The notes under the pieces are model-generated. The model did not search any database and was not told where the DNA came from. It saw only the letters and a program-made list of their open reading frames with translations. Below are positions 1 through 64,000 of a DNA stretch of 64,000 nucleotides, piece after piece (positions within the stretch are counted from its first letter, which is position 1; every line of letters starts with the position of its first letter). The stretch covers positions 20,465-84,464 of the forward strand of contig JAFGCO010000065.1 in the NCBI GenBank assembly GCA_016932575.1, in the 5' to 3' direction. This DNA is from a bacterium. Lineage in GTDB: Bacteria > Zhuqueibacterota > QNDG01 > JAFGCO01. Position numbers and translations under genes: made by a program.

Positions 1-449
1 CACGTATTGGCGCTTTCATGAGTAATAACTGCGCACAACAAATCAATATCAAGATTCGTGTATTTCAGAGACATTTCATGAACAGTATTGGCAATATCAT
101 AAGCCTCATCAGAGGGAATAGAAGCATTATGATCGCGGATAATTTGAATCACTTTTTGTAATTTATACTGCCGCACCGTATCTGTATTCATTGCGGACCG
201 TAAATCAACAAGCTCTCTTTGTAATCGGGTGACAGTCAGTACATTCAGATAAAGATAGTAACCGCCAAATGCGATAATGACAATTAATGCAAACCGAAAA
301 GCGATTTTAATACCATATTTCAGAATTTCTTCGATACCCGGTAATCTGCGCTTATTGATCGCTTTTGTCGCTTTTTGTGTTTTGCGTTTTGAATCCATTT
401 TTTTGACAGATTGATTCTGCTGCTTTTGTTGCTTTTGTTTTTCCATATA
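1..449 (-). CDS. Hypothetical membrane-anchored protein, N-terminal part only (the C-terminus runs off the window). It may be the start of a lysozyme-like/transglycosylase domain ('AVITHESANT').
   Basis: Reverse-strand ATG near 447..449 opens a frame (MEKQKQQKQQNQSVKK...) that stays open to the window edge. There is a hydrophobic segment 'IAFRFALIVIIAFGGYYLYL'. The ORF is missing from the supplied track, probably because it has no in-window stop. Confidence 0.35.
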
Positions 450-671
450 ACTCCCTATTAAGTTATTGTTTTCTTGTCAATTGGCTTTGAGCAATAATTA
501 TACCGATAAATAATAAATATAAAATATTTATAACATTGAGAACATAATTACACCCCTTAATCATTAATTTATATAAACTTATCATTTTATTTGAACTTGT
601 CATCCGTATATGCCGGCTTTAGGTCAAAACCAGCAATATTTCATTTTCGTCACAAATATTTCAAAACTGAA

Positions 672-1634
672 TTAAGAAGGATTTCTTGAGTGGCCATTTT
701 CACGCCACCCCATACGCGGGATAAAAATCAATCCGATAATGGCAGGAATCATAACGTTGATTAGAAATAAAAGAAAAGCACTGTTAAATGCTGTGACTTT
801 TTGGATACCGAAATTTTTAAAAAAATAAATGGCGGCACCCTCACGGATTCCCAGATCGCCTATGGAAAACGGAAGAATAATTTTAGTAACCATTGTTGAT
901 GTGGTGGAGGTGATCAAAGCGTTCAGTGATATCTTTTCAAAAGCCAATGCCAGCAGGCTAAATTGAAAAATATAAATAAAATAAAGCGTGAGAGACAAAA
1001 AAATAAATGGTTTTGCGTTTTTAGGATGAAACTGGTCCAAACCATTGATAAACTCTTTCAGCTTGTCTCGAAAAGGCAGCAGCAATGACACATGATAAAA
1101 AAATGACCGGACATGTTTTGGATGGATCAATAAGAAAATGCCGATTCCGGTAGCCAAAATACCGAAGCCGATGAGTAGAGCCATGAGAAATATATTTAAT
1201 CTCAATTGAAAAAACATAAATGAAACCAACCCCCAGATTCCAAATACAATGATGATTACAGATGCATAAAACTTATCAATAAAAATCAGACTTAATGTTT
1301 TAACATGGTCGATGTTTGATAAAAATAGAGCTCTGCCAAATTCTCCAATACGTCCGGGCGTTACCATACCCACAGTCAGCCCGCCAAACAATGAGACCAT
1401 TGATTCTTTGAATGTAATATCCGGTTTGATTAAACGCAGAAGATAATACCATCGATACCATTGTAATCCGATATTAAGAATTAATATCATGGAAGCAAAA
1501 ACGATGAAACGGGGCGATTGTGGATTCTGGAAAGTATTTATTATGGTTTTATAATGAACCTTATGAACAACCCATAATAGAACGACAATCGCTAAAATGA
1601 TTTTTAAAAAGAAAAATAATCTTCGTTTACGCAC
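672..1634 (-). CDS. Polytopic inner-membrane protein, LPG-synthase TM-region-like (UPF0104 / 'flippase-like domain' family).
   Basis: 320 aa, about 8 hydrophobic helices, Lys/Arg-rich N-terminus (MRKRRLFFFLKIIL...). The overall layout is typical of the UPF0104 family. The family assignment is from memory, not a search. Confidence 0.45.
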   Translation of the reverse strand: MRKRRLFFFLKIILAIVVLLWVVHKVHYKTIINTFQNPQSPRFIVFASMILILNIGLQWYRWYYLLRLIKPDITFKESMVSLFGGLTVGMVTPGRIGEFGRALFLSNIDHVKTLSLIFIDKFYASVIIIVFGIWGLVSFMFFQLRLNIFLMALLIGFGILATGIGIFLLIHPKHVRSFFYHVSLLLPFRDKLKEFINGLDQFHPKNAKPFIFLSLTLYFIYIFQFSLLALAFEKISLNALITSTTSTMVTKIILPFSIGDLGIREGAAIYFFKNFGIQKVTAFNSAFLLFLINVMIPAIIGLIFIPRMGWRENGHSRNPS

Positions 1635-1709
1635 AGATTACTACCAAATTAAATAAATAAAAATCAGGCGTAAAATATATGCAAATTTCACGTATGAATC
1701 AAGAAAAAA

Positions 1710-1749
1710 AATACCTGCCACATACAAATCGTCAGTGACAGGTATTTTT
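1710..1749. terminator. Hairpin flanked by an A-run and a T-run, a bidirectional intrinsic-terminator candidate downstream of the DUF4097 gene.
   Basis: aatacctg ... caggtatt inverted repeat (8 bp). 'aaaaaaaa' precedes it and 'ttttt' follows. Confidence 0.35.
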
Positions 1750-1756
1750 AATCAAA

Positions 1757-2683
1757 TTATTGTATTTTCTCGATAGAAATCCCACCTCCTGATGTCCGGA
1801 GATAAATCATTGGCCCTCCCCCATTAATTTGAGCATTCAAAGAATGACCGGAAATATTCCCTTTTACCGTGACAGGAAAATCTGTATACACTTTTCCACC
1901 GCTGGTTTTGGCATCCACATTGACATGAATATTTTCCGCAAGCGTTACATGAATCGAACCTCCGGACGTTCTCAACTCACAATCACTCGCAGGTTGTTTT
2001 GTAATTTTTGTCTTTACTGAGCCGCCTGAAGTGTGGGCACGAACGGTCCCCTGCACTTCATCAACTGTAATTCCGCCTCCGGAAGTATGCGCTTCCACCT
2101 CTCCCATGACTTCTCCGATATGTATACTGCCGCCCGATGTGGAAACATCGACCGGACCTTTGCATTTTTCCAGACGAATGCTTCCGCCTGAAGTTTTCCC
2201 GTCCACTTCGCCTGTGATTCCGCCAAATTTCAGACTGCCCCCTGACGTGCGGCTCCATACATTACCCTCCAGGTCTCCTACAGCGATACTTCCCCCGCTG
2301 GTCCTCAGTTTCACATGGTATTGTTTGGGAACCGATATTTCAAAATTGACCTGATATTTCTTCCACCAATTTCCAAGAATACTCGTGCGTTCCTTCTGAA
2401 GAACAACATTGACATCATTCCCTGATTGCTTGATTTGTATATCCAAATCCCGGATGCTTTCTTTCAATCGTTCTGAACTGCCTGTTCTGGTTTTAAACAC
2501 AATCAGTACATTCACTTCATTCTTTTTCTGCGGAATGATCTCAATCGATCCAAATTCAGCATTTACATCCAATGTTCCACCTGCATTGACTTGAAATGAC
2601 TTCTCAATCCGTTCTTCTCCTGCATAAACAGTAATGGCAGCAATCAATAATGCAGCAATGAGAGCTGATTTTTTTATCACCAT
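1757..2683 (-). CDS. DUF4097-type putative adhesin/lipoprotein with reiterated 'TSGGSI' beta-strand repeats.
   Basis: Signal peptide MVIKKSALIAALLIAAITVYA. There are at least 7 repeats of (R/K)TSGGS(I/L/V)xx spaced about 20 aa apart, the hallmark of the DUF4097 beta-helix-like family. Confidence 0.6.
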   Translation of the reverse strand: MVIKKSALIAALLIAAITVYAGEERIEKSFQVNAGGTLDVNAEFGSIEIIPQKKNEVNVLIVFKTRTGSSERLKESIRDLDIQIKQSGNDVNVVLQKERTSILGNWWKKYQVNFEISVPKQYHVKLRTSGGSIAVGDLEGNVWSRTSGGSLKFGGITGEVDGKTSGGSIRLEKCKGPVDVSTSGGSIHIGEVMGEVEAHTSGGGITVDEVQGTVRAHTSGGSVKTKITKQPASDCELRTSGGSIHVTLAENIHVNVDAKTSGGKVYTDFPVTVKGNISGHSLNAQINGGGPMIYLRTSGGGISIEKIQ

Positions 2684-2780
2684 TTTTTTCTCCTTTGACT
2701 TATTAAAATAATGGTTATTGTATCACTTAATTAGACACAGAAAATATGAAAAAGTTCACAAGGTTTCATATCAATAAACG

Positions 2781-2812
2781 AAAAAACCCATGTCAGGTTA
2801 CATGGGTTTTAA
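2781..2812 (-). terminator. Rho-independent terminator of the aldo/keto reductase gene.
   Basis: aaaaaaccca tg / catgggtttt perfect stem, 8-nt loop. On the minus strand it is followed by TTTTTTCG. Confidence 0.55.
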
Positions 2813-2836
2813 ATATATTATTATAGTCAGTATTGC

Positions 2837-3826
2837 CTACTGAAGGATGGAATCAATTTTTTTTATTTCTGTTTCCGTAAAACCCTTATGCCTGATGCAT
2901 GCCACGTTGTCCTCCAATTGCCTGACGGAAGAGGATCCGATAAGGGCTGATGTCACTTCAGATTTTCTCAACACCCATGTCAGAGCCATTTGCGCCAGAG
3001 TTTGGCCCCGTTTCCCAGCCATTTGATTCAACTGAATAATTTTATGGATCATATCCCCGGTAATCTCTTCTCTTTTCAGAAATCCATGCGATTTCGATGC
3101 CCTTGATCCTCTGGGAATTCCTTTCAGATAACGGTCGGTTAACAGCCCCTGCGCCAGCGGAGAAAAAACAATACATCCCATCTGAAGTCGATTCAGGATA
3201 TCAAAAAGGCTGTTTTCCGGTTCCCTGAAAAGCATGGAATATTTAACCTGATGAATCAGGCATCTTACCCCCATGGATCTGAGAATATCGTAAGCCTTTT
3301 CAGTGGCCTCGGATGGATAGTTGGAAATGCCGGCATAGAGCGCCTTCCCCTGCTTAACCGCCATGGCAAGTGCTTCCATGGTCTCTTCCAATGGAGTATC
3401 GGGATCAAAGCGGTGTGAATAAAAAATATCGACATATTCCAGGCCCAATCGTTTTAAGCTCTGGTCCAAACTGGCAGAAAGATATTTTTTGGATCCCCAT
3501 TCCCCGTAGGGTCCAGGCCACATATAGTATCCTGCCTTCGTTGAAATAATCAGCTCATCTCGATACGAACGAAAATCCTTATCAATTATTTTTCCAAAAT
3601 TCTCTTCTGCAGAACCGGGAGACGGTCCGTAATTATTCGCCAGGTCAAAATGTGTTATTCCCAGATCGAAGGCACGGCGTACTATTCTCCGCGCTTGATG
3701 AAAACAATCAACGTCCCCGAAATTATGCCATAAACCCAGAGAAATTCCGGGCAGTTTCAAACCGCTGTTTCCGCACCTGACATACTTCATATGATCATAA
3801 CGTGTCGAGACTGCCTGATATTCCAT
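2837..3826 (-). CDS. Aldo/keto reductase, YghZ/Mgr-like (L-glyceraldehyde-3-phosphate reductase family, Kv-beta-like AKR).
   Basis: 329 aa. The N-terminus 'YVRCGNSGLKLPGISLGLWHNFG...AFDLGITHFDLANNYGPSPGSAEENFGKII' is near-canonical for the AKR14/YghZ subfamily. Confidence 0.85.
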   Translation of the reverse strand: MEYQAVSTRYDHMKYVRCGNSGLKLPGISLGLWHNFGDVDCFHQARRIVRRAFDLGITHFDLANNYGPSPGSAEENFGKIIDKDFRSYRDELIISTKAGYYMWPGPYGEWGSKKYLSASLDQSLKRLGLEYVDIFYSHRFDPDTPLEETMEALAMAVKQGKALYAGISNYPSEATEKAYDILRSMGVRCLIHQVKYSMLFREPENSLFDILNRLQMGCIVFSPLAQGLLTDRYLKGIPRGSRASKSHGFLKREEITGDMIHKIIQLNQMAGKRGQTLAQMALTWVLRKSEVTSALIGSSSVRQLEDNVACIRHKGFTETEIKKIDSILQ

Positions 3827-3920
3827 GATTCTTCTTTCTAATATTTTTTCAAATAATTTATATAAAAAATTTCTATATTCGCCAAGCCCCTGAAGGGAAA
3901 TGATTCACAAACGATTCAGA

Positions 3921-3953
3921 AAAAAAGCTGCCCGGCATTTCATTCCGGACAGC
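3921..3953 (-). terminator. Terminator candidate closing the ~20-kb minus-strand super-operon.
   Basis: gctgcccgg / ccggacagc stem (one mismatch) with a 9-nt loop, followed on the minus strand by TTTTTTT. It lies 35–65 bp downstream of the 3988 stop. Confidence 0.4.
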
Positions 3954-3987
3954 AGCGATGACAACTGATAGAGATTAAAAATAGGAA

Positions 3988-5136
3988 TTAAAATTCATAT
4001 CGGAATAAAATCGCCACATCCATTCCTTCGATATTTAATTTTTTTAAATCCTCGGCACTGATTCTTTGACCAACCATATATTTTATATAAAATTCAATGA
4101 ATGTGTTATATGAAAATCGGTATTCTCCCCCAAATCCTCCTCCCAGTGCTTTGGCCCATGATAATCCTGCTTCGTTTTCACCGTAAAAACGTCCGTCAAC
4201 TAAAACATTTGCACCGCCGCCCTGTATGTGAAAAGCCTTCCATATAATATTGAAATCCAGCTTCGGTGAGTTGCTGTTAAAAACTTCTTCCTTGAATAAC
4301 TGGCCCTGAAGCGCATAATTATTCGTTTTAGAACGATAATTTAAAAGTGCCCAGAGATAATATTCATCATAGCGATAAAAATAACCCAGATTGATTGTCA
4401 TTTTTGTCCCTGACTGAAATACATATTGAGGACTGTTGTATTTGTCTTTTTGGTAAAATGTAAAAATACCATCCAGCATGACCTTCATATCTTCATTAAA
4501 ACCCAGGTCGAGGCCAAGATGCACATTGGTTTCATCTCCCGGATCATAATAGCCATCGACTTTATTTCCCTGATTGGCCCAATTTGCGCTGTAAATGGGA
4601 ACAAACTTTCTTCGATACAAATAAGAGGCGCCGCCGCCAATGACGACATTATCTGAAAAGGAATGCGCAATAAGGGCACCGATTTTACCCTGAAATCCCT
4701 GACCATAGACAGGGGTTTTAAAATTGAATATGTTGAGATTTAAATGGGTTGATAAATAATATTCCTTATAATTCAGTCTTGTCTTACCCAGCGGAACACC
4801 AATCCCTCCTATGATAAGCAGCCGATTATCCCATAAAAGCAGATTTCCCTGCAGGTAGGGATCGGAAAATCCACCCATACTGGTATGACGCATATCCCAA
4901 TCTGTACGTGCATATGCATAATCAAAATTTAAATTAAAATGACTGTTAACCGGAATGACCATATGCACAGGAATGGTCACCTGCATAATGGGTTTTTCAA
5001 TGATAATTTCTTCCCGCCATATTTGCAGACAGGGGCCTGTTTTAATAAATCCCTTGGGAGCGCTTGGAATAATTTCTTCCTGCGCTAAGACATTTTGAAA
5101 CATGAACAGTATGATTAAGATGCAAATGCGTTTCAT
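3988..5136 (-). CDS. Outer-membrane beta-barrel protein, paralog A (cassette partner of giant protein A).
   Basis: Start refined to MKRICILIILFMF (AAGGAAA ribosome-binding site 7 nt upstream). The signal peptide ends ...NVLAQEE. Alternating amphipathic strands run throughout and the C-terminus is '...FRYEF' (terminal aromatic). It shares motifs with 14179..15279: 'DGRFYGENE', 'YDPGDE(T/F)NV', 'G(V/L)P(L/T)GKT.L', 'P.YGQG'. Confidence 0.55.
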   Translation of the reverse strand: MKRICILIILFMFQNVLAQEEIIPSAPKGFIKTGPCLQIWREEIIIEKPIMQVTIPVHMVIPVNSHFNLNFDYAYARTDWDMRHTSMGGFSDPYLQGNLLLWDNRLLIIGGIGVPLGKTRLNYKEYYLSTHLNLNIFNFKTPVYGQGFQGKIGALIAHSFSDNVVIGGGASYLYRRKFVPIYSANWANQGNKVDGYYDPGDETNVHLGLDLGFNEDMKVMLDGIFTFYQKDKYNSPQYVFQSGTKMTINLGYFYRYDEYYLWALLNYRSKTNNYALQGQLFKEEVFNSNSPKLDFNIIWKAFHIQGGGANVLVDGRFYGENEAGLSWAKALGGGFGGEYRFSYNTFIEFYIKYMVGQRISAEDLKKLNIEGMDVAILFRYEF

Positions 5137-5179
5137 CTCAATTTTCCTTGTCTTATAAACGATGGTCATCGTTAAAATG

Positions 5180-8100
5180 CTATTTTAAAAGAATCATCTT
5201 TCGTGTCGCTACTTTTCCTGCGGCTTTCAACTTATATATATAAACTCCAGAAGCCAGCTTCATGCCCTGGTCATTCGTTCCATCCCATATCACCTCGTGG
5301 TGACCGGTTCCACAATCGTTTTGAGCGATCTTTTTCACCTGCTGCCCCAATGCATTGAAAATGATGATTTCCACGTCTGATTTTCGAGGCAGACTGTAAT
5401 AAATCTTAGTCGCGGGATTAAATGGATTGGGCGAATTGGGATAAAGCTTAAATACGGCCGGTTCCAGTGAAATGCCATCACGATGCTGCTGAACAAAGGC
5501 TTCATTTCCGGCAATAATTTTAAAGGAACGCCTGGTGCTTTTCTTTTTGGTATTAATTGTGTAAATCTTTTTCATCTGGAGATCCGCAGCCACTTCATTT
5601 TCGGGATCAATTAAATAAGCCTGCCAGTTGTCCGGCATGGCCTGGATGAATTGCCAGGAAATCTGATACTTATGATTTTTTGACGGACAGTCCACATCAA
5701 TATTCCAGACATGCCCCTCTGAATTGCTTTTACGAATATCAGCCATATATTTTCCCGGCTGATATTCCCATTCTGAATGATCAAAATAAAGCGATGTGCA
5801 TTCAAAAAAGGAAGGCGGTGGTTCCGGTCGATCATAAGGATCGTACATGATATGGGCTTTCGGCCGCATTCCGGCATAATTATAGACATCGCGGCCGTAG
5901 TCATCAGATGCAGAAAATTGAATGAGCCAGGCATTTTCTTCCAGATTTTCCAATAACCGGTATTCAGAAACCTTCGATTTGCTCAGGGAGGATTCACGAG
6001 GCTGAATGTAGAGATATTCAGATTCATCCCCGGAATGATATACCCAGTATCCTACCCATGGCTCCAGAACCTGAATATCAGGTTCATAACCGTCTTGTCC
6101 CCATTCATAAGGCGGTGTAATAGTGCTGGAAGAGACAGCACAATCCGACCATTTTACATTAAAATTATAGGGATTGCCGATCATATTCCAACCTGGTGCC
6201 AGCTCTTTTTCAAAACTGTTTGCTGTAGAAACAGTCTTGCCGGGGCGGAGCTGGAAGTTCCGTTCAATATTACTGACAAGCCAGTATGCCCGTCCGGGAG
6301 GCAATGAGAAAAATACCGCATTGTCGTCAATAATCTGATTACCTTCGCCTCTTTTGGCATATTCAATATAATCATCATGAAAAGGATCCAAAGCATACAG
6401 GGGGCTTTTTGTGGGATCCCACCAGAATAGGCGCCATTGAAACGGATCATACTCAGAAATAGACACATCCACAAATACAGTATCCGGATCGTAGGTATCC
6501 AGTGAAAACGGAACAGAAAACATAGCAGCAAGCTGATATTTTCCCAGTTCATTTCTCTGTGCCGCGTAATGCATTTGCGTGATCATAGTCTCAAATCGGA
6601 TCTGCATAGAAAGCGGATTGTGCACTGCATCCACAACCGGATATGTATATGTCCGTTGCGTTTGCGATACCATATGGATATAGTATTCGAGGCCGCGTAA
6701 TGTCACACTGTCCGCAGGAATATTGGCCTTAAAAACAATATCACTTTCAGGAAAAGCAGATATCGAATGGTATTCTTCCATACCCGCCTGCCTGTAAAAT
6801 ATCTTTACTGATGACGGATTGACTTCATAAGGCACTTCGATGGCTATAGTGACCGGATCTCCCGCTTTTGGATGGGCTGGTGTCGGAGTGAGTATTTTTA
6901 TCCCTGCATCATGAGGCATATTAAAACTCCAGACTTCACGATCAATGTTTGAAAATCGGAATTCATCCAGATATCCCTGAAAATATCCGGAATAGCCTCC
7001 GGTTTTTCTCTCTGCTGCGCCAAGGAGCAGCGGCCGGACTGCATCTGCTTTTGGCTGGCCAATATCCCACTGTTTATTCCAAATTTCGATCCAATCAATA
7101 TACATGCTTCCGGAACGGGTATGTGAATCATATACAAAAGCCATATGGTGCCAGGCATTATCATTGACACGGGGGCCTGCGCCATCGAAGCCATTGACAA
7201 TTAAATGCCCGGTACTTCCAATCTTTATAACGAAATCACCCTGCATCAAAGAATCCTGATATCCCTTGCCTATTAAAACCTGTGAAACCGTATCGGTCCT
7301 GAAATAGCACTCTAAAGTAATACTTTCCCTGCTCAAATCATTCTGAAAAATATCCTTCCCGGGAATTTCAATGCGATCATTGTATCCGTCAAACCGGACA
7401 CCGGCTGTATAAAATCCCTTATTGGGTTCGATCCGTGCGCCATTCCACAGAAACCCCTGAAATTTATTATCTGAGTAATCAAGCACTGTATCACCTCGAG
7501 ATTCATTAAAATGATAAAGCGCCAATGTATACCGATCGGATGTATATTCTGCTGCACCCGGATTCTTGTAACCATATCCTTCTAAAGACAGGTTCACAGT
7601 GGGTGAATTCTCTGCATTACTGTGCAATGTAAACTGATATTGGTAATTAATCGCTTCAAGTACCGGTTTAAATGAAATTGGCAGATACATGGAATCAAGA
7701 CGATCCACTGAGAATGACTTTAAACTGTCCGGTATGCTGAAAATAGTATCCGCTCCTGTAACATGATGTATTTTCAGCGACTGATCCCCAAGATTCTTGA
7801 TCAGTACATCCAGGGTGCGTGTAAAGCCCAATTTCACCCCTTCATAATACAACTGATAGGAGGATACGTTAATTTGAGGCGGAACCACATTCAGATCCCA
7901 CGATTCCCGATTGATATTGGAAAAACGGATTTCATCCACGTACCCATAGAATTGCCGCGCATTGTCATAATCCGCTCCGAAATGGATTGTCCCGTCTCCA
8001 AGATCCAATAATTCACCCAAAAAAGCCAGGCTGTCTTGTACAATGCCGTTGATCATAAACCGCACCCAGTTGGCATCAAGAGAAACAGACACGTGATACC

Positions 8101-11100
8101 ATTGATTGACATCGATCTCATCCAAAGCATACCCGTGCAGGCTGAAACCATCGTTTTGCTGATTCCAGATTCGAGCCATAATTTCAGGGCTTTCACCGCT
8201 GGTAAAAAGAATTTCATACTGTTTCACGCCATCGGTTTCCTGCTGTACAAGAATGCCCCCATTGTCAGGTTTCACTGAAAGATTAAACCAGGTTTCAACA
8301 GTAAAATAAGAACCGACCTTTCCCGTAACTGCGGTTCCGGGAATCTCAAGAGAACCTCCGTAAAATCGAAGTCCCTTCCCAAATCGGCCGGTATCCGACA
8401 GTGCAACATTGCCAACCAGCTTGCCATGAATGCCATTTCCCGACGAATCCGCCAGAGTCTCCCCGTCCTCTCCAATTTCATCCAGATGGAAAAGTGCGAG
8501 AGTAAACTCATCTGAAGAATACGCATCCTGGCTGATCTCCGGAATGCCTTCGCCATATAGATTGACATTCCTTTGCGGCCAAAAAGGATCGTTTGTAAAA
8601 AATGTGATTTTCCCTGAGTGTTCACCCAGATCATGAGCCGTATATGTAATCCGCATCCTCCGGCTCTCTCCGGGAGCCAGTTGAAATCCGGACAGGTCCG
8701 TTTTAAAATAGTCATCCAGATCGATCGCCACCGTATCAACCACCAGTGTATCGATACCCAGATCATTGTTCACAGTTAATTCGAGAACCCGGCTCGATCC
8801 CAGATATACTTCCCCAAAATTTAATTTGGAGGAGGATACGGTGATCCTTGCCATATCCACATTAAATTCCCAGGTTTGCCTGCCAATGCCGGAAATTCGG
8901 ACTTCGTCAATATTGCCATAAAATGCATTGTTGGTTATCCAGCTCCCTCCAACCAGCAATGAAAGCGTATCCATAATGGCATGGGTTTGTTCATTCGCAA
9001 TGGTACCGACGAATCCGGCTTGATCAATTTGGTTTCCGTTGATATAAAGAAACAGGCTGTCCACACGCTGAACCAGTGCCACATGATACCATTGATTGAT
9101 TTGAATCGGACCCAAGTCTGCGCTATTCACTTCAAAAAAATCCTGGGATCCATTGTATATTCGTCCAATCAGTCTTCCACCATTGTCTATATACAGATCA
9201 AACTGATTGGCTGACGCACTTCCCCGGCGCATTAAAACACTCTGCGTAAATGGAAATTGATCCATCCTGAACCAGCTTTCAACAGTAAATCCGCCCCACT
9301 TTGATTCTAATACATCATCCGTCTCCGGACGAACAACCATCCGTTCATCATCCGCTTTAAATTTAAGAGAGTACCCTTCTCCAAATTTCTTCTGATCACC
9401 GTCATAACTCACCCCTCCCTGAAACGCACCGTCCATTCCCTGACCGGAACTATCGGAAGCTCCAGAAAGTAAATAGTCGTCGAAATGATATAATCCCAAC
9501 GTAAAATGATCTGTCTCATACCGGCCTGCTTTAAAACTGCTGACAGCTCTTCCTTTAATCGGTACGTTAAATGTAGGATAGGTCGGATCTGAATTGACAA
9601 TGGTAATGATATGTGAATCTGCATGATCCGATTCCTGCTGTGGTGAATAAGTAATCCAAAAAGTAGTAGACGTATTGGGAGATAAGGATATGGGGTAACT
9701 GGCATCAATATTCACTGAACTGTAATTGGAATATATATTTTGCACAGTAAGCAACTGTGAGCCACGGTTTCGGATAGTGACAGGTACTGTGCGGCTCTTC
9801 CCAAACAATACATTACCAAATTCGATTGTCGAAGGCTGGAGTGATATTCTCGCACGGTTTACATGAAATTCCCACGGCTGCCGGTCAATGATTGAAAGAC
9901 GAATTTCATCAATCAGGCCGTTAAATGGCAAATATCCTGTCGAAGTTGCACCGATGGCCATGGGTTCTGAGTTTTGCAAACGCAATTGCCCGGATACATA
10001 TGTCGCTGATACTTTATCACCATTTAAATACAGACGCAGACTGTCTGTGTCCCAGGTCAAAGCCGCATGATACCATTGACCGACATTCAGGATGGACATC
10101 GAACCGGACGTCACTTGATGTACTGTGCCATTTTCATCCCAGACACTTCCTATCAATCCTTTTTCGTTTTGATTGTCCAATGCCAGTTCGACCTGGCGGC
10201 TGGTGTCATTGCCGCGGCGCAGCAGGATGGCATATGTCTCAGGTTTTTGTGCGATATTAAACCAGGCTTCAATCGTGAAAGGAGTATCATAAAAATTCAG
10301 CGCACTGTGATACGGAATGTATATATAATCCGATTCCCCATCCAGATCAAGCGCTTTATTCAATCCGGTACGTGAATCCGCCTGATCAGGAGCTCCTTCG
10401 ACAAGGGCATCTTTTTCATAAAGCGATGCATCCTCAACCGATGTAGACACATCACCGTCATCCATATGATAAAGACCGACTGTAAATTCATCCCGCTCAT
10501 AAGGTCCCTCACTCACCGGCATGGAAATGCGTCCCTGCAATGTTATCTCAACCGTTGATTCATCGGGATCATTTGTGTATATATACGCCTTATCCACCTG
10601 GGTCGGATCAGCAATATCGGCTGTTGGAGAAAAACGAACCACAATCTGATGTGTATCTTCGCGGGCAACAGAAAAGGCGGTTTGACTAAAGGAAAACAGC
10701 GGGTTCAGCCACTGGATATTCTCAATCCGAAGCTGAGTGCTCCCCTGATTAATAAATCTTAATATTCTCGGTCTGGATTCTCCCGGCGGAACCGGTCCGA
10801 ACTCCAAAGGGCTGGAAGGAGTAATTGAAATATCCGGCTGAACGGCACTGCTGAATACATAGAGCCCGTCATTTCCGTCCGCCATGACAACATACCCCTT
10901 ATAAGGAGTAATGTCAAGAGCCAGAGGCGTCTCCTGGGTTTCATAATAACCTGTCTTTAAAAACACACCCGGCGTCGAAAAATCATATACAAGCAAGCCA
11001 AATTCTGCATCTGTAAGATAAATTGTTTTCTCTTTAACATAAATATCTGTGATCATACCGCCGGTAGCCACCCGGTTGACACTGTTGGTTTGTATATTCC

Positions 11101-12745
11101 ATATAAGAAATCCGTATCTGCCATTAGCAACAAACACTGTATCGCCGACAATATCCAGGCTGAAGGCTTCGATGTTATCCGTTAATGAATTGATCTGAAC
11201 AGGGGGGCCCGGCAGATCGATAATATTATACACATACACACCGCTGGAATCTGCCAAAAAGGCTCGATTGTCATGAACGATAATTTTCCTGGCAGATCCC
11301 GGTGTATTAATTTCATGCTTTTTTGTAAAATTAAAACCACTGTGCTCAATGACCATCATTCCAAGACCGCCGTAGGCCAGGAGTGCATAACTGCTGCCGT
11401 CTTCATTATAAATGGCCGCATCGTAACATGTATCGGTTTCGGAATTCCAGTATTGACCATACGATTCTGGAGAAGCAGGATTATCCATATACACAACATG
11501 CAGACCTTTCGATCCGTCCGCCAGGAATGCGAAACCGTCCTGAACCTGAACGCTTCTGACTTCACCGGGTGTATTGTATTCACTCAACAGTTCCAAATGA
11601 TCGAGAGTCTCTTCGTCATAATTCAGGTCAAATATTTTAAGTCCGGCATGCCCTGCTGCCACGTAAGCATAATGCTCATCCGTATCAACGTCATAAGCCA
11701 GATCAGAACTGGGCAGGATGCTCTCTATACTGATTTGGGAACCTTCCTGGACATCAGCCAGAACCAATCCGTTAGGACCGTCACATACATAAGCCGTATC
11801 TCCTTCCACCCAAATACGGTTCGAGATACCGTCAGTATCCAGGGGCGGAAATGGCAGAATTTGATTTTCAACAGTGACGGGATTCGAAACATCAATCGGT
11901 CCCCACACTCCATCATGTCCGCATACAATATATATATCACTTCCGGAATGACGCATATCAATCACATTCAGGGGTTGCGAATAATACCATCGGCCTTCTT
12001 CTTTTAAGTCCGAAGGATCCTGAATATCAATGATTCTTAATCCTCCCCACCCTGTTGCCGCATAGGCCATGCCGCCGATTGCAATCACATTCTGTGCCTT
12101 TGGTTCTGGCAATTGATAGCCGCTGAAAACAGAAGCAAAATCCAGTGAATCGAGCAAAACCGGGGTTTCTTTGACTTTTGTGCTAATCATAAACAGGCCG
12201 GATATGTCGGCAGCGACCAGTGCGAGCGTATCACGGACCACCCAGACATCACGGGCAGGCCTGCTGGTCGCATATCTTCCCTGAATATAAGGATCATATA
12301 TATTATTGACATTGATAATCAACATTCCCTGGGAGCCCGCAGCCACATATGCATGTTTGTAATTTTGACTCACGCCGGAAGCATATCCCCAGGTTCCAAT
12401 TTCACGAATACGGGTCAGCGTCTTGTTTATTGTATCCATCTGTACGATCTGAAGACCGGCATGACCGCAGGCTACATAAATATCCTGTAAATTGGAAACC
12501 ACCCAAATATCCTGTACAGCAGCTGGTAAAAGCAATTCCTTATAAAACTTCATTTCATGATTATCATGTTTATCCAGATATACCTGCAGATAGGCACCGT
12601 TGCCAACAAATGTAAAATCACCGCGCCGGAAAATGGCCTCACACCGGCCTTCAGCCCATCGGGCTTCACGTTCCACATTATCTTGACCCAATGCCCATTG
12701 AACACACAATGACAGGCTTATAAGTACGAAGATTTTTTTAAGCAT
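5180..12745 (-). CDS. Giant secreted surface protein A (~2521 aa). It has a signal peptide, an LVIVD-repeat beta-propeller, four [ASH/HYDIN-like Ig + LamG (Laminin_G_3-like)] modules, a conserved pre-CTD module and a type A T9SS C-terminal sorting domain.
   Basis: Start refined to the ATG ([21 protein letters not shown]) with GAGGAG 10 nt upstream; the track start is a TTG. LVIVD-like repeats: '[14 protein letters not shown]', '[16 protein letters not shown]', '[15 protein letters not shown]'. Ig-like modules: 'LEFGPV..', '[23 protein letters not shown]', '[18 protein letters not shown]', '[14 protein letters not shown]'. LamG modules: 'QWYHAALTW...LYLNG', 'QWYHVALVQ...LYING', 'QWYHVSVSL...FMING', 'AWHHMAFVY' plus 'IDE(V/I)R(L/I/F)S' motifs. 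CTD: '...[38 protein letters not shown]...[23 protein letters not shown]' (Por_Secre_tail/TIGR04183-like). Confidence 0.8.
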   Translation of the reverse strand: [2521 protein letters not shown]

Positions 12746-12790
12746 AGGTTGTGTTCTCCTCAAAATTCAAAACCATTATCCCGCCTATAA

Positions 12791-14164
12791 TCATTGTTCC
12801 GGTGGGCTCGGGGGTTCGGATAACATGTAAGGAATGATGGGAGCAGATGAAAAACTGGCTTCAACAAAAGGATTCCGAGAGTTCTGGCCGGGTAGTATCT
12901 GATTATTTTGCTGAACGCCCAACCATTGCAAACGGTTGTACGGGCTGACCAGGTCTGGTGGAGGCATAAAAACCAGTCGCGCTCTTCCCTTGGCTGTCGT
13001 TTCAACCATATGACGCACCTCGTAACTGACACGCATCTGATTATAATTGTGTGTGACTTCCCAAATATCCGGATTCACCATATAATCCCGTGCAGCAACA
13101 AAATCACCGTCATATTTTATTGCCCGATGAAAATAATTCTGGGCCAGTCTAAAACTGCTTTGATCCATCGCATCAAGGCCCTGGCAGTAGCTTAGAAACG
13201 CCGCTATATCCTCAGTGGGTATCTCTAAAAGTTCATTCCGCTCCTGATCTGTAATAAATATTCCAAAAAAATCAGAAATTCGCAGAGCCAATTCTTTCTC
13301 AATCTTGAAAAATCTCGCAATATTACCATCAAAATTCATGGTGGAGGCGATTGTATTGTTATCAGCCGCAACAATTTCAGCATCCAGTGTCATCTTTAAA
13401 TTATCTGTGATCAGGTATGATCCCCGAATGAGATACCGAACACCTAAGAGACGTGCAACTCTCTGCTGAACCTCCGGTTCACGAACGCTCATCGGATCAA
13501 GTCCCAACTCAGTCATCAAACTGTTGAGCAATGATCGATCAACCACAGTCAGATTCGATATGCATGAAAGATCCCGGACCAACAGATCAGCCAGACCTTT
13601 TTGCAATGGCGCCCACTCCGGATCATCACTCAGATTCAGAAAATAAGTTACAGCAACGCTGCTCTCAGGAAATTCATCAAATCGCCTGATATCTTCGCTT
13701 TCCATTGCTTTCTGCAATTCCCGGCGCACATGAACCTGTTTGATCCAATCGAGGCGTCCAAACATAAAGTAACGATAAGGATCATTTTCATTCAATGACG
13801 GGTAACTTTTATACGTGGCGATGGCAAGATCTTCCTGTCCCAAGGCCTCCTGACACATGGCTAGAAAAAATGCGGCTTTTCCATGTGCTGGATCCTTTTC
13901 CAAAACAGTTTTAAAAATCTTTGCAGCCGAGTTGTAACTCTGCTTATGCCAGTAGGCCACTCCAATACCGGTCACTGCCTCCCGATCGTACATGATAAAC
14001 CGTTTTCCGTCACGAATACGAGGCTGCAGCATTTTCAGATAATTCCGAATGGCCTGGTCATATTCTTTCTGGTCCAGAGCCTCTTCTGCTGCCTGGTATC
14101 TTGAAGTGGCGCATCCTGCCCATAAAAGGCAGAATATCAGGATGCTTGCAAGTTTCCATTTCAT
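12791..14164 (-). CDS. Lipoprotein A: an N-terminal TPR region plus a CsgG/LpoB/TolB-N-like 'AVxxFxN' domain, with a Pro-rich C-terminus.
   Basis: Lipobox 'LLWAGC|ATS'. TPR-like 'QKEYDQAIRNY...'. Motif 'SVAVTYFLNLSDDPEWAPLQKGLADLLVRDLSCISNLTVVDRSLLNSLMTELGL'. C-terminus '...SEPPSPPEQ'. It is paralogous to 22076..23518. Confidence 0.65.
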   Translation of the reverse strand: MKWKLASILIFCLLWAGCATSRYQAAEEALDQKEYDQAIRNYLKMLQPRIRDGKRFIMYDREAVTGIGVAYWHKQSYNSAAKIFKTVLEKDPAHGKAAFFLAMCQEALGQEDLAIATYKSYPSLNENDPYRYFMFGRLDWIKQVHVRRELQKAMESEDIRRFDEFPESSVAVTYFLNLSDDPEWAPLQKGLADLLVRDLSCISNLTVVDRSLLNSLMTELGLDPMSVREPEVQQRVARLLGVRYLIRGSYLITDNLKMTLDAEIVAADNNTIASTMNFDGNIARFFKIEKELALRISDFFGIFITDQERNELLEIPTEDIAAFLSYCQGLDAMDQSSFRLAQNYFHRAIKYDGDFVAARDYMVNPDIWEVTHNYNQMRVSYEVRHMVETTAKGRARLVFMPPPDLVSPYNRLQWLGVQQNNQILPGQNSRNPFVEASFSSAPIIPYMLSEPPSPPEQ

Positions 14165-14178
14165 AAAAACCTCTGCAT

Positions 14179-15279
14179 TTAGATTCTAAACTTCAAACTT
14201 GCCAAAATATCGATTCCTTCCACATCAATTTCCTTAAATGCCTTGATGCTGCCCATCAAATATTTCACATTGATTTTTCCTGTAACCGTCGGGCTGAATT
14301 GCTGCTGAGCTCCCATGCCAAAGCCGTAAATTGAAGCACTTCCGAACCCGTCTTCATTTTCGCCATAAAACCGGCCGTCCCACAACACTGAAAGCCCACC
14401 CCTGGGCCATTGTTTAAACTGCCATAATCCATCGGTCTCAAATTGGTCGCCGATCGTTTTTTTCGAAATTTTGGTCTGATTGGGAACAAACAGATCGTTT
14501 TTTCCCCTTTGGCGGAATCGCAGGGCGCCATAAATAAATCCGGATGTCATTTTGTAGGCAATTGATGTATTTATCAGAATTTTGTCTCCTGCATCTATAA
14601 AATCCTCACCCCCCAATTGATCGGCACTGTATATGGAGTAAACAATATCAGTGCTCCATTTTCCCTGTTTTCCGAGAGGCACACTGATTCCGGCAACCAC
14701 ATTGAATTCATCTCCGGGATCATACTCCTGATCAATATATTTCACCCATTGATAAGGGGACTTGATCATATAATTGAGCCCCAATCCGATTATCGAGCCT
14801 CCCTCCATGGGAAACGCCATTCCCCCGCCAGCTTTAAAGATCAATCCCTGACCATAGGAAGGCAGTCGGAATTTAAGAGCATTCTCACTCAATCCCTGCA
14901 CCAAACCGAATTCTTCAGCACTCAGTTCTGTTTTACCTGTGGGCAGGCCGATCCCGATATTGAACATAAAGCGTTCGTTTGCTGCAACATAGGTCGTTCG
15001 AATCCAGGTGTCTGACAGTCCGGAAATTGTGCTGTCTTTGTATGAAGCGGTTGCCGGTGAATTTGAAATGTTTAAATACCAGTTGGGCGAAATCGGATAA
15101 AAGCAGACAATCGGTGCGACTGTCTGACGCAGCGGATCATCCATATATTCATTTGTCCACTGTTGATAAGACAAACCGGTCGAGACAAATCCGCCGCTCT
15201 TCGGAGGAATCAACCCTTCTATTCCCAGAAGATAAGCCGGAATCAATATTAATAAAAATCCTTCTTTAAATTTATTCAT
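14179..15279 (-). CDS. Outer-membrane beta-barrel protein, paralog B (cassette partner of giant protein B).
   Basis: Start refined to MNKFKEGFLLILIPAYLLG (AAAGGA ribosome-binding site 7 nt upstream). C-terminus '...LASLKFRI'. It shares 'DGRFYGENEDG', 'YDPGDEFNV', 'GLPTGKTEL', 'PSYGQG' with 3988..5136. Confidence 0.55.
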   Translation of the reverse strand: MNKFKEGFLLILIPAYLLGIEGLIPPKSGGFVSTGLSYQQWTNEYMDDPLRQTVAPIVCFYPISPNWYLNISNSPATASYKDSTISGLSDTWIRTTYVAANERFMFNIGIGLPTGKTELSAEEFGLVQGLSENALKFRLPSYGQGLIFKAGGGMAFPMEGGSIIGLGLNYMIKSPYQWVKYIDQEYDPGDEFNVVAGISVPLGKQGKWSTDIVYSIYSADQLGGEDFIDAGDKILINTSIAYKMTSGFIYGALRFRQRGKNDLFVPNQTKISKKTIGDQFETDGLWQFKQWPRGGLSVLWDGRFYGENEDGFGSASIYGFGMGAQQQFSPTVTGKINVKYLMGSIKAFKEIDVEGIDILASLKFRI

Positions 15280-15308
15280 AATGAGTCCTTTACAGTATGA
15301 ACCAATCA

Positions 15309-15584
15309 TTACCCATATTTTTCTGGATAAAGAAGGGAATCAGTCAATATAAATATAGGTAAAATAGCAAATGACAAAACAACAATTCCAAATAAAGACC
15401 AAATTCTAAAATCCAATGCACAAAAGCCATTCATGAAATCGATGATAACGCTTGAAAACAAAACAAGAAGCCAAATATGAATGATCGGGCAATCTGATAT
15501 CACCAAAACGCAAATAAAATTTTGTTTGTCATTTGGATTTTTGTATTTATCTGTCATTTGGATTTTGTTTTTTTTATTTTTCAT
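15309..15584 (-). CDS. Possible small two-helix membrane protein (91 aa) between giant B and OMP B. It may equally be non-coding spacer.
   Basis: The ORF has two hydrophobic helices (HIWLLVLFSSVIIDF; LFGIVVLSFAILPIFIL). Its 5' end overlaps a 17-nt direct repeat, cassette A has no counterpart (10-bp gap there), and I see no clear ribosome-binding site. Confidence 0.2.
   Translation of the reverse strand: MKNKKNKIQMTDKYKNPNDKQNFICVLVISDCPIIHIWLLVLFSSVIIDFMNGFCALDFRIWSLFGIVVLSFAILPIFILTDSLLYPEKYG
15527..15568. repeat. Direct repeat TGTCATTTGGATTTT(T)G ×2, 26 bp apart, in an AT-rich stretch between giant B and OMP B.
   Basis: Read directly: '...tttgTTTGTCATTTGGATTTTTGtatttatcTGTCATTTGGATTTTGtttttttt...'. 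Confidence 0.5.
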
Positions 15585-15652
15585 ATAATATTGTTATTTT
15601 TCCCCGTCTGTCCAGTGATAAATTAAAGACATAGCTAAACGAGTGACAGGGA

Positions 15653-18600
15653 TCATTGAATCAGAATCATTTTTCGAATGGCTACACGACCCGGATACTC
15701 CAGCCGGTAAAAATAAACACCGCTGGAAACCCGTGTTCCGCGATCACTCACACCCGACCAGTGCAATTCATATTCACCTGAAGTCTGTTCTTCATTAACC
15801 AGTTGAGTGACCCTCTGTCCAAGCATATTAAATATGCTGAGACGGACACGCCCGCTTGCCGGCAGCGTGTATCGGATGGTGGTTTCCGGATTAAACGGAT
15901 TCGGATAATTCTGATAAAGATGAAATGCAATGGGAGCAATGACATTTTCCACCTGCTTTTCCACATATTCCGGCAAACCTGCAATACACTGAAATTTGCG
16001 GACATTCGGTGTATCCTTTCCGGTCACAATGGCATACTCATTTTTCGATATCATGTCGATAACCACGTTCTTATCTGGATCCACGAGCCGAACCTGCCAG
16101 TCTTCCGGCATGGATTGATGCAATATCCATTCGAATTCAACTAAGGATTTTTGCAGACGCGTCTCAACAACAACGTTCCAGGTGTATCCTTCATGATTGA
16201 TCTCTCGTATGTCGGCAGCATAGGTTCCGGGATGTTGTTTCCAGTCCGAATGATCAAAATACACGGAAATATAGTCTCCCATGGGCGGCGGTTCTGCACG
16301 ATCCCGAAGGTCCCATGCTTCCATTGCATCATGCCGGACGCCAAAAAAATTATCCAGGTCTTCGGCTGTTTCCGTTCTCGCTGAAAGCTGCCATACCCAG
16401 TCTGTTTTTATCATTTCATAAACAATGCTTCCCCTGACAGGTGCTTGTTTTGTCAAAGCTGCCGGTTCCCTTGGCGGAACATACAGATCCTGATAGGTCT
16501 GTGAAGCATTGTATATCCAATACCCGCCCCACGGTTCAAATACGGGCCAGTCGAGCCTGTATCCCTTGCCGTCATAATAATACAGGGTCTCAAGAGAATC
16601 AGAAGTAAGCGCACAGTCGTTCCAGTTCACCTGAAATGCAAACGGAGAACCGATCATATTCCACTGCGGCCGGATATGATACCGGCAGGGTGTTTCCGTG
16701 GATACCGAATATCCGGCACCGACATTCCAGCTTTTTTCACTTGCGGATATCAGCCAGAATGCCCTTCCCTGATCAAACGAAAAAATAAGGCTGTCCGCAT
16801 AGGAAAGGGTGTCGTCATACTCGCAATACATGGTATCTTTCCAGGTCAGGCAGCGCCATTTATACGGATCCCATGATCCAAGGTCGTCTTCCAGCACCGC
16901 TCCGGCATTGACATCATCCAGGTCTCCGGGAACGGATATCATGGTATATTTTTTTCCCGGCAGGGTTGTATCAGCCATCAGTGCGTTAAATCTTACCTGT
17001 TTGGTCAACGGTCGGTTCACAGGATCATACAGCGGGTGAGTATAGGTCTCACCGGAAACCGTCATTTCTACATAAAATTCCAATCCTCGTTCCGTTACTG
17101 ACGGTGCCGGAATCTCGACACTGTACTGGGTGCCGGTATCATCCCCTGCGACAGGTGTGGCCTGAAGGGTCTGATAAGACCGCTTTCCGCCCTGCCTGTA
17201 ATGCAGCCATACCTCCCTTCCGGCTTCACCCTCTGATGCAGGCAGGGTGATATCAACACTCTTAGGATTATTTTTTCTTGCATTTCCACTGATGGAGGCA
17301 AAAATACCTGTTCCTTTGAAAATCAAATCCCATGGCTGGCGCGCGATACTGGATATCCGGATCTCATCCATCTGCCCCTGGAAATATCCGGTTCTTTGGT
17401 TGGCTGCTGTTTCTCGAACACCGAAACACAGAGGACCGGAATTGCTGATATCTGTGTCGCCGGCTTCCCATTTACTTTGTATCTGGATTTCACCATCCAG
17501 ATACAGAGTGCCACGATGATTGGTCGTATCGTAAACAAAGGCCACATGGTGCCAGACTCCGTCCGCCACATAAGCGGTTCCCTTGCCAAAACCATGAAGA
17601 GACAACAGACCATTTGTATCGATGGACAAACCGTAATTGGCACGGTTATCTCCGCCCCGATACGGATCTTTGAAGAAAATCACCTGATTAAGTGTGTCTG
17701 TCTTAAAAAAACACTCGATGGTAAATGGTTCTGATGCCATATCGAAACGTAATCCTTCCGCATCATTCACAATGGCATAATCACTGAAGCCGTTAAATTC
17801 AAGCCCGCCGTCAAAATAGGCAGAGGCTGTCCGGCTGCCGTGCAGTGTGCCATTATATTTACCGGTGGCGTCTGCAACTGTATTGGCCGCGGCATCGCAA
17901 TGATAGAGCGCAATCGTGTAATCATCCAATGCATAAGGTGCTTTTGGACGGTAATCAATCCCGGCCGCAGTTAATACGATCTCATAAACAGGCATGTCCG
18001 GGTCATTACTGTGAATGCGAAGTGTGTCCTTTACGCTGACTGCTGTTTGGGGCACGAACCGTACTGTAACAGTAATGGTCTCATTCACCGTCAGTGTGTC
18101 GTGATCCGGACTGATTTCAAAAACGGATGTTCGGGTTGTCATACTGTTGATTATGAGCGGAAGAGCGCCAAAATTGGAAATTGCAAAGGTCCGGCTGCTG
18201 TCGCTCTCGATAAAAACGGTTCCAAAATCCAGTTGTTTGGTTGCAATTGCCAAATTTGGAATTCCGACATTCAATTCTTCAGGCTGCCGGTCGATATTTG
18301 AAAACCGGATTTCATCGAGATACCCGTTGAATCCACGGCCTGATCCATAAGCTCCGCCCATGGCCAGATCTGCCTTCGAACTGCGCAGGTTCCCGCTGAA
18401 GTCCGTTGAATCCACAATCACTCCATTCAGGTATAACCGTAATTTATATCGGTCCCAGGTCACGGCCATATGATACCATTTTTCAAGATCCATCTCAGAA
18501 TCAGGCGGGCCAAATAGTGAGAAAACCTTATTGTTGGCGGCATAAAATCGCACCACCAGTCCTTTCCCGGTGCTCAGCGTGTCATTGTACAGCACTTCGT

Positions 18601-21600
18601 ACTGTAAATCGGTTCCTGAACCGCGCCGGAAAAGCACATAGTCTTTATTCGCCGCCGGTTTTCCTGCCAGGCTGAACCAGGTTTCCATACTGAAAGGTGT
18701 GTTTGTATAATCGAACAGGGTATGATAAGGAATCCAAATCCAGCTGGTGTCTCCTGTGAAACGGAGGGCCGAAGCACCGTATTTTTTATAAAGTGTATTC
18801 CATGAAAGGCCGAGCCCTCGAAAATAACCGATCAGCCCGTTCCCGGAAGCGTCAGGAATCGAATCCATATCCACAGTCCCGTCCAGATGCCACAGACCGG
18901 ATGTATAAATATCCGGCTCATAGGCTGCCAGACTGATGGACTGAAAACCGACGCCTGAGAGCGGAATGCGGACTGTCGGTCGAAACAAATCGCTCGAGTG
19001 AAGGGTCAGCGTATCCCGAAAAGTCCGGACAGCTGACGGTGTAAATCGGACCCAGATTGTACGGCGTCCGTCAGACGTTAATTCGAATTCCGTGTCCGAA
19101 ATGTCATAGTGATTTGTTTCTGTAAACAGACTGTCGACCGTCAGGGGGCCTTCTCCGTTGTTTCTTATTGTCATATAATAATATTTGGATTTTCCCACAT
19201 AAACACTTCCGAATGCGGCACTGCTGACTGTCGTTGAAATACGTCCCGTGCTGATATTAAACTCCCACGGCTGGCGTTCCAATGCAGACAGCCGCATTTC
19301 ATCCATAACACCGTGAAAAGGATGAGCCAATCCAGCATCGTTGCCAATAGTCGCCGATATCACACCTGAAGGATACGGAACAGTCATCTGTTTCTGATCT
19401 TCAAGATTGCCGTTTAAATAAAGCTTGAGTGTACCACCCATGGTCAGTGCCGCATGATACCATTGGTCCCTGACCAATGGTGTTTCTGTATTTGACAGAA
19501 GCGTATCGATTTTCTGAACACTTTGTGATGACAGTCCCATCAGACGATTTTTATTCACGCTTAATTCATAGATAATGCGGTCCCCCTCTGCCAGCCTGAA
19601 CAGGACAGCGGTTCCTTCCGGAATGGCATTGAGCTTAAACCAGGTTTCAATGGTAAATCCCTGCCATTTGTCAAATGAAGGGAACTGACCAATGGATTCC
19701 AGATTGATATGGACAATATCGTTTTCATTAAAAATAAGCCCCTGATCAAACTTCCCGTCATCCGCTTTGGTGACCGTTGCACCGGTTACCGTACCATCCA
19801 TCAGGCCATAGTCCGATTCATCCTGCAGAGTCGCGCCATTCAGTGCATCCATATGGTACAGTGCATAGGCATAATAATCAGGAGAATAAGCGGCCAGGGG
19901 AGTGGGCTGAATTCCCGTTCCGAGAACCGGAAGTGAATGCGGACTGTTGACCGCATCGGTCTGCAATTTCAGTGTATCATAAATTGTAGTATAAGCGGCG
20001 GGTGTAAATCGAACAACAATATAAGCGGTTTCTCCCGCTGAAATCCATTGAGGCAGGTACAGAGCAGAAAACCGTCCTGTGTTGCAGGTCAATTCGCTGG
20101 CATACACCGCTGTGGAGCCGGTGTTGCGGACAATCATGGACAAAGTCCGGCTTTTCCCCAGAACAACGTTTCCGAAATCCAGTGAATCGGCATCGACCTG
20201 CAGCTCTCCGGTAAAATCCGCCTGAAGATAATAGACACCGCCTTCACCGTCGGCCACCACCACAGTATCATCAACCACATCCACTGCATAACTGGTGCCG
20301 GCTGTGTGATACGATCCGACCGCATCAAGACTTTCCGGATTCGTCAAGTCAATCAGCCGAATGGTTCCCTGCCCGTCGGCCACGACTGCGATATCGCCGT
20401 GAAAATCCACATCATAGGCGTACCCTTCCGTATCAATTTGATCCGAGGGCGTGATATTTTCGGTATTTGAGACATTTAAACCGAGAAGCCCGTTGGATCC
20501 GTCGGCCGCATAAATGATATTAGCGCCGGCTGCCGGAACGCCAATTGATTGAATTTCACTCTCATTGTCATAGGTGCCTGTAATTGTGTTTGTATTGATA
20601 TCGAGCACCTTTAAACCGTCTGTACCTGCAGCGATATAAACGCGGTTCGACCGTTCATCAGCAGTCACACCGATGGCGTCAAATCCATTGATACCCTCAA
20701 TCAGTCCTTGATCGACCGGTTCAAGACTGTTGCTTATATCCACAACACGAATACCTGAAGTGCCTTCGGCCACATAGGCATTGTCGCCAAAAATCGTGAC
20801 ATCAAGCATTTCGTTCGCAGTCTCAACCGTTGTAATCTTCGTTGCAGTAGCGGGATTAGACACATTATAAAAAATCAAACCGCCTGTACCATCGGCAACC
20901 ATCAGAACATTCCCGTCGAGAGCCAATCCCATGGCATTCTGGGTGTTCCTGTGCGCATATATCGTGATTTTTTCATCATCAAGATGCGCATGATTGAGTA
21001 TCCATAATCCGGATTCACCCCCCGCTACAAAAGTGGCCTCAGGGCTGAAAAGAACATCCATCGCCTGACCGCCGGATGTGACAGAATCAACCAGGTCAGG
21101 AGGAGCAACTGCCACATCAATTTTTTTCAAACCTGAATTTCCTTCAGCCAGATAGACATAATTTTGATCAATATACAGAGACAAGGCGTCTCCGCCTGTT
21201 TCGCGTGATGTTTTTTCCGTCATGGTGGTTAAATCGATGACCCTCAATCCGTATCCCTCATCAGAGAGATAGGCAGTTTCCGCGCTCACATCCACCGCTA
21301 TATCACTGAGGCTGACTATCTCGGGCTCTGCGATCCATTGACCGGCCACGTTGATATTTTCCGGATCAGTGATATTAACCGCCAGAACACCTTGATTTCG
21401 ATCAGCGACAAAAGCAGTGGTTCCGCGGACTGAGACACCATAAGCGGATCCTGGAGTATCCGCCGTATCGAGCGCTGCAGGACTGGAAGGACTGGATATG
21501 TCAACCGCAACCAATCCCAGGGCATCCACCGCCAGATAGGCATAATCACCCGAGACGGCCACATCCTGTACAGGAGATGAAAACTGTAAATATCCCGCAG

Positions 21601-22039
21601 GATCCAGTGTGTTTTCAATCACTTCGATGATATAGAATCCGGACTCGCCGTCCGCCACATAGATACAGCCATCTTGATAGGCAATCCGGCGGGCCGAGCC
21701 TTCCGTATAATAATGCCCGAGTTCGTAAGGTGAAGTAATGCTCGACCGGTCCAGCATATAAATACCGATGTCTTTGACTGCCACATAAATTTTAAAAGAT
21801 TGATAATAAATATCCTGAATCAATCCGGGAAATTCATATCTCGAATAACGGCCATCCGGATTGGTGGCATCCAAAATATCGAGATAGCTGCCGTTGCCCA
21901 TGTATAAAGCATCCGCAGTGGCTACGACCGATCGGCAGGGACCACTGGCCCATCGGGCGAGTAAAGATAAATTATCAACCTGCTGCGCCAGCAATGACAT
22001 TGAAAACGCTGATAATACAGCAATTATTTTCCTTTTCAT
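15653..22039 (-). CDS. Giant secreted surface protein B (~2128 aa), paralog of A. It has an LVIVD-repeat propeller, three [ASH-Ig + LamG] modules, a conserved pre-CTD module and a type A T9SS CTD.
   Basis: Start refined to ATG ([20 protein letters not shown]) with AGGGAG 5 nt upstream; the track start is a GTG. Ig-like: '[26 protein letters not shown]', '[26 protein letters not shown]', '[26 protein letters not shown]'. LamG: '[10 protein letters not shown]..LYLNG', '[10 protein letters not shown]..LYLNG', '[10 protein letters not shown]..LYLDG' plus 'MDE(M/I)R(L/I/F)S'. Shared pre-CTD motifs: '[10 protein letters not shown]', 'GYWIY', 'DHSDW'. CTD: '[36 protein letters not shown]...[23 protein letters not shown]'. 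Confidence 0.8.
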   Translation of the reverse strand: [2128 protein letters not shown]

Positions 22040-22075
22040 AATCACTCCCTATAGGAATTATGAACTCATTGTTTA

Positions 22076-23518
22076 CTATGGACGATGCGGTGGCGGAGGC
22101 GGATCCGGCAAATACCACGGATCAACCGGATAATGAGTATTCGGCGGATCCGGAGGATCTGGCAGTCCTTTTGTTAAATCGGGAAACAGATCCGCCAGTT
22201 CACCAATATTGATTTCCTCGAAAGCTTCGCGAGAATCACTGCCGGGGATAAATCCGGCATCCAGATACCACCCCATCTCCTGTAATCGATCAACAGGGCC
22301 GAGATGCACCCATGCATCATATCCCACATCTGTTGTTTGCGTCGACGGCCCGATTTTCAACAGCGTAATCATTTTCGTTTGCAGGGCCATCCAGTCTCTG
22401 TTTTGTGTTGCTTTGAAAACATCTGGTGAAGCCATGATCTGATCGGCTAATATAAATCCGGGATCCAGCTTTACCGCGCTTGCCAGGTACTTTTGAGCCG
22501 TATCATACTGATCGTGGTCAAGAGCATACAGAGCGTATGCGTAATTCAGGAAGGCCTGGAAATTGCGTGTCGAAGGCATTTTCAAACGGTTCATTTGAGA
22601 AGCTGTCAACTGAACACCCAAATCACTTAACACATTCAGAACAATTTTCTTTTGGAGCACAATAATATTCTTCAATTCTCCCTCAATATCCGATTCTTTG
22701 ATATGGCGGACACCGGTAAAGGTCAACGTACGTTGATCAATTTTCAGAATTCCGGAACCCCTCATCTCAATTTTTCCCTGAACCACAGTACCGACATTGA
22801 GCAATCTTTGCAGCTTTTCAACATGATCGATGTTCTCAAGATCTCGCGGACTCCATCCCAGGGCCTGCATTAACTGAACAGTTTTTTCTCTGGGCACCAC
22901 CTGAAAACCGCCAATGCGATTAAAATCATGAATCACCAGGCTGGCAATGCCTGCACTTATAATGGTTCCTTTTAAATCTGAGCCGGCATAATGAAAATCC
23001 AGAACAACCATGCGCTGACTTGAAAAATCCGCCTGATCATCGGGTCCGCGTGCAGCCATCTTTTTCGCCTCTTGAATGTACTGCTGCTTATTTAAAAAAT
23101 ACAAACGCCCTTTCATCGCATCCCTCGCGGGATCGCCTTCGTTCAATGCCTTATAATTCGCATAAATCGGAAGGGCCAGTTTCGATTTTCCCTGTCGTTC
23201 ATAGCACATCCCCAGATAAAAATAGGCGGCTCCGTAGGAAGGCGATTTTTGATTGACATAACGAAACACTTTGATTGCGCCATCCAGCATATTCATGTTT
23301 AAAGCGGAAATGCCAATTTTTGTCATGATCTCCGGTGAATATCGGATATATCGACTTCCATCTTGTGAACGAACTTGTAGAGAATTGATATAAGACTGCA
23401 TTGCCTTTTGATACTCTTTTTGACTAAAATAGGCATCACCCTGAGTCTGTTTAGATAGACCCGTGCATCCGAGCATCAAGGCAATTAGGCCTATACCTGC
23501 CCATCGCCAAATTATCAT
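22076..23518 (-). CDS. Lipoprotein B: TPR plus a CsgG/LpoB/TolB-N-like domain and a poly-Pro C-terminal tail.
   Basis: Lipobox 'ALMLGC|TG'. 'QKEYQKAMQSYINSLQVRSQDG' parallels 'QKEYDQAIRNYLKMLQPRIRDG' of lipoprotein A. 'RMVVLDFHYAGSDLKGTIISAGIASLVIHDFNRIGGFQVVPREKTVQLMQALG'. C-terminus 'PDPPDPPNTHYPVDPWYLPDPPPPPHRP'. Confidence 0.65.
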   Translation of the reverse strand: MIIWRWAGIGLIALMLGCTGLSKQTQGDAYFSQKEYQKAMQSYINSLQVRSQDGSRYIRYSPEIMTKIGISALNMNMLDGAIKVFRYVNQKSPSYGAAYFYLGMCYERQGKSKLALPIYANYKALNEGDPARDAMKGRLYFLNKQQYIQEAKKMAARGPDDQADFSSQRMVVLDFHYAGSDLKGTIISAGIASLVIHDFNRIGGFQVVPREKTVQLMQALGWSPRDLENIDHVEKLQRLLNVGTVVQGKIEMRGSGILKIDQRTLTFTGVRHIKESDIEGELKNIIVLQKKIVLNVLSDLGVQLTASQMNRLKMPSTRNFQAFLNYAYALYALDHDQYDTAQKYLASAVKLDPGFILADQIMASPDVFKATQNRDWMALQTKMITLLKIGPSTQTTDVGYDAWVHLGPVDRLQEMGWYLDAGFIPGSDSREAFEEINIGELADLFPDLTKGLPDPPDPPNTHYPVDPWYLPDPPPPPHRP

Positions 23519-23641
23519 AGACCCTCCTTAGCTCCACTGACTCCCCCTAAGGCATAGGTGAAGATCATGGATAGTAAACGGGAAGTAAATTTAAGGTTAC
23601 GGCACCATTTTAAAGAATCATATTTTTTGGTTGTGCCTGTC

Positions 23642-24352
23642 TCACTCCATTTGCCGCTTTTTTTCTGCAATACGCAGAATTGCATCTTTCGCTTGTTGAA
23701 ATTCAGGCTCGATTTCCAGAGCTTTTTTATATTGTGAATAGGCTTTCTGAAGCTGATTCTGATCCTCAAAACTCAGACCTTCTGAAAACAGAACCACCGC
23801 CTCAATCTTCAGGGTCTTTCCTGAATCCAACATTTTACTTTCTGACTTGGTTAACCGCACAGAAAGGTCATCCAATAATTTCTTGCTCAGCTTTTTAATC
23901 AAAGACAGAATTTGCCGGGTTTTTCCTGTAGTTTCTTCTGCCTTGACCACCGATCCGGTCTCTACTTCTACAATGCGCAGATCGATACGGATTTTATCAC
24001 CGGGCATCACCATATAACTGCCAAATACCAAATTCTTTGCACCCAGCATTTTACCAACCTGAATTGAAGTTGATTCAGAAATCAGTCCCGACTGCACCAT
24101 TTTCAATTCATCCAGCATCTCCTGCATCCGCCGGCGTTCTACCATTTTGACCGATTCGATCCGACTTAACTCGGTGATCATCATCTCTGCCAGGCCCTGA
24201 GATAACGCGGCATAAGCATCCGCGTTCATAAAAGACCTGTTTTCGAAATCGAGAACTGCCAGAGTGATCGTATCACCATAAATGGCCAAACCGGCGAACA
24301 ATAAAAAATTGACAATCAGTATGCGGAAACAGAATTTCATAATCGCTTTCAA
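23642..24352 (-). CDS. Secreted CsgG/LpoB-like domain protein with a C-terminal TPR-like helix pair. It is the first gene of the super-operon.
   Basis: Signal peptide, then 'ITLAVLDFENRSFMNADAYAALSQGLAEMMITELSRIESVKMVERRRMQEMLDEL'. C-terminus 'YSQYKKALEIEPEFQQAKDAILRIA'. Confidence 0.55.
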   Translation of the reverse strand: MKAIMKFCFRILIVNFLLFAGLAIYGDTITLAVLDFENRSFMNADAYAALSQGLAEMMITELSRIESVKMVERRRMQEMLDELKMVQSGLISESTSIQVGKMLGAKNLVFGSYMVMPGDKIRIDLRIVEVETGSVVKAEETTGKTRQILSLIKKLSKKLLDDLSVRLTKSESKMLDSGKTLKIEAVVLFSEGLSFEDQNQLQKAYSQYKKALEIEPEFQQAKDAILRIAEKKRQME

Positions 24353-24661
24353 AGGATTGTATCCACTTGGTTTAAGTTTTTATACGTTAATAAAATTATC
24401 CATCATTGTCAAGAAAATATTTTAAAACACAAAAGGCAAGTTCTGCAACATTTGTGCCCGAATCTTTCAAAATCGTCATATTTTGTCTATTTAATTGATA
24501 TTACTGGACTTAAAAAGCATAAAACCATTGTTCTTAGCGTTTGACGAATTTCATTTTTGAATGAAAACCATTCAATCTCAGGAGAGAATACCCTTGAAAA
24601 TGAAAGAATTTCATATTAATTTAAGACTATCAGATCTTATGATTATTGTAAGGAAAATATA
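24353..24661. promoter_or_regulatory. Divergent promoter region, with the super-operon leader leftwards and the GWxTD gene rightwards.
   Basis: 309-bp AT-rich intergenic spacer between divergent genes. It contains a short inverted repeat tcatt-tttg-aatga. Confidence 0.3.
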
Positions 24662-25939
24662 ATGGAAATTTTATTCAAGCAACGATGGGTCGTGCCAATG
24701 CTCTTCTGTTTTCTGGTTCACGGTAAAATTTTGGGTCAGCAGCAATGGCCGGCTGACCATTTCATGTTACAACAGACCGATCGTCAGCTATCGAAATTTT
24801 CATATCAATTCCTTGTTCTTCCAACCGCTTCTCCTGACACCAATTGTGTGCTGCTTTATATAAAATTGTCAAATGCTTCATTACAATTCGTCAAGTCAGA
24901 TACGCTGTTCAGAGGAAAGTATGAATTGTCTGTTGCTGTACAAAATGATAAAGAAATCTCCGATTCAAAAATTATACGCAGAGAATTATTGGCTGATTCA
25001 TTTCATGAAACGCGTGATCCCTCGAAGATTGTCCGGGAATTTATCGATTTTCAAATGCCACCGGGGGAATATGAAGTGATCATGGAATTATATGATCTGG
25101 AAATTAAAAAACCTTTTCGAAAAAAAGAAAATTTATCCGTTCCCGACTTTCGAAACGAATCGATTGGCAGTACGGATATTTTCTTTTTAAGTGAACTGAC
25201 ACGTGATGTATTGGATAATCTAAAACCACTGATGCCACCGGTTCGCCTTGTAGAAGACACCAGTTTTTACGCGCGCATTGACTTATTTTCCTCTCAAGAA
25301 CAAAACATCACCATCTTTGCATCGGTTCGAAACCATCTTGAAAAACCGGTATTCCATGATACACTCCATATACAAATGAAAGGCCGGCGTCAGCCCGTTT
25401 TTTTCAATCTGGGTCATCGTATGTCTTTCGGGCAATACACATTACATCTGCATCTGGTCAGCGGAAAGCATGAAAAAAATCTTCAGGCAAAATATTATAT
25501 ACGATGGTACGGACATCCCGAATCGATATCAGACATGCAGTCGGCCATAGGCCCTCTGTACTATATCATGAATAATAAAGCATGGAATGAATTAAACGCT
25601 GCGGATAATGAAGAAAAAAAACAAATTTTAGATACATTCTGGAAAGAGCGCGATCCCACGCCTAAAACAGCACTCAATGAGCTGGAAGAAGAATTTTTCC
25701 GGAGGGTTTCTTTTGCAAACCAGCATTTTTCTGTATATAAAGGCAGTCTGCCCGGCTGGAGAACCGATCGCGGACGAACATACATCCTCTATGGCCCCCC
25801 CACGGATGTAGACGTCCCTCCTTTTCGCCCGGAAACGAGGGAACGCTATGAAATCTGGATTTATCAAAACCTCCAGCGCAGATTTATTTTTTTTAATAAA
25901 TACGGGGACGGGGATTATCAGCTGATATCCCAGGAGTAG
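24662..25939 (+). CDS. GWxTD domain-containing secreted protein.
   Basis: Signal peptide. The C-terminal 'YKGSLPGWRTDRGRTYILYGPPTDVDVPP...YEIWIYQN' matches the GWxTD (TIGR04514-type) motif as I remember it. Confidence 0.6.
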   Translation: MEILFKQRWVVPMLFCFLVHGKILGQQQWPADHFMLQQTDRQLSKFSYQFLVLPTASPDTNCVLLYIKLSNASLQFVKSDTLFRGKYELSVAVQNDKEISDSKIIRRELLADSFHETRDPSKIVREFIDFQMPPGEYEVIMELYDLEIKKPFRKKENLSVPDFRNESIGSTDIFFLSELTRDVLDNLKPLMPPVRLVEDTSFYARIDLFSSQEQNITIFASVRNHLEKPVFHDTLHIQMKGRRQPVFFNLGHRMSFGQYTLHLHLVSGKHEKNLQAKYYIRWYGHPESISDMQSAIGPLYYIMNNKAWNELNAADNEEKKQILDTFWKERDPTPKTALNELEEEFFRRVSFANQHFSVYKGSLPGWRTDRGRTYILYGPPTDVDVPPFRPETRERYEIWIYQNLQRRFIFFNKYGDGDYQLISQE

Positions 25940-26058
25940 CAGTCACCATGTTTTTTACTACCAGTCACAACATCAGACAATTCACAAATCATATATTATT
26001 TGATGTTTAATCATTGAATTACGGAAGAGAAATAAAATATCAGATAATCAGATGATAA

Positions 26059-26094
26059 TAAACCTGCCAGATTCTGAAAATCCGGCAGGTTTAA
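26059..26094. terminator. Bidirectional terminator candidate between the convergent GWxTD and tkt genes.
   Basis: aacctgccag / ccggcaggtt imperfect stem with an 11–15-nt loop, followed by 'ttaattt'. Confidence 0.3.
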
Positions 26095-26127
26095 TTTATG
26101 GAATCAATTGTAAAAGCGGATTAAAAT

Positions 26128-28137
26128 CTATAATTCTTTCAACCAGCAAGCTGCCATTTCAGCCACAGCAGATCCTGTAAATCCGTATTTTTCAGCAAGC
26201 ACTTTGTAGGGTCCGGACGCACCGTAACTTCTCATGCCGATAAACAGAAAAGGCGCTCGAGTCAATTTGTGCCAGCCCTGTTCGACACCCGCTTCGATAA
26301 GAGCAACCGGAATATGGCCCGGAATTACAGAATCCTGATACGCCTGATCCTGCTGCCAAAATGTCTCCGGGGATGGCATGCTGACTACTCGAACGCATTT
26401 TCCCTGGCCCTCAAGAATTGTTTTTGCTTCCACAGCAATAGACACCTCGGATCCGCTGGCCACAAGGATCACATCGGGATTATCCTGATTCTCCCGGGCA
26501 ATAACGTACCCGCCTTTCTGAATAATCTCGGGATTAAAATCTGAATCCCGATTCAGGACAGGCACAGTCTGTCTGGTTAAAAGGAGGGCTGTGGGTCCGT
26601 TTTTCTTTCTCAACGCGAACGCCCAGGCCATGGCCGTTTCCAGACCATCAGCGGGACGGAATACTGTAACTCCGGGTATGACACGAAGCGCAGCCGCATG
26701 CTCAACAGGTTGATGGGTAGGGCCATCTTCGCCTACAAAAATACTGTCATGTGTGAATACATATATCACCTGCTGATTCATGATTGAAGCCAGGCGAATG
26801 GCAGGGCGCATGTAATCAGAAAATACAAGGAATGTAGAGCCATAAGGAATAAGTCCGCCGTACAGCGCCATACCGTTTAAAATACTGCCCATGGCATGCT
26901 CCCGAATACCGAAATGCAAATTCATGCCCGAATAGTCTCCCTTTTTGATCGAGGATTGGTTAACAATATTGGTTTTTGTCGAAGGAGACAGGTCTGCGGA
27001 GCCACCGATGATGGACGGTACCAGAGTGACAGCCAGATTTAAAATCTTGCCTCCCAAACCACGGGTAGCCATTGGTTTTTCAGGCAGCGCAGCAACTAAT
27101 TTTTCTTCCAGATCTTCAGGGATATTACGATCTTTCATGGACCGCCATAATTCGAACTTTTCAGGATTTGATATCTGCCAGTCTTTATAGAGGACGGTCC
27201 ATTCATCATAGACAGGTTTCAGCTGGTCTTTCCTTTTACAGAAAATCTCCCGAACTTCATCCGGGATATAAAACGAGGATTCAGAAGGAAATCCCATATT
27301 TTTTTTAGCCGCAATAACTTCCTCTTCACCCAGAGGTGCCCCATGCACACCTGAAGTGCCTGCCTGATTGGGACTGCCGTATCCGATGATTGTTTTCGCA
27401 CATATGAGTGTGGGCTTTTCTTTTTCATTGATACCGGACTGAATCGCCTGTGCGATGGCTTCATGATCACGACCGTCAATTTTCACTGTATGCCAGCCAT
27501 ATGATTCAAAACGTCCTGGTACATCTTCAGAAAAAGCCAATTCCGTATTACCCTCTATTGTGATTGAATTGTCATCATAGATATAAATAATGTTTCCCAG
27601 ACCCAGATGTCCGGCAATAGAGGCAGCCTCAGATGAAATGCCTTCCATAAGATCGCCATCACTGACAATCGCATATACATGATGATTGAAAACAGGATGT
27701 TCCGGCGTATTAAAACGATCAGCCAATATCTTCATGGCCAGAGCCATCCCCACACCATTGGACAGACCCTGTCCCAAAGGTCCGGTAGTGGTTTCCACAC
27801 CTGGTACGTGTCGGTACTCCGGATGCCCCGGCGTTTTGCTTTGCCATTGACGAAACTGTCTTAAATCATTTAGAGACAGATCATATCCGGCAAGATGCAG
27901 CATGGCGTACAGCAGCATGGATCCGTGACCTGCGGACAGGACAAAACGGTCTCTGTTGATCCATTGCGGATCCTGGGGATTATAGTTTAAAAATTTTGTC
28001 CATAATACATAAGCACAATCCGCCATCCCCATGGGCATACCCGGATGACCTGAATTGGCTTTCTGTACACCGTCAACTGCCAGAAAGCGAATTGTATTCA
28101 CTGCAAGCTGTTCCAGTCTTTGCATGTTCACTCCCAA
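26128..28137 (-). CDS. tkt: Transketolase.
   Basis: 669 aa. 'GHPGMPMGMADCAYVLWTKFLNYNPQDPQWINRDRFVLSAGHGSMLLYAMLHLAGY' is a classic TPP-binding N-terminus. The C-terminal domain is also present. Confidence 0.9.
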   Translation of the reverse strand: MGVNMQRLEQLAVNTIRFLAVDGVQKANSGHPGMPMGMADCAYVLWTKFLNYNPQDPQWINRDRFVLSAGHGSMLLYAMLHLAGYDLSLNDLRQFRQWQSKTPGHPEYRHVPGVETTTGPLGQGLSNGVGMALAMKILADRFNTPEHPVFNHHVYAIVSDGDLMEGISSEAASIAGHLGLGNIIYIYDDNSITIEGNTELAFSEDVPGRFESYGWHTVKIDGRDHEAIAQAIQSGINEKEKPTLICAKTIIGYGSPNQAGTSGVHGAPLGEEEVIAAKKNMGFPSESSFYIPDEVREIFCKRKDQLKPVYDEWTVLYKDWQISNPEKFELWRSMKDRNIPEDLEEKLVAALPEKPMATRGLGGKILNLAVTLVPSIIGGSADLSPSTKTNIVNQSSIKKGDYSGMNLHFGIREHAMGSILNGMALYGGLIPYGSTFLVFSDYMRPAIRLASIMNQQVIYVFTHDSIFVGEDGPTHQPVEHAAALRVIPGVTVFRPADGLETAMAWAFALRKKNGPTALLLTRQTVPVLNRDSDFNPEIIQKGGYVIARENQDNPDVILVASGSEVSIAVEAKTILEGQGKCVRVVSMPSPETFWQQDQAYQDSVIPGHIPVALIEAGVEQGWHKLTRAPFLFIGMRSYGASGPYKVLAEKYGFTGSAVAEMAACWLKEL

Positions 28138-28307
28138 ATTTATATTCTGTCAGAGTCACCTGAAATCGATCAACAAGATACAAAAATCATCGATCATTTA
28201 CAAGCCGATTCATGGTATTTTCCCTTGCTTTTTCAATAAACCGATATTAAATTTAAATTCCATATTTCATAATGGATGGATACCAATAACGAGGAGTGGA
28301 TGATCAT

Positions 28308-30119
28308 ATGTTACAGACGCTAAGAAACAATATGCGATATATCATGTTTGTTGTGGCGGCAGCATTCATATTAACCATTGTATTCAGCTGGGGTATGGGA
28401 GGGTTTAAAAACAAACGTACCAAAGTACAAAGCGGCATTCTGGCAACGGTTAATAATCAAAAAATAATGTATCAAACATTTGCATTGCTCGTGGAACAGG
28501 AAATCAAGCAAATAAAAGAAAGCCAGGACAAAACATCATTGACAGATTACGAGATTCAATCCATTCGTGAAAAGGTATGGAATGAAACACTCAGGGATCT
28601 GCTGATGACACAGGAGGTAAAACGTCTGGGCATTCAAACCACAGCGAATGAGATTTTTATGCACCTCGAAAACAATCCCCCTCCTTTTATTAAAAATCAC
28701 GAAGCCTTTCAGACAGACGGCGAGTTTGACATTCAAAAATACCATCAGATCCTGAGAGACAGGCAATATGCCAATGCCTGGGTTGATGCTGAAAATTACC
28801 TGCGGAGCACATTGCCAATGCAAAAACTTGGCTCCTGGCTGTTATCAACCATCCGTGTCACAGAAGAGGAACTCAAACAGGCATATGCTTTAAAAAATAA
28901 TCGTGTGAATGTGCAATATGTAAATTTCAATCCGTATCGCTACCCGATGGACAGCATTGAGATAACAGACCAGGAAATTCAGACATATTATAAAGAGCAC
29001 AAGGACGAATTCAAGCTCGAGGAACAGAGAAAAATCAAATATGTAAAGTTTAATCTGGATCCCACAAAAGAAGACACGGCTCTTTTAAAATCGGATGCCG
29101 GTGATTTAATCCTGCGACTCAGGGAAGGCGAAGACTTTGCCAGTCTGGCTCAAACCGAATCGGAAGATCCCGGTTCTGCGGAACGAGGCGGTGACCTCGG
29201 TTTTTTTGGCCGGGGAGACATGGTAAAACCTTTTGAAGATGCGGCCTTTAATGCCCCTGTCGGCAAAATCATCGGGCCAGTCGAATCCAATTACGGTCTT
29301 CACATCATCAAGGTGACCGATCGCAAACGTGAAAATGGGGAAACCAAGGTAAAGGCAAGTCATATTCTGCTGAAATATAAGGCCAGCCCGGAAACCCATG
29401 ACAGGGTCAATGAATCCGCATCATATTTTTCAGATGAGCTTTTGGAATCCGATGATTATACTTTCGATGAGCTCGCAAAAAGAGAGGGATACGAAACGGA
29501 GGAATCGACTCTGTTCAGCAAGGGAGGTTTTATTCCGGGTGTGGGCATGTCCATGACCATGAACCGCCTCACCTTTCGTGAAAATCTGGGCTATGTGAGT
29601 CCTCCTATCGATGTCAACAACCAGCTCTACGTTTTTCAAGTTTCTGATATTGAGGAAGCGCATATTCAGCCCATCAATGAAGTTAAAACAAAAATCGAAC
29701 GCGCATTAAGACACGAAAAACAAAAACAGATGGCGATGGAAGATTGCAAACTGTTTTGGGAAAAAATGCAATCTTCTGATTTTGAAGAATCCGCTGCAGA
29801 AAATTCTCTTGAGATTAAAGAAACAGGCTTGTTCACCTTTGAATCCGGTGCTCCTCAGATTGGCAAGGATCCCAAATTAATGGGAGCTGCCTTTGGATTG
29901 TCAGTAGGAGATACAAGCAGCCCCATTGAAACCGACCGCGGCTGTTATATTCTGAAAGTTCTGGATAAAACAGAATTCAACGAATCAGATTTCAAATCTC
30001 AAAAAGAATCGCTGAAACAAGAATTAATAAACAGGAAAATGAATACTTATTATATGACGTGGATGGAAAAACTGAAAGCGGATGCAGAAATCGAGGATTT
30101 TCGTGAGGCCTATTTCTAA
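28308..30119 (+). CDS. Periplasmic chaperone / peptidyl-prolyl isomerase, PpiD/SurA-like, with a parvulin domain.
   Basis: Start refined to MLQTLRNN (GAGGAG ribosome-binding site). N-terminal TM 'YIMFVVAAAFILTIVFSWG'. Parvulin motif 'GGDLGFFGRGDMVKPFEDAAFNAPVGKIIGPVESNYGLHIIKV'. Confidence 0.75.
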   Translation: MLQTLRNNMRYIMFVVAAAFILTIVFSWGMGGFKNKRTKVQSGILATVNNQKIMYQTFALLVEQEIKQIKESQDKTSLTDYEIQSIREKVWNETLRDLLMTQEVKRLGIQTTANEIFMHLENNPPPFIKNHEAFQTDGEFDIQKYHQILRDRQYANAWVDAENYLRSTLPMQKLGSWLLSTIRVTEEELKQAYALKNNRVNVQYVNFNPYRYPMDSIEITDQEIQTYYKEHKDEFKLEEQRKIKYVKFNLDPTKEDTALLKSDAGDLILRLREGEDFASLAQTESEDPGSAERGGDLGFFGRGDMVKPFEDAAFNAPVGKIIGPVESNYGLHIIKVTDRKRENGETKVKASHILLKYKASPETHDRVNESASYFSDELLESDDYTFDELAKREGYETEESTLFSKGGFIPGVGMSMTMNRLTFRENLGYVSPPIDVNNQLYVFQVSDIEEAHIQPINEVKTKIERALRHEKQKQMAMEDCKLFWEKMQSSDFEESAAENSLEIKETGLFTFESGAPQIGKDPKLMGAAFGLSVGDTSSPIETDRGCYILKVLDKTEFNESDFKSQKESLKQELINRKMNTYYMTWMEKLKADAEIEDFREAYF

Positions 30120-30274
30120 CCGATGAAATGGATATCAGATATCTAAAGCCGGCCTCTTAGAACCATAGTGACCATGTGGATTATTGAACAGGTAAAACAT
30201 GGGTGCTGCGTGCTTTTTTCTGTTTATAAATATAATAAATTCTGTCTGTCAACATCATATAGGAGCCGGGGATA

Positions 30275-31399
30275 TTGTCCATTCAGGTTCATGAAGTACA
30301 CACACTTCGGCAATTAAAACAGTTTATCGATTTTCCATACCAACTCTATCATAAGCATCCTTGCTGGGTTCCCCCCATTAGAATGGATGAAATCAATACG
30401 CTTCGCAAGGATAAAAATCCTGCATTTGAACATTGCCAGGCGAGATATTGGCTGGCAAAAAGGGAAAATAAGATTGTCGGACGTGTTGCCGGCATCATCA
30501 ATCAGAAATATCTGGATACCTGGGGTAAGAAGTATCTGCGTTTCGGATGGATCGATTTTGAAGATGATTTAGCAATCTCACAGAGCCTGATGGCCGTTGT
30601 GGAACAATGGGCAACCGAACTCGGCATGGAGGCTGTTCACGGACCTCTTGGATTCACGGATCTGGACTATGAAGGTATGCTTGTGGAAGGATTTCTTGAA
30701 TTGGGAACACTGGCTGCCATATACAATCATCCCTACTACCCAAACCATCTGGAATCCCTGGGGTATAAAAAAGATATCGACTGGGTGGAATTTGAAATCA
30801 GGCCTCCCCGGGAGATTCCCGAACGGATGGACAGGATTGCAAATGTGGCAATGCGCCGTCTGCATTTGCATGTACTAAGGGCAAGGCATAAAAAACAACT
30901 CCTTTCCTATGTTCCTCAGATATTCGAAATGATCGATGAGGCTTACCAACATCTCTATGGCGTCGTACCTTTGACGCCCACCCAGGTATCCTACTATACT
31001 AAAATGTATTTTGGATTTATTAAACCCGATTATGTCTCGATTATATTAGATGAACACGGCAAACTGGCAGCTTTCGGCATCACCATGCCTTCGCTGTCAA
31101 AAGCACTTCAGAAATGCCGCGGAAAACTTTTGCCCTTTGGATTTATTCATCTGCTCAAGGCCATGAAAAAAAATGACACAGCGGATCTCTATCTGGTGGG
31201 TGTGCGGCCATCTTTGCAGGGAAAAGGGATTAATGCGATCATGATTCGAGAAATCAATAAAATTTATGCGCGTCATAACATACAAAAAGTAGAATCCAAT
31301 CCTGAGCTGGAAACCAATCGCAATGTGCAGGGTCAATGGAAATATTACGAACATCGGCAGCATAAAAGGCGTCGCTGCTATATTAAAAAATTAATCTGA
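30275..31399 (+). CDS. Hypothetical protein with a C-terminal GNAT-like acyltransferase fold.
   Basis: 374 aa. 'LYLVGVRPSLQGKGINAIMIREINKI' resembles GNAT motif A. I do not recognise the N-terminal 230 aa. Confidence 0.4.
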   Translation: MSIQVHEVHTLRQLKQFIDFPYQLYHKHPCWVPPIRMDEINTLRKDKNPAFEHCQARYWLAKRENKIVGRVAGIINQKYLDTWGKKYLRFGWIDFEDDLAISQSLMAVVEQWATELGMEAVHGPLGFTDLDYEGMLVEGFLELGTLAAIYNHPYYPNHLESLGYKKDIDWVEFEIRPPREIPERMDRIANVAMRRLHLHVLRARHKKQLLSYVPQIFEMIDEAYQHLYGVVPLTPTQVSYYTKMYFGFIKPDYVSIILDEHGKLAAFGITMPSLSKALQKCRGKLLPFGFIHLLKAMKKNDTADLYLVGVRPSLQGKGINAIMIREINKIYARHNIQKVESNPELETNRNVQGQWKYYEHRQHKRRRCYIKKLI

Positions 31400-31571
31400 T
31401 TTAATCTTTATTCAATATTTTTTACTTGCATTCCTGTTTTCCATTCCTCAAATTGCTAACAAGCCAGGCATGTCCGCATGATTAGTAATCACAGGGGATC
31501 TCTGGTGTTGAAAAAATGATATCATCAACCCCAACATTTTTATTTCAGATGAATAAACAAGGAGGTGTATT

Positions 31572-32429
31572 ATGCTGTTCATTTTCAGTGTGCTGATCTT
31601 AATCGGCGCCATCATTGCCCTGAGCGCAACCAAAGACAAAAAGAGCAAACTGGTTACCGGAGTGATCATTGCAATTTTTGTGCTGATCTCTTTTTCACAG
31701 CTCATCCGTGTTGTACCGGCAGGGCATGTCGGTGTGGTGGATATTTTTGGTAAAGTAAACGATCGGACATTAAAAGCAGGCATCAATCTGGTCAATCCTT
31801 TTGCCAAGGTGCTGATGTTTTCCATTAAAACTCAGGAAATGAAAGAGAACATGACAGTGCCTTCAGAGGAAGGGCTGAATGTGGGACTTGAAATCAGCGC
31901 ACTGTATCATCTTGAACCGGAAGAGGCTGCGGATGTTTATAAAACTGTCGGATATAATTATCAGGATGTTATACTCGTGCCGCAATTCCGATCCGTGGTT
32001 CGGGGGGTGACCGCTTCATACGCGGCAAAAGCGCTTTACACATCAGCGCGCGAAGAGTTGTCTCAACAAATCAAAGAGCAACTCGACAATCAGGTCTCCA
32101 AAAGGGGAATTTTCATCGAATCGACCCCTTTGCGCAGCATTGCGCTGCCGGAACGACTGCGTAAGGCAATCGAAGAAAAGCTTCAGGCAGACCAGGAGAG
32201 CCAGCGCATGCAATTTATTCTGGAAAAAGAAAAACAAGAGGCTGAACGAAAGCGAATAGAAGCGCAGGGCATTGCCGACTTTCAGCGGATTGTCTCCAAA
32301 GGGATTGATCAGCAATTATTAAAGTGGAAAGGCATTGAGGCCACTGAAAAACTGGCCAATTCTCAAAACGCAAAAATCGTGATTGTGGGCGGCAAAGACG
32401 GCCTCCCGTTGATTTTGGGATCACAATAG
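31572..32429 (+). CDS. SPFH/band-7 (prohibitin-like) membrane protein.
   Basis: AAGGAGG ribosome-binding site. N-terminal TM, then 'RVVPAGHVGVVDIFGKVNDRTLKAGINLVNPF' (SPFH core), then a coiled-coil C-terminus 'EKEKQEAERKRIEAQGIADFQRI'. Confidence 0.8.
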   Translation: MLFIFSVLILIGAIIALSATKDKKSKLVTGVIIAIFVLISFSQLIRVVPAGHVGVVDIFGKVNDRTLKAGINLVNPFAKVLMFSIKTQEMKENMTVPSEEGLNVGLEISALYHLEPEEAADVYKTVGYNYQDVILVPQFRSVVRGVTASYAAKALYTSAREELSQQIKEQLDNQVSKRGIFIESTPLRSIALPERLRKAIEEKLQADQESQRMQFILEKEKQEAERKRIEAQGIADFQRIVSKGIDQQLLKWKGIEATEKLANSQNAKIVIVGGKDGLPLILGSQ

Positions 32430-32636
32430 AGAAATTTTAATCAACCATCAAGGGCCAGTAATAAATGTTATCTTTATACCATGACGCATTATCCCGTATC
32501 GGAACATCAGACAGACTTCCGGACACGGCATTTGATGAAACGATGATCAAATTCTTTGAAATTGCACTTTTGTTATCTGTAGAATCGCAAAATTCAGTCC
32601 TATTTTTTATTGCTGCCCTTTCCGGAATCCATGAAT

Positions 32637-33881
32637 ATGCCACATAGCGACATTCTCGTGATTGGCGGCGGTGCGTCCGGTATCATGGCCGCTATAACTG
32701 CCGCGCGGCATGGTGCACACGTTTCTATCCTGGAGCGAATGAACCGGATCGGGAAAAAATTGCTGGTTACAGGCAACAGCCGTTGCAACCTGACCAATCT
32801 GTCTTTGCATCCGGATCATTATCACGGCGCCCGAAAGGCATTCATAGAAAAAATTCTAAAACAATGTAATGTTCACAGTACTTTAAAATTATTTCAGAAT
32901 CTGGGACTGGCCTGGAAAGTGGACAACGAAAACCGGGTATATCCGCTTTCAGAACAAGCCTCTTCTGTTCTTGATATTCTTAGATTCGCTCTGTCTCATC
33001 ATCATGTCGACATTTACTGCAGCGCCAAGGCTGACCGGCTGGAATATCGTAATCATCAATTCATCGTGACACTGAAAAATCATCGCCAGTTTACCGCCGA
33101 TACAACGATTCTGGCTGCAGGAGGTCAGGCCAGAAAGGATCTCGGATCCAACGGATCGGGATTTGAACTGGCTGAATGCCTGGGCCACCATATTATATCC
33201 CCTTTCCCCGCATTGGTAAAAATCAGATGCGACTGTCCATATTTAAAAAGTCTCAAAGGCACAAGAACGGACGCCGTACTGACATTATTTTCCGGGAATG
33301 AAAAGGTTGACTCTGTTACCGGAGAACTGATGTTCACGGAAGACGGGCTTTCGGGTATTCCTGCATTAGAGATCAGTCGCCACATTCATTCAGTTGCCCA
33401 GCATAAAAAAGAATGCCGTATACAAATCGATCTGCTTCCCGCCTATCCGGCCGATAATTTAAAGACTGACCTAATCATGCGGTATCAAATGCTGGGACAT
33501 ATGACCGCTGAACAGACACTGATTACAATACTGAAAAAACGACTGATTATTCCTGTACTTAAATCCGCGGGGATTTCTCATCAAATCAGGGGAAACCAAA
33601 TCAGCAATGATCAGGTAAATCAATTGGTCCGGGTTTTAAAAGGCTGGAGCTTTTCCGTCACAGGAACCAGGTCCTTGAATGAAGCACAAGTCACTGCCGG
33701 CGGCGTGGATACAGAAGAGATCGATTCAGAAACCCTTGAATCCCTGCTTATTCCCGGACTCTATTTTTCAGGAGAAATCATGGATGTGGATGGCGATTGC
33801 GGCGGTTACAATCTGCAATGGGCCTGGTCGACCGGTTATATTGCGGGAAAATCTGCGGCAGAAGCATCCAAAGGGGGATAA
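32637..33881 (+). CDS. NAD(P)/FAD-dependent oxidoreductase, HI0933/YhiN (BaiN-like) family.
   Basis: Start refined to MPHSDILVIGGGASGIMAAITAARHGAHVSILER (a Rossmann GxGxxG fold). C-terminal 'AGGQA...GE(I/L)MDVDGDCGGYNLQWAW' is typical of this family. Confidence 0.8.
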   Translation: MPHSDILVIGGGASGIMAAITAARHGAHVSILERMNRIGKKLLVTGNSRCNLTNLSLHPDHYHGARKAFIEKILKQCNVHSTLKLFQNLGLAWKVDNENRVYPLSEQASSVLDILRFALSHHHVDIYCSAKADRLEYRNHQFIVTLKNHRQFTADTTILAAGGQARKDLGSNGSGFELAECLGHHIISPFPALVKIRCDCPYLKSLKGTRTDAVLTLFSGNEKVDSVTGELMFTEDGLSGIPALEISRHIHSVAQHKKECRIQIDLLPAYPADNLKTDLIMRYQMLGHMTAEQTLITILKKRLIIPVLKSAGISHQIRGNQISNDQVNQLVRVLKGWSFSVTGTRSLNEAQVTAGGVDTEEIDSETLESLLIPGLYFSGEIMDVDGDCGGYNLQWAWSTGYIAGKSAAEASKGG

Positions 33882-34148
33882 ACGCCTGGATCTGATGGAT
33901 ATTGATAAAACCTTACATTTTTTAAGAAGGCAACCTTTTTGAAAAATTATTCTTTTATAAATTTTTGTCTTTACAATGCATGGACGTAAATATAAAATTC
34001 ATTATTAGAAGGTTATCTTCTGCAATTGAGAGATGTCAGCTATGTTTTTATAACTATCGAATTCTTTCAATATGATTCGTCAGTCACATAGAATCGGTAT
34101 TTTTACTAAAGTTCTGAATACAATTTTACCTGAAAAAAACCGATAAAA

Positions 34149-34182
34149 AATCCTGTCAGGATTTCAAACACCTGACAGGATT
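34149..34182 (-). terminator. Rho-independent terminator for the 34213..35745 gene.
   Basis: Perfect 12-bp inverted repeat aatcctgtcagg / cctgacaggatt with a 10-nt loop. On the minus strand it is followed by TTTTTTATCGGTTTTTTT. Confidence 0.55.
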
Positions 34183-34212
34183 GATTCTTATACCATAAAA
34201 ATAAAAACCGGC

Positions 34213-35745
34213 TTATTCAATCTGCGAAATCAGCATTTCAACCTTTTCCTTCAGATACACATACACCTCATCGCTGATATGTTTGCCTTGCTGGGCCTTC
34301 AGTTCATTCAAAAATGCATTTAACACGTTCAGTACCTGATCTGTCTTTTCTTTTTCAAGCTGTTTCTGAGCAGTCTCCAGCTTGACGATCAGGCTGTTGG
34401 CGAGACCTGAGGTATCGATGTCGCCCTGTTCTGATTGTTTGTTGATATACTCAATAAGGTGATTAATCGATACATCTGAATTTGAAATTTTATCAAACAA
34501 CCATTTCGAATTGTAAGATAATAACAATTGTCCTTCATTTGTTATTTTTATCCCTGTATCTTCTTCTATTTCATTCAACATTGACTGTAAAATGTTCTCT
34601 GCTAACTGATTTTCCCCTTGCTCAATATGTGATTTTGCTGTTGTCAGATAATCTAAATATTTATCTAATGTTATTTGATCTGCAATCCAACCTTTCTCAA
34701 AAGCATCCTGCAAATCATCAGCAAGTAAAGCAATTAATTCAACATCAGATTGCTCTTTAGAAATATCAACAGACAATGGCTTTTCTGGCATATCAGAGCA
34801 ACAATAATAAATATTTTCAGGGTAATTATCAAATAATAACAATTCTCCTTCTGGTGGCAATCTTAATCGTCGCTTTAATATGGCCGATTTTGAATCAAAA
34901 ATATAAACATTCCCCGGTCTATACTCAGGAGGAGTATTTGGATTATCATCTATAACAAACTGAACTTCCTCAATAATTACATTCTGAGCATCAGGCGAAA
35001 GATATGCTTTGGATCTCCAAGGAAAGGAAATAGATTCAAAGCACTCTGCCTGGTCAGGGTCACATACTAAATAATACCTATTTTGATAGCTTTCTCCATA
35101 TGAAAAAACAATTAAAGCTTTCCCATCTTTACTGTCTCTAATCCCGGTAATAAAATGAAAATTCGTTAAATCGCCACATTTCATGCTCTCATTCAGAATA
35201 CCGCCATTTAAATCAGTGACTTGAAAGAATATTCCTTCTTTTTTTGGCAATAATCGATAAATTTTAGTTTCATCTTCCGATAAAAACGGCTCGCAATAAG
35301 AATATATTCCATATAATGTGTCCAAATGTGCAAAAGAATTACGATCAAACACAATCGTCATACAGGGTATTCGATCCACATCACCCAAAACCAAAATCAA
35401 TTTGTTGGTTTTTGGCGCATCGAGTATCTGCAGAATTTCATCGTCTCGTGTTTTGGACATGATTTCTGTCCTGTTATTCAAATCATTGACATCGAAAGCA
35501 TAAATCTGGGAACGATCTGTATAGATCATTTTTTGCTGGTCAGGAGTGGTAAATAATTGCAATCCAATATAACAATCCGTTAATACATCCTCACTGACTC
35601 CTGTTTCTAAATCAATCCGGGAAATGTTTCTGTTGTTCCAATGACCTGAGAAAAAATATTTATAGGGTTGCGCATTCAATAGTTCTACGGATAATAACAA
35701 ATTAATGCTCAAAATATAATTGATGAAAACTCTATAGCGATTCAT
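34213..35745 (-). CDS. Secreted hypothetical protein with a beta-propeller-like N-terminal region and two C-terminal FIMAH-like four-helix modules.
   Basis: Signal peptide. The N-terminal ~330 aa are beta-rich with repeated 'IY.FD'-type strands. C-terminal repeats 'DKYLDYLTTAKSHIEQGENQLAENILQSMLNEIEE...' and 'ANSLIVKLETAQKQLEKEKTDQVLNVLNAFLNELKAQQGKHISDEV' match the FIMAH consensus from memory (…L..KL..A.KQLEKGN…A…L.AF…V.AQSGKHI). Confidence 0.5.
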   Translation of the reverse strand: MNRYRVFINYILSINLLLSVELLNAQPYKYFFSGHWNNRNISRIDLETGVSEDVLTDCYIGLQLFTTPDQQKMIYTDRSQIYAFDVNDLNNRTEIMSKTRDDEILQILDAPKTNKLILVLGDVDRIPCMTIVFDRNSFAHLDTLYGIYSYCEPFLSEDETKIYRLLPKKEGIFFQVTDLNGGILNESMKCGDLTNFHFITGIRDSKDGKALIVFSYGESYQNRYYLVCDPDQAECFESISFPWRSKAYLSPDAQNVIIEEVQFVIDDNPNTPPEYRPGNVYIFDSKSAILKRRLRLPPEGELLLFDNYPENIYYCCSDMPEKPLSVDISKEQSDVELIALLADDLQDAFEKGWIADQITLDKYLDYLTTAKSHIEQGENQLAENILQSMLNEIEEDTGIKITNEGQLLLSYNSKWLFDKISNSDVSINHLIEYINKQSEQGDIDTSGLANSLIVKLETAQKQLEKEKTDQVLNVLNAFLNELKAQQGKHISDEVYVYLKEKVEMLISQIE

Positions 35746-35766
35746 CTTGTTCTCCTTTAATATTGA

Positions 35767-36960
35767 TTAATTCCACGGAGGACTTTGGTAAGTATCCCAT
35801 GCATTATCACCGTAGCCACTACGGCCCGGTCTAGGTATCCATTGACCACCAGTATTTGGATCTTCAGGTTCACCAACAGGAATCCATTGCCATTGATGTC
35901 CACGATTATACAACTGGAATGCTTCTTTTAGTATTTGTTCATTCGTTGTAAACTCTGTCACATTTAAATAACATGGAGGCAATTGTCCACTTTGAGCCAG
36001 ATTTCTTAACCGACCAGGATAACCCAATCCCCAATTTCTTTTTTCATTAAAGACGGCAATACATCTGGAACGATTAGCCGGCCAATTCCATAATTCGTGA
36101 ACTGTTGCAGGCGGGTTGTCAATTTGACCTATTCCATAACCACCAGGTGGACCATATAACGGATTGCCATTACTGTTAAATTGACGAAACCTGGATTCAT
36201 GATACATTATCACCTGTATCTCAAGACCAACACCTGCCCTTGCCTGTTCAGGTGTTGGATTTTCTCCTTTTATTCTTCTGATGTTTGATGCATCGTATAT
36301 ATATTGCTTATCTGCTTCCGCTAAAACATGTATTGATACATCACCGCCAATAAATATATTATCATTGTTTTGATTCCATGTAGTTGGATTAGCGTTCATT
36401 GCAGTTGAGTTACCTTGAAAAATATGCCTTTCGGTTCTTGTCGGCAGGGTACATTCAACCTTATATTCCCATAAATACTGTACGATGCCCTTTTTATAAT
36501 TTTTTAAATAGGCTTTACATATATCATGGGGCATTGATGGAACATTTTCAATAATCAAATCAGGTGCGCCTGCCAATGGTTCTGTAACAATGAGTTCAAT
36601 TTCTTCTCCCAGCGGCGCCACAATCAATGAGTCCTCGTTTGTGGTATGCAGCCAGGTCGGTTCTTCTACTGTAAACCTCACCCAGGTAGGTTCATCCGGA
36701 TTTTTACCCACCACAACATAATTTATCCTTCCTGTATAAAGCTTTTCATAAGTCGTCAAATATTTGACTGTCTGGATCTGATCCGAATCCATGGGACTGT
36801 TTTTTGCAAAGATAAACTCCATCAATTGCCCGAGACTATCCACGTCTTCACAGTTCTGAACAATATCGATACTGTCCCGAATCACAATTTGGCCCTTTAT
36901 CGAAGCATTTAACACAAGTATACAAAATAATACCGAGAAAAAATATCTATTATTCATCAT
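35767..36960 (-). CDS. Secreted hypothetical protein with lytic-transglycosylase (SLT)-like motifs and a Trp/Pro/Gly-rich C-terminus.
   Basis: Signal peptide. 'YHESRFRQFNSNGNPLYGPPGGYGIGQID' resembles SLT motifs I–II (ES … GLMQI) and 'AFQLYNRGHQW' resembles the AYNAG motif, but the spacing is longer than canonical. The tail reads 'WQWIPVGEPEDPNTGGQWIPRPGRSGYGDNAWDTYQSPPWN'. Confidence 0.45.
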   Translation of the reverse strand: MMNNRYFFSVLFCILVLNASIKGQIVIRDSIDIVQNCEDVDSLGQLMEFIFAKNSPMDSDQIQTVKYLTTYEKLYTGRINYVVVGKNPDEPTWVRFTVEEPTWLHTTNEDSLIVAPLGEEIELIVTEPLAGAPDLIIENVPSMPHDICKAYLKNYKKGIVQYLWEYKVECTLPTRTERHIFQGNSTAMNANPTTWNQNNDNIFIGGDVSIHVLAEADKQYIYDASNIRRIKGENPTPEQARAGVGLEIQVIMYHESRFRQFNSNGNPLYGPPGGYGIGQIDNPPATVHELWNWPANRSRCIAVFNEKRNWGLGYPGRLRNLAQSGQLPPCYLNVTEFTTNEQILKEAFQLYNRGHQWQWIPVGEPEDPNTGGQWIPRPGRSGYGDNAWDTYQSPPWN

Positions 36961-37165
36961 CCCTCCCGTTATTTCTATAATAATATTTTGGTTATGATAA
37001 AAATTTAATATTTATAGGATAGGCATTTTACACTCATCACCAATCGTAAAAAACAAAACATATTGACCTGTACAACCGTTTACATACATGGATTCTACAT
37101 TGCTTTTTTATTATTTTTTTTATACTTTGATTACAGGAATAACCATCATTTTATCAGGAGGTCAT

Positions 37166-38794
37166 GTGCTGCTTTGCCAGGTTGAAAAAAAAGGATTCGC
37201 ACCTTTTCAGGAAGGACTGAATGCCGCTGTACAACAAATAAAGAATGACAGGATTCTCGACCGAATAAATAATCACGATCATACTGTCTGGCATCCCGAG
37301 CCCGATGAAATCACCAATCGTCTTGGATGGCTGGATATCGCCAATCGTATGATACCGGAAATTTCCAAAATCAACCGGTTCGTTGAGGATGTGAAAGCAG
37401 ACGGCTTCACTCAAGTATTGTTGCTGGGGATGGGAGGATCCAGTCTGGCACCGGAGCTCTTTACCAAAACCTTTGGCCCGCATACAGATGGTCTGGATTT
37501 GCGGGTGCTGGACAGCACAGATCCTGCCATGGTGCTTTCCTGTCGTGATTGGATTCAGCCGGAGAAAACACTGTTTATTGTATCCACCAAATCCGGAAGC
37601 ACGGTTGAAACCTATTCATTTTTTAAATATTTTTATACCTGGATGCAATCGCTAATGAACGATGATGTCGGCAGGCATTTTATAGGAATTACAGATCCCG
37701 GCAGCCGACTGGAAACAATCGGGAATGATTTGAAATTTCGAAATGTTTTCCTAAATGACCCGAATATCGGAGGCCGGTTTTCAGCACTCTCACACTTTGG
37801 ACTGATCCCGGCAGCCTTGGTCGGAGTTGATTTAAAAATTCTTTTGAAGAATGCCATTGAAGCGGATTGGGATCTGGCTGCTGAAATCGGGGTTCTTCTG
37901 GGATATCTGACAATGACAGGTCGGGACAAATTAACTTTCATTCTCTCGCATGAACTTCAAAGTTACGGAGACTGGGCGGAGCAGCTGATTGCCGAGAGCA
38001 CAGGAAAGAATGGCCGGGGTATTCTGCCGGTGATTGGAGAAATGCTGCTTGACGCCGATCAGTATGGAGGAGACCGCTTTTTCATCCACCTGAAAATGCA
38101 CGGGAACAACACGAGTGATTCCCGGATATCTGACCTTGCCCAAGCCGGACACCCGGTCTTCTGCCTGACATTGAAGGATATTTATGAGTTGGGCGAACAA
38201 TTTTTTATCTGGGAGCTGGCCACAGCGGTTTGCGGTCATCTTTTAAAAATCAATCCATTTGACCAGCCAAATGTGGAATCAGCAAAAAAAGCAGCTCAAA
38301 ATATGACAAGAAATTATCTCGAACATGGCGCATTACCGCAATCTGAGACAGCCCTTTTCACCAGGGAGTCATTGATCCAGTTCCTGAATCAAAAGGAAAA
38401 GGGAGATTACATCGCAATTCAGGTCTATCTTCCCATGACAACTGAAATCGTTGATCAAATACACATCATTCAGGCTGCCATACAGGCACACACGAACCTG
38501 GCTGTTACATCGGGTTTTGGACCACGGTTCCTTCATTCGACAGGACAGTTGCATAAAGGCGACAGCGGAAACGGTTTGTTTATACAATTGACATGTGATG
38601 CCCGGCAGGACGTGGCCATTCCCAACAAACCCGGAAGTAAGGATTCAGATCTCTCATTTCAAATTCTCAAGACCGCCCAGGCAATGGGAGATTATCAGGC
38701 ATTAAAAAATGAAAAGCGTCGTGTTATTCATTTTCATTTTGATAATGATGTTCATCAAGCATTAAATAAATTGCATGACATGATAATACAATGA
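37166..38794 (+). CDS. pgi: Glucose-6-phosphate isomerase (SIS-domain PGI, of the type fused to transaldolase in some lineages).
   Basis: GTG start 4 nt after AGGAGG. The earlier track start encodes a hydrophobic leader that is unlikely to be real. 'VLLLGMGGSSLAPELF' is the PGI SIS motif. 'HTVWHPEPDEITNRLGWL' resembles the PGI N-terminus. Confidence 0.6.
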   Translation: MLLCQVEKKGFAPFQEGLNAAVQQIKNDRILDRINNHDHTVWHPEPDEITNRLGWLDIANRMIPEISKINRFVEDVKADGFTQVLLLGMGGSSLAPELFTKTFGPHTDGLDLRVLDSTDPAMVLSCRDWIQPEKTLFIVSTKSGSTVETYSFFKYFYTWMQSLMNDDVGRHFIGITDPGSRLETIGNDLKFRNVFLNDPNIGGRFSALSHFGLIPAALVGVDLKILLKNAIEADWDLAAEIGVLLGYLTMTGRDKLTFILSHELQSYGDWAEQLIAESTGKNGRGILPVIGEMLLDADQYGGDRFFIHLKMHGNNTSDSRISDLAQAGHPVFCLTLKDIYELGEQFFIWELATAVCGHLLKINPFDQPNVESAKKAAQNMTRNYLEHGALPQSETALFTRESLIQFLNQKEKGDYIAIQVYLPMTTEIVDQIHIIQAAIQAHTNLAVTSGFGPRFLHSTGQLHKGDSGNGLFIQLTCDARQDVAIPNKPGSKDSDLSFQILKTAQAMGDYQALKNEKRRVIHFHFDNDVHQALNKLHDMIIQ

Positions 38795-38947
38795 CCCGCG
38801 TCCAATCAGTGGGTTCCGTACCAATGACTGATTCTGTTCCGGTTCTGTTTTTAAAGGCAAGATTACATAACAAAGACGGATCATTAAAATACTTATACTG
38901 TTCGCTGAGCAAAAGACCATAAGGTATCAGGAATGAATGGCTGTTAA

Positions 38948-39889
38948 TTGATGTCTGTTACCAAACGGAGTTCTCTATTTATCATGCCAATCTGCGCCAT
39001 GCATCCAAAAATACCGATCCTGAAAGATCGCATTAAAAAGGCCTATGAGCTATTAAAACACTGTCAACTTTGCCCCCGTCGATGCGGCGTAAATCGTATA
39101 CAGAATGAATTGGGATACTGCGGTGAGGGCCTGATTCCCAACGTTGCTTCCGACAACCTGCATTACGGAGAAGAACCTCCCATATCTGGATTTCAGGGAT
39201 CCGGAACCCTGTTTTTTGCAGGCTGCACCATGCGCTGTGTCTATTGCCAAAACTATCCTATTAGTCATATGGGACATGGGCATCCTGTACAAATTCCGCA
39301 ACTTGCCGATATGATGCTGCACTTGCAGAAACGCGGAGCACACAACATCAATCTTGTCACACCGACTCACTTTATACCGCAAATTATTACTGCACTTTAC
39401 ATCGCTTACCATAATGGTTTAATCCTCCCCATAGTATACAATACCAGCGGATTTGAATCCGTGAAAGTCCTGAGATTGCTCGAGGGTATTGTAGATATCT
39501 ACCTTCCGGACATGAAATACGCCAATGATAAAATCGCCCGGAGCTTAAGCAATACTCCCAATTACCCTGAAATCAATCAGGCTGCCATTCTTGAAATGTA
39601 TCGGCAGGTCGGACATTTAAAACGCAACAAACAGGGAATAGCGATCAAAGGACTGATCATTCGTCATCTTATGCTTCCCGGAGAAGCATCGGGTACAAAA
39701 TCTGTCCTTCAATGGATTGCGGAAAATCTGAACACCGAAACGCATATCAGTCTCATGAGACAATATTTTCCCACATATAAGGCTTTGGACATTCCGGCAT
39801 TAAATAAAAAAATATCTCACGAGATATACATGGCCGCAGCTCGATATATGCAAAAGCTGGGTTTTAAGAACGGATGGCTGCAGGATTAA
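38948..39889 (+). CDS. Radical SAM enzyme, PflX-like (pyruvate-formate-lyase-activating-enzyme-related) family.
   Basis: CX3CX2C 'GCTMRCVYCQNYPIS'. There is an extra N-terminal Cys cluster 'CQLCPRRCGVNR...GYCG'. Confidence 0.7.
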   Translation: MMSVTKRSSLFIMPICAMHPKIPILKDRIKKAYELLKHCQLCPRRCGVNRIQNELGYCGEGLIPNVASDNLHYGEEPPISGFQGSGTLFFAGCTMRCVYCQNYPISHMGHGHPVQIPQLADMMLHLQKRGAHNINLVTPTHFIPQIITALYIAYHNGLILPIVYNTSGFESVKVLRLLEGIVDIYLPDMKYANDKIARSLSNTPNYPEINQAAILEMYRQVGHLKRNKQGIAIKGLIIRHLMLPGEASGTKSVLQWIAENLNTETHISLMRQYFPTYKALDIPALNKKISHEIYMAAARYMQKLGFKNGWLQD

Positions 39890-40045
39890 ATGTCCGATTC
39901 GATGTTTATTATTCTGATAAAGCGCTTGAAAAATCTCCAAATACTGGCATGAAATATGCAATAAAAATATAGTCACTAGTTAAAGATATCGGCTATTATT
40001 CACCATGGATATTCCAGTCTTCCCCAAGATCCGGATGCAAAAGCA

Positions 40046-42256
40046 ATGAGCTTAAAACCTGAAGAGATTATTCTTTTTAAAGTTGTTATCAAAGATCTTT
40101 TAATCAGTGTGAAAAACGGCACACTGTATGATTTTGATCATCCCATTTATCTTTTATCCATCCGAAAATTAAAAGACTCTATTGAAGAATGGTTTAAAAT
40201 TCAGAAAAAATTCATCCTTGGATTCTCGTCAAATCGTATTCTCATGAATTCTGAGCTGATTGAAAGCAAGGATGAGTTTTTATTTGAACTGGCCAGATTG
40301 TTACATGCCAGAGGCATTCTTTCAGTAGAATTCAGCCAGTCCGTTGAAGTGAAGGAACTGGCAGAATTTGTGTCTCATCTAAAAATGGAAACACCCGGTC
40401 AGGATGAAGAAATAGAAACGGAAGATTGGACAAAAGGCCTTCCAAATATCAAAATCAGCGAACTGGATTACCGGCTGCTTCTCACCAACAAATCTTCTGA
40501 GTATACAACCGAAGAAGAGGAAGTCTGGGCGAAGCTGTTTCGCATGGATCTTTCTCTGGAGGATGGCCTTTCCAAATCAAACATTGAATTAATGCTCAAT
40601 TTTTTCAACGCCCCGACTGAATCCGCATCATTTTTGAATAAAATCTATCACGAAGCGCTTCGGAAAAAAACGGAAAAGCAGGTTGTTGACACATTTCAGC
40701 AGGCCGTTTTCAACATATGTGAATATTTCCAGGGCCAATCCAAACCCGGAGAACAGAAAGAATTTAAGGTAAACCTTGCAAAGATTGTATCACGGCTTCA
40801 TCCGGATTTGATTTCACAACTTTTTGAAAGCACTGTCATCAATGGAAAAAATTTCGATATTTCCCGTGAATTGCTCAGTGATTTTACGGATCAGGACGTT
40901 GCTGAATTTATCCAGTCATTGGTTCGCCAGGATGGATCGATCAATGAATTTCTTTTGAAAATTTTTCAAAAAATGGTGACCAGCAATCAAGACGCCCAAA
41001 ATGTATCACCGCTGGTCATGGACCAGTTATTCAGTAAACATATTATCAATCCTCAGTCATTTAAACGAATTCAGCTTTCCATCAAAGAGCTTTTCAAGGA
41101 TCATCCGCAAAACCACTTTCTCAACGAGATGTACAAAATCACAGTCGATGCGCTTAGCGACAGCAGCGCAAATACATTGAAATATTCTGTGCGAATGGGA
41201 CCTCTGGTTAATCAGTTTGTTAAAACATACGAGGAAGGATTTTTTGGCGAAGAAAAAGCCTGGGTGCTGTTGAAAACATTGTCATCAGAAGAAAACTACA
41301 TCGATTTTCAGAAAATCGGAGAACGGCTTCTGGAGCTTTTTAGAGTACTGCTCGATAAACAGGATATCAGTGTCATCAGACATCTGCTGACGTTTTATGT
41401 TTCAGAAATTGCATCGCCCTCAGAAAGAGGAGATTCACCACTTAACCGTGAAAAAAATGCTCTCTTTAATAAAATGGTGCATGAAGATAATTTAAAAATC
41501 ATTATCAATCTGATTCCGGAAGGCTCAAAAGGTGTCCTGAGCCATATTTTGCAGATTATGCTGATTACAAAATCGGCATCGGCGCCCCTTCTGATTGACA
41601 CCTATCTGCATACTTCGAGTCCGCCGGTACGAAATAAACTGCTTTATATCTTTTCACAAATGAAATCCGCCATCAAATCCGAAGTCAACAGACGGATAAA
41701 TAGTAGCAAACCAAAAGAGGTCAGAGATTTATTTAAAATTTTACAGGTCTGCGATCCTGATAAAATAAATCTCGCTGCCCGAAAAATGATTAACCAGAAA
41801 GATACATCATTATTATGGGACGCTCTGGAGCATTTTATTCCCAAAACACAGGAAGATACCCGCCAGGTTATCGCGCTTTTTTTTAAGCACGACAATCCGG
41901 AAATTCAAAAAAAGGCAGCCGTCGCCATACTGAAATCGAATAACAAATTATTTATTGAGGATTTATTTAAACGGACAAACAAAACATTTATCTCAAAAAA
42001 GTGGCTGAACAATCTTATTCACTGGAGCAGAGAAGTTAAATCGGAGCATGTATTTCAGGAATTAGATAAAGTATTCCAGAAGGAACCCGGTATTTTTAAT
42101 AAGCTAAATGATAATATGCGTCTTAATGCTTTTAAAAATATGTGTCAGATTGACACGAATAGATCCATTCAATCCTATAAATCAATGCGAATTTCAGATA
42201 ACGATCCATTAGCACAAAAATGTCAAAAAATTATAGCAAAATATAAAAAATCTTAA
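40046..42256 (+). CDS. Hypothetical all-alpha (HEAT/ARM-like) protein. Its N-terminal ~110-aa module is shared with the next gene.
   Basis: 736 aa with no TM segment and helical-repeat character. Its stop overlaps the next start (TAATG). Confidence 0.5.
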   Translation: MSLKPEEIILFKVVIKDLLISVKNGTLYDFDHPIYLLSIRKLKDSIEEWFKIQKKFILGFSSNRILMNSELIESKDEFLFELARLLHARGILSVEFSQSVEVKELAEFVSHLKMETPGQDEEIETEDWTKGLPNIKISELDYRLLLTNKSSEYTTEEEEVWAKLFRMDLSLEDGLSKSNIELMLNFFNAPTESASFLNKIYHEALRKKTEKQVVDTFQQAVFNICEYFQGQSKPGEQKEFKVNLAKIVSRLHPDLISQLFESTVINGKNFDISRELLSDFTDQDVAEFIQSLVRQDGSINEFLLKIFQKMVTSNQDAQNVSPLVMDQLFSKHIINPQSFKRIQLSIKELFKDHPQNHFLNEMYKITVDALSDSSANTLKYSVRMGPLVNQFVKTYEEGFFGEEKAWVLLKTLSSEENYIDFQKIGERLLELFRVLLDKQDISVIRHLLTFYVSEIASPSERGDSPLNREKNALFNKMVHEDNLKIIINLIPEGSKGVLSHILQIMLITKSASAPLLIDTYLHTSSPPVRNKLLYIFSQMKSAIKSEVNRRINSSKPKEVRDLFKILQVCDPDKINLAARKMINQKDTSLLWDALEHFIPKTQEDTRQVIALFFKHDNPEIQKKAAVAILKSNNKLFIEDLFKRTNKTFISKKWLNNLIHWSREVKSEHVFQELDKVFQKEPGIFNKLNDNMRLNAFKNMCQIDTNRSIQSYKSMRISDNDPLAQKCQKIIAKYKKS

Positions 42257-43656
42257 TGCCGATGAATGACAACTCACTTCCTATAAGAGACCAGATCGAA
42301 GCGCTGATTATCCGCCTCGCTAAAGCGTCTAAAATGTACAGTATTTATCAAAGCGATCACAAGCTGACGGGGGATATTTGTATCCAGCTGTTTGAGCTGC
42401 TGGAAAAAATCCTGATAATGCGTCGTGAAGTGACCATTGGTATCATATCCGATGAACTGGCATTCGAAAAAAAACCGTTTCTTGAAACCAGCGCAAAGGT
42501 CAGCGATTTTATTGACCGGTTAACAGAAAAAGGATTGAAAAAAATTACTTTCTGTCAGGGGATTATCCAAGAAGAAATTATCAAATTTATTGATATTATC
42601 TCTGAGGTCGCAAAACATAAAAGAACTTTTGAAGAGACACTGCAACAATTTGAAAAACAAAATATTATCCATATTAAAATCGGCCATATCAGTCTGGAAG
42701 AAGAAGAACTGCTGCTATCCGGCGCCGATGATGTCAGGGGCCTGGCCGATAAAAGTTTTAAAAGGGGAGTAAAAACGATTGATCGTCAGCTGCAGAATAT
42801 TATCGACAATAAACCAGTAGATATGGAATCAATCCGGCTGATTGCGGCTGCCCTGGTAAATTGTATGCTTGTGAATAAATCATTACTGATGATGCTGACT
42901 TCAATTAAACTGAATGATGAAGAAAAATACATTCATAATTTGATCGTATGCGTATTTACACTGCTTCAGGCCGAAATGCTGGGTATCGACCGCAAATATT
43001 TTGTGGATATTGCCTCGGCTGCACTTTTACATAATATTGGTATTCTATCTGCCGAAAAGACACTGGATATCGAAGAAATTAAAAAACAGGACAAGGCATT
43101 TATTGACGGCGTTATTCAGAATGGTGTAAAAATTCTGATCAACACGGAGGGTATCACACCTCTGGCACCTCTGGCCGCTCTTGAATATCCAATCCCTTAT
43201 AAAAAATCCAAGCAGGGGAATCCTATTCATAATAAAGGATTGAACCTGATCAGCATGTTTATCACCATTTCCCGATATTATGACAGATTACGAAGCCTTC
43301 CCGAATACCAAAAGGATTCAGGACTCGAAAAAATATATGAAAAAATGATGTCCATGAGTGATATTCAGTTCCATCCCGATCTTTTGGGTAACTTTTTTAA
43401 TGTAGTCGGACTTTATCCACCAGGTTCTATGGTGAAACTGGTTACAGGAGAAGTTGGCATCGTAATTCAAAACAGTATCGTTGACATTCATCGGCCCACC
43501 GTGGAAATTATATACGATGCTGCAGGACGGGAATATCCCCAACCGAAAACACTCAATCTTCTGGAAAGAAACCGCGAGGGAAAATTTAAATGTTCCATTC
43601 AGCATTCGATCGCCTACAATTCAAAATATAAAATACCTGAAAAAGTCTCAAAATAA
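42256..43656 (+). CDS. Degenerate HD-GYP-like domain protein (HD→HN, GYP motif absent). The N-terminal module is paralogous to 40046..42256.
   Basis: 'DIASAALLHNIGIL' corresponds to the HD-domain 'AALLHDIGK' motif with D→N. The downstream region lacks HHExxDGxGYP. 'ISMFITISRYYDRLRS' resembles the HD-GYP 'VADVYDALTS' helix. Confidence 0.5.
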   Translation: MPMNDNSLPIRDQIEALIIRLAKASKMYSIYQSDHKLTGDICIQLFELLEKILIMRREVTIGIISDELAFEKKPFLETSAKVSDFIDRLTEKGLKKITFCQGIIQEEIIKFIDIISEVAKHKRTFEETLQQFEKQNIIHIKIGHISLEEEELLLSGADDVRGLADKSFKRGVKTIDRQLQNIIDNKPVDMESIRLIAAALVNCMLVNKSLLMMLTSIKLNDEEKYIHNLIVCVFTLLQAEMLGIDRKYFVDIASAALLHNIGILSAEKTLDIEEIKKQDKAFIDGVIQNGVKILINTEGITPLAPLAALEYPIPYKKSKQGNPIHNKGLNLISMFITISRYYDRLRSLPEYQKDSGLEKIYEKMMSMSDIQFHPDLLGNFFNVVGLYPPGSMVKLVTGEVGIVIQNSIVDIHRPTVEIIYDAAGREYPQPKTLNLLERNREGKFKCSIQHSIAYNSKYKIPEKVSK

Positions 43657-43711
43657 ATGTTTTTTCATTCATAACAAAATAGAAGAATACGATTTATTTT
43701 AAAAAATATGA

Positions 43712-45484
43712 ATGGCCGTGAAGACAATTCGATTTAAAATTCTTTTCATTTCAATAGCCGGCTGGGTCTGTATCAGTGTTTTTCTTCTCACCGCCTTGCA
43801 TGCACCGATTCTTTATTATTATATTTGCGCTTTTCTGATATTGTCAGGTTCTCTGACTTTATTTTTCATGATTCGCCGGCAATCTCAACTGATCAATTTG
43901 ATTTCGAGCGGTTTGGATATTATAAAATCCGGCAATTATAAGTATCGAATGGGAATTGAGCGTCCGGATGTATTTGGACAAATATCCCAATCTGTGGATC
44001 ATATGGTTGAAATACTCGAGAAAAACGAAAAAGCTTCTCACGATCTCGAGATGGACAATGAGGTTCTTGTAGACCGTATCCGTGAGACACACAGCATTCA
44101 GGAGCGCTTTCAACGGCTGTTTGAAAATCCCAATTACGGTATTTTCTTATGCGATTTTGAAGGCATGATTATCGATGTGAATGCCACCGGATGCAATCTT
44201 CTCGAATATACCAAAGAGGAACTGCTCCATTCCTCATTTTACAATTTATATGCACCTGAAGAACTAACACGTTCAATTAATGCCACAAAAATAGGCGATC
44301 GTCAGCAAGCCATCCGATTCGAGTCCAGGATGCAGACAAAAAATCAGAAAATACTGGATGTTGAAATCAGCTCGAATATTTATGATTTCAAGAATGAAAT
44401 CATTCAAAATATTGTATCGGATATTTGTCAGCGGAAACAGATGGAATCCGAACTGAGACATTCAGAAGAAAAATTTCGGTCTTTCATGGAATCTGCCAAT
44501 GATTTAATGTTTATCACAGATACTTCAGAAACCATCGTTTATGCAAATCAGGCAATGATACAAGCACTGGGCATGTCATTGGAAATTCTGCAAACGAAAC
44601 AGCTCTCTGATCTGATATATTCAGAGTCAGAAGAGACAGAAGATCAAAGTAAAAATGAAGATCATGATGGAGCGATGCGGGAACTGATATGGAAATCGAA
44701 AACCACCGGTAAAATTTATGGGGAATTGATTACCTCTGTCATTCTCAACGATCATAATGATCCTATCGGATTAAGGGGCGTATTCAGGGATGTGACAGAA
44801 CGAAAAAAAATCGCCGAATCCCGCCGCCTGGCTCAGCTCGGAAAGCTTGTTGCTGACGTTGCCCATGAAGTAAAAAATCGTCTCATGGCAATTCTGGGCA
44901 TTGTTGAATATATCCTTCTCGAGTATAACAAAGATCCTGAAATAAAAAATGACATGCTGATGATTCATGAAGAATGCAGGACAATGGATGATTTTGTGAG
45001 GCAAATGCTGAACTTTTCTAGACCAAGCGAAGGTATTTATGTCGAAACAGATATCCATGCTGTCCTGGATTCGGTATTAAGACTGCTTTCTAAATCACTT
45101 CGCCGCGATCAAATACAATTAAAGAAATCTTATGACAAAAAAGCACCCAATGTGAAAGTCGATGAAAAACAAATGAGCGAAGTCTTCATGAATTTAATAC
45201 AGAATGCACAGGATGCTATGGAAAAAGGAAGCGCTCTCGAAATCATTACATCCTTTAAAGACGGCCAGGTTTATGTCGATATCAAAGACCACGGCGCCGG
45301 CATTCCCGAAGAGTACCTTGGAAAAATTTTCGATCCGTTTTTTACGACCAAAGATACAGGAACCGGTTTAGGCGTATCCGCCTGTTACGGAATTATTCAT
45401 TCACATGGTGGAGAATTAACCTATACAAGCGAGATGGGCAAAGGCACCACAGCGCATGTCATCCTTCCGGCATCAAATTCCTGA
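43712..45484 (+). CDS. Membrane sensor histidine kinase with a HAMP-like linker and two PAS domains.
   Basis: Two N-terminal TM segments. H-box '[18 protein letters not shown]'. N/G boxes '[10 protein letters not shown]', '[22 protein letters not shown]', '[18 protein letters not shown]'. No response regulator is adjacent. Confidence 0.8.
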
Positions 45485-45563
45485 TAGCAAATAAATTCAC
45501 TCTTTATCACAGTAAAGTAACATCTATTTCTTATTTTCCGATGAATCATCTGCCATAAACACG

Positions 45564-48467
45564 TTGATTTTAATGGAAAAAAGTTGTATTATTCAGGTCA
45601 AGATGAAAAGTATGCTGACCATGTCTCAAGACCTGTTGGAAGGCGACTTTATCTCAGTTGATCTCGAAACCACTGGTCTTGATCCTCAAACAGATTCCAT
45701 TATTGAAGTGGGCATGGTACGAATAGCGCAGGGAGATATTTGCGAAACTTATGAGCAGTTGATTAATCCTGGAATAACCATTCCTTCTCCGATTACACAG
45801 CTTACAGGCATCCAAAATCAAGATTGTCAGGATCAACCCGTACTTGAAGCGGTTTTTCCGGACATTCTGGAATTTATCGGGGAACAGTGGATTATCGCAC
45901 ATAATGCAGATTTTGATTTTGATTTTCTCAATCAGGCAAAACGAAAGCTGGCACCCCGTACAGCGAGATTAGCCTACAATCGTGTAATAGACACACTTAC
46001 CCTGTCCCGCTTATTATTGCCCTGGCTGCCCAACCATCGGCTCGATACCATCTGTGAGTTTCTAAAAATTCATGAAAAACCCGAACATCGGGCGCTTGCA
46101 GATGCAAAAGCAACAGCCCTGATCTTTCAAAAATTAATGCACAGAGCCCGCTCATTGAGTCTTGCTCAGGTTGAAATTATCATTACCCTGTTACATGGAG
46201 CCAAACACGGGCTCCGTTTGTTTTTTGAGAAAATCAAAAATTATATCGAGGCTTATGGCTCGACTCAAGCCCCTGCAGTAACCATGCCCAATAATATTCT
46301 GGGCCATATAAAAATCTCAGAAAAACAGGTAAAAAACGGAAAAATAGATGAGAAGACCATCGAATCGTTCTTTAATAAAAATGGACCATTGAGCAGTCAT
46401 CTTGATGATTATGAGCAACGGGAACCGCAAATTAAAATGGCCAAAACCGTCGGTCAGGCCCTGAATCGCCAGGAATATATGCTGGCTGAGGCCGGAACCG
46501 GTATTGGTAAATCCATGGGCTATCTGGCACCGGCCGTACTTTGGATCAGTGAAAATCCGGAAAAATGCATTATCGTATCCACACATACCAAAACTTTACA
46601 GGATCAACTCTTTCATAAAGAGCTCCCCCTTCTTCAAAAAATATATCCTCAGAAATTTTCAACAGTGCTGCTAAAAGGACGCTCAAATTATCTTTGCAAG
46701 CGGCGCTATATTCAATTGTTAACCCAGCTTCTTGAAAGACTGTCACCCGCTCAGCAGGTCCAATTACTGCCACTGGTTGTTTGGGCCGAAATGACCGTAA
46801 CCGGAGATATTGAAGAAAACGCCGGATTCCATCGAAATTCCAACAATGCCTTATGGTCCCAAATTAATTGTGAGCAAGGACATTGTCTGGGCACTCAATG
46901 TGCCTTTTATCAGGAATGTTTTTTACAGAGAATAAGAAAGTCGAGCCGGTTTGCCAATTTTGTTATCATCAATCATGCCCTGCTTTTTTCGAGTCTGATG
47001 CAATCCCATTCAATCCTCGGTGATTTCGACTCATTAATTGTGGATGAGGCGCATCAAATGGAACGAGTTGCTTCTCAAAATTTGGGGATTGTTCTCAGTA
47101 TGGGATTGTTTTGGGATACGATACATGGGCTCTATCAATCTAAACCAGAAGAGGTTGGCATTCTGATAGTGCTCAAGCATATTATGGCAATCCAGCAAAC
47201 TGACATTCCCAATTATAAAGAAATGAATAATCAAATCCATGTGCTGATCCAGCTGGTCATTACAGTTTTCCAGCACGCACAGCACTTTTTTCAGAAACTG
47301 GATGCATATACCGGCAAGCGTATTCAGCAAAACGGTGCACAGACCCGGATTCGATTACGTCATGCATCAGAATTACAGCAGGCTCTGGGTATCGTACTCG
47401 GACAAACCATACAAGCAGTGGAAAGTCTTTCTGATGAAATGCAGATTCTTATATCCCGTTTGATATCCCTGAATCTTTCGGAAAAATCAGAACTGGAAAA
47501 TCTGGAGCAAGAGTTATCCACTGTGTTTGATCGATTATTTCAACTCAGGGCGTATTTAAACCATTTCCAGGAAGCTGATTACAATGAACATATCATCTGG
47601 TGTGAAAAAAGGATTTATCATGACAATCAGGATGTCATACTGACTTCGGTACCTTTGAATATTGCGGACATTCTGGCCAATACGCTGTATTCTAGACTGA
47701 AACGATGCATTTTAACATCAGCCACGCTGACAGTAGGCAATCAGTTTGATTATATAACGGGCCGCCTGGGTTTCGATAAGGTCGATAAAGATCGCCTTCG
47801 CACACAAATATTTGGTTCTCCATTTCATTATCCGGATCAGGTCCTGTTCCTCATACCCTCTTTTCTGCCCTATCCCAAAGCCGATTCTTATACATATCGT
47901 ATCGGGTGTTTTATTGAATCGGTCATCCGAACTCATCCCAGGGGAACACTGGTATTGTTTACATCTTATAAAATGCTGAATGAAGTGCATGCGAATATTC
48001 AACCGAAATTGGAAGCGCAAGGTATCGAAGTTCTGGGACAAGGCATCAGCGGATCTCATTCAGCCATCCTAAAATCATTTATAAAAAAGGAACAATCTGT
48101 ACTGCTGGGTACAGCAAGTTTCTGGGAAGGTGTGGACGTACCGGGCAAGTCACTGGAAATACTGGTGATCACACGAATCCCCTTCGATGTACCCACCGAC
48201 CCATTGGTGGAGGCCCGTATGGAAGAGGCGGAAAAAAAATTCGGAAGCGGATTCTTCCACTATGCGGTTCCAGAAGCCATTGTTAAATTCCGTCAGGGAT
48301 TCGGAAGGCTGATCCGTACTGCTGGAGATCGTGGCGTGGTCCTGCTTCTGGATCAACGGGTGATTAAAAGTAAATACGGGCAGCTTTTTCTGTCTTCCCT
48401 ACCTGTCCCGCCGGTGGTCTGCGATTTGGAGCAGCAAGTTATGGAACAATTACAAAAATGGTTCTAG
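45564..48467 (+). CDS. dinG: Bifunctional DnaQ-like 3'-5' exonuclease / DinG-family ATP-dependent DNA helicase.
   Basis: Exo I '[13 protein letters not shown]', Exo III '[14 protein letters not shown]'. Helicase Walker A '[10 protein letters not shown]', DEAH 'LIVDEAHQM', C-terminal 'FWEGVD'. Confidence 0.85.
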
Positions 48468-48544
48468 AAAATAGCAGGATTTTTAATGTAAAACGAAAAA
48501 ATAAAACAAGTCAGACTAATTTTATAAATATGGGGACGACAATA

Positions 48545-50005
48545 ATGGAAAAAAAAATTGTCATGGAAGGGCTCACATTCGATGATGTTTTGCTGATCCC
48601 TGATAAATCGGATGTCATACCAAATGAAACAGACCTGCGAACCCGTTTAACTCGTAATCTTTGGGTGAATATTCCCCTCATCTCTGCGGCTATGGATACA
48701 GTAACCGAATCGCGGCTGGCCATTGCTATTGCAAGAGAGGGCGGTATCGGAATTATTCATAAAAATCAGTCGATTGAAAACCAGGCCGCACAGGTGGATA
48801 AAGTAAAACGATCAGAAAGCGGTATGATTTTCAATCCTTTATCTCTTTCTCCAAAGAAAACCATTCAAGATGCACTGCAGTTAATGCATCAGTACCATAT
48901 CAGCGGCATCCCGATTGTGGATGGTGAAAAACTTGTGGGCATATTGACAAACCGGGATATCCGTTTTCTAACAGAACTGGATCAGCCTATTGAGAATGTG
49001 ATGACAAAGGAAAATTTGATTACGGCGCCGATAGGCACAAAACTGAATGAGGCTGAAAAAATCCTGCAAAAACACCGGATTGAGAAACTGCTGATTGTGG
49101 ATGATACCGGCAAGCTGCGCGGTCTGATCACTGTAAAAGACATTCAAAAACGAAAAGCTTTTCCTCATGCAGCAAAAGATGAATCGGGCCGTCTTCTTGC
49201 AGGTGCCGCAGTTGGCGTGTCAAAGGATACGATGAACCGGGTATTGGCCCTTCGGGATGCAGGAGTGGATGTGATATGTGTGGACACAGCTCACGGCCAC
49301 TCAAAAGGTGTATTTAAAACAATTCAAACCATCAGAAAAGAATTCCCTGATATTGAATTGATTGGCGGTAATGTGGCAACCAAGGAGGGCGCTCTTGTGT
49401 TGATTAAAGCGGGAGTGGATGCCGTGAAAGTTGGTATTGGACCGGGATCGATTTGTACCACGCGAGTTGTGGCTGGCGTGGGAGTACCTCAACTTTCCGC
49501 TATCATGCAATGCACGGAAATATGCCAGAAACATAATACCCCTCTCATCGCCGATGGCGGCATCCGGTACTCCGGAGACATTGCCAAGGCCATTGCCGCT
49601 GGTGGCGATACAGTTATGCTTGGATCTATTCTAGCAGGGGTTGAAGAGAGTCCCGGCGAAACAGTCCTTCTTGAAGGACGCAGCTATAAAGTCTATCGTG
49701 GCATGGGATCTTTGGGCGCCATGGCCGAAGGAAGCGCGGATCGTTATTTTCAGGAAAGTGCCGAACGCAATAAATTGGTACCAGAGGGTATCGAAGGACG
49801 TGTCCCCTACAAAGGACGGCTTTCAGATGTGGTGTACCAGCTGGTGGGCGGTATTCGTTCTTCTATGGGATACTGCGGTGTTCGTACCATACAAGAAATG
49901 AAAAACAAGACGCGGTTTGTGAAAGTGACTGAAGCCAGTGTACGAGAGAGCCATCCGCACGACGTCACGATTACAAAAGAAGCTCCGAATTATCAAAGAG
50001 GATAA
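48545..50005 (+). CDS. guaB: IMP dehydrogenase.
   Basis: Start refined to [20 protein letters not shown]. Tandem CBS domains. Catalytic loop '[21 protein letters not shown]', '[12 protein letters not shown]'. Confidence 0.9.
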
Positions 50006-50006
50006 A

Positions 50007-50043
50007 AAAACGGACAATGCTTTTTTACTCGTCCGTTTTATTT
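50007..50043. terminator. Bidirectional terminator between the convergent guaB and rpsT genes.
   Basis: aaaacggac / gtccgtttt stem, 15-nt loop, A-run upstream and T-run downstream. Confidence 0.45.
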
Positions 50044-50185
50044 CAATGCTCAAAATATCGTGGATAAATCTTTGATGGGTATTCAGCACTCATATCAAAA
50101 CAGAAGCTGTGCCGGTATTTATGCGCCCACCTTTCTGCATCATGGTAAAGTTTACATTAACCAGAACCAGGAAAACAAGACCGGA

Positions 50186-50440
50186 TTATTGAATACTATT
50201 AACCATTCTTGTCAATTTGGATTTGATATTGGCTGCTTTATTTTTATGAATAATACCTTTTACTGCCATACGATCCAAAAGGCTGGCTGTTTTTTTCAAT
50301 TCAACAGCTGCGGATTCTTTATCCGGTGCATTTTGGACCTTTTTAATAGCGTTTTTCATTTTCGATCGCTTTTGAACATTTCGCATACGTCTTGTTTCAT
50401 TTTGTCGAGTACGCTTTTCAGCCGATTTATGTTGTGGCAT
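50186..50440 (-). CDS. rpsT: 30S ribosomal protein S20.
   Basis: 'MPQHKSAEKRTRQNETRRMRNVQKRSKMKNAIKKV...' is a canonical S20 N-terminus. 84 aa. Confidence 0.9.
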   Translation of the reverse strand: MPQHKSAEKRTRQNETRRMRNVQKRSKMKNAIKKVQNAPDKESAAVELKKTASLLDRMAVKGIIHKNKAANIKSKLTRMVNSIQ

Positions 50441-50525
50441 AAATACCCCTGTCTTGGTTCAAATTAAACAGAGAAAAATATACGAAAATTCATTTTGTAT
50501 GTCAAGGGAATATTTATAAAACTCC

Positions 50526-51134
50526 ATGTTTTATCTTTTGTTAGGCTTAACTATAATCGCCTTGTTGTGGATTATTTTTGGAACTTATCGAATCACAGCA
50601 TATGGCGAAATCAGAAAAGGGCATTGGTCTCTTACAATTGGCCTTGTACGCTTTAAATATCTGTTTACGATTAAATGGCAAAATCAATCTTCTGGTAAAA
50701 ATAAACTTATGATCACAATTTTTACAATGTCCGTTCCCGCCAGAATTAGGGCGCGTGAGAAAAAAAATGAAAAGAATCGTTTTGAGATTTCAGTCAAAAA
50801 TCTGTTTGGCCAATCAAAAAGAAATTTACAGAAAATATCAACCCTCTCTCCCCTGATTCTAAAATTGCTGAAAAAAATAAAGGTGATGGAGTTGAGCATC
50901 AATGGACAAATGAGCCTATGGGATCCTGCAACATCAGGGATTATTTACGGATTGTCACAGTGGGTACGCAGTTACCCGATTTCACCGGTGGATATCCGTA
51001 TCTATCCCCTGTTTTATCCTGATGAAAGTGCCGCAATATGTCATTTGAAAATTAAATTCTGTGTGGCTTCAATTTTATATTTAATGTTCCGGGAACGTCA
51101 TATCTGGAAACCGATGATTTCCGGAAACCGATGA
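50526..51134 (+). CDS. YtfI-like (DUF2953) membrane-anchored protein.
   Basis: N-terminal TM 'MFYLLLGLTIIALLWIIFG'. It sits immediately upstream of, and is translationally coupled to, a GerW/YtfJ homolog, as ytfI–ytfJ are in Bacillus. The assignment rests on context and architecture. The sequence is weakly recognisable. Confidence 0.4.
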   Translation: MFYLLLGLTIIALLWIIFGTYRITAYGEIRKGHWSLTIGLVRFKYLFTIKWQNQSSGKNKLMITIFTMSVPARIRAREKKNEKNRFEISVKNLFGQSKRNLQKISTLSPLILKLLKKIKVMELSINGQMSLWDPATSGIIYGLSQWVRSYPISPVDIRIYPLFYPDESAAICHLKIKFCVASILYLMFRERHIWKPMISGNR

Positions 51135-51148
51135 TAAGGAGGCAATCA

Positions 51149-51523
51149 ATGGTTATTCAGGATCTGGTAAAAACGGTGCTTAAAGAGTTGCGTGAAATAT
51201 CCAAAACACAAACCGTGGTCGGAGATCCCATTAAAGTGCAGGCGGCCACTGTAATTCCTGTCTCTAAGGTATCTTTGGGTTTTGGCATTGGAGGTGGAGA
51301 AGGTTCCGAAAAATCCAGCGCCTATGAGGGAACAGGCGGCGGGATCTCCATTGAACCACAAGCGTTTATAGTCGTTCAAAATGAAAAGGTGGAACTCATT
51401 AGCCTGAAAAAGACAGGTACGGCATTGGGTGAAGTGGTTGATCTGGTTCCCAAAGTACTGGATCGGATGCAAAAAATGAAAAAGAAAAACAAATCCTCTT
51501 CCGAATCGGGAGAAAAATCATGA
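51149..51523 (+). CDS. GerW/YtfJ-family protein (DUF2758; sporulation-associated in Firmicutes).
   Basis: AAGGAGG ribosome-binding site. 'TVVGDPIKVQAATVIPVSKVSLGFGIGGGEGS...GGGISIEPQAFIVVQNEKVELISL' closely matches the GerW consensus (…IGEP…VIPVSKVSFGFG.GG……GGG…P.A.IVV…V.L…). Confidence 0.7.
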   Translation: MVIQDLVKTVLKELREISKTQTVVGDPIKVQAATVIPVSKVSLGFGIGGGEGSEKSSAYEGTGGGISIEPQAFIVVQNEKVELISLKKTGTALGEVVDLVPKVLDRMQKMKKKNKSSSESGEKS

Positions 51524-51714
51524 AACAGCATCGAAAGCATGATCAGGAAGATTTGTTTGGGCTTTCTGAATTAGATACACTGAAACGTCAAATCAAAGAG
51601 ATGGATCAGCAAATCTCCCATGCATTAAAGGCCAATGATTACACAGAAGCCAAAAAACTCACAGACCAGCAGGCGGAGTTGCTTCAAGCACTGGTTGAAA
51701 AAGGGGAAATATAA
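51520..51714 (+). CDS. Small coiled-coil hypothetical protein (64 aa), translationally coupled (ATGA) to the GerW gene.
   Basis: The ORF start overlaps the upstream stop. The content is charged and helical. Confidence 0.35.
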   Translation: MKQHRKHDQEDLFGLSELDTLKRQIKEMDQQISHALKANDYTEAKKLTDQQAELLQALVEKGEI

Positions 51715-51721
51715 TTGACTC

Positions 51722-52174
51722 ATGGTAAATTGCATTGTTGAAATATGCCAGGAAGCTGGCTGCCAGGATCTCCCGATTCCTCACTACCAGACCGAGGGAT
51801 CTTCTGGTATGGACTTGTATGCGGCCGTGGACAAACCAATAACAATACAACCAGGTGAAGTTATGCTGGTGCCGACTGGCATACGCATAGCTCTCTCTCC
51901 CGGTTATGAAGCACAGGTGCGTCCCCGTAGCGGTCTGGCCCTCAAACATGGAATCGGCCTGCTGAACAGCCCGGGCACAATTGATGCCGATTATCGAGGG
52001 GTCATCGGAATTATTCTGTTTAATTTCGGCCGTGCTGTCTTTACGATCCATCGTGGTGACCGGATCGCTCAGATGGTCATTGCCAGAGTGGAGAACGCCA
52101 AAGTCAAAGTGGTTCGTGTATTACCGGAAAGCGCCCGGGGCAATGGCGGTTTTGGATCTACAGGAAAGCAATGA
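51722..52174 (+). CDS. dut: dUTP diphosphatase.
   Basis: 'SSGMDLYA', '[12 protein letters not shown]', '[17 protein letters not shown]', 'GDRIAQMVI', '[10 protein letters not shown]' are the five dUTPase motifs. Confidence 0.9.
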
Positions 52175-52249
52175 ATGATATACAGAGGTGAGATATAAGA
52201 TTCTGGCATATAACATGATAAAATCTCAATTGATATTTCTGAATCGATT

Positions 52250-53543
52250 TCAGCTGTTCTTATTTCCAGTGGCGACGATCTCTTTGATCCACACAGTTCT
52301 CACAGATTTCGGGCGTTCAATGGGTTCCATCAATCCTCGTGACAAAACCAGCTGAGCAAGCAGACCCATTGCCCGGGATGCACCAAAAAGGACAGTATAA
52401 TATTCAAATTCACGAATTCCATAATGATAAAGCAGCGCTCCGGAACCGGCATCCACATTGGGCCAGGGATTTTTCGCACGACCGTGTTCTTTTAAAATAT
52501 CAGGAATCGTTTTGTATAAAAGGTTGACAATTTTAAATACATCGTCATTCGGGCACGCTCTCAAACCAAAATTTCGAAAAGCGATAAACCGGGGATCCGT
52601 AACACGCAAAACAGCATGTCCGTATCCGGGAATCACCTTTCCGGAATTAAGCGTTTCCCATGCAAAATCGACAATTTGACTCTCGGTAGGCACACCCCCG
52701 AATTTTTTCAAAATAGAGAGTACAAATCTCAAACATTCCTGATTCGCCAATCCGTGAAGAGGTCCGGATAAACCGTTCATGGCGGCGGAAATCGAGTAAA
52801 ACGGATCAGAAAGGGCAGATCCCACACAATGGCAGGTATGTGCACTCACATTACCACCTTCGTGATCAATATGAAGCACCATATACAGCCTGATTAAATC
52901 GGCGAATGTACCCTGCGGATCGTGAATACCCATCATAAAAGCAAAATTATCTGCCCAGGTTTTCTCCGGATCAGAATGAATGCGCTCCCCCCTGTTAAAC
53001 CGTTTACGATAAATATAGGCGGCAATGGCCGGTATTCGCGCAACCAGACGCAGGGCATCCTCCAGCACATAAATCCAGTAATCGCTTTTAGGAATACCCT
53101 TTCTATATTCCATAGCAAAAACCGAATCACGGTGCATAACCAGGATGGCTGTGCTTAACATGGTCATCGGATGCGCATCTCCGGATAATGCGTCTAATAC
53201 AGACCAAACATAAGATGGAACTTCTTCCCTTGACCGTAATTCTCTTTGCAGGTCCAGAAGGGCCTCTTTATCAGGCAGATCACCGGTAAGCAGCAAATAA
53301 AACAGCTCCTCCGGCAAGCGATCAACCAAATCTAAAATCGGAGAATCTCTAATAATCAGTCCCTTGTCGGGCTCGACAATCGAAGTGTCGCATATAAGCG
53401 ATTCAACACCCCGCATACCGCCTAAAGCCTGTTTCACTGTCACATTCGAAATAACCCTGTCTCCGTGCTTTTCAATCAAATCATTAATTTCTTTTCGAAG
53501 AACAGATAAATTTTCAGACAGTTTTTTTTGCAAGAGACCCATC
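52250..53543 (-). CDS. Citrate synthase family enzyme.
   Basis: Start refined to MGLLQKKLSEN (AAAGGAGG ribosome-binding site 8 nt upstream). 'GPLHGLANQE', 'HIDHEGGNVSAHT' and 'SGKVIPGYGHAVL' match citrate-synthase signatures. Confidence 0.85.
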
Positions 53544-53638
53544 AAACAAAACCTCCTTTGACCATGAAAAATCAATATTGTTTTATAAATAATCCACGGA
53601 TAAAATAACAGATGTTCATTCCAAGAGAAAAAATGCAA

Positions 53639-53965
53639 TATTTATTCATGACAGCAAATTTGATGTAACTACTTATAAAAATAGCTTTTCCATGCGACAA
53701 TGTCAATAGGCAATTCAGGGACAGGCCAGATAAAATCGTAACAATCATTGAAATTACTTGAATGTGAAGAGGATGACAATTTTAATGGCATTTTATCTCT
53801 GTATTTAATAATTTGAGATAATGCAAACACAAATGGTATAATGATTGTTATGATGGTATTGAATCAAGCGATTCTATGCAAAATCAAAAATTAGTTGAAT
53901 CCAGGGAAAAAATAGTGTAACTTCAACAAAATATAACAGATAAATTTTAAAAATTAAGATAATTT
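53639..53965. promoter_or_regulatory. 327-bp AT-rich divergent promoter region between citrate synthase and the 1560-aa ligase–GNAT gene.
   Basis: A long non-coding spacer between divergently transcribed genes. Confidence 0.3.
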
Positions 53966-56900
53966 ATGGATGTTCAAATGTCACATCCTGATCAGTTAAA
54001 AAATATGACAACTCTGCTTACCGATTGGAAAAATGCCAATTTTCAAAACAAAGGGCCTAAGGAGCTTTCTCAACGGATCCTCTCAATTATGGAAGAAACG
54101 ATTCAATCGAACCAGGAACCTCCTTTTCCCAGAAAGCTCTGGCATGATCTGCTGGATATTACAGGAAAAAGCGGCTTTCTTCAAAGCCTGCCCGATCGCG
54201 ACTTACAATATCGATGGGCAGAAGCTGTATTTAATATTATCCGCATTTCTCAGTTTACACTGAACGACATGTTCAATCAGCGAGTAAAAAACCACCCTCA
54301 ACGGATTCTGTTTAATGAAATAAACGGACAGGAATCAACGACATGGACATATGAGCAGATCCATAGACACATTCTTGAAATAGCCGCTGTCTTTTACTCA
54401 TCCGTCGATCAATCGCCTCGTGTGGCCATTCTTTCTGAAAATTCTGTAGAGAGTGCCTGCTGTGATCTTGCCTGCCTGATGTATGATATCCTGAACACGC
54501 CTCTTAATGTTTATCTGGATTCTGAAGTATTGATTGATATTTTTAATCGGTTAAATATCAATATCGTTGTTACAGATACCTGTGAAAAATGTAAGATGCT
54601 CCAGGACATCTCCGGCAAGTGCCGTCAGCCGTTTAAAATCTTTGTCACAGATGTCATGTGCAGAGAAAATGAAAATATCCATTTTATTGGCAAGTATTGT
54701 AAAAAAATACATATTAAAGAAGCCAATAAAATATTAAGTAACCGGAAACACAGGGACTTAAGCCAGGTGGCAACCGTCATGTTTACATCAGGCAGCACTG
54801 GTAAACCCAAAGGAGTGTGTTTTTCAATATATAATCTGGTCACCAAACGGTTTGCCCGTGCAGCTGCTCTTCCTGAAGTCGGCGACAATGAAATCTTTCT
54901 TTGCTATTTGCCTCTTTACCATACATTCGGAAGATTTTTGGAACTTTTAGGATCTATCTATTGGGGTGGCACATACACTTTTCTCGGGAATCCTTCTGCT
55001 GAAACACTGATCGCACAATTTCCGGAAATTAATCCCACAGGATTTATCAGCATTCCTCTGCGCTGGTCTCAACTTTATGAAAAATGTATTGAGAAAATCG
55101 ATCCGATTCCGGGAGATCAGCTTCAGGAAGTGGCTATCCGGTCTGTTATCGGCAACCGGCTTCGTTGGGGTTTATCCGCAGCCGGATATCTGGATCCAAA
55201 AATATTCCGTTTTTTTCAGCGACACGGAATAAAAATTTGCAGTGGTTTTGGATTGACTGAGGCAACCGGCGGAATTACCATGACACCCACAGACAAATAT
55301 TTAGATAACTCACATGGCATTCCAATGCCGGGTGCCTATATTCGTCTGGGAAGACAAAATGAAATGCAGGTCAGAGGCCCGTACATTGCCCGATATCTGG
55401 ATGATGTTGGTGCTGATGGATACATCCCATATCCAGGGTCGCCTGATTCCGATTACTGGCTGACGACCGGCGATCTTTTTCAGGTTTCCTCTGAGGGTTA
55501 TTATGAAATTGTAGATCGAATCAAAGATATTTATAAAAACAATAAAGGCCAAACCATCGCGCCGAGAAAGGTTGAAAAAAAGTTTATTGATGTCCCTGGC
55601 GTGAAACGTGCATTCTTGGTCGGAGATAGTCATCCCTATAATGTTCTGTTTATTGTTCCGAACCTCAAAGATCCGGTACTGCAGGTATCTGAAACACCTG
55701 AGCAACAAAGGGAGTATTTTCACCAGATTGTTGCAACGGCCAATCAGGATCTTGCACCCTACGAACGAATCGTCAATTTTACGGTGCTTGACCGGGATTT
55801 TAAAATTGATAAAAAAGAACTGACCCCGAAAGGAACGTTCAATCGGAAAATAATTGTCGAAAACTTTGCCGGGAAAATTGCCGAATTATATCGAAGCAAC
55901 TATATCGAATTAAAATCGAGGGATATTCAAATCAAGATACCCAGATGGTTTTTTAGAGACCTGGGTATTCTGGAGGATGAGATCCAATTGGCTTCAAAAG
56001 GTTTGATGAATAAAAGAACCGGCGAAATTCTTCATATATCCAAACAGAGGGATTCAAATCATATTAAGATCGGAAATCTTGAATATGTCATCAAAGGAAA
56101 AACCATTGATCTCGGAGTTTTTTCACGGCAGCCTCGCTTATGGATCGGCAATCCTGCACTGGTATCGTTTTGTCCGATTAAGATGGGATGGGATGCGCCA
56201 TTTGACACAATTTCAGACCATGTATTTCGTCCATGGAACGTTGAAACACAGCCTCCGTCCGTCAATATCAGAGAAACAGCGCGTATCAGTGATCTGTTTT
56301 TACTCCAACTCCATCGTTTGATTTCAGAAATGATTTTTTATCATTCAGAAGTCGCTTTACAATCTTTACATCATTTGGAAAAAATTTTAAAAACCGCCAA
56401 TGATCGCACAGCCGATGTGATTCGGCATCGACTCGAAACACTGGCCCGTCACCCTGATGAACAGCTACGATGCCTTGCCTACAAAATTTTACTTCTTGAT
56501 GAACCCCAGATGGACTACAGTAAAGCATTTCCGGCTTTTATCAATTCAGGTTTGAGTTTTCTGAATAAGGAAACCATCGAAGAGATTGCTTTCTCACTGG
56601 TCGAAAAAAGACGTCTGGACGCCTTGCGCCAACGGTTATTTAATTACCGACTGCAGCTTGAATGGCCGGTCGACGAAGCAACCCGCAAACAATTTATCAA
56701 TATTTTTCAACTTCTGGTCAGTTTTGTGGAATATCATCCCGAATTTTACAATTCTGTTCGTGCAGAGCTGGCAAGCTGGACCCTTCATGGATCAGATCCA
56801 GAACTGGCGAAAGCAGCAAATAAATCGTTTATAAAACTCTTTACGGACTTTGAAGCCGCATTGGAGGAAAATACTTCAAAATACAGCAAGTATGACTGGA

Positions 56901-58648
56901 ACCGCCGGATCGAATTTGATGAAGCATTGTCGCCCAATGAAATCAGCCGAATTAAAAAAGTATTAATCGGCTCAACATTCCTGAAACAATCCATTATGCT
57001 GGCGTTTGATGAAAATGATTTCGATTTATATCAAGTGCCTGAAGATGGCATCTGGATATCCAGGCTTCAATCTTCTCATTATTATCTCCTGTACCGAATG
57101 AGTGTCAACACAGAAGAAGGAAAGCACTTCGATCTTCAGCTGGTGCTTCGTGAAACGCTTCAGGAAACACAAATCAAAAAATCGGTACACTGGCTTGAGG
57201 CAGTAGCCGGTTATCCTTTCGGCCCGCCCGTACTGCCCCCCTTGGGATGTTACCGTCCGGAACTCGGTGCCAGATCAATGGTGTATCTGAATGAAATCAC
57301 GGTCTGGGGAAAAATCCGCCAGTTCTCAAGCATTCATTTTACCGGAGGTCCCTTTACCAAACCTGAAACATGGCGCAAACTGTTTGTTACCGCTCTGTCT
57401 GTTTTTTACCGCGGCTGGCACAACAGTGGCAATAAAATCGTACCGGGATCTGTATCGCCTACCAATGTGGTAGTACCGGAACTGGATTTTCGCGAAAGTG
57501 CAAAAATATTGTCACTGGTCGGATGGAAAGAATATAAAAATACGCTGTCATTAATCCAGCCAATGCTGCGTAATTTTTACGCCAAGACAATTGCCAATTT
57601 CCCAAGGATCAGGGCGGAGCTGAATGTTATTTGGATCTTTGATGCCTGTATCGAAGCGCTTGGTTCTGAAATGGCTTTTCAGTTTTTGAATCAACTGAAA
57701 ACGGATCTCATGCACGAGACACTGCATAATTACCCTCAACCGGAATTTATGGATTTACTCTCAGAATACATTGAAAACCATCGAAATAAATATTATTTGA
57801 CCCTCCCGCTTATCAATGCCATTGAACGGTATCATAATTGGAAAGCTTTAAATCCGATGGCCACCCAAATTGCCTGTGAGCAAACAGTGATCGAAGTGTA
57901 CCATTTGTATCGTCTCGACCGGTTTCATGAAATTGCACGGTATGTTCTGTACAGGCATACATATTTTTCACAAGCCGATCATGAGGCATCAAAGGCATTC
58001 GATGATCTGATCAATGCCATGTCGGTCCAGCAGAAAAAACCTGCCATTCAATTTCTGGAGTTATCCAATTTTCAATCGACATTAACCGACAGTGATGACC
58101 GAAATATATTCAGCAGAATGGTATTCCCCCAATATCAGCATCGTAAGGAACTGGAGGTGTTAAAATTTGGCGAGAGTGAAAGCGAGCATGTGATAGTGCA
58201 TACTACCATTACAGACAAATATAACAATCAATATACCATCCGTCCCCCGGTCGCACCTGCAGAAATTGGTCAGTTGTACCGTTTGTTTTTCAATCAAAAT
58301 TTCCCCAAAGAGATTTCTGAACAGGATAAGCATTTTGTTGTTCTGAATGCGCAGGAACGGGTCATTGCAGGAATCAGCTATCAGCTTCAGGAAAACAATG
58401 TAGCTGAAATTCAGGGGATTGTTGTATCATCTCCGTTAAAGGAGCGGGGACTCGGCACCGCCATTCTCGAAGATTTTTGCAACAGAATGGCCAGTGAAGA
58501 TATTCATGTGATCAAGGCCCATTTCTTTCTCCAGCCATTTTATGAAAAATTTGGATTCCGGGTGGATAAAAGCTGGGGGGCTCTTGTCAAATTTCTCACG
58601 CCTGAAAAAATCATGGATAGTGCTATAGAAAACGAAATCGGCGGTTAA
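53966..58648 (+). CDS. Large multidomain protein: an AMP-forming acyl/aryl-adenylating enzyme (ANL superfamily), ~780 aa of unknown sequence, and a C-terminal GNAT acyltransferase.
   Basis: ANL motifs 'MFTSGSTGKPKGVCFS', 'GFGLTEATGGITM', 'YWLTTGDLF', 'VDRIKDIYKNNKGQTIAPRKVE', 'LTPKGTFNRKII'. The C-terminal GNAT reads 'IQGIVVSSPLKERGLGTAILEDFCNRM'. Confidence 0.7.
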   Translation: MDVQMSHPDQLKNMTTLLTDWKNANFQNKGPKELSQRILSIMEETIQSNQEPPFPRKLWHDLLDITGKSGFLQSLPDRDLQYRWAEAVFNIIRISQFTLNDMFNQRVKNHPQRILFNEINGQESTTWTYEQIHRHILEIAAVFYSSVDQSPRVAILSENSVESACCDLACLMYDILNTPLNVYLDSEVLIDIFNRLNINIVVTDTCEKCKMLQDISGKCRQPFKIFVTDVMCRENENIHFIGKYCKKIHIKEANKILSNRKHRDLSQVATVMFTSGSTGKPKGVCFSIYNLVTKRFARAAALPEVGDNEIFLCYLPLYHTFGRFLELLGSIYWGGTYTFLGNPSAETLIAQFPEINPTGFISIPLRWSQLYEKCIEKIDPIPGDQLQEVAIRSVIGNRLRWGLSAAGYLDPKIFRFFQRHGIKICSGFGLTEATGGITMTPTDKYLDNSHGIPMPGAYIRLGRQNEMQVRGPYIARYLDDVGADGYIPYPGSPDSDYWLTTGDLFQVSSEGYYEIVDRIKDIYKNNKGQTIAPRKVEKKFIDVPGVKRAFLVGDSHPYNVLFIVPNLKDPVLQVSETPEQQREYFHQIVATANQDLAPYERIVNFTVLDRDFKIDKKELTPKGTFNRKIIVENFAGKIAELYRSNYIELKSRDIQIKIPRWFFRDLGILEDEIQLASKGLMNKRTGEILHISKQRDSNHIKIGNLEYVIKGKTIDLGVFSRQPRLWIGNPALVSFCPIKMGWDAPFDTISDHVFRPWNVETQPPSVNIRETARISDLFLLQLHRLISEMIFYHSEVALQSLHHLEKILKTANDRTADVIRHRLETLARHPDEQLRCLAYKILLLDEPQMDYSKAFPAFINSGLSFLNKETIEEIAFSLVEKRRLDALRQRLFNYRLQLEWPVDEATRKQFINIFQLLVSFVEYHPEFYNSVRAELASWTLHGSDPELAKAANKSFIKLFTDFEAALEENTSKYSKYDWNRRIEFDEALSPNEISRIKKVLIGSTFLKQSIMLAFDENDFDLYQVPEDGIWISRLQSSHYYLLYRMSVNTEEGKHFDLQLVLRETLQETQIKKSVHWLEAVAGYPFGPPVLPPLGCYRPELGARSMVYLNEITVWGKIRQFSSIHFTGGPFTKPETWRKLFVTALSVFYRGWHNSGNKIVPGSVSPTNVVVPELDFRESAKILSLVGWKEYKNTLSLIQPMLRNFYAKTIANFPRIRAELNVIWIFDACIEALGSEMAFQFLNQLKTDLMHETLHNYPQPEFMDLLSEYIENHRNKYYLTLPLINAIERYHNWKALNPMATQIACEQTVIEVYHLYRLDRFHEIARYVLYRHTYFSQADHEASKAFDDLINAMSVQQKKPAIQFLELSNFQSTLTDSDDRNIFSRMVFPQYQHRKELEVLKFGESESEHVIVHTTITDKYNNQYTIRPPVAPAEIGQLYRLFFNQNFPKEISEQDKHFVVLNAQERVIAGISYQLQENNVAEIQGIVVSSPLKERGLGTAILEDFCNRMASEDIHVIKAHFFLQPFYEKFGFRVDKSWGALVKFLTPEKIMDSAIENEIGG

Positions 58649-58656
58649 AAAAGTGG

Positions 58657-59919
58657 TTAATGATACCTGGAAACGTTCAGATACTCCGAGGAAAGTGCAT
58701 AAAAATGTTTGATTTTGGTATACAGGACTGTCTCTCCATACCCCTCAACCTCTATAAGCATTTCGAAATAAGCAGGAACAGGGCCATGCATCGCTGTTAT
58801 GTCTTCCCTTAATTTATTAAGCAATAGTGGTTCAACGAGAAATTTTAAAACTTCTATTCGGCTGATCTGGTGAAATGAAACGATAAATAAAAACACATTA
58901 TTCTGCGGTCCGGGTACAAGAGAAACAATAACATAATCTCTCACATAGTGACTTGCATTTGAACTCGGGTGCACATATGTATAGGTTGTATCAATCGTAT
59001 GATTATAAAAACGAATCTGCCGAAAAGAATCTCTTGGAACATTTTCAGTATATTTAGAAAAATATAATGAAGGAAAAAATTCTTTCATATGATTTAGATG
59101 ATAAAAATGTCCGATATATACAATATTATATTTTTTCAGGTCTTCCCATTGAATCTGGTTAGAGGTTTTCCAGGTCAATGGTTTATCATTCAGCGTAAAT
59201 ATCGGCTGAATGGCCGACAGATATTGCAAACTTGACTTGGAAAGTATATCCCAGGAGGGTTGTTGATAATTGTCAGGATTCAGGGAATGCCGATCGATAA
59301 AATTCTCAAGATCATCAACAGATTCTATTTGATCATCACGAACCAGCCTGTAACTGTTTAAATCTGCGCAATACTCATTAAATGCGAACAAACTCCCAAA
59401 TGCAAGTATGGTCGAAATATCATCATTTAAAAAATTACTCCAGATAAAACTGGCTTCACGGATGGGACTCTGGGCCATCGTTTTATTTCTCGATGCCTGA
59501 TTTCGATACCACTGAAGAATGATAATAGAAATTAAAATAATGATAATCAACAGATATACAGTTTTCAATAAATTCGCTTTTTGCCTGCCTTCTTTTGATT
59601 TGGACTCAAATACAACATGATAGTGCCCCTTGGGAATTGTTAATTTAATTTTATCATTTTTCCCGTCTTTATGATAATACTCTTCTAATTTTTTTCTCAG
59701 TTTATAGATATGAACACGCACAAGCGTATCTTCAAAAGGATCAAAGGTATGATCTTTTCCCAAGACCTCAGTCGCGATTTCAATCTCACTGGCAACCACC
59801 CCTTTTAAAGAACATTGAACCAGGTACATAAGCAGCTTTTTGTAAATCTCACTTTTTGCAAAAAGGGGATTCGCCAAAACGCTCTTCAGAAAATTCAGTT
59901 GTGCTTTACTTTTAATCAT
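58657..59919 (-). CDS. ToxR/CadC-like membrane-anchored transcriptional regulator: an N-terminal OmpR/PhoB-type winged helix, one TM segment and a ~280-aa periplasmic domain.
   Basis: 'EIATEVLGKDHTFDPFEDTLVRVHIYKLRKKLE' is the classic trans_reg_C wing. TM 'LLKTVYLLIIIILISIIILQWY'. There is no receiver domain. Confidence 0.55.
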   Translation of the reverse strand: MIKSKAQLNFLKSVLANPLFAKSEIYKKLLMYLVQCSLKGVVASEIEIATEVLGKDHTFDPFEDTLVRVHIYKLRKKLEEYYHKDGKNDKIKLTIPKGHYHVVFESKSKEGRQKANLLKTVYLLIIIILISIIILQWYRNQASRNKTMAQSPIREASFIWSNFLNDDISTILAFGSLFAFNEYCADLNSYRLVRDDQIESVDDLENFIDRHSLNPDNYQQPSWDILSKSSLQYLSAIQPIFTLNDKPLTWKTSNQIQWEDLKKYNIVYIGHFYHLNHMKEFFPSLYFSKYTENVPRDSFRQIRFYNHTIDTTYTYVHPSSNASHYVRDYVIVSLVPGPQNNVFLFIVSFHQISRIEVLKFLVEPLLLNKLREDITAMHGPVPAYFEMLIEVEGYGETVLYTKIKHFYALSSEYLNVSRYH

Positions 59920-60389
59920 TGGGGAATAAAAATCTTCTGATTCATTGAAGAATATCTTTTATATATGAATGTAACATTCGAACCATTGATCAATAAAATC
60001 CAAATAACAATTTTTAATATAAAATTGATTCACCATGAAATCAAGATAATATTATTTACAATTCCATAATCATCGGTTTGAGATGATTTTTCATAAATCC
60101 ATTCTTTTGACACCAACACGACTGTATCTGAATTTATTTAAAATATCCGGAGTTATCGTACTTACATATTCAGCTCAAATTATCACCATTCATCTTTGAA
60201 AGTAACTATGGATACATGGGCATTCGGATGAACGACTTAAAATGCCCCCCGCCGCATGACTGTTTCAATGGCGTTCACAATCATTTAATTTGTTAACCAT
60301 ACGTGAATTCACATTGATTCACTTGTTTTTTATGCAATAAAACATTATTTATATACCGGTTTTTTCAATGAAAATTTTGAGAGATCATC
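59920..60389. promoter_or_regulatory. 470-bp divergent regulatory region. It contains the perfect 10-bp palindrome GTGAATTCAC (~60303..60312) followed by a TTCAC half-site.
   Basis: Palindrome read directly: 'acGTGAATTCACattgaTTCACttg'. Confidence 0.3.
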
Positions 60390-61223
60390 ATGAAGGAACA
60401 GTGTATTGGAGTTATCGTCCCGGAGTTAAGGCACCCGTTTTTTGCGGCCACATTGGACGGCATTCATGACGCAGCCTTCAATGAAGGGTTTGCTGTTTGC
60501 GTTGGACAATCCAAGGAAGACTATCAGCGGGAAAAAGAAGAAATAAAATTCTTATTGTCCTTTGGTATTGATGGATTGCTTGTCTCGATATCTCAAAAGA
60601 CAGAAAATCATGATCATTTCAATCATGTATTGAAACAATCAATCCCCCTCGTTTTTTTCGATCGGGTATGCCCGGATATCAATGCCAGTCGGGTTGTCGT
60701 GGATGATTTTGATGGTGCATACAAAGCAACCGAGCATCTGATATTATCCGGTTATAAACATATTGCTCATATCGGAGGGCCTCAATTTATTTCAAATATG
60801 AAAAAACGCCTGGAAGGATACAAAGCCGCGCTTGAAAAATACGGCATGACGTTTCAGCCGGATCTGGTTGTCTTTGGCAATCTGGATGAGGATTCCGGCA
60901 TCCTTGGCATGAAAATGCTCCTCCAACTCCCCCAAAAACCGGATGCTGTATTTGCGGTCAATGATCCCGTGGCTATCGGCGCCTTGTTTCAAATTAAAAA
61001 AACCGGCTTGAAAATTCACGATGACATTGCTATGGTCGGTTTCAGTGATAATCAGGTCGCTGCATTAATTGAACCACCGTTAACAACTGTAGCTCAACCT
61101 CGATATGAAATAGGGCAAGTATCCGCCAAATTACTAATCGATCAAATAAATAATAAAAATGCAAACGCTTTGCCGATCGAAAAAACATTAAAAACCAAAT
61201 TAATTATCCGAAAAACAAGTTAG
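60390..61223 (+). CDS. LacI-family sugar-binding (periplasmic-binding-protein-fold) domain protein lacking the N-terminal HTH. It is either a truncated regulator or a stand-alone ligand-binding module.
   Basis: 'IGVIVPELRHPFFAATLDGIHDAAFNEGFAVCV...' is the LacI/PurR core. There is an in-frame stop 4 codons upstream of the ATG and no HTH-like coding in the upstream 180 bp. No signal peptide. Confidence 0.55.
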   Translation: MKEQCIGVIVPELRHPFFAATLDGIHDAAFNEGFAVCVGQSKEDYQREKEEIKFLLSFGIDGLLVSISQKTENHDHFNHVLKQSIPLVFFDRVCPDINASRVVVDDFDGAYKATEHLILSGYKHIAHIGGPQFISNMKKRLEGYKAALEKYGMTFQPDLVVFGNLDEDSGILGMKMLLQLPQKPDAVFAVNDPVAIGALFQIKKTGLKIHDDIAMVGFSDNQVAALIEPPLTTVAQPRYEIGQVSAKLLIDQINNKNANALPIEKTLKTKLIIRKTS

Positions 61224-61381
61224 CCTACAAGGGAATCACTTGAAACAGGTTTAAAAATCTCCAACATACTTATCATATATAAACACAAGTGTTAATAAAG
61301 GGTACTCACTAATCATGCCAATTAACCAAAGCTGACAATATAAGGCACAACACAGCATCAATACGATTGGAGGAATCATCG

Positions 61382-62662
61382 ATGCTCAATATTCAAAGGC
61401 TCAATTCCATATTTAAAGAAATCTACGCAGCTGACAACGGCAGTCTGAAAACCCAGTTTCAGAGATATGAAAATTTAATTGTAAGTTTCAAGAATCGGTT
61501 CAGTGAACAGGACATCCATCTTTTTAGTACGCCCGGAAGAACGGAAATCGGCGGAAATCATACGGATCATAATCAGGGGCAGGTTCTGGCAGCGAGTATT
61601 CATCTCGACTCTGTGGCCGCGGCTGCCAAGAATAACTCCAATCAAATTGTGATTTATTCGGAAGGATATCAAGAGCCGTTTATCATTGAATTGAGCCATC
61701 TGGAAGTCGTTGAGAAGGAGAAAGTAACAACCTCTGCCCTTATACGGGGAATCGCCGCCCGTATGAAACAACTGGGATATAATATTGGCGGATTCCATGC
61801 ATGCATCACCAGTTCTGTTCTGCCCGGTTCCGGCCTGAGTTCTTCAGCATCGATTGAAATTCTCATCGGGTCAATCATGAATGCACTTTTCAATGAGAAT
61901 AAAATAACCCCGGAAATACTGGCAGTGATTTGTCAATATGCAGAGAATATTTACTTTGGCAAACCCTGTGGACTGATGGACCAGATGACCTGTGCCGTCG
62001 GAGGCATCATTCGTATTGATTTTAAAAATCCTGAACAGTCGGTCGTACAAAAAGTGGATTTTAAACTTGATGATTATCATTACAGTCTGCTCGTTGTCAA
62101 TACAGGCGGAAATCATGCAGATCTCACTGATGAATATGCAGCGATCCCATCTGAAATGAAAACGGTCGCACATGCGTTTGATGCCGAAGTGATGCGGGAT
62201 GTTCCGACAGATCGGTTTTTCAATAAAATACCTGAACTGAGAAAGCAGGCCGGTGATCGGGCCGTGCTCAGAGCATTCCATTTTTTGCATGAGCATGAAC
62301 GTGTCTCCCATCAGGTGAAAGCCCTGGAAGAAAAAAATTTCCAGAAATTCATCTGTCTCATCCGGGATTCAGGAAATTCCTCCTATAAATGGCTGCAAAA
62401 TATATATGCATCCAGCCATGTGCGGGAGCAGGGCGTTTCTTTGGCTCTTGCACTCACTGAAAATTATCTGAATAAAATACAGACAGGTGCCTGCCGCATT
62501 CACGGCGGCGGATTCTCTGGTACCATCCAGGTCTTTATGCCTAAGGCATCGGTCTCGGAGTATTCAGCGCAAATTCGATCTATTTTCGGAGAAGAAAGCG
62601 TGAGCGTTCTCAGTATTCGTCCTTGCGGAACGCTTTACCTGAACCCGTATTTGGAAGAATGA
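61382..62662 (+). CDS. Galactokinase-family GHMP kinase.
   Basis: GGAGG ribosome-binding site (the track start is a TTG). 'PGRTEIGGNHTDHNQGQVLAASI' corresponds to the GalK 'GRVNLIGEHTDY' signature. GHMP motif 'PGSGLSSSASIEI'. Confidence 0.65.
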   Translation: MLNIQRLNSIFKEIYAADNGSLKTQFQRYENLIVSFKNRFSEQDIHLFSTPGRTEIGGNHTDHNQGQVLAASIHLDSVAAAAKNNSNQIVIYSEGYQEPFIIELSHLEVVEKEKVTTSALIRGIAARMKQLGYNIGGFHACITSSVLPGSGLSSSASIEILIGSIMNALFNENKITPEILAVICQYAENIYFGKPCGLMDQMTCAVGGIIRIDFKNPEQSVVQKVDFKLDDYHYSLLVVNTGGNHADLTDEYAAIPSEMKTVAHAFDAEVMRDVPTDRFFNKIPELRKQAGDRAVLRAFHFLHEHERVSHQVKALEEKNFQKFICLIRDSGNSSYKWLQNIYASSHVREQGVSLALALTENYLNKIQTGACRIHGGGFSGTIQVFMPKASVSEYSAQIRSIFGEESVSVLSIRPCGTLYLNPYLEE

Positions 62663-62667
62663 ACCGA

Positions 62668-63099
62668 TTAAAATGTTTCTTCTCTGACCACTGTATCTTC
62701 GGCCACCACAATCAGCCCGGTGATCTTTTCGGGATATAATTCACAGTAGTACAGGAAATTGCCGGTCGAATCAAACCGTACGGAAAATTCTCCGCCGGGT
62801 TCTAAAGAATCCACCGAAAAATAATCTTTCGGATTCTCCGGAATGCCGCTGACAATAGAATGCATGACAGTGTCTTCATTTATCCAGACAACAGACATCC
62901 CCCTAGCGATAGTCATACTTTTTGGAACCAGCTCACCACCCGGCATTATCCGCACATCATTTTCAGTGGAATACAGCGGTTTGGGCCGGGAGCATCCGAT
63001 AAAATAAATAATTACCAGAGCAGACAGGATAATAAATAATTGTTGAAATTGCTTCATCATAATACCATCCTCCTTGTTCAATAAAAAATAAACAAGCAA
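62668..63099 (-). CDS. Cupredoxin-like lipoprotein with non-canonical metal ligands.
   Basis: Lipobox 'YFIGC|SRP'. 'VMHSIVS' and 'YYCELYPEKITGLIVV' resemble the plastocyanin 'H…YxCxPHxxxGMxGxIxV' motif, but the second His and the Met are replaced. Confidence 0.4.
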   Translation of the reverse strand: MLVYFLLNKEDGIMMKQFQQLFIILSALVIIYFIGCSRPKPLYSTENDVRIMPGGELVPKSMTIARGMSVVWINEDTVMHSIVSGIPENPKDYFSVDSLEPGGEFSVRFDSTGNFLYYCELYPEKITGLIVVAEDTVVREETF

Positions 63100-63106
63100 T
63101 TATAAT

Positions 63107-63793
63107 TCATATAAATGATTCTGCGTTCTGAATCACCTGGGTGGACAAATCAACGAGCACCCTGGAAGCTTCCCAATGAATTTGATTAATCCACTGACAG
63201 GATATCTGAATATGATCTGTTTTCAGAAAATGATGATTTTTTAAAATAAAATACTTCAGCATCCAGTGATCCGTATTTATAATAAAATCTTCGAGTATGC
63301 CAACATCATCCGTGGTACTGAACACATGATATCCGATAATTTCTTCAGTGCTTCGAAGCGGATAATTTTCCACATTATCCAGCATCTCTTCCGGTGTTTC
63401 TCGATTCATATCTGATGAAAACCTTGGGGGCGATGTCACTCCCGGTACTGGAATAAAATTTCCCGCCCGTTGCAGTGGCCATCCAAAATGATTGGAAATT
63501 CTCAACCTCTCCTGTGCTGATATCGGAAGATGCTTCCACACATCCGGGCCGGTTTCAAATTGATTCTTTTCAATATTCAATAAAATATTTTTTTTAGTAT
63601 CATCGATATACTGAATCGATTCCGGAGAGACAAGACGCATATTTCCCGGCAGCCAATGAGTTGTATCAATTACGAAATACTGAATATAATAAAAAGTCTC
63701 ATCAAAAAGCACACTTGAAATATATCCACTGAAATGCCCATCCTCTGTAAAAAATGCATATTTTTCAAGGGCCCGGGCAGATAAATCCTGCAT
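63107..63793 (-). CDS. Tandem PRC-barrel domain protein.
   Basis: Two ~90-aa repeats of the form 'Y.V.D..g.LG.v.d...d....lkyfvi' (e.g. 'IGYHVFSTTDDVGILEDFIINTDHWMLKYFIL'). Confidence 0.4.
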   Translation of the reverse strand: MQDLSARALEKYAFFTEDGHFSGYISSVLFDETFYYIQYFVIDTTHWLPGNMRLVSPESIQYIDDTKKNILLNIEKNQFETGPDVWKHLPISAQERLRISNHFGWPLQRAGNFIPVPGVTSPPRFSSDMNRETPEEMLDNVENYPLRSTEEIIGYHVFSTTDDVGILEDFIINTDHWMLKYFILKNHHFLKTDHIQISCQWINQIHWEASRVLVDLSTQVIQNAESFI

Positions 63794-64000
63794 ATTATAC
63801 TCCCATTTGTTTGTATAATTGAAGAACAGAAATCCGCTTCACACACAAAAGCATAACATTTTCAGATAATAACAGAAAACAAAACACGAGTAGACGCATC
63901 CGGGACCAAAAAAGCAGGACAGTCAGTCATATGAGTGCCAACTGGTTTTCAGTTGCCGTGGTCATTTTGAATCCACTTTTCAATATCGTGCTTTTCAAGT

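Follow-up and report, generated by a model that had tools for sequence, protein, structure and literature searches.

Judged from its sequence, the triad of a TPR–CsgG/LpoB-like lipoprotein, a giant T9SS cargo protein with a type A CTD and a beta-barrel OMP, which occurs twice in the window (the whole stretch of DNA analysed, 64 kb), is a real, conserved module. With a probability of about 0.5, we regard it as a cargo-specific docking or shuttle device, an analogue of the PorP/SprF–PorE systems that would have arisen from unrelated protein families.

The module spans 24352..3988 and comprises seven co-oriented ORFs on the minus strand. A gene for a small CsgG/LpoB-like protein with a TPR comes first, followed by cassette B and then cassette A, and each cassette runs from lipoprotein through giant cargo to OMP.

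23642..24352, minus strand: small CsgG/LpoB-like protein, predicted secreted; 236 aa, one TPR; fourth, shared component of the module
22076..23518, minus strand: lipoprotein B; 480 aa, TPR families, 27% identity to lipoprotein A
15653..22045, minus strand: giant cargo B; ORF of 2130 aa, 2128 aa from the likely ATG
15908..17314, minus strand: pre-CTD module of giant B (aa 1578-2045), common to cargo with differing passengers
15656..15910, minus strand: T9SS type A CTD of giant B; TIGR04183, 41.7 bits (cutoff 23)
15310..15652, no strand: spacer between giant B and OMP-B; 343 bp, 30% GC
14179..15309, minus strand: OMP-B; 376 aa, predicted 16-strand beta-barrel, OMP profile E 1.4e-117, likely start at the second ATG (MNKF...)
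12791..14164, minus strand: lipoprotein A; 457 aa, architecture as in lipoprotein B, TPR and PF03783 (21.9 bits)
5180..12763, minus strand: giant cargo A; ORF of 2527 aa, 2521 aa from the likely ATG
5441..6898, minus strand: pre-CTD module of giant A (aa 1956-2440)
5183..5437, minus strand: T9SS type A CTD of giant A; TIGR04183, 34.3 bits (cutoff 23)
3988..5169, minus strand: OMP-A; 393 aa, predicted 16-strand beta-barrel, C-terminal end ...RYEF
3921..3953, minus strand: hairpin and T-run, seen by eye in the sequence and likely to terminate the last gene

The intergenic gaps measured 10, 27, 14, 343, 30 and 123 bp. The earlier note had counted eight genes with gaps of 10–123 bp in a single transcription unit of ~20 kb. 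Its eighth gene was a 91-aa low-complexity ORF, the only content of the 343-bp spacer and dubious as a gene, which found no match in Pfam and NCBIfam; transcription as a single unit is thus unproven. Within this AT-rich spacer, which could hold a promoter, also lies the region's best sigma-70-like match on the minus strand (15614..15585). In a relative (locus L050) the corresponding junction is 27 bp or less. The hairpin and T-run described past the last gene at ~3953..3921 (GCTGTCCGG-AATGAAAT-GCCGGGCAGC-TTTTTTT) were legible by eye only and were not listed by the consensus scanner. The statement that no such signal occurs earlier held for the 343-bp spacer, where a scan for a hairpin followed by a T-run found none.

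Paralogy of each gene class between the cassettes, proposed before, was borne out by identities of 27–32%. OMP-A and OMP-B shared 27% identity (E 9e-48), the two lipoproteins 27% (E 2e-62) and the two giants 32% across 1591 columns, and the small protein matched the central domain of lipoprotein A (24%, E 4e-19). At the level of sequence, the tandem duplication of the cassette as a whole is real. The duplication is probably old and would have left the window with two orthogonal cargo/OMP/lipoprotein sets that differ in their passengers.

Both giants begin with a Sec signal peptide, read by eye from the translations (MLKKIFVLISLSLCVQWALG followed by QDN and MKRKIIAVLSAFSMSLLA followed by QQV). 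In giant B, the signal peptide precedes an LVIVD beta-propeller, three units of HYDIN/ASH Ig plus Laminin_G_3, the pre-CTD module and the type A CTD; giant A likewise carries an LVIVD propeller, then four Laminin_G_3 domains with HYDIN/ASH Ig, the pre-CTD module and the type A CTD. These results agree with the earlier domain calls (LVIVD, HYDIN/ASH/choice-of-anchor D, and Laminin_G_3 stretches numbering three in B versus four in A) and with the type A assignment of both CTDs, since TIGR04183 scored above its cutoff in each giant. The TIGR04183 matches sit at the extreme C-terminus, and the type B-like CHU_C model reached 21-23 bits in the giants, under its cutoff of 27. Conservation in the cargo centres on a new module of ~455 aa directly before the CTD, for which searches of Pfam and the PDB gave no match. 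The N-terminal passengers vary, being LVIVD and LamG here, Sortilin/BNR and ASH in locus L055, and a PQQ propeller, FN3 and ASH in locus L014. The earlier note had missed that this pre-CTD module, and not the LamG/propeller passenger, is conserved with the OMP. No gene for SprA/Sov, PorK/L/M/N, PorV or PorU was found among the scanned ORFs of the 64-kb window.

The OMPs belong to a new family, which has 1,057 cluster representatives and is covered by no Pfam or NCBIfam model. AlphaFold predicted a 16-strand barrel (pLDDT 92). On the predicted topology, conservation is highest in extracellular loop L3, where 7 positions reach at least 80%, followed by L4 (4 positions), and the periplasmic turns are the least conserved (0 positions at 80% or more). 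An identity as PorP/SprF, PorV or FadL was ruled out by HMM and by fold. The PorP/SprF models PF11751 and TIGR03519 gave nothing for OMP-A and OMP-B at E <= 0.1, for the OMP of L055 at E <= 0.01, or for 39 diverse family members at E <= 1, and the adjoining cargo bears a type A, not a type B, CTD. The combination of a 14-strand FadL-like barrel and a Toluene_X HMM match that would mark PorV or FadL was not found.

Lipoprotein B has a signal peptide ending in Cys, N-terminal TPRs, a central CsgG/LpoB-like domain, a C-terminal TPR and a Pro-rich tail. Its central domain (~135 aa) gave no Pfam CsgG match and was matched by a domain profile built from homologues (E 6e-44); lipoprotein A passed the PF03783 cutoff of 20.8 bits. 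The small protein matched PF03783 with 65.4 bits, only over profile positions 10-97 of 210, and PF13036 (LpoB) with 24.3 bits (cutoff 22.3). As the CsgG match is limited to the soluble half, transmembrane hairpins are not expected. CsgG channels were rejected as an identity for the lipoproteins and the small protein on this ground and because NF011731 scored 17.7 bits against a cutoff of 505; in a PDB profile search, the CsgG matches were marginal (E 0.004-0.13), and the lipoproteins gave no match to PelC. PorE was rejected too, with NF052230 at 13 bits (cutoff 600), a resemblance confined to the N-terminal TPRs, and no OmpA_C, WD40 or CRD domain detected in the lipoproteins by Pfam. The small protein shares 44-49% identity with small proteins whose genes come immediately after the OMP gene in other phyla; of 55 loci that could be evaluated, 22 have a CsgG-like ORF behind the OMP. 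The earlier note had passed over this small protein, which regularly accompanies the triad as a fourth member.

When 185,579 species genomes were scanned by motif, 73 members of the OMP family turned up, all of them in MAGs; the labels were Bacteroidota, Ignavibacteria, KSB1, Calditrichia, Zhuqueibacterota or unclassified. Apart from unclassified genomes and two that are apparently mis-binned, every genome in which the scan found the family bore the label of a T9SS-bearing FCB lineage. Among the 66 OMPs with a readable upstream side, a T9SS-CTD cargo ORF ended at the OMP start in 52 (49 with the pre-CTD module), a CsgG-like lipoprotein gene lay directly upstream in 11, and something else in 3. 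The refuting case named in the earlier note, ordinary porins scattered without cargo neighbours, does not apply to these OMPs; cargo or lipoprotein is directly upstream in 63 of the 66 loci. The full lipoprotein–cargo–OMP order recurs at 23-31% OMP identity (L008, L011), and conservation of the triad extends far beyond close relatives into genomes labelled as several FCB lineages. In L010 the order is lipoprotein–OMP–cargo. Profiles of the OMP, CsgG-like domain, CTD and pre-CTD module had zero matches in the 64-kb window outside the module.

Across 45 cassettes, OMP identity between pairs correlated with that of the adjoining pre-CTD module (Spearman 0.76), a figure confounded by the shared ancestry of linked genes, whereas the value for OMP and CTD was 0.38. 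Identity averaged 29% among OMPs, 31% among pre-CTD modules and 45% among CTDs; between A and B, it was 30.5%, 36% and 47%, respectively. The closer tracking of the OMP by the pre-CTD module, together with the A/B contrast, fits a split in which the CTD would serve shared machinery and the pre-CTD module a private partner.

In the docking reading, each cassette would provide a giant surface protein and, in the outer membrane, a receiving station dedicated to it. The giant would cross the inner membrane by Sec, as its legible signal peptide suggests, and then presumably the outer membrane, with the matched type A CTD guiding it through the general T9SS. The ~455-aa pre-CTD module would then dock on its cognate 16-strand OMP, with the conserved loops L3 and L4 (extracellular or lumenal) as the probable contact site, and so may hold the variable propeller/LamG/Ig passenger at the cell surface. 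The TPR–CsgG/LpoB-like lipoprotein and the small protein would be periplasmic and could scaffold the barrel, oligomerise around it or tether it. An anchoring or tether function, as suggested before, is an inference. Gene linkage, the shared pre-CTD module, co-divergence, L3/L4 conservation, the type B precedent and the FCB distribution argue for docking. Several observations count against it: type A cargo are thought to need only PorV and PorU (PMC12618676), 11 of the 66 loci have lipoprotein and OMP without cargo directly upstream, and the weak conservation of the periplasmic turns disfavours a fixed lipoprotein-barrel interface. Plain anchoring is also countered by the CHASE2 cyclases, Ser/Thr kinases or caspases that are co-operonic with the module in other lineages, a hint of signalling.

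This hint leads to the foremost of the rival readings, which we nevertheless consider unlikely: a trans-envelope sensor in which the giant would sense contact or a ligand, and the OMP and periplasmic TPR/LpoB-like proteins would pass its state on to a sensor in the inner membrane, for instance a CHASE2 cyclase or PEGA Ser/Thr kinase. In Chitinophagaceae-type loci (L080), genes for cargo, OMP, a small CsgG-like protein, an 843-aa TPR protein and a CHASE2+cyclase protein follow one another in this order, all on the same strand and either overlapping or separated by very short gaps. CHASE2 proteins were found in 12 of 86 loci, even though most of the 86 are pieces of just 8 kb. In L009 and L010, Pkinase-PEGA, FHA and PP2C genes are the immediate upstream neighbours of the module. 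Similarity links the small protein to the CsgG-like+TPR portion of the TIGR04510 cyclase (E 4e-11). However, no signalling gene adjoins the module in the window or in the close relatives (L001-L003, L011), and the association is lineage-specific, absent from most loci and compatible with docking combined with regulation.

Next in rank, and improbable too, is capture and uptake, with the OMP as a substrate-specific porin at whose mouth the lectin-like/propeller giant would concentrate a glycan or another nutrient. In 16-strand barrels, conservation of L3 is equally a hallmark of the porin constriction loop; this makes a channel function of the modelled OMP possible and counts against docking. 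A PelBC/curli-type export channel ranks after it with a small chance; here a ring of CsgG/LpoB-like TPR lipoproteins under the 16-strand barrel would export a giant-bound polymer or thread part of the giant. Against it stand the lack of a linked polysaccharide synthase or amyloid subunit gene in the window or the L001-L011 gene tables, the CsgG match to the soluble half only, the PDB profile search negative for PelC, the location of the TPRs on the lipoprotein and not the barrel, and the bona fide T9SS signal of the giants. That an ordinary OMP and lipoproteins merely lie beside T9SS cargo genes is very improbable, given the 63 of 66 loci in several FCB labels, the duplication of the cassette as a whole and the co-divergence of its cognate parts.

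In current T9SS models, a shared PorV shuttle and the PorU sortase suffice for type A cargo, and private barrels are reserved for type B. If the docking reading is true, the information for final T9SS substrate targeting can lie outside the CTD, anchoring by cognate partners arose at least twice from unrelated protein families, and many uncultured FCB bacteria rely on machinery that model organisms have not revealed to deploy the largest of their surface proteins. Three family-level units lack a Pfam/NCBIfam model or a domain-level description, namely the OMP, the pre-CTD module and the TPR–CsgG-like lipoprotein architecture. Cassettes A and B offer testable orthogonal pairs in one genome. More tentatively, and with doubt, the module might represent an unrecognised T9SS accessory branch of several FCB lineages, in which a subclass of type A-CTD giants would bear the ~455-aa targeting module and a private 16-strand barrel, backed by the TPR–LpoB/CsgG-like lipoproteins, would receive it, the complex being in some lineages wired to CHASE2/PEGA proteins to signal surface engagement.

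Our literature search found no paper describing an OMP and lipoprotein triad around type A cargo, in line with the earlier note, which had missed the formal precedent among type B cargo. Type A CTDs use PorV (PMC12618676), and a genetic link to PorP/SprF-like partners is known for type B cargo only (PMC12618676; PMC9143113). PorP/SprF-like barrels are proposed to receive and hold type B cargo, often with PorE-like TPR lipoproteins, as in PorP-PorE-PG1035, and in F. johnsoniae porP-like genes adjoin porE-like genes (PMC9143113; PMC12618676).

Among the known systems compared, PelBC/PgaA/BcsC differ from the module, which gave no match to PelC in the PDB profile search, bears its TPRs on the lipoprotein instead of the barrel and is linked to a T9SS protein as substrate, not to polysaccharide genes. 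The central domain of the lipoproteins and the small protein is shared with CsgG (N-terminal soluble half only) and LpoB. PorV (LptO), the general type A shuttle, is likewise an outer-membrane barrel of ~390 aa, and it binds type A cargo, as the module OMP would. The logic and parts list are most like those of the PorP/SprF–PorE–type B systems (P. gingivalis PorP-PorE-PG1035; F. johnsoniae SprF-SprB). In both, the cargo gene adjoins those for a private barrel and a TPR periplasmic lipoprotein, and cognate pairs are multiplied within one genome. The cargo CTD is type A in the module and type B in the PorP/SprF systems, and the module barrel, unlike PorP/SprF, does not match PF11751/TIGR03519. 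The module lipoprotein has a CsgG/LpoB-like core, whereas PorE has a beta-propeller, CRD and OmpA_C. The conserved cargo determinant is the ~455-aa pre-CTD module here and the CTD itself in the PorP/SprF systems, and only the module has a fourth component, the small CsgG-like protein.

Seven co-oriented genes were read on the minus strand of the window, from 24352 to 3988. A small protein was followed by two cassettes, B and A, each consisting of a TPR-containing CsgG/LpoB-like lipoprotein, a giant T9SS cargo protein and an outer membrane protein (OMP).

about 3953..3921, 3' of OMP-A: hairpin followed by a T-run
3988-5169, minus strand: OMP-A, cassette A
5180-12763, minus strand: giant A, cassette A
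12791-14164, minus strand: lipoprotein A, cassette A
14179-15309, minus strand: OMP-B, cassette B
15310-15652: AT-rich spacer, 343 bp, 30% GC, with a 91-aa ORF and a sigma-70-like match
15653-22045, minus strand: giant B, cassette B
22076-23518, minus strand: lipoprotein B, cassette B
23642-24352, minus strand: small CsgG/LpoB-like protein, 236 aa, before cassette B

The intergenic gaps, in order of coordinates, were 10, 27, 14, 343, 30 and 123 bp. The earlier note had counted eight genes with gaps of 10-123 bp; its supposed eighth gene was the 91-aa ORF within the 343-bp gap, which had no family hit and was rejected as a gene. The hairpin and T-run that it had placed past the last gene were directly readable in the sequence, and its tandem duplication was confirmed, each gene class being paralogous between the cassettes: OMP-A and OMP-B shared 27% identity (E 9e-48), the two lipoproteins 27% (E 2e-62) and the two giants 32% over about 1,600 columns. 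The part of lipoprotein A with which the small protein aligned was the central domain. Judged from this layout, co-transcription of all seven genes is plausible.

Of the minus-strand sigma-70-like matches in the region, the best fell inside the 343-bp spacer. The spacer had an internal inverted repeat, a weak one, and lacked a hairpin with a following T-run; RNA folding gave z = -1.26, and Rfam returned no family match. With the spacer as query, BLAST against the window and all fetched loci revealed neither repeats nor mobile-element copies of it; it was unique in this set. At the equivalent junction of a relative (L050) the spacer was missing, at most 27 bp being present. The spacer may be what remains of an insertion, or it may contain an internal promoter ahead of OMP-B.

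Several other genes of the window were recorded. A GWxTD-domain protein (24662-25939, plus strand; TIGR04514, 111.5 bits) was divergent from the operon start. Three ORFs (736, 466 and 397 aa; 40046-43656, plus strand, and 35767-36960, minus strand) had no Pfam match, and the 397-aa ORF adjoined a FIMAH-domain protein (34213-35745). A 1,560-aa protein (53966-58648, plus strand) combined an AMP-binding (acyl/aryl-CoA ligase-like) enzyme with a GNAT acetyltransferase at the C-terminus; the roughly 800 residues between the two domains had no assignment.

Both giants started with a signal peptide and an LVIVD beta-propeller, followed by HYDIN/ASH (choice-of-anchor D) Ig domains alternating with Laminin_G_3 domains. 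The different LamG counts and the type A CTDs claimed for them were both found: three Laminin_G_3 domains in giant B and four in giant A, and TIGR04183 scores of 41.7 and 34.3 bits against a cutoff of 23. About 450-490 aa without a family match preceded the CTD in each. In the lipoproteins, TPRs at the N-terminus preceded a central domain of about 135 aa, one more TPR and a Pro-rich tail; the small protein had the same type of central domain with one TPR. The central domain matched CsgG over the N-terminal half of the profile and, as found in the small protein, also LpoB. Since the CsgG match was restricted to positions 10-97 of 210 and the equivalog model, whose cutoff is 505, scored 17.7 bits, these proteins were ruled out as CsgG channels. 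A profile search of PDB sequences with this domain gave only a marginal CsgG match. PorE was also rejected for the lipoproteins after negative membership tests.

Neither OMP matched Pfam or NCBIfam. A homologue search recovered only 6-7 close relatives even with a 39-sequence alignment. The family was revealed by an exhaustive profile search, in which 181 representatives of 50% clusters had E <= 1e-30 and 1,057 had E <= 1e-3; source records annotate the members as "hypothetical protein". The AlphaFold2 model (136-sequence alignment; pLDDT 91.9, pTM 0.84) had a strand pattern fitting a canonical 16-strand barrel, with periplasmic turns of 2-4 residues, long extracellular loops and an aromatic residue at the C-terminal end. 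The best-conserved motifs, G.G.PTGKT.L...E, P.[YF]GQG and Y[DN]PG[DN]E, were located in loops L3 and L4; conservation was highest in L3 and lowest in the periplasmic turns. Searched against PDB sequences, the OMP profile gave only a partial OprC match (E 0.004). PorV, FadL and PorP were considered as identities and rejected, the PorP/SprF and PorV membership tests being negative.

No stretch of 7-10 columns in the OMP alignments was conserved enough for a standard locus search. DNA of one genome per species (185,579 species) was scanned with a degenerate fixed-spacing motif, PTGK-23 aa-P.[YF]GQG. Of 75 hits, 73 encoded a family OMP at E < 1e-50; because the motif is present in only about 21% of the family members sampled, these 73 loci are a biased subset. 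All 73 came from MAGs and none from isolates.

Loci with a family OMP, by record label
Bacteroidota, including Chitinophagaceae, Cytophagia, Rhodothermales and Salinivenus: 28 loci
Unclassified: 24 loci
Ignavibacteria / Melioribacter: 13 loci
KSB1: 4 loci
Apparently mis-binned, Thermoplasmatota archaeon (L036) and Synechococcus (L083): 2 loci
Calditrichia: 1 locus
Zhuqueibacterota: 1 locus

The implausible labels of L036 and L083 are probably due to binning contamination. Upstream of the OMP, an ORF carrying a pre-CTD module (about 455 aa just before the CTD) and a CTD ended at the OMP start in 49 of 66 readable loci; the others had a CsgG-like lipoprotein (11), a CTD-only ORF (3) or something else (3). 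A T9SS-CTD or lipoprotein gene thus lay directly upstream in 63/66 loci, which bears out the neighbourhood conservation of the triad. A small CsgG-like protein was encoded downstream in 22/55 loci. The commonest order was lipoprotein, cargo, OMP, small protein; the window departs from it by having a single small protein ahead of two cassettes. Close relatives (L001-L003) were syntenic with the window, and in a more distant MAG (L066) OMP-B was likewise followed by a lipoprotein A-like gene, which makes the tandem arrangement an old one. L011 (OMP identity 31-34%) had just one cassette, in the order small CsgG-like protein, lipoprotein, LVIVD/LamG giant and OMP, and L008 (23-25%) had a lipoprotein, a 1,841-aa ASH/HYDIN giant and an OMP. 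Two lipoprotein-OMP pairs preceded a 1,638-aa giant in a Bacteroidota MAG (L010). On a 1.59-Mb metagenome contig (L009), two lipoproteins, an OMP and two smaller T9SS cargo genes were found, and the OMP clustered with a protein of a Calditrichota MAG. L004 and L005 had lipoprotein and OMP genes with no giant in between.

In L044, a locus with lipoprotein and OMP but no cargo upstream, a BNR/FN3 protein (5843-7945) followed the OMP, its ORF being truncated close to where the 8-kb piece ends. Related ORFs of the same BLAST cluster occurred in L004, L005, L028, L048, L054 and L068. In L044-type loci the cargo may sit downstream of the OMP.

The cargo passengers varied, from LVIVD plus LamG in the window to Sortilin/BNR plus ASH (L055) and a PQQ propeller with FN3 and ASH (L014). 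Common to all these cargo proteins was the region just ahead of the CTD.

Giant A, residues 1956-2440: pre-CTD module
Giant B, residues 1578-2045: pre-CTD module

An alignment of this module comprised 31 sequences, none of which matched Pfam; a profile search of PDB sequences also gave no match. Some Bacteroidota cargo retained only the C-terminal ~290 aa of the region. Across 45 cassettes, pairwise identities of the OMP correlated far more closely with those of the adjacent pre-CTD module (Spearman 0.76) than with those of the CTD (0.38); overall identity was 45% for the CTD versus 29-31% for OMP and pre-CTD module. Comparison of A with B in the window gave 47% identity between the CTDs and 36% between the pre-CTD modules, with the OMPs (30.5%), lipoproteins (29%) and propellers (28%) further apart. 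The co-divergence is supportive and not decisive, because common descent of linked genes adds to the correlation. These sequence comparisons indicate that the travelling partner of the OMP is the pre-CTD module and not the passenger.

Signalling genes adjoined the module in several lineages. In Chitinophagaceae-type loci (L080, 257-7999, minus strand; also L013, L027, L034, L052, L072 and L083), the genes overlapped or had tiny gaps and came in the order OMP, small CsgG-like protein, an 843-aa protein, and CHASE2 plus adenylate/guanylate cyclase; the 843-aa protein contained TPRs, and part of it was similar to the N-terminus of ProA, an anti-phage protein (E 1e-19). In two distant lineages (L009, 3806-9969; L010, 1-9995), the lipoprotein/OMP genes were immediately preceded by genes for FHA proteins, a PP2C phosphatase and a PEGA-fused Ser/Thr kinase. 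L004/L005 encoded, two genes past the OMP, a CsgG/LpoB-like domain fused to a caspase (Peptidase_C14, 'EACC1-associated type'; 12104-14182) and, just upstream on the opposite strand, a CHASE2 protein (7199-8401), a neighbour common to the Ignavibacteria-type loci L028, L048 and L068.

From the observed domain identities, fold, linkage, co-divergence and conservation pattern, we propose, with a probability of roughly 0.5, that type A giants are held at the surface by their cognate barrel through the pre-CTD module. The giants would leave via the general T9SS using the type A CTD; the pre-CTD module would then dock on the cognate barrel, probably at the conserved L3/L4 face, and so keep the variable adhesin-like passenger at the cell surface. 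On the periplasmic side, the TPR-LpoB/CsgG-like proteins may act as a scaffold or tether for the barrel. Transport, docking, interaction topology and the lipoprotein role are the parts that we infer. A trans-envelope sensing device is an unlikely rival reading. It draws on CHASE2-cyclase genes co-operonic with the module in Chitinophagaceae-type loci, on CHASE2 proteins in loci of the Ignavibacteria type, on the Pkinase-PEGA, FHA and PP2C genes of L009 and L010 and on the resemblance of the small protein to part of the TIGR04510 cyclase; the window has none of these signalling genes. A porin acting with a capture protein appears slightly less likely again, and just below it we place an export channel like that of PelBC or curli. 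PelBC likewise combines a 16-strand barrel with TPRs and a small lipoprotein, in its case a ring-forming one, but the profile search of PDB sequences with the CsgG-like domain showed no sequence relationship to PelC. That the genes are merely coincidental neighbours is very improbable.

Full-text literature searches, covering papers outside subscription-only access, found no description of the module, in line with the earlier note's view of the arrangement. We regard the module as real and conserved, and it appears to be undescribed. It would provide T9SS substrates with a cargo-specific outer-membrane partner, here attached to type A cargo and built from uncharacterised families. In its logic the module comes nearest to the type B arrangement, in which PorP is the binding partner of PorE and of the type B protein PG1035, SprF is that of SprB, and six porP-like genes of F. 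johnsoniae adjoin porE-like genes (PMC9143113). The parts list of this arrangement matches that of the module, but the module proteins gave negative results in all tests of membership in PorP/SprF, PorV and PorE. As far as inference goes, the module would work like the type B arrangement while being no member of it.

Follow-up and report, generated by a model that had tools for sequence, protein, structure and literature searches.

Uncultured bacteria carry a conserved, previously undescribed four-gene cassette that encodes two TolB/CsgG-like proteins, a beta-barrel and a large surface protein. In the window that we analysed (the whole stretch of DNA, 64,000 nucleotides long), these genes form one minus-strand operon in the order short paralogue, long paralogue, 2130-aa protein, barrel, long paralogue, 2527-aa protein and barrel. 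The short gene is the first of the operon, and the long, cargo and barrel genes are tightly packed, with intergenic gaps of 10-30 nt. A scan of 12500..25000 for sigma-70 promoters and terminators stayed at background (27 sites against 25.6 expected). Literature searches on the T9SS with LVIVD, with CsgG and cargo, or with CsgG-like TPR lipoproteins turned up no account of the cassette, and the last of these led only to papers on PorE, PorW and PorP; the Zhuqueibacterota paper mentions neither secretion nor the T9SS. The features of the region are as follows.

24662..25939, plus strand: divergent GWxTD-domain protein, 425 aa (TIGR04514, 111.5 bits)
23642..24352, minus strand: short paralogue, 236 aa if started at TTG, although the ATG at 24340 is the likelier start (232 aa) and is the one used in the NCBI record and in homologues; cleavable non-lipoprotein signal peptide, TolB-N/CsgG-like core at about residues 25-165, C-terminal TPR-like helical pair
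22076..23518, minus strand: long paralogue B (longB), 480 aa; lipobox LMLGC, N-terminal TPR block, core, C-terminal TPR-like helices, tail with two LPDPPxPP copies
15653..22045, minus strand: cargo B, 2130 aa; Sec signal peptide, LVIVD repeats, three LamG_3 domains, ASH/HYDIN-type Ig domains, pre-CTD module, type A T9SS sorting domain
15911..17293, minus strand: pre-CTD module of cargo B, residues ~1585-2045; matches the 454-position module profile and has no Pfam or NCBIfam family
14179..15309, minus strand: outer-membrane beta-barrel B, 376 aa (366 aa from the start at 15279 in the NCBI record)
12791..14164, minus strand: long paralogue A (longA), 457 aa; starts 14 nt past the barrel B stop and ends 27 nt before the cargo A start
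14111..14113, minus strand: codon of longA Cys18 in the lipobox LWAG-C, with G17 and C18 conserved in homologues
13811..14095, minus strand: longA N-terminal TPR block, residues 24-118
13250..13687, minus strand: longA TolB-N/CsgG-like alpha/beta core, residues 160-305
12992..13249, minus strand: longA C-terminal TPR-like helices, residues 306-391, homologous to the C-terminus of the short copy
12794..12991, minus strand: longA conserved C-terminal tail, residues 392-457, mostly disordered in the model, with the final motif LSEPPSPPEQ
5180..12763, minus strand: cargo A, 2527 aa; domain plan as in cargo B, 32% identity to cargo B
5429..6886, minus strand: pre-CTD module of cargo A, residues 1960-2445; without a sequence match in Pfam, NCBIfam or the PDB
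3988..5169, minus strand: outer-membrane beta-barrel A, 393 aa; starts 10 nt past the cargo A stop

The three TolB/CsgG-like ORFs lie on the minus strand as the first-pass annotation had described them, and the family that it saw in them is real. Judged by their sequences, the short protein, longA and longB are true relatives whose similarity is far above chance. LongA and longB are 27% identical from end to end (E 2e-62), and the short protein aligns with longA residues 169-360 at 24% identity (E 2e-15) and with longB at 23% identity (E 2e-6). The long copies have the plan of the short copy, a core followed by C-terminal TPR-like helices, to which an N-terminal TPR block and a tail of ~100 aa are added. 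The N-terminal block, which had also been predicted, matches Pfam TPR_16 at 6.5e-11 and 1.2e-9, and the short protein matches TPR_1 at residues 186-218. The C-terminal helices had been noted in the short copy; they are there, but they are not peculiar to it, as the long copies carry them in the region that aligns with the short copy. Homologues of the short protein with a length of 225-240 aa number 128, and some are named ‘CsgG/HfaB family protein’ (NCBI) or ‘TolB-like protein’ (JGI). The combination of a TolB-N-like domain with TPRs is widespread and also occurs in kinases and cyclases (P0044-P0047; TIGR04510). An ORF elsewhere in the window (58657..59919, with a weak Trans_reg_C match) was considered as a further carrier of this combination, but its sequence gives no sign of it.

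The core has the CsgG/LpoB/TolB-N-like fold that had been proposed for it, as seen in Pfam matches, a core-only alignment and fold comparison. Pfam CsgG (PF03783) matches the short protein at 65.4 bits (E 5.8e-18) and longA at a marginal 21.9 bits against a gathering cut-off of 20.8; longB alone has no Pfam CsgG match. LpoB matches the short protein only, and marginally (24.3 bits against 22.3). In the core-only alignment, 15 of 19 family members match CsgG (best 1.9e-11), two TolB_N, one LpoB and one FlgO. The CsgG matches of the short protein and longA cover only positions 10-97 or 37-97 of the 210 in the profile. A TolB-type N-terminal alpha/beta fold is present by fold comparison, and the relation to TolB is visible in that way only: against PDB sequences, the core-only profile found nothing significant (best KaiB, E 0.66), and the full-length family alignment found TPR proteins only. 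The motif ‘(L/V)AV(L/T)(D/Y)F.N’, which had been ascribed to all three proteins, is literally present in longA (VAVTYFLN) and the short protein (LAVLDFEN); longB departs from it (MVVLDFHY).

Lipidation appears to be confined to the long copies, a view supported by the pattern of cysteines. Gly17-Cys18 of longA does not vary among 20 homologues and hardly varies among 33, and a lipobox occurs at position 18-22 across the long-copy family, in line with the lipobox first assigned to it. The short family has a signal peptide and nearly all of its members lack a lipobox, which bears out the non-lipidated signal peptide proposed for the short copy.

Both long copies end in proline-rich sequence, as had been quoted. 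In longA, pLDDT falls below 50 at residues 404-408 and 416-455, and 11 tail positions are invariant (S407, R411, P425, G426, R430, E435, P445, L448, P451, P452 and P454). The terminal motif L-(G/P/S)-x-P-P-x-P-P is retained at less than 30% identity. Its occurrence follows the cargo: the PPxPP end is found in cassettes with CTD cargo, and a hydrophobic, strand-like end replaces it in eight lipoprotein-barrel cassettes that lack CTD cargo. In locus L090, a PPxPP tail and CTD proteins occur beside a barrel, yet those CTD proteins do not contain the 454-aa module described below. Thus, the tail may not read the module.

That the two giant proteins are T9SS cargo, as had been suspected, is supported by a type A sorting domain on each (TIGR04183, 37.7 and 45.8 bits against a cut-off of 23), and an N-terminal Sec signal peptide is visible in both sequences. 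Directly before the sorting domain (CTD) of the cassette cargos lies the 454-aa module. We found it in 66 non-redundant CTD proteins, of which 61 are encoded immediately upstream of a barrel gene. By contrast, none of the 11 CTD proteins without the module sits directly before a barrel gene, and these 11 lie outside the cassettes. The module is constant while the passenger varies from ~640 to ~3240 aa. Other CTD proteins in the same loci share the sorting domain only, and neither a barrel nor a lipoprotein gene adjoins them. Export by the CTD must therefore depend on machinery of general use, to which the cassette proteins would be accessories. Among the Pfam-annotated genes of the window we found none of the T9SS core genes sprA/sov, porV, gldKLMN and porU.

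The barrel protein consists of a signal peptide and a barrel and nothing more. Its family comprises ~1,150 clusters at 50% identity and has no Pfam or NCBIfam model; the family profile found nothing in the PDB (best OprC, E 1.6). By fold comparison, the barrel model is closest to the 16-stranded barrels of TpsB and PelB and not to the 14-strand PorV. The likeness to TpsB/Omp85 extends to the barrel fold only.

Genes for lipoprotein, cargo and barrel recur together across 22 loci from genomes and 75 from metagenomes, in agreement with the functional tie to cargo and outer-membrane protein that the first-pass annotation had drawn; as the loci were gathered by likeness to the lipoprotein or the barrel, and the sequences are phylogenetically related, these linkage counts are partly circular. 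The genome loci are at species level, and all that have enough flanking DNA show the order short-long-cargo-barrel; 7 of the 22 contain a second long-cargo-barrel set, partial or complete. From the metagenome loci we obtained 71 non-redundant barrel genes, 61 with a visible upstream neighbour, which was a CTD protein in 52 cases, directly a core-bearing lipoprotein in 7 and neither in 2. Where DNA upstream of the cargo was visible, a lipoprotein gene was present there in 16 of 22 cases and just after the barrel in a further 3. Identity between cassettes A and B is 27% for the lipoproteins, 32% for the cargos and 27% for the barrels. The entire cassette was duplicated, and its three parts then diverged in parallel. 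Orthologues of longB are found in the first cassette of L002, L029, L034, L037, L015 and L016. The homologues also include some from Bacteroidota or Gemmatimonadota (P0094, L023).

Linkage to T9SS cargo is missing only at the edges of the family, in L024, L026 and seven cargo-less relatives; the subfamily of the window keeps it. The seven (L023, L028, L056, L063, L069, L094 and L104) pair with a barrel gene in the absence of CTD cargo, and they point to the barrel as the primary partner of the lipoprotein. A LamG domain suspected in the 401-aa lipoprotein of L104 was not confirmed by Pfam.

We propose a model in which the three proteins are paralogous periplasmic parts of an outer-membrane complex that is dedicated to one class of large T9SS surface proteins, with the barrel and the lipoprotein docking the cargo. 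We give this model about an even chance of being correct. The long copies would be lipoproteins whose anchor probably lies in the inner leaflet of the outer membrane, and the short copy would be a soluble periplasmic version made of the core and the TPR-like helices. We infer that each long copy associates physically with the ~16-strand barrel from its own cassette. The two may then receive the cognate cargo after T9SS export and hold it at the cell surface by the conserved 454-aa module in front of its type A sorting domain. Coupling of the lipoprotein to the cargo or the T9SS may be the task of the tail, which may reach into the barrel lumen. Type A cargo of Porphyromonas is anchored through A-LPS and does not need a dedicated barrel (PMC9143113), which counts against the docking complex.

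A dedicated exporter is a fairly unlikely alternative. Here the barrel and a periplasmic collar of TPR/CsgG-like proteins would form an outer-membrane conduit for the cargo or its C-terminal module, as in two-partner secretion, with the TPR lipoprotein in place of POTRA domains, or as in PelB/PelC; the CTD would serve only in later processing or attachment. CsgG/HfaB-family lipoproteins are export components, in curli and in holdfast anchoring. Conservation within the barrel is highest in a helix-bearing internal loop (GLPTGKTEL...FRLPxFGQG), and the cargo reaches a length (up to ~3240 aa) like that of TpsA proteins. However, the cargo bears a bona fide type A sorting domain, POTRA domains are absent, and none of 27 barrel members has an Omp85/ShlB Pfam match. 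In addition, the strands of the longA model (244-252, 257-266 and 271-281) are joined by loops of 4 residues, and a core of 146 aa has no room for the two transmembrane hairpins of CsgG, so a CsgG-type pore is unlikely. The LamG and Ig passengers are likely to fold before they leave the periplasm, which also argues against export through such a conduit. PelC shares the TolB-N-like fold. Published accounts liken PelC only to PqiC and LptE; PelBC therefore serves here as an analogy only. The parts list does recall PelBC, with TPRs, a small alpha/beta lipoprotein domain and a 16-strand barrel (PMC12141448). We detected no sequence relationship between PelB-PelC and the cassette parts. Whereas PelB-PelC exports exopolysaccharide and has its TPRs fused to the barrel, here the TPRs are fused to the lipoprotein and the substrate, a protein, carries a T9SS signal (PMC12141448).

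The docking model also has a stronger, interlocked form, which we think unlikely. In this form, a hitherto unrecognised display machine, widespread among uncultured FCB-group bacteria, would pass the PPxPP tail through the TpsB/PelB-like 16-strand barrel and grip the 454-aa module outside, thus holding the surface protein non-covalently from the periplasm. If true, this would be an alternative to A-LPS attachment and to PorP-type anchoring. The lipoprotein RcsF, which threads through barrels (PMC4942254), is a precedent for a disordered lipoprotein segment in a barrel lumen. RcsF is not homologous and threads its N-terminal region; threading of the tail here is hypothetical (PMC4942254).

Chaperoned export, which the first-pass annotation had also offered, is possible but quite unlikely; in this reading the proteins would be periplasmic chaperones or holdases whose TPR domains keep very long cargo competent for export and pass it to the T9SS translocon, and they would not bind the barrel stably. 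In its favour, most lineages have the long gene directly before the cargo gene. The position of the gene as the leader of each cassette, which had been claimed, holds for some lineages but not for all: in several, the long gene directly follows the barrel gene and does not precede the cargo. Moreover, the seven cargo-less relatives still pair with a barrel, lipid anchoring is conserved, and a chaperone would leave the role of the barrel unexplained.

We consider it very improbable that the cassette works in the manner of Tol-Pal or LpoB, as a tether to the cell wall or a module for envelope integrity in which the TolB-N/LpoB-like domain and a YbgF-like TPR region contact peptidoglycan synthases or TolA-like proteins and so fix the barrel and the cargo to the wall. 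PorE bridges PorP to peptidoglycan (PMC9143113), and NCBIfam returned two weak matches, both below cut-off, one to tol_pal_ybgF and one to the N-terminal part of CHU_0125, an OmpA-like family. Every NCBIfam score is far under its threshold, though, including TolB (TIGR02800, 13.4 against 343), LpoB (TIGR02722, 14.2 against 110.55) and PorW/SprE (NF052312, 19.4 against 250). Searches of the three proteins with Pfam and NCBIfam found no OmpA_C, LysM, SPOR or other peptidoglycan-binding domain, and these searches and the structure model show no TolB six-bladed beta-propeller. The first-pass annotation had suggested a tether to the wall and a poly-Pro linker spanning the periplasm. Neither suggestion is supported, as no wall-binding domain was found and the proline-rich stretch is not a spacer: it is the extreme C-terminus, with nothing beyond it, and contains a short conserved motif that tracks CTD cargo. 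Compared with TolB, LpoB and YbgF (CpoB), the genes here lie in a T9SS cargo cassette and not beside tol-pal or PBP genes.

That the TPR/CsgG-like genes encode general envelope proteins that merely adjoin the giant genes is scarcely credible, for although the domain combination is common and three such genes occur in L024/L025 without a barrel or a cargo, the linkage is kept over ~100 loci, even where identity is less than 30% and across several gene orders, the cassette was duplicated as a unit with parallel divergence of its parts, and the tail motif follows the presence of cargo.

How very large T9SS cargo is retained at the surface is poorly understood beyond the model Bacteroidota; in the current view, A-LPS is required for type A cargo, and a barrel of the PorP kind for type B cargo. 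In Porphyromonas, PorE, PorP and PG1035 form a complex, and porP-like genes adjoin their cognate cargo and porE-like genes (PMC9143113). The docking model shares its three-part logic with this complex and with the type B sets of PorP-like (SprF) and PorE-like proteins: a periplasmic TPR lipoprotein at the outer membrane, a barrel and a CTD surface protein (PMC9143113, PMC12635249). The genes likewise cluster with their cognate cargo, with one accessory set per cargo paralogue. In both cases, the C-terminal cargo region implicated in binding is long and extends beyond the sorting domain, with 368 aa in SprB and 454 aa plus the CTD here (PMC9143113, PMC12635249). However, the parts themselves are unrelated. 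The long lipoprotein scores 13 bits against a cut-off of 600 for PorE (NF052230), in the TPR region only, and has neither beta-propeller nor OmpA_C; the cassette barrel is nearer to the 16-strand TpsB/PelB barrels than to 14-strand PorV, and none of 27 members matches PF11751 (PorP/SprF). The cargo CTD is of type A here and of type B in the PorP-like sets, a second, soluble CsgG-like protein belongs to the cassette but not to the PorE-PorP sets, and the cysteines that link SprF and GldK have no conserved equivalents in our barrel or lipoprotein. Compared with CsgG/HfaB (PF03783), whose members are lipoproteins serving surface fibres or anchors, the core belongs to the same alpha/beta fold superfamily, but it corresponds to the N-terminal part of the profile only and is flanked by TPRs. 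No curli or holdfast genes were found among the annotated genes of the window. The cassette itself suggests a third, cargo-specific way of retaining giant T9SS cargo.

Three of the four cassette parts, the barrel family, the 454-aa module and the long lipoprotein subfamily with its terminal PPxPP, are without a Pfam or NCBIfam model. Where module and barrel occur together in metagenomes of the Zhuqueibacterota/KSB1 kind, a surface-anchored protein would be predicted, and the parts are handles for experiments on the coupling of lipoprotein, barrel and adhesin. The passenger is freely exchangeable over its wide range of lengths, which is of interest for surface display. Finally, the divergent GWxTD protein upstream of the operon keeps its position in 11 of the 22 genome loci and also in L029 and L034, and it is possibly associated with the operon.

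Every gene concerned lies on the minus strand of the window, in one compact series. In order of transcription:

24352..23642, minus, short protein (first)
23518..22076, minus, long protein B, a 480-aa lipoprotein (second)
22045..15653, minus, giant B, 2130 aa (third)
15309..14179, minus, 376-aa protein, barrel B (fourth)
14164..12791, minus, long protein A, a 457-aa lipoprotein and the gene of the finding (fifth)
12763..5180, minus, giant A, 2527 aa (sixth)
5169..3988, minus, 393-aa protein, barrel A (seventh)

The short gene probably starts at 24340, and an aldo-keto reductase gene follows the 393-aa barrel gene. Intergenic gaps within each long-giant-barrel set are 10-30 nt. Between giant B and barrel B there is an AT-rich gap of 344 nt (15310..15652; 10 nt at its counterpart in cassette A), with one sigma-70-like match and a low-complexity 91-aa ORF (15309..15584), for which a gene caller gave an 82-aa product in the related locus L001. 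The gap could hold a promoter within the operon, or the ORF could be spurious. A GWxTD-domain protein (24662..25939, plus; TIGR04514, 111.5 bits) diverges from the operon. Its divergent position is kept in 11/22 genome loci, and L029 and L034 show it too. The protein may be a part of the cassette system.

The three genes singled out in the first-pass annotation are indeed related. Long proteins A and B align end to end (27% identity, E 2e-62), and the short protein aligns with residues 169-360 of long A (E 2e-15) and with the matching region of long B (E 2e-6). The CsgG/LpoB/TolB-N-like fold proposed for them is correct, based on Pfam matches of the core and an AlphaFold model of long A. In full-length proteins, Pfam finds N-terminal TPR repeats in both long proteins, CsgG (65.4 bits) and LpoB (24.3 bits) in the short one, and a marginal CsgG match in long A (21.9 bits against a cut-off of 20.8); long B taken alone has no CsgG match. 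When the 146-residue core was excised from 19 family members, the matches were CsgG (15), TolB_N (2), LpoB (1) and FlgO (1). The model of long A, built from 33 homologues (pLDDT 81.7), consists of an N-terminal TPR block, a long helix, the core (beta-alpha-beta-alpha-alpha-beta-beta-beta-alpha), more TPR-like helices and a tail of low confidence from about residue 404. The TPR-like helices are C-terminal in the short protein, as annotated, and the long proteins contain them too; long B does not fit the literal core motif that was given for the family. The Gly17-Cys18 pair does not vary among close family members and hardly varies across the wider family. Almost every long homologue has a lipobox at positions 18-22, and members of the short family carry a plain signal peptide; we infer lipidation and topology from these sequence features. 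At the domain level the identity of these proteins is ordinary, as NCBI already labels homologues 'tetratricopeptide repeat protein' or 'CsgG/HfaB family protein'. A distant relative occurs in locus L024 (8748..11218) in a three-gene set (CsgG-like 233 aa, CsgG-like 174 aa, TPR+CsgG-like 405 aa), which adjoins an amino-acid ABC transporter and has no barrel or cargo gene nearby.

Both giants carry a Sec signal peptide, LVIVD repeats, several LamG_3 domains, ASH/HYDIN-type Ig domains and a T9SS type A sorting domain (CTD; TIGR04183, 37.7 and 45.8 bits against a cut-off of 23). Barrel-adjacent cargoes vary in length from about 640 to 3240 aa, and a stretch of about 454 residues just before the sorting domain is common to them all. 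In the window it lies at:

5429..6886, minus, pre-CTD module of giant A (residues 1960-2445; module profile)
15911..17293, minus, pre-CTD module of giant B, just before the sorting domain

A profile of this module matched 66 non-redundant CTD proteins over its full length (E 1e-97 to 1e-182). Carriers stood directly before a barrel gene in 61/66 cases; the five exceptions are accounted for by a locus edge, a cargo in tandem, a gap or an inverted gene order. The 11 CTD proteins without the module in the same loci were never barrel-adjacent (0/11). Nothing in Pfam, NCBIfam or the PDB sequences matches the module. Each cassette cargo seen carries it, and the other CTD proteins of these loci lack it. 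Since those others lack cassette partners, export itself is arguably performed by a general T9SS, which would make the cassette proteins accessories to this one cargo class.

The same arrangement recurs elsewhere. Similarity to either the lipoprotein or the barrel served to collect the loci. A scan with one genome per species gave 22 loci, nearly all from unclassified 'bacterium' MAGs; short-long-giant-barrel occurs in all with enough flanking DNA, and in seven a second long-giant-barrel set is seen, whole or in part. The names given to related proteins point to Candidatus Zhuqueibacterota, candidate division KSB1, Gemmatimonadota and Bacteroidota, which are all in or near the FCB group. A barrel-anchored metagenome scan gave 75 loci with 71 non-redundant barrel genes. 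The upstream neighbour, visible for 61/71, was a CTD-bearing protein in 52/61, a core-bearing lipoprotein directly in 7/61 and neither in 2/61. The lipoprotein lay upstream of the cargo in 16/22 cases with visible DNA and just after the barrel in three more; the short gene either precedes the long one or comes directly after the barrel. Thus, the association is general, whereas the annotated position of the lipoprotein, 'leading each cassette', is lineage-specific.

The Pro-rich ends had been taken for linkers of a kind typical of periplasm-spanning proteins. This was not borne out because no sequence follows them: they are the extreme C-terminus. The last 10-12 residues of long homologues read L-(G/P/S)-x-P-P-x-P-P down to <30% identity (LGEPPKPPQR, LPDPPRPPGR, LRRPPPPPPL, LPGPPSPPSRR), B-type long proteins have two copies, and 11 positions of the tail before the motif are invariant despite low model confidence. 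In eight cassettes without CTD cargo (L023, L026, L028, L056, L063, L069, L094, L104) a long-type lipoprotein is paired directly with the barrel, and its end is hydrophobic and strand-like in 8/8 (VKVEFELIVPR, IEVEIRIPR, VPLPVRIRLPLKP). A crude regular-expression count of tail type against CTD cargo (39/3/7/11) gave a Fisher p of 2e-5 for sequences that are not independent; the sequences that do not fit come from truncated contigs or have degenerate Pro motifs. In L090, a PPxPP end occurs with CTD proteins after the barrel, yet these lack the 454-aa module, so it may be the T9SS route, and not the module, to which the motif is tied. Four of the cargo-less loci (L056, L063, L069 and L104) encode a lipoprotein of 287-624 aa next after the barrel, one with Fib_succ_major and Ig-type (Ig/fn3) domains, a hint that surface proteins of the lipoprotein type can be served by this outer-membrane module too. 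The order there is short, long, barrel, lipoprotein (L104, 10001..14498).

Barrels A and B are paralogous (27% identity, E 9e-48), and neither matches a Pfam or NCBIfam family. The model is a confident beta-barrel (pLDDT 84). Among 27 family members, Pfam gave only generic OMP_b-brl matches and none to PorP_SprF. An exhaustive HMMER search found 1,151 clusters (50% identity, E <=1e-10); this is a sizeable family without a Pfam or NCBIfam model. Conservation in the family peaks at residues ~97-155 of barrel B (14179..15309, minus), a long loop that includes a short helix (LSGLSDTWIR...GLPTGKTEL...FRLPxFGQG). The model places this loop between strands 5 and 6, where it resembles a plug loop or a constriction inside the barrel.

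We read the three lipoprotein-family proteins as putative periplasmic subunits of an outer-membrane docking complex dedicated to the cargo. Its old core appears to be the lipoprotein-barrel pair, to which the cognate surface protein seems to be attached in different ways. The whole long-giant-barrel set is duplicated in the window and its parts have diverged in parallel (27%, 32% and 27% identity), which is what one would expect of specific partners. In this reading the coupling would be provided by the conserved tail, which may enter the barrel, an idea suggested by the PorE-PG1035 cross-link (PMC9143113) and by RcsF, a precedent for a lipoprotein segment in a barrel (PMC4942254). The closest known logic is PorE-PorP-PG1035, where the barrel keeps a CTD protein at the surface and is itself bound by a TPR lipoprotein; porP-like and porE-like genes adjoin cognate type B cargo, and the C-terminal 368 aa of SprB take part in binding (PMC9143113). 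However, the cassette lipoprotein is neither PorE nor PorW (NCBIfam scores), the barrel is neither PorP nor PorV (Pfam on 27 members; fold comparison), and the sorting domain is type A. The four-part cassette, cargo module, barrel family and terminal motif appear undescribed in the searchable literature.

The barrel could instead be a dedicated conduit for the cargo, as it resembles TpsB and PelB barrels; we consider this rather unlikely. A pure chaperone role for the lipoproteins, which fits the peptide-binding type of TPR, is unlikely and sits poorly with the cargo-less lipoprotein-barrel pairs. Tethering to the cell wall is very unlikely, as the lipoproteins have no peptidoglycan-binding domain. 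The earlier interpretation, adaptors that tether or chaperone, is partly supported, and the observation beneath it confirmed. A chance neighbourhood is contradicted by the synteny and highly improbable.

Other genes in the window deserve mention. A 420-aa protein (58657..59919, minus) has a ToxR/CadC-like layout. At the N-terminus it matches Trans_reg_C weakly, with a score of 23.3 bits that falls below the cut-off; it also has a single transmembrane segment, and its C-terminal domain (~280 aa) is unannotated. A TolB-like module was looked for in it and none was found. ORFs of 736, 466 and 397 aa (40046..43656, plus, and 35767..36960, minus) match no Pfam family, and the 397-aa ORF adjoins a FIMAH-domain protein (34213..35745). 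A 1560-aa protein (53966..58648, plus) has an AMP-binding enzyme domain and, fused to it at the C-terminal end, a GNAT acetyltransferase, with ~800 unannotated residues between them.

Follow-up and report, generated by a model that had tools for sequence, protein, structure and literature searches.

A degenerate HD-GYP protein in a conserved gene pair beside a PAS histidine kinase: a putative scaffold of the c-di-GMP pathway

HD-GYP proteins include active phosphodiesterases, such as PmGH (PDB 4MCW), TM0186, PA4781 and V-cGAP3, and members with a role other than catalysis. PA2572 of Pseudomonas aeruginosa is a YN-GYP protein and receives its input via a REC domain. PA2572, HnoD of Shewanella and ECA3548 are dead HD-GYP proteins regulating by protein–protein contacts in kinase-controlled c-di-GMP networks; HnoD is described as an inhibitor of the phosphodiesterase HnoB, with input via a REC domain (Galperin & Chou preprint). 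DvhD of Desulfovibrio vulgaris (PDB 9RBZ/9RC0), a PAS-HD-GYP protein that spans the membrane and belongs to a Lap-like adhesin system, has SQ in place of HD and MN in place of HH and plays a non-enzymatic signalling role; it holds c-di-GMP metal-free by K582, Y621, R650 and Y652, without hydrolysis (PMC13090378). The "HD-G?P" protein Bd1817 of Bdellovibrio (PDB 3TM8), whose N-terminal domain is a DUF3391, is inactive although it retains the metal ligands and lacks only the Tyr of the GYP motif (PMC4159591). In PmGH, c-di-GMP is contacted by Y285, R314 and K317 and, through a phosphate, by the metal centre; single alanine substitution of D222, H250, H276, H277 or K225 abolishes activity (PMC4159591).

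The stretch of bacterial DNA analysed here (the window, 64 kb) contains a three-gene unit whose second gene encodes a further, degenerate relative of these proteins. The three ORFs and the TAATG overlap between the first two, as given by a first-pass annotation of the DNA, were all recovered:

40046..42256, + strand: gene 1, a 736-aa ORF with N-dom, conserved helical middle region and HEAT-like C-terminal region (the "g1-type" partner protein)
42256..43656, + strand: gene 2, a 466-aa ORF with N-dom, helical stalk, degenerate HD-GYP domain and C-terminal beta domain
43712..45484, + strand: gene 3, 590 aa, a membrane-anchored PAS-PAS histidine kinase (Pfam and NCBIfam, motifs, hydropathy)

Gene 1 ends with ...AAA TCT TAA and gene 2 starts with ATG CCG ATG. 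Homologues of gene 2 begin at the equivalent of Met3, and the true start may lie at 42262 rather than at 42256; irrespective of which start holds, the spacing to gene 1 is ∼0–6 nt, and in relatives the same pair ranges from overlapping by 8 nt to being 6 nt apart. Between genes 2 and 3 the gap is 55 nt, as opposed to none between genes 1 and 2.

We propose, at a probability of roughly 0.6, that this unit represents a conserved two-subunit module of the c-di-GMP pathway in which an enzyme turned into a regulator or scaffold that is probably linked to the kinase. The core would be an ancient, translationally coupled pair of cytoplasmic proteins, one g1-type (N-dom, helical region, HEAT-like solenoid) and one g2-type (N-dom, helical stalk, HD-GYP domain, small beta domain), which their paralogous N-doms most likely assemble into one complex or enable to sense a single input together. 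In many relatives the g2 subunit would be a complete c-di-GMP phosphodiesterase; in the lineage of the window it would serve as a structural or allosteric subunit, being no hydrolase and probably no canonical-site c-di-GMP receptor. Within this subfamily the pair appears to be co-transcribed with the kinase, and complex and kinase most likely form one pathway, in which control could run from the complex to the kinase or from the kinase pathway to the complex, with output passing through response regulators presumably encoded elsewhere.

The domain common to genes 1 and 2 (N-dom) occupies the N-termini of both proteins:

40046..40465, + strand: N-dom of gene 1 (residues 1–140; conserved Y28, H32, E104 and F108; N-dom HMM E 7e-47)
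42256..42690, + strand: N-dom of gene 2 (residues 1–145; conserved Y31, H35, E107 and F111)

That the two N-termini are paralogous had been suspected over ∼110 residues; the homology stood (hhalign probability 98.3%, E 2.3e-14, 132 aligned columns, 16% identity), the extent had to be enlarged to ∼140 residues. The similarity escaped BLASTP and is visible only profile-to-profile. The alignment of both N-dom families shows an invariant Y, H and E and an almost invariant G and F; the order predicted for gene 2 is two long helices, a beta hairpin, two helices, a strand, two helices and a strand. N-dom has neither a Pfam or NCBIfam model nor a neighbour among solved structures, and an exhaustive HMMER search with its profile matched 6,466 cluster representatives at E ≤ 1e-3 (2,299 at E ≤ 1e-10), mainly in two length classes of ∼715–760 and ∼450–470 aa. 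N-dom is a widespread and large family of ∼140-residue domains that has so far escaped annotation. Among the 169 N-dom proteins retrieved, ∼100 had the g1-type and 39 the g2-type architecture; inspection covered the best 150 of the 6,466 matches, and the locus sample is skewed in favour of the window protein's relatives. The N-doms of g1 and g2 fall into two cleanly separate subfamilies, held-out members lying 70–100 bits apart, which indicates an old duplication whose products were inherited together. Tandem copies of N-dom also occur inside single proteins that are neither g1- nor g2-type; these show that two N-doms can occur together, and are silent on pairing between the N-doms of g1 and g2. 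DUF3391 (PF11871) was considered as an identity for N-dom and rejected: it was matched neither by genes 1 and 2 at E ≤ 0.1, nor by 14 N-dom sequences at E ≤ 10, nor by 10 diverse family members, and the predicted topology of N-dom, which opens with two long helices, differs from the four strands followed by two long helices described for DUF3391 of Bd1817 (Galperin & Chou preprint). A very remote relationship is left open by a weak, low-confidence local alignment of the last helix–strand of N-dom to Bd1817.

All 24 distinct loci whose downstream sequence is long enough show a g1-type gene with an N-dom+HD-GYP gene directly behind it; where gene calls are listed, the junctions range from 23 nt of overlap to 33 nt of spacing. 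Starting from a g2 gene instead (P0126), the reciprocal test likewise found a g1-type gene upstream. This adjacency spans an unclassified "bacterium" clade, Omnitrophota, Nitrospiraceae and metagenome contigs, among unrelated flanking genes. The g2 proteins so paired range from fully canonical, with every ligand and the GYP motif (L008, L016, L026, L030, L035), via partly degenerate to fully degenerate, and the differing substitution patterns (L007, P0033, P0041, P0054, P0070, P0071, P0114, P0160) point to several independent losses. By these comparisons the pair is ancient and widespread, and catalytic residues appear to have been lost repeatedly within the family. The age and spread of the pair, the N-dom family and the repeated catalytic loss had all gone unnoticed in the first-pass annotation.

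Gene 3 consists of the following parts:

43733..44020, + strand: two TM helices predicted by Kyte-Doolittle hydropathy (residues ∼8–55, with a 3-residue loop) and a HAMP-like linker (52–103)
44138..44806, + strand: two PAS domains (residues ∼143–228 and 253–365; PAS_3, PAS_9, PAS and PAS_8 matches)
44837..45472, + strand: HisKA (376–440, phospho-acceptor H385, E 7.5e-7) and HATPase_c (484–587, E 6.4e-23)

The H-box (H385) and the N, G1, F and G2 boxes are all intact, which places the protein among the class I (HisKA) kinases, and its hydrophobic stretch (residues 5–56) fits the two TM helices and their short loop. Of the HAMP–PAS–PAS architecture read from the sequence earlier, the membrane anchor, both PAS domains, the H-box and the ATPase were recovered; HAMP stayed sub-threshold in the window (E 0.0075, 17 bits against a cut-off of 25) and is called in orthologues. 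No response regulator accompanies the kinase in the window, as already noticed: phmmer with CheY, Spo0F and a REC domain from one of the loci detected no receiver anywhere in the 64 kb, nor did Pfam in the other window ORFs of ≥130 aa (overlapping antisense ORFs set aside). The same phmmer approach does find receivers in L008, L017, L032 and L033; in L032, L033 and the contig of P0011 a hybrid kinase-receiver and a single-domain receiver come directly after, both absent from the window.

Of 16 informative loci close to the window, 13 have a PAS histidine kinase in third place; of the five most distant loci in the sample, four lack it (L016, L038, L039 and the L036 fusion protein). The three-gene unit claimed at first is upheld as conserved and tightly linked; the kinase is the third gene in this subfamily only, so that any coupling to it is lineage-specific and could be looser than proposed. 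The claim that the adaptors modulate the kinase comes down to synteny; distant pairs have REC-PAS-GGDEF or nothing in third place. These observations, together with the 55-nt gap ahead of gene 3 and with the fact that no sequence feature of the kinase points to the pair, would fit a functional unit of g1 and g2 alone, with the kinase as an acquired operon neighbour that shares expression control at most and neither contacts the pair nor is under its control. We consider this unlikely, although it is the strongest of the alternatives: the triad is kept from the clade of the window to Omnitrophota, where g1 is 28–32% identical, its upstream flanks differ among all triads, its downstream flanks are common only within the window's own clade, and its intergenic distances are short where gene calls are listed. 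Moreover, the third gene of the Nitrospiraceae locus (L008), REC-PAS-GGDEF, also encodes a PAS-containing signalling protein, suggesting that the third place is a functional slot and is not filled at random. The coupled module of pair and kinase remains the preferred reading. That the family belongs to c-di-GMP signalling is supported because its relatives are canonical HD-GYP proteins and because its neighbours and fusions include this REC-PAS-GGDEF protein, PilZ (upstream in one Omnitrophota locus, with PEGA and a GT2 glycosyltransferase) and GGDEF-STAND-N-dom-N-dom-HEAT fusion proteins.

Behind N-dom and stalk, gene 2 encodes:

42871..43410, + strand: degenerate HD-GYP domain (residues ∼206–385; Foldseek, family profile against the PDB, ligand table)
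43030..43035, + strand: former HD dyad, H259-N260 (AALLHNIGIL), by alignment and hmmalign to H221/D222 of PmGH
43411..43620, + strand: beta-rich C-terminal domain (residues ∼386–455; motif GLYPPGxxVxLxxGE; predicted strands 392–451, pLDDT ∼90)

Gene 2 of the window alone reaches neither Pfam HD nor HD_5 at E ≤ 0.1; its homologues at 24–39% identity carry PF13487/PF01966. The gene 2 family profile matches HD-GYP structures at E 6e-27 to 1e-8 (5z7c at 6e-27, 4mcw at 1.8e-26); when built from the degenerate clade by itself, a profile retrieves none of them by sequence. The AF2 model (mean pLDDT 79.9) has only HD-GYP structures among its top 15 Foldseek matches, headed by 3tm8, 4mcw, 4r8z, 9rbz and 5z7c, and its Foldseek probability against the active enzymes is 1.00; the alignment behind the model contained canonical HD-GYP proteins and may bias it towards their fold. 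Profile and model together assign gene 2 to the HD-GYP proteins (PROSITE PS51832), in homology and in predicted fold. Its best structural match is Bd1817 (Foldseek E 3.6e-5), which is likewise non-catalytic and has long linker helices behind a domain at its N-terminus. The beta domain is found in 32 of the 39 N-dom HD-GYP proteins; a similar unannotated beta-barrel follows the HD-GYP domain in Leptospira (PMC12943098).

Compared with the active enzymes, to which its domain is homologous, gene 2 has lost five of eight metal ligands (in PmGH numbering D222N, H250 deleted, H276Y, H277P and D305R), K225 (K225I), the GYP motif and R314; it retains the equivalents of E185, H189 and H221, plus those of D183 and D308. 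The segment aligned to HHExxDGxGYP reads LEYPIPYKKSKQGNP or, in the comparison with this motif, EYPIPYKKSKQGNP, with K-Q-G at the GYP positions. The HD dyad is HN throughout the clade (P0002–P0010). The alignment thus upholds the change from HD to HN and the missing HHExxDGxGYP segment reported at first, and the loss goes further than was listed. Gene 2 also differs from active HD-GYP proteins in its N-terminus, which is N-dom instead of GAF, REC or DUF3391, and in its obligate HEAT-type neighbour gene; from HnoD and PA2572 it differs by having N-dom and a partner gene with a paralogous domain, and no REC. Because the lost positions kill PmGH when changed to alanine, loss of c-di-GMP phosphodiesterase activity is predicted, and gene 2 would be a catalytically dead HD-GYP homologue. 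Compared with L019, dN/dS is 0.064 for the whole gene and 0.037 for the degenerate HD-GYP domain, its most constrained part, both values being approximate as dS (1.3–2.8) is near saturation. Strong purifying selection despite the loss of metal centre and c-di-GMP contacts suggests that gene 2 acts as a pseudo-enzyme.

Could the remnant active site still bind c-di-GMP or another cyclic nucleotide and signal to the kinase, as a non-catalytic receptor? DvhD, itself among the Foldseek matches, sets a precedent, the fold of gene 2 is kept and strongly constrained, and the family sits in c-di-GMP contexts. However, at the four contact positions (HDxGK Lys, GYP Tyr, RPY Arg and RPY Tyr) DvhD keeps K, Y, R and Y, whereas gene 2 has I, Q, P and Y, that is, the Tyr clamp only; the Lys position varies within the degenerate clade (I, I, I, M, K, L, A), and Y285 and R314 are substrate contacts in PmGH as well. 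DvhD moreover has neither N-dom nor a HEAT partner. The receptor role assigned to gene 2 at first is thereby weakened, and we regard it as improbable; a new nucleotide site elsewhere in the protein, e.g., in N-dom or the beta domain, is conceivable. Mononuclear sites exist among HD-superfamily enzymes. That the three ligands still present, the equivalents of E185, H189 and H221, form such a reduced site acting on a different substrate is highly improbable, given that a sister lineage (L003/P0007-9) also lost E185 (to K) and H189 (to Q) while gene, synteny and conservation persist, that the bridging carboxylate D222 is Asn across the whole clade, and that alanine at the lost positions abolishes PmGH activity (PMC4159591). 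The preferred reading of gene 2 is that of a structural or allosteric subunit of the pair.

Beyond N-dom, gene 1 is divided into two regions:

40493..41485, + strand: middle region (residues ∼150–480; conserved W161, N198, LHPDL at 251–255 and EMYKITVDA around Y363; in-family HMM "g1mid")
41486..42253, + strand: HEAT-like repeat C-terminus (residues ∼481–736; Pfam HEAT_2/HEAT_PBS in homologues aligned here)

Gene 1 of the window, whose homologues include P0017–P0026, has no Pfam or NCBIfam match; its putative HEAT repeats (PF13646 HEAT_2/PF03130 HEAT_PBS) lie below Pfam detection, and no known domain was found in the ∼330-residue middle region. The helical, HEAT-like label is taken from homologues: three of seven close family members carry HEAT_2 (best E 6.2e-13), and diverse g1-type proteins match HEAT models at 1e-8 to 1e-22. 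In these homologues the C-terminal region resembles bacterial scaffolds of the PBS-lyase/HEAT_2 type, from which gene 1 differs by its N-dom and middle region and by being always paired with an HD-GYP gene in the loci examined. The in-family HMM "g1heat" also matches the GGDEF-STAND fusion proteins in their HEAT regions.

Three genes of the window make up the signalling operon:

40046-42256, + strand: gene 1, ORF of 736 aa, putative HEAT-like protein
42256-43656, + strand: gene 2, ORF of 466 aa, degenerate HD-GYP protein
43712-45484, + strand: gene 3, ORF of 590 aa, PAS-PAS histidine kinase

Inspection of the sequence confirmed the TAATG overlap that the first-pass annotation had reported for genes 1 and 2, the former ending in ...TCT TAA and the latter beginning with ATG CCG ATG. 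Because homologues of gene 2 begin at the equivalent of Met3, its start could sit 6 bases later; genes 1 and 2 abut with either start. Housekeeping genes flank the triad (PGI-like and radical-SAM upstream, DinG-like exonuclease-helicase and IMPDH downstream). An Rfam scan of 38800-46000 detected no riboswitch or other relevant RNA element in or near the operon, including upstream of gene 1, and promoter and terminator scans gave site numbers not above those of shuffled sequence. The downstream order (DinG-like exonuclease-helicase, IMPDH, S20, small ORF, YtfJ-like; 45564-52051) is kept in the window and in the related loci L001 and L019, and a citrate synthase gene further downstream is common to L019 and the window. 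Upstream of the triad, L001 and L019 carry glycoside hydrolases or a sugar-binding protein, versus PGI and radical SAM in the window. Conserved order on one side and different genes on the other, among the closest relatives, place the breakpoint of a rearrangement immediately before gene 1.

Genes 1 and 2 had been proposed to begin with paralogous modules. BLASTP is blind to this relationship (no N-terminal match between the two proteins), so that profile comparison was needed: when the first 150 residues were compared by hhalign, using profiles built from aligned homologues of gene 1 and of gene 2, the two families matched at 98.3% (E 2.3e-14, 132 columns, 16% identity). The proposed homology therefore stands, with the length corrected from ~110 to ~140 residues. 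In the joint alignment of this domain, for which we use the working name N-dom, a Tyr, a His, and a Glu are invariant (Y31, H35, and E107 in gene 2; Y28, H32, and E104 in gene 1), and a Gly and a Phe are nearly so. Neither Pfam nor NCBIfam contained a model covering N-dom in the window proteins or in ten diverse relatives, and a Pfam model search with fourteen N-dom sequences at E<=10 likewise yielded none. DUF3391, which had been suggested for comparison, was tried on genes 1 and 2 and their relatives and rejected, as no model matched and the opening topology differs: DUF3391 consists of four strands, then two long helices (Galperin & Chou preprint), whereas the AF2 model of N-dom (pLDDT 88.7) has two long helices first, then a beta hairpin and alternating helices and strands.

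An exhaustive HMMER search of 1.84 billion cluster representatives with the N-dom profile matched 6,466 proteins at E<=1e-3 and 2,299 at E<=1e-10; looking up the cluster members returned generic names only. Of the 6,466 matches, the best 150 were inspected.

N-dom architectures, with their lengths and numbers among the retrieved proteins
g1-type: N-dom, middle region, HEAT-like C-terminus; about 715-760 aa; about 100
g2-type: N-dom, HD-GYP, with or without a C-terminal beta domain; about 450-470 aa; 39
Tandem N-dom proteins, including GGDEF-STAND NTPase-N-dom-N-dom-HEAT of about 1,400 aa; 16

The g1 and g2 forms of N-dom are two sharply separate subfamilies, held-out members differing by 70-100 bits, and the tandem copies can be assigned to neither. 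A Rosetta-stone argument from the tandem proteins was rejected for this reason; they back pairing in general terms only. Seven proteins (P0069, P0073, P0096, P0103, P0113, P0124, and P0145) have the GGDEF-STAND-N-dom-N-dom-HEAT architecture. In a Desulfobacterales MAG (loci L036/L037, 6001-10317), a protein of ~1,400 aa with GGDEF, AAA_16/STAND NTPase, two tandem N-doms, and HEAT repeats stands alone, with no HD-GYP neighbor at the locus. Such coupling of a diguanylate cyclase to both a STAND switch and an N-dom/HEAT module is unusual in its own right.

The window's gene 2 protein alone gave no match in Pfam, a weak match to an HD-GYP response regulator in NCBIfam (E 4.9e-4), and nothing relevant when PDB sequences were searched with phmmer. 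Its homologues at 24-39% identity, however, bear HD_5 and HD, the family profile matches the structures of V-cGAP3, PmGH, PA4781, Bd1817, and DvhD, and the significant Foldseek matches of its AF2 model (pLDDT 79.9) are all HD-GYP structures, Bd1817 first. A profile made from the degenerate clade only found no HD-GYP match in the PDB (weak L18-like noise at E 0.2-0.8), which indicates how far this clade has drifted. Gene 2 was mapped onto the numbering of PmGH (PDB 4MCW), an active HD-GYP protein with eight metal ligands and known mutation effects (PMC4159591).

Functional positions of PmGH and their equivalents in gene 2
E185, metal ligand: E, kept
H189, metal ligand: H, kept
H221, metal ligand: H, kept
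D222, metal ligand: N
H250, metal ligand: deleted
H276, metal ligand: Y
H277, metal ligand: P
D305, metal ligand: R
K225, metal-center stabilizer, needed for activity: I
GYP motif (Y285), c-di-GMP contact: absent
R314, c-di-GMP contact: P

The reading of gene 2 as an HD-GYP protein that has lost its HD dyad and its HHExxDGxGYP segment was thus upheld (D222N, GYP absent), and so was the loss of metal ligands, which affects five of the eight PmGH positions. As a single Ala at D222, H250, H276, H277, or K225, all changed in gene 2, abolishes the activity of PmGH (PMC4159591), gene 2 can safely be predicted not to hydrolyze. [quoted passage not shown] Judged by these dN/dS values, gene 2 is not decaying.

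A receptor role for c-di-GMP or another nucleotide had also been put forward. The metal-free HD-GYP protein DvhD, with SQ for HD and MN for HH, binds c-di-GMP without hydrolyzing it and grips it with four residues: the HDxGK Lys, the GYP Tyr, and the RPY Arg and Tyr (PMC13090378). In contrast, gene 2 retains only the last (RPY) Tyr of these four contacts. With the other three lost, and with the HDxGK Lys position varying freely in the clade of gene 2, c-di-GMP binding at the canonical site is unlikely, which speaks against the proposed role; a nucleotide site may lie elsewhere in gene 2 and would then be a new one.

Behind the HD-GYP domain, a small, confidently predicted beta domain with the motif GLYPPGxxVxLxxGE follows (43411-43620; residues ~386-455 of gene 2), which is present in most N-dom HD-GYP proteins and also in P0016, a protein without N-dom. 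In Leptospira, a similar beta-barrel behind HD-GYP, likewise unannotated, has been noted recently (PMC12943098). The homologue P0007 contains an exact internal duplication of ~33 residues at the stalk/HD-GYP junction, RLVSAALVNCLFVNKSLLLMLTSIKLLDEKKYI (alignment A1, columns about 191-233). It is missing from the otherwise identical P0008 and P0009 and is probably an assembly artifact or a very recent event.

Loci were collected by exact-protein look-ups, a genome scan with one peptide pattern (6 loci), and a metagenome scan based on alignment A6 (A4 and A5 were too divergent), and annotated with in-house HMMs. A g1-type gene was immediately followed by an N-dom+HD-GYP gene in 24 of 24 distinct loci with enough downstream sequence, in a sample biased toward relatives of the window proteins; three further loci end too early to judge adjacency. 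Stop and start codons usually overlap at the junction. Paired loci occur in the unclassified clade to which the window belongs, in Omnitrophota and Nitrospiraceae, and on metagenome contigs; the genes upstream of the pair are unrelated from locus to locus, and the downstream flanks are common only to the window's closest relatives. The reciprocal test, starting from the canonical g2-type protein P0126, again revealed a g1-type gene upstream. Genes 1 and 2 are an ancient co-inherited pair of paralogous-domain proteins.

The paired HD-GYP domain is fully canonical in loci L008, L016, L026, L030, and L035, lacks H250 and mostly also H277 in L006, L011, L013, L025, L027, L032, and L033, and is fully degenerate in varied patterns elsewhere (HN in the window's clade, NN-K in L007, others among the cluster representatives). 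This range argues for repeated loss of catalysis while the pair persists. In L016, the g1-type gene is apparently split (N-dom ORF at 6406-7242, the remainder in an overlapping 595-aa ORF at 6998-8785); the cause may be a frameshift or a fault of the assembly, or the gene may truly be split. In L039 (1-6014), type IV pilus genes (PilM, PilO, secretin) immediately precede the pair, and in L006 (2810-6428; Omnitrophota), PEGA, GT2 glycosyltransferase, and PilZ protein genes lie upstream of it; these neighbors are possible output processes of the module.

Synteny across relatives holds for the gene 1/2 pair, but not for the third gene, which varies. It encodes a PAS histidine kinase in 13 of the 16 informative loci of the window's subfamily, which establishes operon linkage to the kinase there, and a REC-PAS-GGDEF protein in Nitrospiraceae; it is missing from L016, L038, and L039. 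In L032, L033, and the contig of P0011, two more genes come after the kinase, one for a hybrid kinase-receiver and one for a single-domain receiver. C-di-GMP pathway contexts occur across the family. The kinase of the window had been described as a 2-TM HAMP-PAS-PAS protein with intact H-box and ATPase, which agrees with a hydrophobic stretch (residues 5-56) compatible with two TM helices and a three-residue loop, two PAS domains, HisKA with H385, and a complete ATPase domain; HAMP is sub-threshold. A loop this short leaves no periplasmic sensor domain, and sensing is presumably cytoplasmic, via the PAS domains. HMM/phmmer searches and Pfam scans found no receiver, GGDEF, or further N-dom gene within the 64-kb window, in keeping with the earlier remark that no response regulator lies within reach.

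We favor, at a probability of roughly 0.6, a conserved module in which genes 1 and 2 pair via N-dom, the HD-GYP is a pseudo-enzyme, and the kinase belongs to the same pathway. Its components differ in strength: a conserved module with a pseudo-HD-GYP is very probable, the odds of N-dom-mediated pairing of the two products are about even, and direct control of the kinase is somewhat doubtful. The two N-doms would unite HEAT solenoid and HD-GYP subunit in one complex, or share one input; in the window's lineage, the HD-GYP subunit might serve as a scaffold or allosteric element, and complex and kinase would act in one pathway with its output via response regulators encoded elsewhere. A wider proposal, which we regard as rather less likely than not, takes N-dom, present in at least 6,466 protein clusters, as a very widespread and so far undescribed signaling domain with two ancient paralogous forms that would assemble into an obligate hetero-pair. 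Through this pair, a HEAT-solenoid scaffold would be connected with an HD-GYP output; c-di-GMP phosphodiesterases or adaptors of this kind would be a class built of two subunits, and the invariant Tyr-His-Glu would form a ligand- or metal-sensing site. If HD-GYP activity were dispensable for the core function of such a module, its repeated loss would be explained.

Among c-di-GMP phosphodiesterases, the HD-GYP class is the less well understood, and PA2572 is one known degenerate member. Others are Bd1817 (PMC4159591), DvhD (PMC13090378), and, from the Galperin & Chou preprint, HnoD and ECA3548, and a pseudo-enzyme by itself is therefore not new in kind. What appears to be undescribed is N-dom, its presence in both partners, and the invariant HEAT-partner/HD-GYP gene pair. 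According to that preprint, the main HD-GYP architecture survey, the N-terminal region is unannotated in most HD-GYP proteins, and N-dom is not among the associated domains listed there. A full-text literature search for HEAT repeat and HD-GYP returned no title or abstract about this pairing. N-dom represents a large unannotated family, common to one HD-GYP subfamily and the HEAT-repeat protein always encoded directly upstream, and the locus ties pairs of this kind to PAS histidine kinases, diguanylate cyclases, and STAND NTPases. The natural series from active-looking to dead HD-GYP within one conserved pair is well suited for studying non-hydrolytic roles. Were the pair to form a complex, it would constitute a new subunit-regulated or scaffold-type c-di-GMP module, and thousands of proteins now called "hypothetical", the majority of them from uncultured lineages such as Omnitrophota, Nitrospiraceae, and Desulfobacterales, would gain an annotation. 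For c-di-GMP specialists, and for annotation, the finding is a useful lead rather than a categorical surprise.

Elsewhere in the window, two giant proteins of 2,527 aa (5180-12763, - strand) and 2,130 aa (15653-22045, - strand) carry Laminin_G_3, ASH/HYDIN-type Ig, LVIVD, and FlgD_ig domains, and one of them also bears Por_Secre_tail, a type IX secretion sorting signal. Each is followed by a TPR protein (12791-14164, within 12791-15309, and 22076-23518, - strand), the second also by a CsgG-like protein (23642-24352, - strand). These genes suggest that the organism has affinities with the FCB group and exports large adhesin-like proteins by secretion. A secreted-looking protein of 397 aa without Pfam match (35767-36960, - strand) adjoins a 510-aa protein with a C-terminal FIMAH domain (34213-35745, - strand). 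Finally, 53966-58648 (+ strand) encodes a protein of 1,560 aa in which an AMP-binding (acyl-CoA ligase-like) enzyme and a C-terminal GNAT acetyltransferase are fused, with about 800 unannotated residues between them.

What the first reader, a model, noticed from the sequence alone, without database searches (positions are those of the whole stretch)
53966..58648. 1560-aa fusion of an AMP-forming adenylation enzyme, a ~780-aa unknown region and a GNAT
All the core ANL motifs (A3, A5, A7, A8, A10) are intact in residues ~250–640. The last ~130 residues are a GNAT, read from 'GLGTAILEDFC…'.

None of the known ligase–acetyltransferase pairings has this architecture. Pat/AcuA uses an NDP-forming ligase-like domain. 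Aas uses an acyltransferase of a different fold. N-acyl amino acid synthases are stand-alone GNATs.

An acyl-adenylate-forming domain covalently linked to an N-acyltransferase suggests a single-polypeptide pathway for N-acyl amino acid, lipoamino acid or aminoglycoside-like acylation. Alternatively it could be a self-regulating ligase. The 780-aa linker has no motif I recognise. It could hold a carrier or scaffold function.
Basis: partly seen in the sequence, partly recalled or inferred. Interest (0 to 1): 0.65.

Follow-up and report, generated by a model that had tools for sequence, protein, structure and literature searches.

The report
Giant ligase–pseudokinase–acetyltransferase fusion enzyme
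This is a real, widely conserved but unstudied 1,560-residue bacterial protein that joins an acid-activating ligase, a scaffold, a dead-looking kinase domain and an acetyltransferase, and its gene often sits beside Krebs-cycle genes, which suggests a built-in control of acyl-CoA metabolism.

Summary
The ORF at 53966..58648 (+) is real. Its ligase (ANL) and GNAT ends are confirmed by Pfam.

The "unknown 780 aa" resolves in confident AlphaFold models (pLDDT 86–90) into three parts:
- a conserved β-rich domain whose fold I could not identify;
- a HEAT-like α-solenoid;

No carrier or condensation domain is present.

The five-part architecture is invariant across two deep clades (about 22–27% identity in the middle region). 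The near clade occurs in uncultured Bacteroidota, Ignavibacteriales, Calditrichota, Zixibacteria, Gemmatimonadota, Krumholzibacteriota and Acidobacteriota. Named members of the far clade are Ignavibacteria, Melioribacteraceae and Calditrichota. No stand-alone version was found.

There is no universal operon partner. Citrate synthase, aconitase, isocitrate dehydrogenase or fumarase lies next to the gene in at least five different arrangements.

The ligase's A10 lysine is shifted by two residues (K-G-S/T where CAR, and ACSL1 as I recall it, have the Lys three residues before the conserved Arg).

No paper describing this architecture turned up. My best guess (confidence about 0.35) is an acyl-CoA synthetase fused to its own Pat-like sensor-acetyltransferase module. 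A two-step N-acylation pathway remains a live rival.

The parts
53966..58648 (+). Whole gene, 1560 aa (an alternative annotated start is Met5 at 53978). It looks monocistronic, with opposite-strand genes on both sides.
53966..54250 (+). N-terminal extension, aa 1-95. Poorly conserved and longer in the far clade.
54251..55507 (+). ANL (adenylate-forming) large N-subdomain, aa ~96-514, carrying A3 (274-283), A5 (427-436) and A7 (501-503). Gly429 occupies the position that, as I recall, holds the acetate-gating Trp in acetyl-CoA synthetases.
55508..55900 (+). ANL C-subdomain, aa 515-645 (A8 hinge 517-533). The A10 loop E618-L-T-P-K622-G-T624-F-N-R627-K (nt 55817-55849) has its Lys shifted by two residues.
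55901..56230 (+). β-rich domain, aa 646-755 (about 10 strands). It follows the ligase without a linker. It is the second most conserved region (P659, W661, G703, Y707, P723, W726, G728, N729). Fold not identified.
56267..57010 (+). α-solenoid (HEAT/ARM-like helical repeat), aa 768-1015.
   Evidence: weak Pfam HEAT hits in far-clade members
57038..58135 (+). Protein-kinase-like domain, aa ~1025-1390. Features: G1028 loop; β3 Arg1044; catalytic-loop region IVPGSVSPTNVVVPELDF (1158-1175) with N1167 and D1174 kept; the catalytic-Asp position is S1162; the αC Glu is replaced by Lys in this lineage.
58151..58600 (+). GNAT acetyltransferase domain, aa ~1396-1545. Motif A is R1494-G-L-G-T-A1499 (nt 58445-58462). 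The β4 acidic residue is E1481 here, where most of the family has D/E1483.
52250..53638 (-). Context, not part of the protein: a divergently transcribed eukaryotic-type citrate (Si)-synthase, 327 bp upstream.

Best explanation
The protein is a self-contained, regulated acyl-CoA synthetase. Each step below is marked as shown or inferred.

1. Shown: the N-terminal 645 residues are an ANL enzyme of the FadD/ACSL type with intact adenylation motifs.
2. Inferred: this domain converts a carboxylic acid, ATP and CoA into an acyl-CoA. The acid is probably larger than acetate, because Gly429 replaces the Trp gate.
3. Shown: the C-terminal 916 residues are modelled as one chain with good global confidence (pTM 0.80), made of β-domain, HEAT-like solenoid, kinase-like domain and GNAT. 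That they pack into a single compact body is inferred, because I could not inspect coordinates.
4. Inferred: this body works like the bacterial 'sensor + GNAT' protein acetyltransferases (Pat, MtPat, AcuA). The pseudokinase keeps R1044, N1167 and D1174 and would bind a nucleotide or CoA-type ligand as a sensor. The solenoid would dock a protein surface. The GNAT would use acetyl- or acyl-CoA to acylate a lysine.
5. Inferred: the most economical target is the ligase's own A10-loop lysine K622, in cis or between subunits, which would switch the ligase off when acyl-CoA or energy status is high. Partner enzymes at the entry of the Krebs cycle are a possible alternative target.
6. Shown: in the Bacteroidales loci the isocitrate dehydrogenase gene lies 16-86 bp downstream on the same strand in most loci (224 bp in one), and in several lineages the gene lies next to citrate synthase. 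Inferred: the short gaps suggest co-transcription with isocitrate dehydrogenase, and the adjacencies place the function at acetyl-/acyl-CoA homeostasis.
For: - Domain identities: Pfam and two AlphaFold models (pLDDT 86.5, pTM 0.80; pLDDT 89.5, pTM 0.85).
- The best PDB sequence hit of the GNAT is the GCN5 histone acetyltransferase. NCBIfam gives weak hits to RimI and a generic N-acetyltransferase.
- The GNAT is under selection. Motif A is kept. The β4 acidic residue swaps position between close relatives (E-I-Q against Q-I-E), so one acidic residue is always present.
- The pseudokinase keeps R1044 (121/121), N1167 (116/121) and D1174 (118/121) but never has Asp at the catalytic position.
- The ligase is the most conserved part: 109 of the 139 positions that are at least 90% conserved, and 39% identity to the far clade against 19-26% for the other domains. 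This fits a catalytic core plus faster-evolving regulatory modules.
- The architecture is obligate. The middle region occurs only inside proteins of about 1,470-1,710 aa. Six far-clade members were scanned and all keep the ANL and middle region; five also give a GNAT Pfam hit. All 17 of the shorter hits I inspected start inside the ligase, so they are fragments.
- Krebs-cycle neighbours:
  - citrate synthase in the window, L003, L013, L075, L078 and L079;
  - aconitase together with NADP-isocitrate dehydrogenase in 9-13 Bacteroidales loci;
  - class I fumarase in L058-L060.
- From my own knowledge rather than from tools: GNATs with an attached sensor domain acetylate the A10 lysine of acetyl-CoA synthetase, PrpE and mycobacterial FadD enzymes.
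Against: - No biochemical data exist.
- The A10 loop (T-P-K-G-S/T) is not the PX4GK site recognised by Pat-type enzymes, and the Lys is off the position seen in CAR.
- I could not model the ligase together with the GNAT, so no geometry supports self-acetylation.
- A covalently attached inhibitor of one's own active site is an unusual design.
- GNAT structural neighbours also include small-molecule acetyltransferases, such as AAC(2') and IAA acetyltransferase.
- The Krebs-cycle adjacency is recurrent but present in only a minority of loci. Apart from the gene-icd pair (16-86 bp in most loci) and the same-strand citrate synthase in two far-clade loci, it is adjacency on opposite strands.
- The far clade keeps a near-canonical kinase active site: αC Glu 117/118; Asp or Glu at the catalytic position 92/118; the Asp of an invariant H-D-Y triad at the DFG position 118/118. 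This hints that the domain was, or still is, catalytic rather than a pure sensor.
Confidence: 0.35

Rival explanations
1. Two-step biosynthetic enzyme. The ligase makes an acyl-CoA, and the GNAT immediately transfers that acyl group to a small-molecule amine such as an amino acid, polyamine or amino sugar, giving an N-acyl metabolite. The solenoid and pseudokinase only hold the two active sites together or bind the acceptor.
For: - Both catalytic domains look intact and are always fused.
- The ligase is of the FadD/ACSL type with an open acyl pocket.
- The GNAT gives weak hits to amino-acid N-acetyltransferase and N-acetylglutamate-synthase-type models.
- The kinase-like domain resembles small-molecule kinases of the APH, hexosamine and homoserine kinase group.
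- Isocitrate dehydrogenase and citrate synthase neighbours could supply 2-oxoglutarate and hence glutamate as an acceptor.
Against: - No transporter, lipid or other biosynthetic genes are conserved nearby.
- A 750-aa solenoid plus pseudokinase is a heavy spacer for simple channelling.
- The GNAT is the least conserved catalytic part: only 4 positions are at least 90% conserved, and one of six far-clade members scanned (P0193) gave no GNAT Pfam hit.
- The closest GNAT matches by sequence are protein acetyltransferases.
Confidence: 0.27
2. Trans-acting protein acyltransferase. The GNAT modifies other proteins, for example citrate synthase, aconitase or isocitrate dehydrogenase, which dock on the solenoid and pseudokinase platform. 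The ligase supplies the acyl-CoA donor locally or acts as an acyl-CoA/ATP sensor, by analogy with the inactive NDP-forming synthetase-like domain of Pat.
For: - Krebs-cycle enzymes are the only recurrent metabolic neighbours, seen in both clades.
- HEAT-like solenoids and Bud32/RIO-like domains are typical protein-binding modules.
- The GNAT is GCN5/Nat-like.
Against: - Adjacency is not interaction.
- Unlike the Pat sensor domain, the ligase motifs are fully intact and are the most conserved part of the protein. This argues for real catalysis rather than sensing.
- Most loci have no Krebs-cycle neighbour.
Confidence: 0.18
3. Trifunctional enzyme with a catalytically active atypical kinase-fold domain (phosphotransfer, ATPase or AMPylation). 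This domain would act on the same substrate as the ligase and the GNAT, or phosphorylate S/T624 in the A10 loop.
For: - The far clade keeps αC Glu (117/118), Asp or Glu at the catalytic position (92/118), Asn (83/118) and an invariant H-D-Y triad.
- The window clade keeps the metal-binding ligands N1167 and D1174.
- The position where the aligned CAR A-domain has its A10 Lys holds a conserved Ser/Thr here.
Against: - In the window clade the catalytic position is never acidic (A/S/V/I/L).
- The β3 Lys is Arg throughout the family.
- The αC Glu is Lys in the window lineage.
- There is no sequence-level match to any kinase family.
Confidence: 0.1

Closest known systems
Class I bacterial protein lysine acetyltransferases (Salmonella Pat, E. 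coli PatZ/Pka) and their ANL substrates (Acs, PrpE)
   Same: - A large N-terminal acyl-CoA-synthetase-related region sits ahead of a small C-terminal GNAT.
- There is an established functional link between a GNAT and AMP-forming ligases.
- Both concern acetyl-CoA metabolism.
   Different: - In Pat the N-terminal domain is NDP-forming-synthetase-like and inactive. Here it is an AMP-forming ANL with intact motifs.
- About 750 aa of β-domain, solenoid and pseudokinase are inserted.
- There is no PX4GK site.
- The would-be substrate and the modifier are in one chain.
Sensor-GNAT acetyltransferases acting on FadD/Acs (Mycobacterium Pat with a cNMP-binding domain; ACT-GNAT AAPatA; B. subtilis AcuA with AcuB)
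   Same: - A ligand-sensing module is attached to a GNAT that controls ANL enzymes, including FadD-type ligases.
   Different: - The proposed sensor here is a kinase-fold domain plus a solenoid, not a cNMP, ACT or CBS domain.
- The ligase is fused to the module.
- None of this has been demonstrated for this family.
Long-chain acyl-CoA synthetases of the FadD15/ACSL type
   Same: - Best NCBIfam matches and AMP-binding_C_3.
- An ACSL-like hinge, DRxKDIYK...G..IAP.
- The spacing from L-T-P to the final L-Y is the same as in ACSL1 as I recall it.
   Different: - Scores lie far below every curated cutoff (156.7 against 476).
- The A10 Lys is displaced: K-G-S/T instead of a Lys three residues before the Arg.
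- A 916-aa C-terminal extension is present.
Bud32/RIO and APH/choline-kinase-type atypical kinases
   Same: - A conserved Asn and Asp in the catalytic-loop and DFG-like positions.
   Different: - No sequence-level membership.
- β3 is Arg.
- The catalytic Asp is missing in the window clade.
- The domain is embedded between a solenoid and a GNAT.
AAC(6')-Ie/APH(2'')-Ia bifunctional resistance enzyme
   Same: - One chain combines a GNAT and an APH-like kinase fold.
   Different: - The domain order is reversed.
- Both domains are active there and act on aminoglycosides.
- It has no ligase and no solenoid.
- The window gene has no resistance context.
PI3K/Vps34-type 'helical domain + kinase domain' arrangement
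   Same: - An α-solenoid lies directly N-terminal to a kinase fold. These were the top Foldseek hits (E about 1e-4).
   Different: - TM-scores are low (0.2-0.3) and identity is about 10%.
- This is probably a convergent arrangement rather than homology.

Membership tests
ANL superfamily (adenylate-forming enzymes) | Pfam AMP-binding above the gathering score | tested here: met
   162.7 bits against 29.9, residues 103-468; AMP-binding_C_3 38.2 against 20.8
ANL superfamily (adenylate-forming enzymes) | Core motifs A3 (P-loop), A5, A7 (TGD) and A8 (hinge) | tested here: met
   TSGSTGKPKG, GFGLTEATGG, TGD and DRIKDIYKNNKGQTIAP are present and at least 90% conserved in 77 homologues
ANL superfamily (adenylate-forming enzymes) | A10 catalytic Lys at the canonical position (three residues before the conserved Arg) | tested here: inconclusive
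   That position holds S/T624. The invariant K622 lies two residues upstream, followed by Gly. No structure of this domain could be made.
Named acyl-CoA ligase equivalogs (FadD, FadD11, MenE, malonyl-CoA synthetase and others) | NCBIfam score above the curated cutoff | tested here: not met
   Best hit is PRK06187 at 156.7 bits against 476. All 25 listed models are far below their cutoffs.
GNAT superfamily | Pfam GNAT models above cutoff, and the GNAT fold | tested here: met
   [not shown]
GNAT superfamily | Acyl-CoA pyrophosphate-binding motif A (Q/R-x-x-G-x-G/A) | tested here: met
   R1494-G-L-G1497-T-A1499. G1495 is present in 69/77 homologues.
GNAT superfamily | Catalytic general base | tested here: inconclusive
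   An acidic residue on β4 is always present at position 1483 or 1481, with a compensatory swap between relatives. E1481 aligns with a Glu of Tetrahymena GCN5 that, as I recall, is its catalytic base. Its role is not shown.
Protein-kinase-like superfamily | Bilobal kinase fold | tested here: met
   [not shown]
Protein-kinase-like superfamily | Catalytic residues: β3 Lys, αC Glu, catalytic Asp, Asn, DFG Asp | tested here: not met
   In the window protein: R1044, K1072/S1073, S1162, N1167, D1174. Across 121 clade members the catalytic position is never Asp. The far clade keeps most of these residues except the β3 Lys.
Class I protein acetyltransferases (Pat/PatZ) | N-terminal NDP-forming acyl-CoA-synthetase-like domain plus a C-terminal GNAT | tested here: not met
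   The GNAT is C-terminal, but the N-terminal domain is an AMP-forming ANL. No CoA_binding, ATP-grasp or succinyl-CoA-ligase-type Pfam hits.
Class I protein acetyltransferases (Pat/PatZ) | Acetylation of the A10 Lys of ANL enzymes within a PX4GK motif | not testable with these tools
   The motif is absent (T-P-K-G-S/T). The activity needs biochemistry.
Carrier-protein-dependent systems (NRPS-like, Aas-like) | Phosphopantetheine carrier, condensation or PlsC-type acyltransferase domain | tested here: not met
   No such Pfam or NCBIfam hits. In the two models, β-rich, helical-repeat, kinase-like and GNAT modules account for the chain. The β-rich domain itself found no match.
Anti-phage defence systems | Match to a PADLOC model | tested here: not met
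   0 families

The most novel reading that the evidence does not exclude
The family is a new class of bacterial metabolic switch in which three chemistries converge on one loop. In this reading:
- the AMP-forming ligase has re-positioned its catalytic lysine (K-G-S/T);
- its own GCN5-like GNAT acylates that lysine, K622;
- its own kinase-fold domain either phosphorylates the neighbouring S/T624 (where the domain is still active, as in the far clade) or merely senses nucleotide (window clade).

Together these would gate carbon entry into the Krebs cycle.
Probability: 0.12. Interest if true: 0.85.

Novelty: new variant of a known kind. Interest (0 to 1): 0.6.

Why it matters
Control of AMP-forming acyl-CoA synthetases by lysine acylation is a conserved regulatory theme. 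As far as I recall, every known case uses separate proteins and cNMP, ACT, CBS or NDP-synthetase-like sensors.

This family would matter for four reasons:
- It puts the ligase, a kinase-fold module and the acetyltransferase in one rigidly conserved chain. That would be either a natural 'Rosetta stone' for this regulation with a new sensor type, or a new one-protein N-acylation pathway.
- It is widespread in abundant but uncultured sediment and soil phyla (Bacteroidota, Ignavibacteriales, Zixibacteria, Acidobacteriota), where automatic annotation calls it only 'GNAT family' or 'long-chain acyl-CoA synthetase'.
- It adds a sequence-undetectable kinase-fold family. Its two clades differ in whether the catalytic Asp is kept, which is useful for studying how pseudokinases evolve.
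- The displaced A10 lysine is an unusual variation in a very well-studied enzyme superfamily.

Tried and rejected
- **Sequence-level identification of the middle region:** nothing found.
  - phmmer against PDB gave 0 hits.
  - The profile of the kinase-like region against PDB gave only chance hits with E > 0.3.
  - The profile of the β-domain against PDB and Pfam gave only chance hits.
- **Conserved operon partner:** none.
  - The largest neighbour cluster covers 13 of 70 loci.
  - Two loci from other phyla have unrelated neighbours.
- **Stand-alone 'middle + GNAT' proteins:** rejected. All 17 shorter hits I inspected start inside the ligase sequence.
- **Anti-phage defence role:** no PADLOC hit.
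- **Riboswitch or other RNA family in 50000-64000:** none.
- **Acetyl-CoA synthetase identity for the ligase:** disfavoured. Gly429 occupies the Trp-gate position, and the best matches are of FadD/ACSL type.
- **Literature:** five full-text searches found no paper on this architecture. A candidate paper (PMC11255334) mentions only tag fusions.
- **First genome scan:** the mixed-clade alignment A2 failed because no stretch was conserved enough. I repeated it with near-clade sequences only, so the 71 loci under-sample the far clade.

Full report
**Observation**

The window has one uninterrupted ORF at 53966..58648 on the + strand (ATG, 1560 aa). An identical protein is in public databases, annotated only as 'GNAT family N-acetyltransferase [bacterium]'. 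It is P0001 = MBN2105134.1, 1556 aa, starting at Met5, on a 151,835-bp contig.

Pfam places:
- AMP-binding at residues 103-468 (162.7 bits, cutoff 29.9);
- AMP-binding_C_3 at 527-644;
- three GNAT models at 1442-1534;
- nothing between 650 and 1440.

The ligase motifs A3, A5, A7 and A8 are present and at least 90% conserved across 77 diverse homologues.

One point needs correcting. The A10 loop reads E-L-T-P-K622-G-T624-F-N-R627-K. The only solved ANL that aligns through this loop is the CAR A-domain (6oz1). In that alignment, and in ACSL1 as I recall its sequence, the catalytic Lys lies three residues before the conserved Arg. In this family that position is always Ser or Thr. An invariant Lys-Gly sits two residues upstream. 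A10 is therefore present but displaced.

**Anatomy of the 'unknown' region**

An AlphaFold2 model of residues 645-1560, built on 95 sequences, has pLDDT 86.5 and pTM 0.80. A second model of residues 645-1020 has pLDDT 89.5 and pTM 0.85. In protein numbering the models show four parts:

1. **β-rich domain, 646-755.** It starts directly after the last ligase helix with no flexible linker.
2. **All-helical repeat domain, 768-1015.**
3. **Bilobal α/β domain, about 1025-1390.**
4. **GNAT, about 1396-1545.**

The middle is therefore a β-domain of unresolved fold, a HEAT-like solenoid and a protein-kinase-like domain. No carrier, condensation or PlsC-type domain is present.

**State of the kinase-like domain**

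I read the expected positions from the model and from alignments.

| Position | Window clade (121 sequences) | Far clade (118 sequences) |
|---|---|---|
| β3 Lys | Arg1044 in all | Arg 116/118 |
| Catalytic-loop Asn (N1167) | 116/121 | 83/118 |
| DFG-position Asp (D1174) | 118/121 | Asp of an invariant H-D-Y triad, 118/118 |
| Catalytic Asp | A/S/V/I/L, never Asp (Ser1162 in the window protein) | Asp 76, Glu 16 of 118 |
| αC Glu | Glu in 78/121; Lys in the window lineage | 117/118 |

The far clade also has a canonical-looking hinge, W-[TS]-E-E-F-[IV]-P-G-E-T.

The window protein thus carries a pseudokinase by the usual criteria, one that could still bind a nucleotide with metal. The sister clade may retain catalysis.

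**State of the GNAT**

- Motif A (R1494-G-L-G-T-A1499) is present. Its central Gly is conserved in 69/77 homologues.
- An acidic residue on strand β4 is D/E1483 in 112/121 relatives. The window lineage has Q1483 but E1481, while near relatives have Q1481 and E1483 (E-I-Q against Q-I-E). Residues i and i+2 of a strand face the same side, so this is a compensatory swap. It argues that a catalytic acid is under selection.
- The best PDB sequence match is the Tetrahymena GCN5 histone acetyltransferase (E = 1e-3). E1481 aligns there with a Glu that, as I recall, is its catalytic base.
- NCBIfam gives only weak sub-threshold hits: a generic N-acetyltransferase, RimI and short N-acetylglutamate-synthase-type domains.

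**Distribution and architecture**

- The word-indexed search found 2,640 relatives. The best 120 are all 1,380-1,590 aa and 47-83% identical over at least 87% of the query (95% or more for all but three).
- An exhaustive HMMER scan of 1.84 billion cluster representatives with the middle region alone found only 326 hits. Essentially all full-length ones are 1,470-1,710 aa, with the region at about 640-1,430.
- All 17 shorter hits I inspected begin inside the ligase sequence, so they are fragments.
- A far clade is 22-27% identical in the middle region. Six members were scanned; all keep the ANL and middle region, and five give a GNAT Pfam hit. The clade is itself large: 120 listed hits, nearly all full-length.
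- Identity of the window protein to the far clade is 39% in the ligase but 19-26% in the other domains. Of the 139 positions conserved at 90% or more, 109 lie in the ligase.
- A scan of one genome per GTDB species returned 71 loci. All are metagenome-assembled genomes, from Bacteroidales/Bacteroidota, Ignavibacteriales, Calditrichota, Zixibacteria, Gemmatimonadota, Krumholzibacteriota, Fibrobacteraceae and Acidobacteriota, including Aminicenantes/Saccharicenans.
- The window itself encodes a protein with a type IX secretion sorting domain. This suggests an organism of the FCB (Fibrobacterota-Chlorobiota-Bacteroidota) group.

**Genomic context**

In the window the gene is flanked by opposite-strand genes:
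- a eukaryotic-type citrate (Si)-synthase upstream (52250..53638, −; 529.8 bits against a cutoff of 344);
- a winged-helix/transmembrane protein downstream.

No Rfam family lies in 50000-64000.

Across 70 loci no neighbour family is universal; the largest cluster covers 13 loci. A Pfam census of 101 immediately flanking ORFs is nevertheless led by Krebs-cycle enzymes: Iso_dh 12, Aconitase 9, class I fumarase 3 and citrate synthase 2. I count at least five distinct arrangements:

1. **Window and L003:** citrate synthase divergent upstream.
2. **L013:** citrate synthase convergent downstream.
3. **Nine to thirteen Bacteroidales loci:** mitochondrial-type aconitase divergent upstream, and NADP-isocitrate dehydrogenase downstream on the same strand, 16-86 bp away in most loci and 224 bp in one.
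4. **Saccharicenans L058-L060:** class I fumarase convergent downstream.
5. **Far clade:** citrate synthase directly upstream on the same strand in L075 and L078 (136-143 bp), and one gene removed in L079.

The window's synthase and that of L075 are 46% identical.

Other far-clade loci instead have a menaquinone-pathway gene upstream and a ClpB-like gene downstream, or unrelated genes.

My rough reasoning, not a computed statistic: a dozen Krebs-cycle genes among a few thousand per genome would give well under one such adjacency by chance across about 15 independent lineages. I therefore treat the association as real but partial.

**Mechanism**

Shown:
- a FadD/ACSL-like adenylating domain with intact motifs and an open acyl pocket (Gly429 where, as I recall, acetyl-CoA synthetases have the gating Trp);
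- a C-terminal region modelled with good global confidence;
- a GNAT with intact cofactor motif and a selected acidic residue;
- a kinase fold without a catalytic base in this clade;
- obligate fusion of all parts;
- recurrent Krebs-cycle neighbours.

Inferred (confidence about 0.35):
- The C-terminal 916 residues form a Pat-like 'sensor + GNAT' module that is fused to the ligase it controls.
- It acylates the A10-loop lysine, or docked partner enzymes, according to acyl-CoA or nucleotide status.

The known precedent, from my own knowledge, is that GNATs with attached sensor domains acetylate the A10 lysine of Acs, PrpE and mycobacterial FadD enzymes.

Against this reading:
- The loop is not a PX4GK site.
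- I have no model geometry for ligase plus GNAT.
- A tethered self-inhibitor is an unusual design.

Rivals:
- A two-step N-acylation pathway to a small molecule (0.27). Both active sites are always together, the kinase fold resembles APH-type small-molecule kinases, and the GNAT has weak similarity to amino-acid acetyltransferases.
- A trans-acting protein acyltransferase aimed at Krebs-cycle enzymes (0.18).
- A catalytically active atypical kinase domain, making the protein trifunctional (0.10). This is better supported for the far clade than for the window clade.

**Comparison with known systems and novelty**

Each module belongs to a known superfamily. The protein fails the defining tests of every named family I considered:
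- No acyl-CoA ligase equivalog reaches its cutoff.
- There is no NDP-forming synthetase-like domain as in Pat.
- There is no cNMP, ACT or CBS sensor.
- There is no carrier domain.
- There is no PADLOC match.

Five full-text literature searches returned nothing on this architecture.

I rate it a new variant of a known kind: a ligase/acetyltransferase system with a new kinase-fold/solenoid module and a displaced A10 lysine. Interest is about 0.6. It is a deeply conserved, abundant and wholly uncharacterised five-module enzyme with a plausible tie to central carbon metabolism. Its function remains an inference.

Noticed in passing
window 55817-55849 (aa 618-628): The ligase's A10 loop has an invariant Lys-Gly followed by Ser/Thr (K-G-S/T). 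In the aligned CAR A-domain, and in ACSL1 as I recall it, the Lys sits two residues further on, three before the conserved Arg. Both deep clades share this.
   Followed up: partly
far-clade proteins such as P0237, P0200, P0380 (loci L075, L076, L078): A sister clade (22-27% identical in the middle region) keeps the same five-module architecture. Its kinase-fold domain has near-canonical residues: αC Glu 117/118, catalytic Asp or Glu 92/118, invariant H-D-Y. The window clade has lost the catalytic Asp. Both clades include Ignavibacteriales-labelled members, so some lineages may carry both paralogues; I did not check this.
   Followed up: partly
window 58406-58414 (aa 1481-1483): Compensatory swap of the GNAT β4 acidic residue among close relatives: E-I-Q in the window lineage, Q-I-E or x-L-D elsewhere.
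   Followed up: yes
L009, L010, L014, L016, L021, L023, L025, L030 and others (Bacteroidales MAGs): The gene sits inside the oxidative Krebs-cycle cluster. Mitochondrial-type aconitase is divergent upstream. NADP-isocitrate dehydrogenase lies downstream on the same strand, 16-86 bp away in most loci (224 bp in L015).
   Followed up: partly
window 5180-12763 (-) and 15653-22045 (-): Two giant predicted surface proteins (2527 and 2130 aa) carry LVIVD repeats, several Laminin_G_3 domains and ASH/HYDIN-type Ig domains. Both have a C-terminal FlgD-Ig hit, and the second also has a type IX secretion sorting tail. TPR proteins sit beside each of them.
   Followed up: partly
window 40046-42256 (+) and 42256-43656 (+): Two adjacent ORFs (736 and 466 aa; the start of the second overlaps the stop of the first by one base) have no Pfam match at E <= 1e-5. 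They lie upstream of an ORF that I read by eye as a PAS-type sensor histidine kinase (43712-45484).
   Followed up: no
window 60390-61223 (+): A LacI-family sugar-binding domain ORF (277 aa) begins at the ligand-binding domain. No helix-turn-helix is encoded upstream in any frame. It is followed by a galactokinase-like gene (61367-62662).
   Followed up: partly
window 58648/58657: The gene's stop codon lies only 8 bp from the end of the convergent 420-aa winged-helix/transmembrane ORF (58657-59919, -). This leaves no room for a terminator between them.
   Followed up: no
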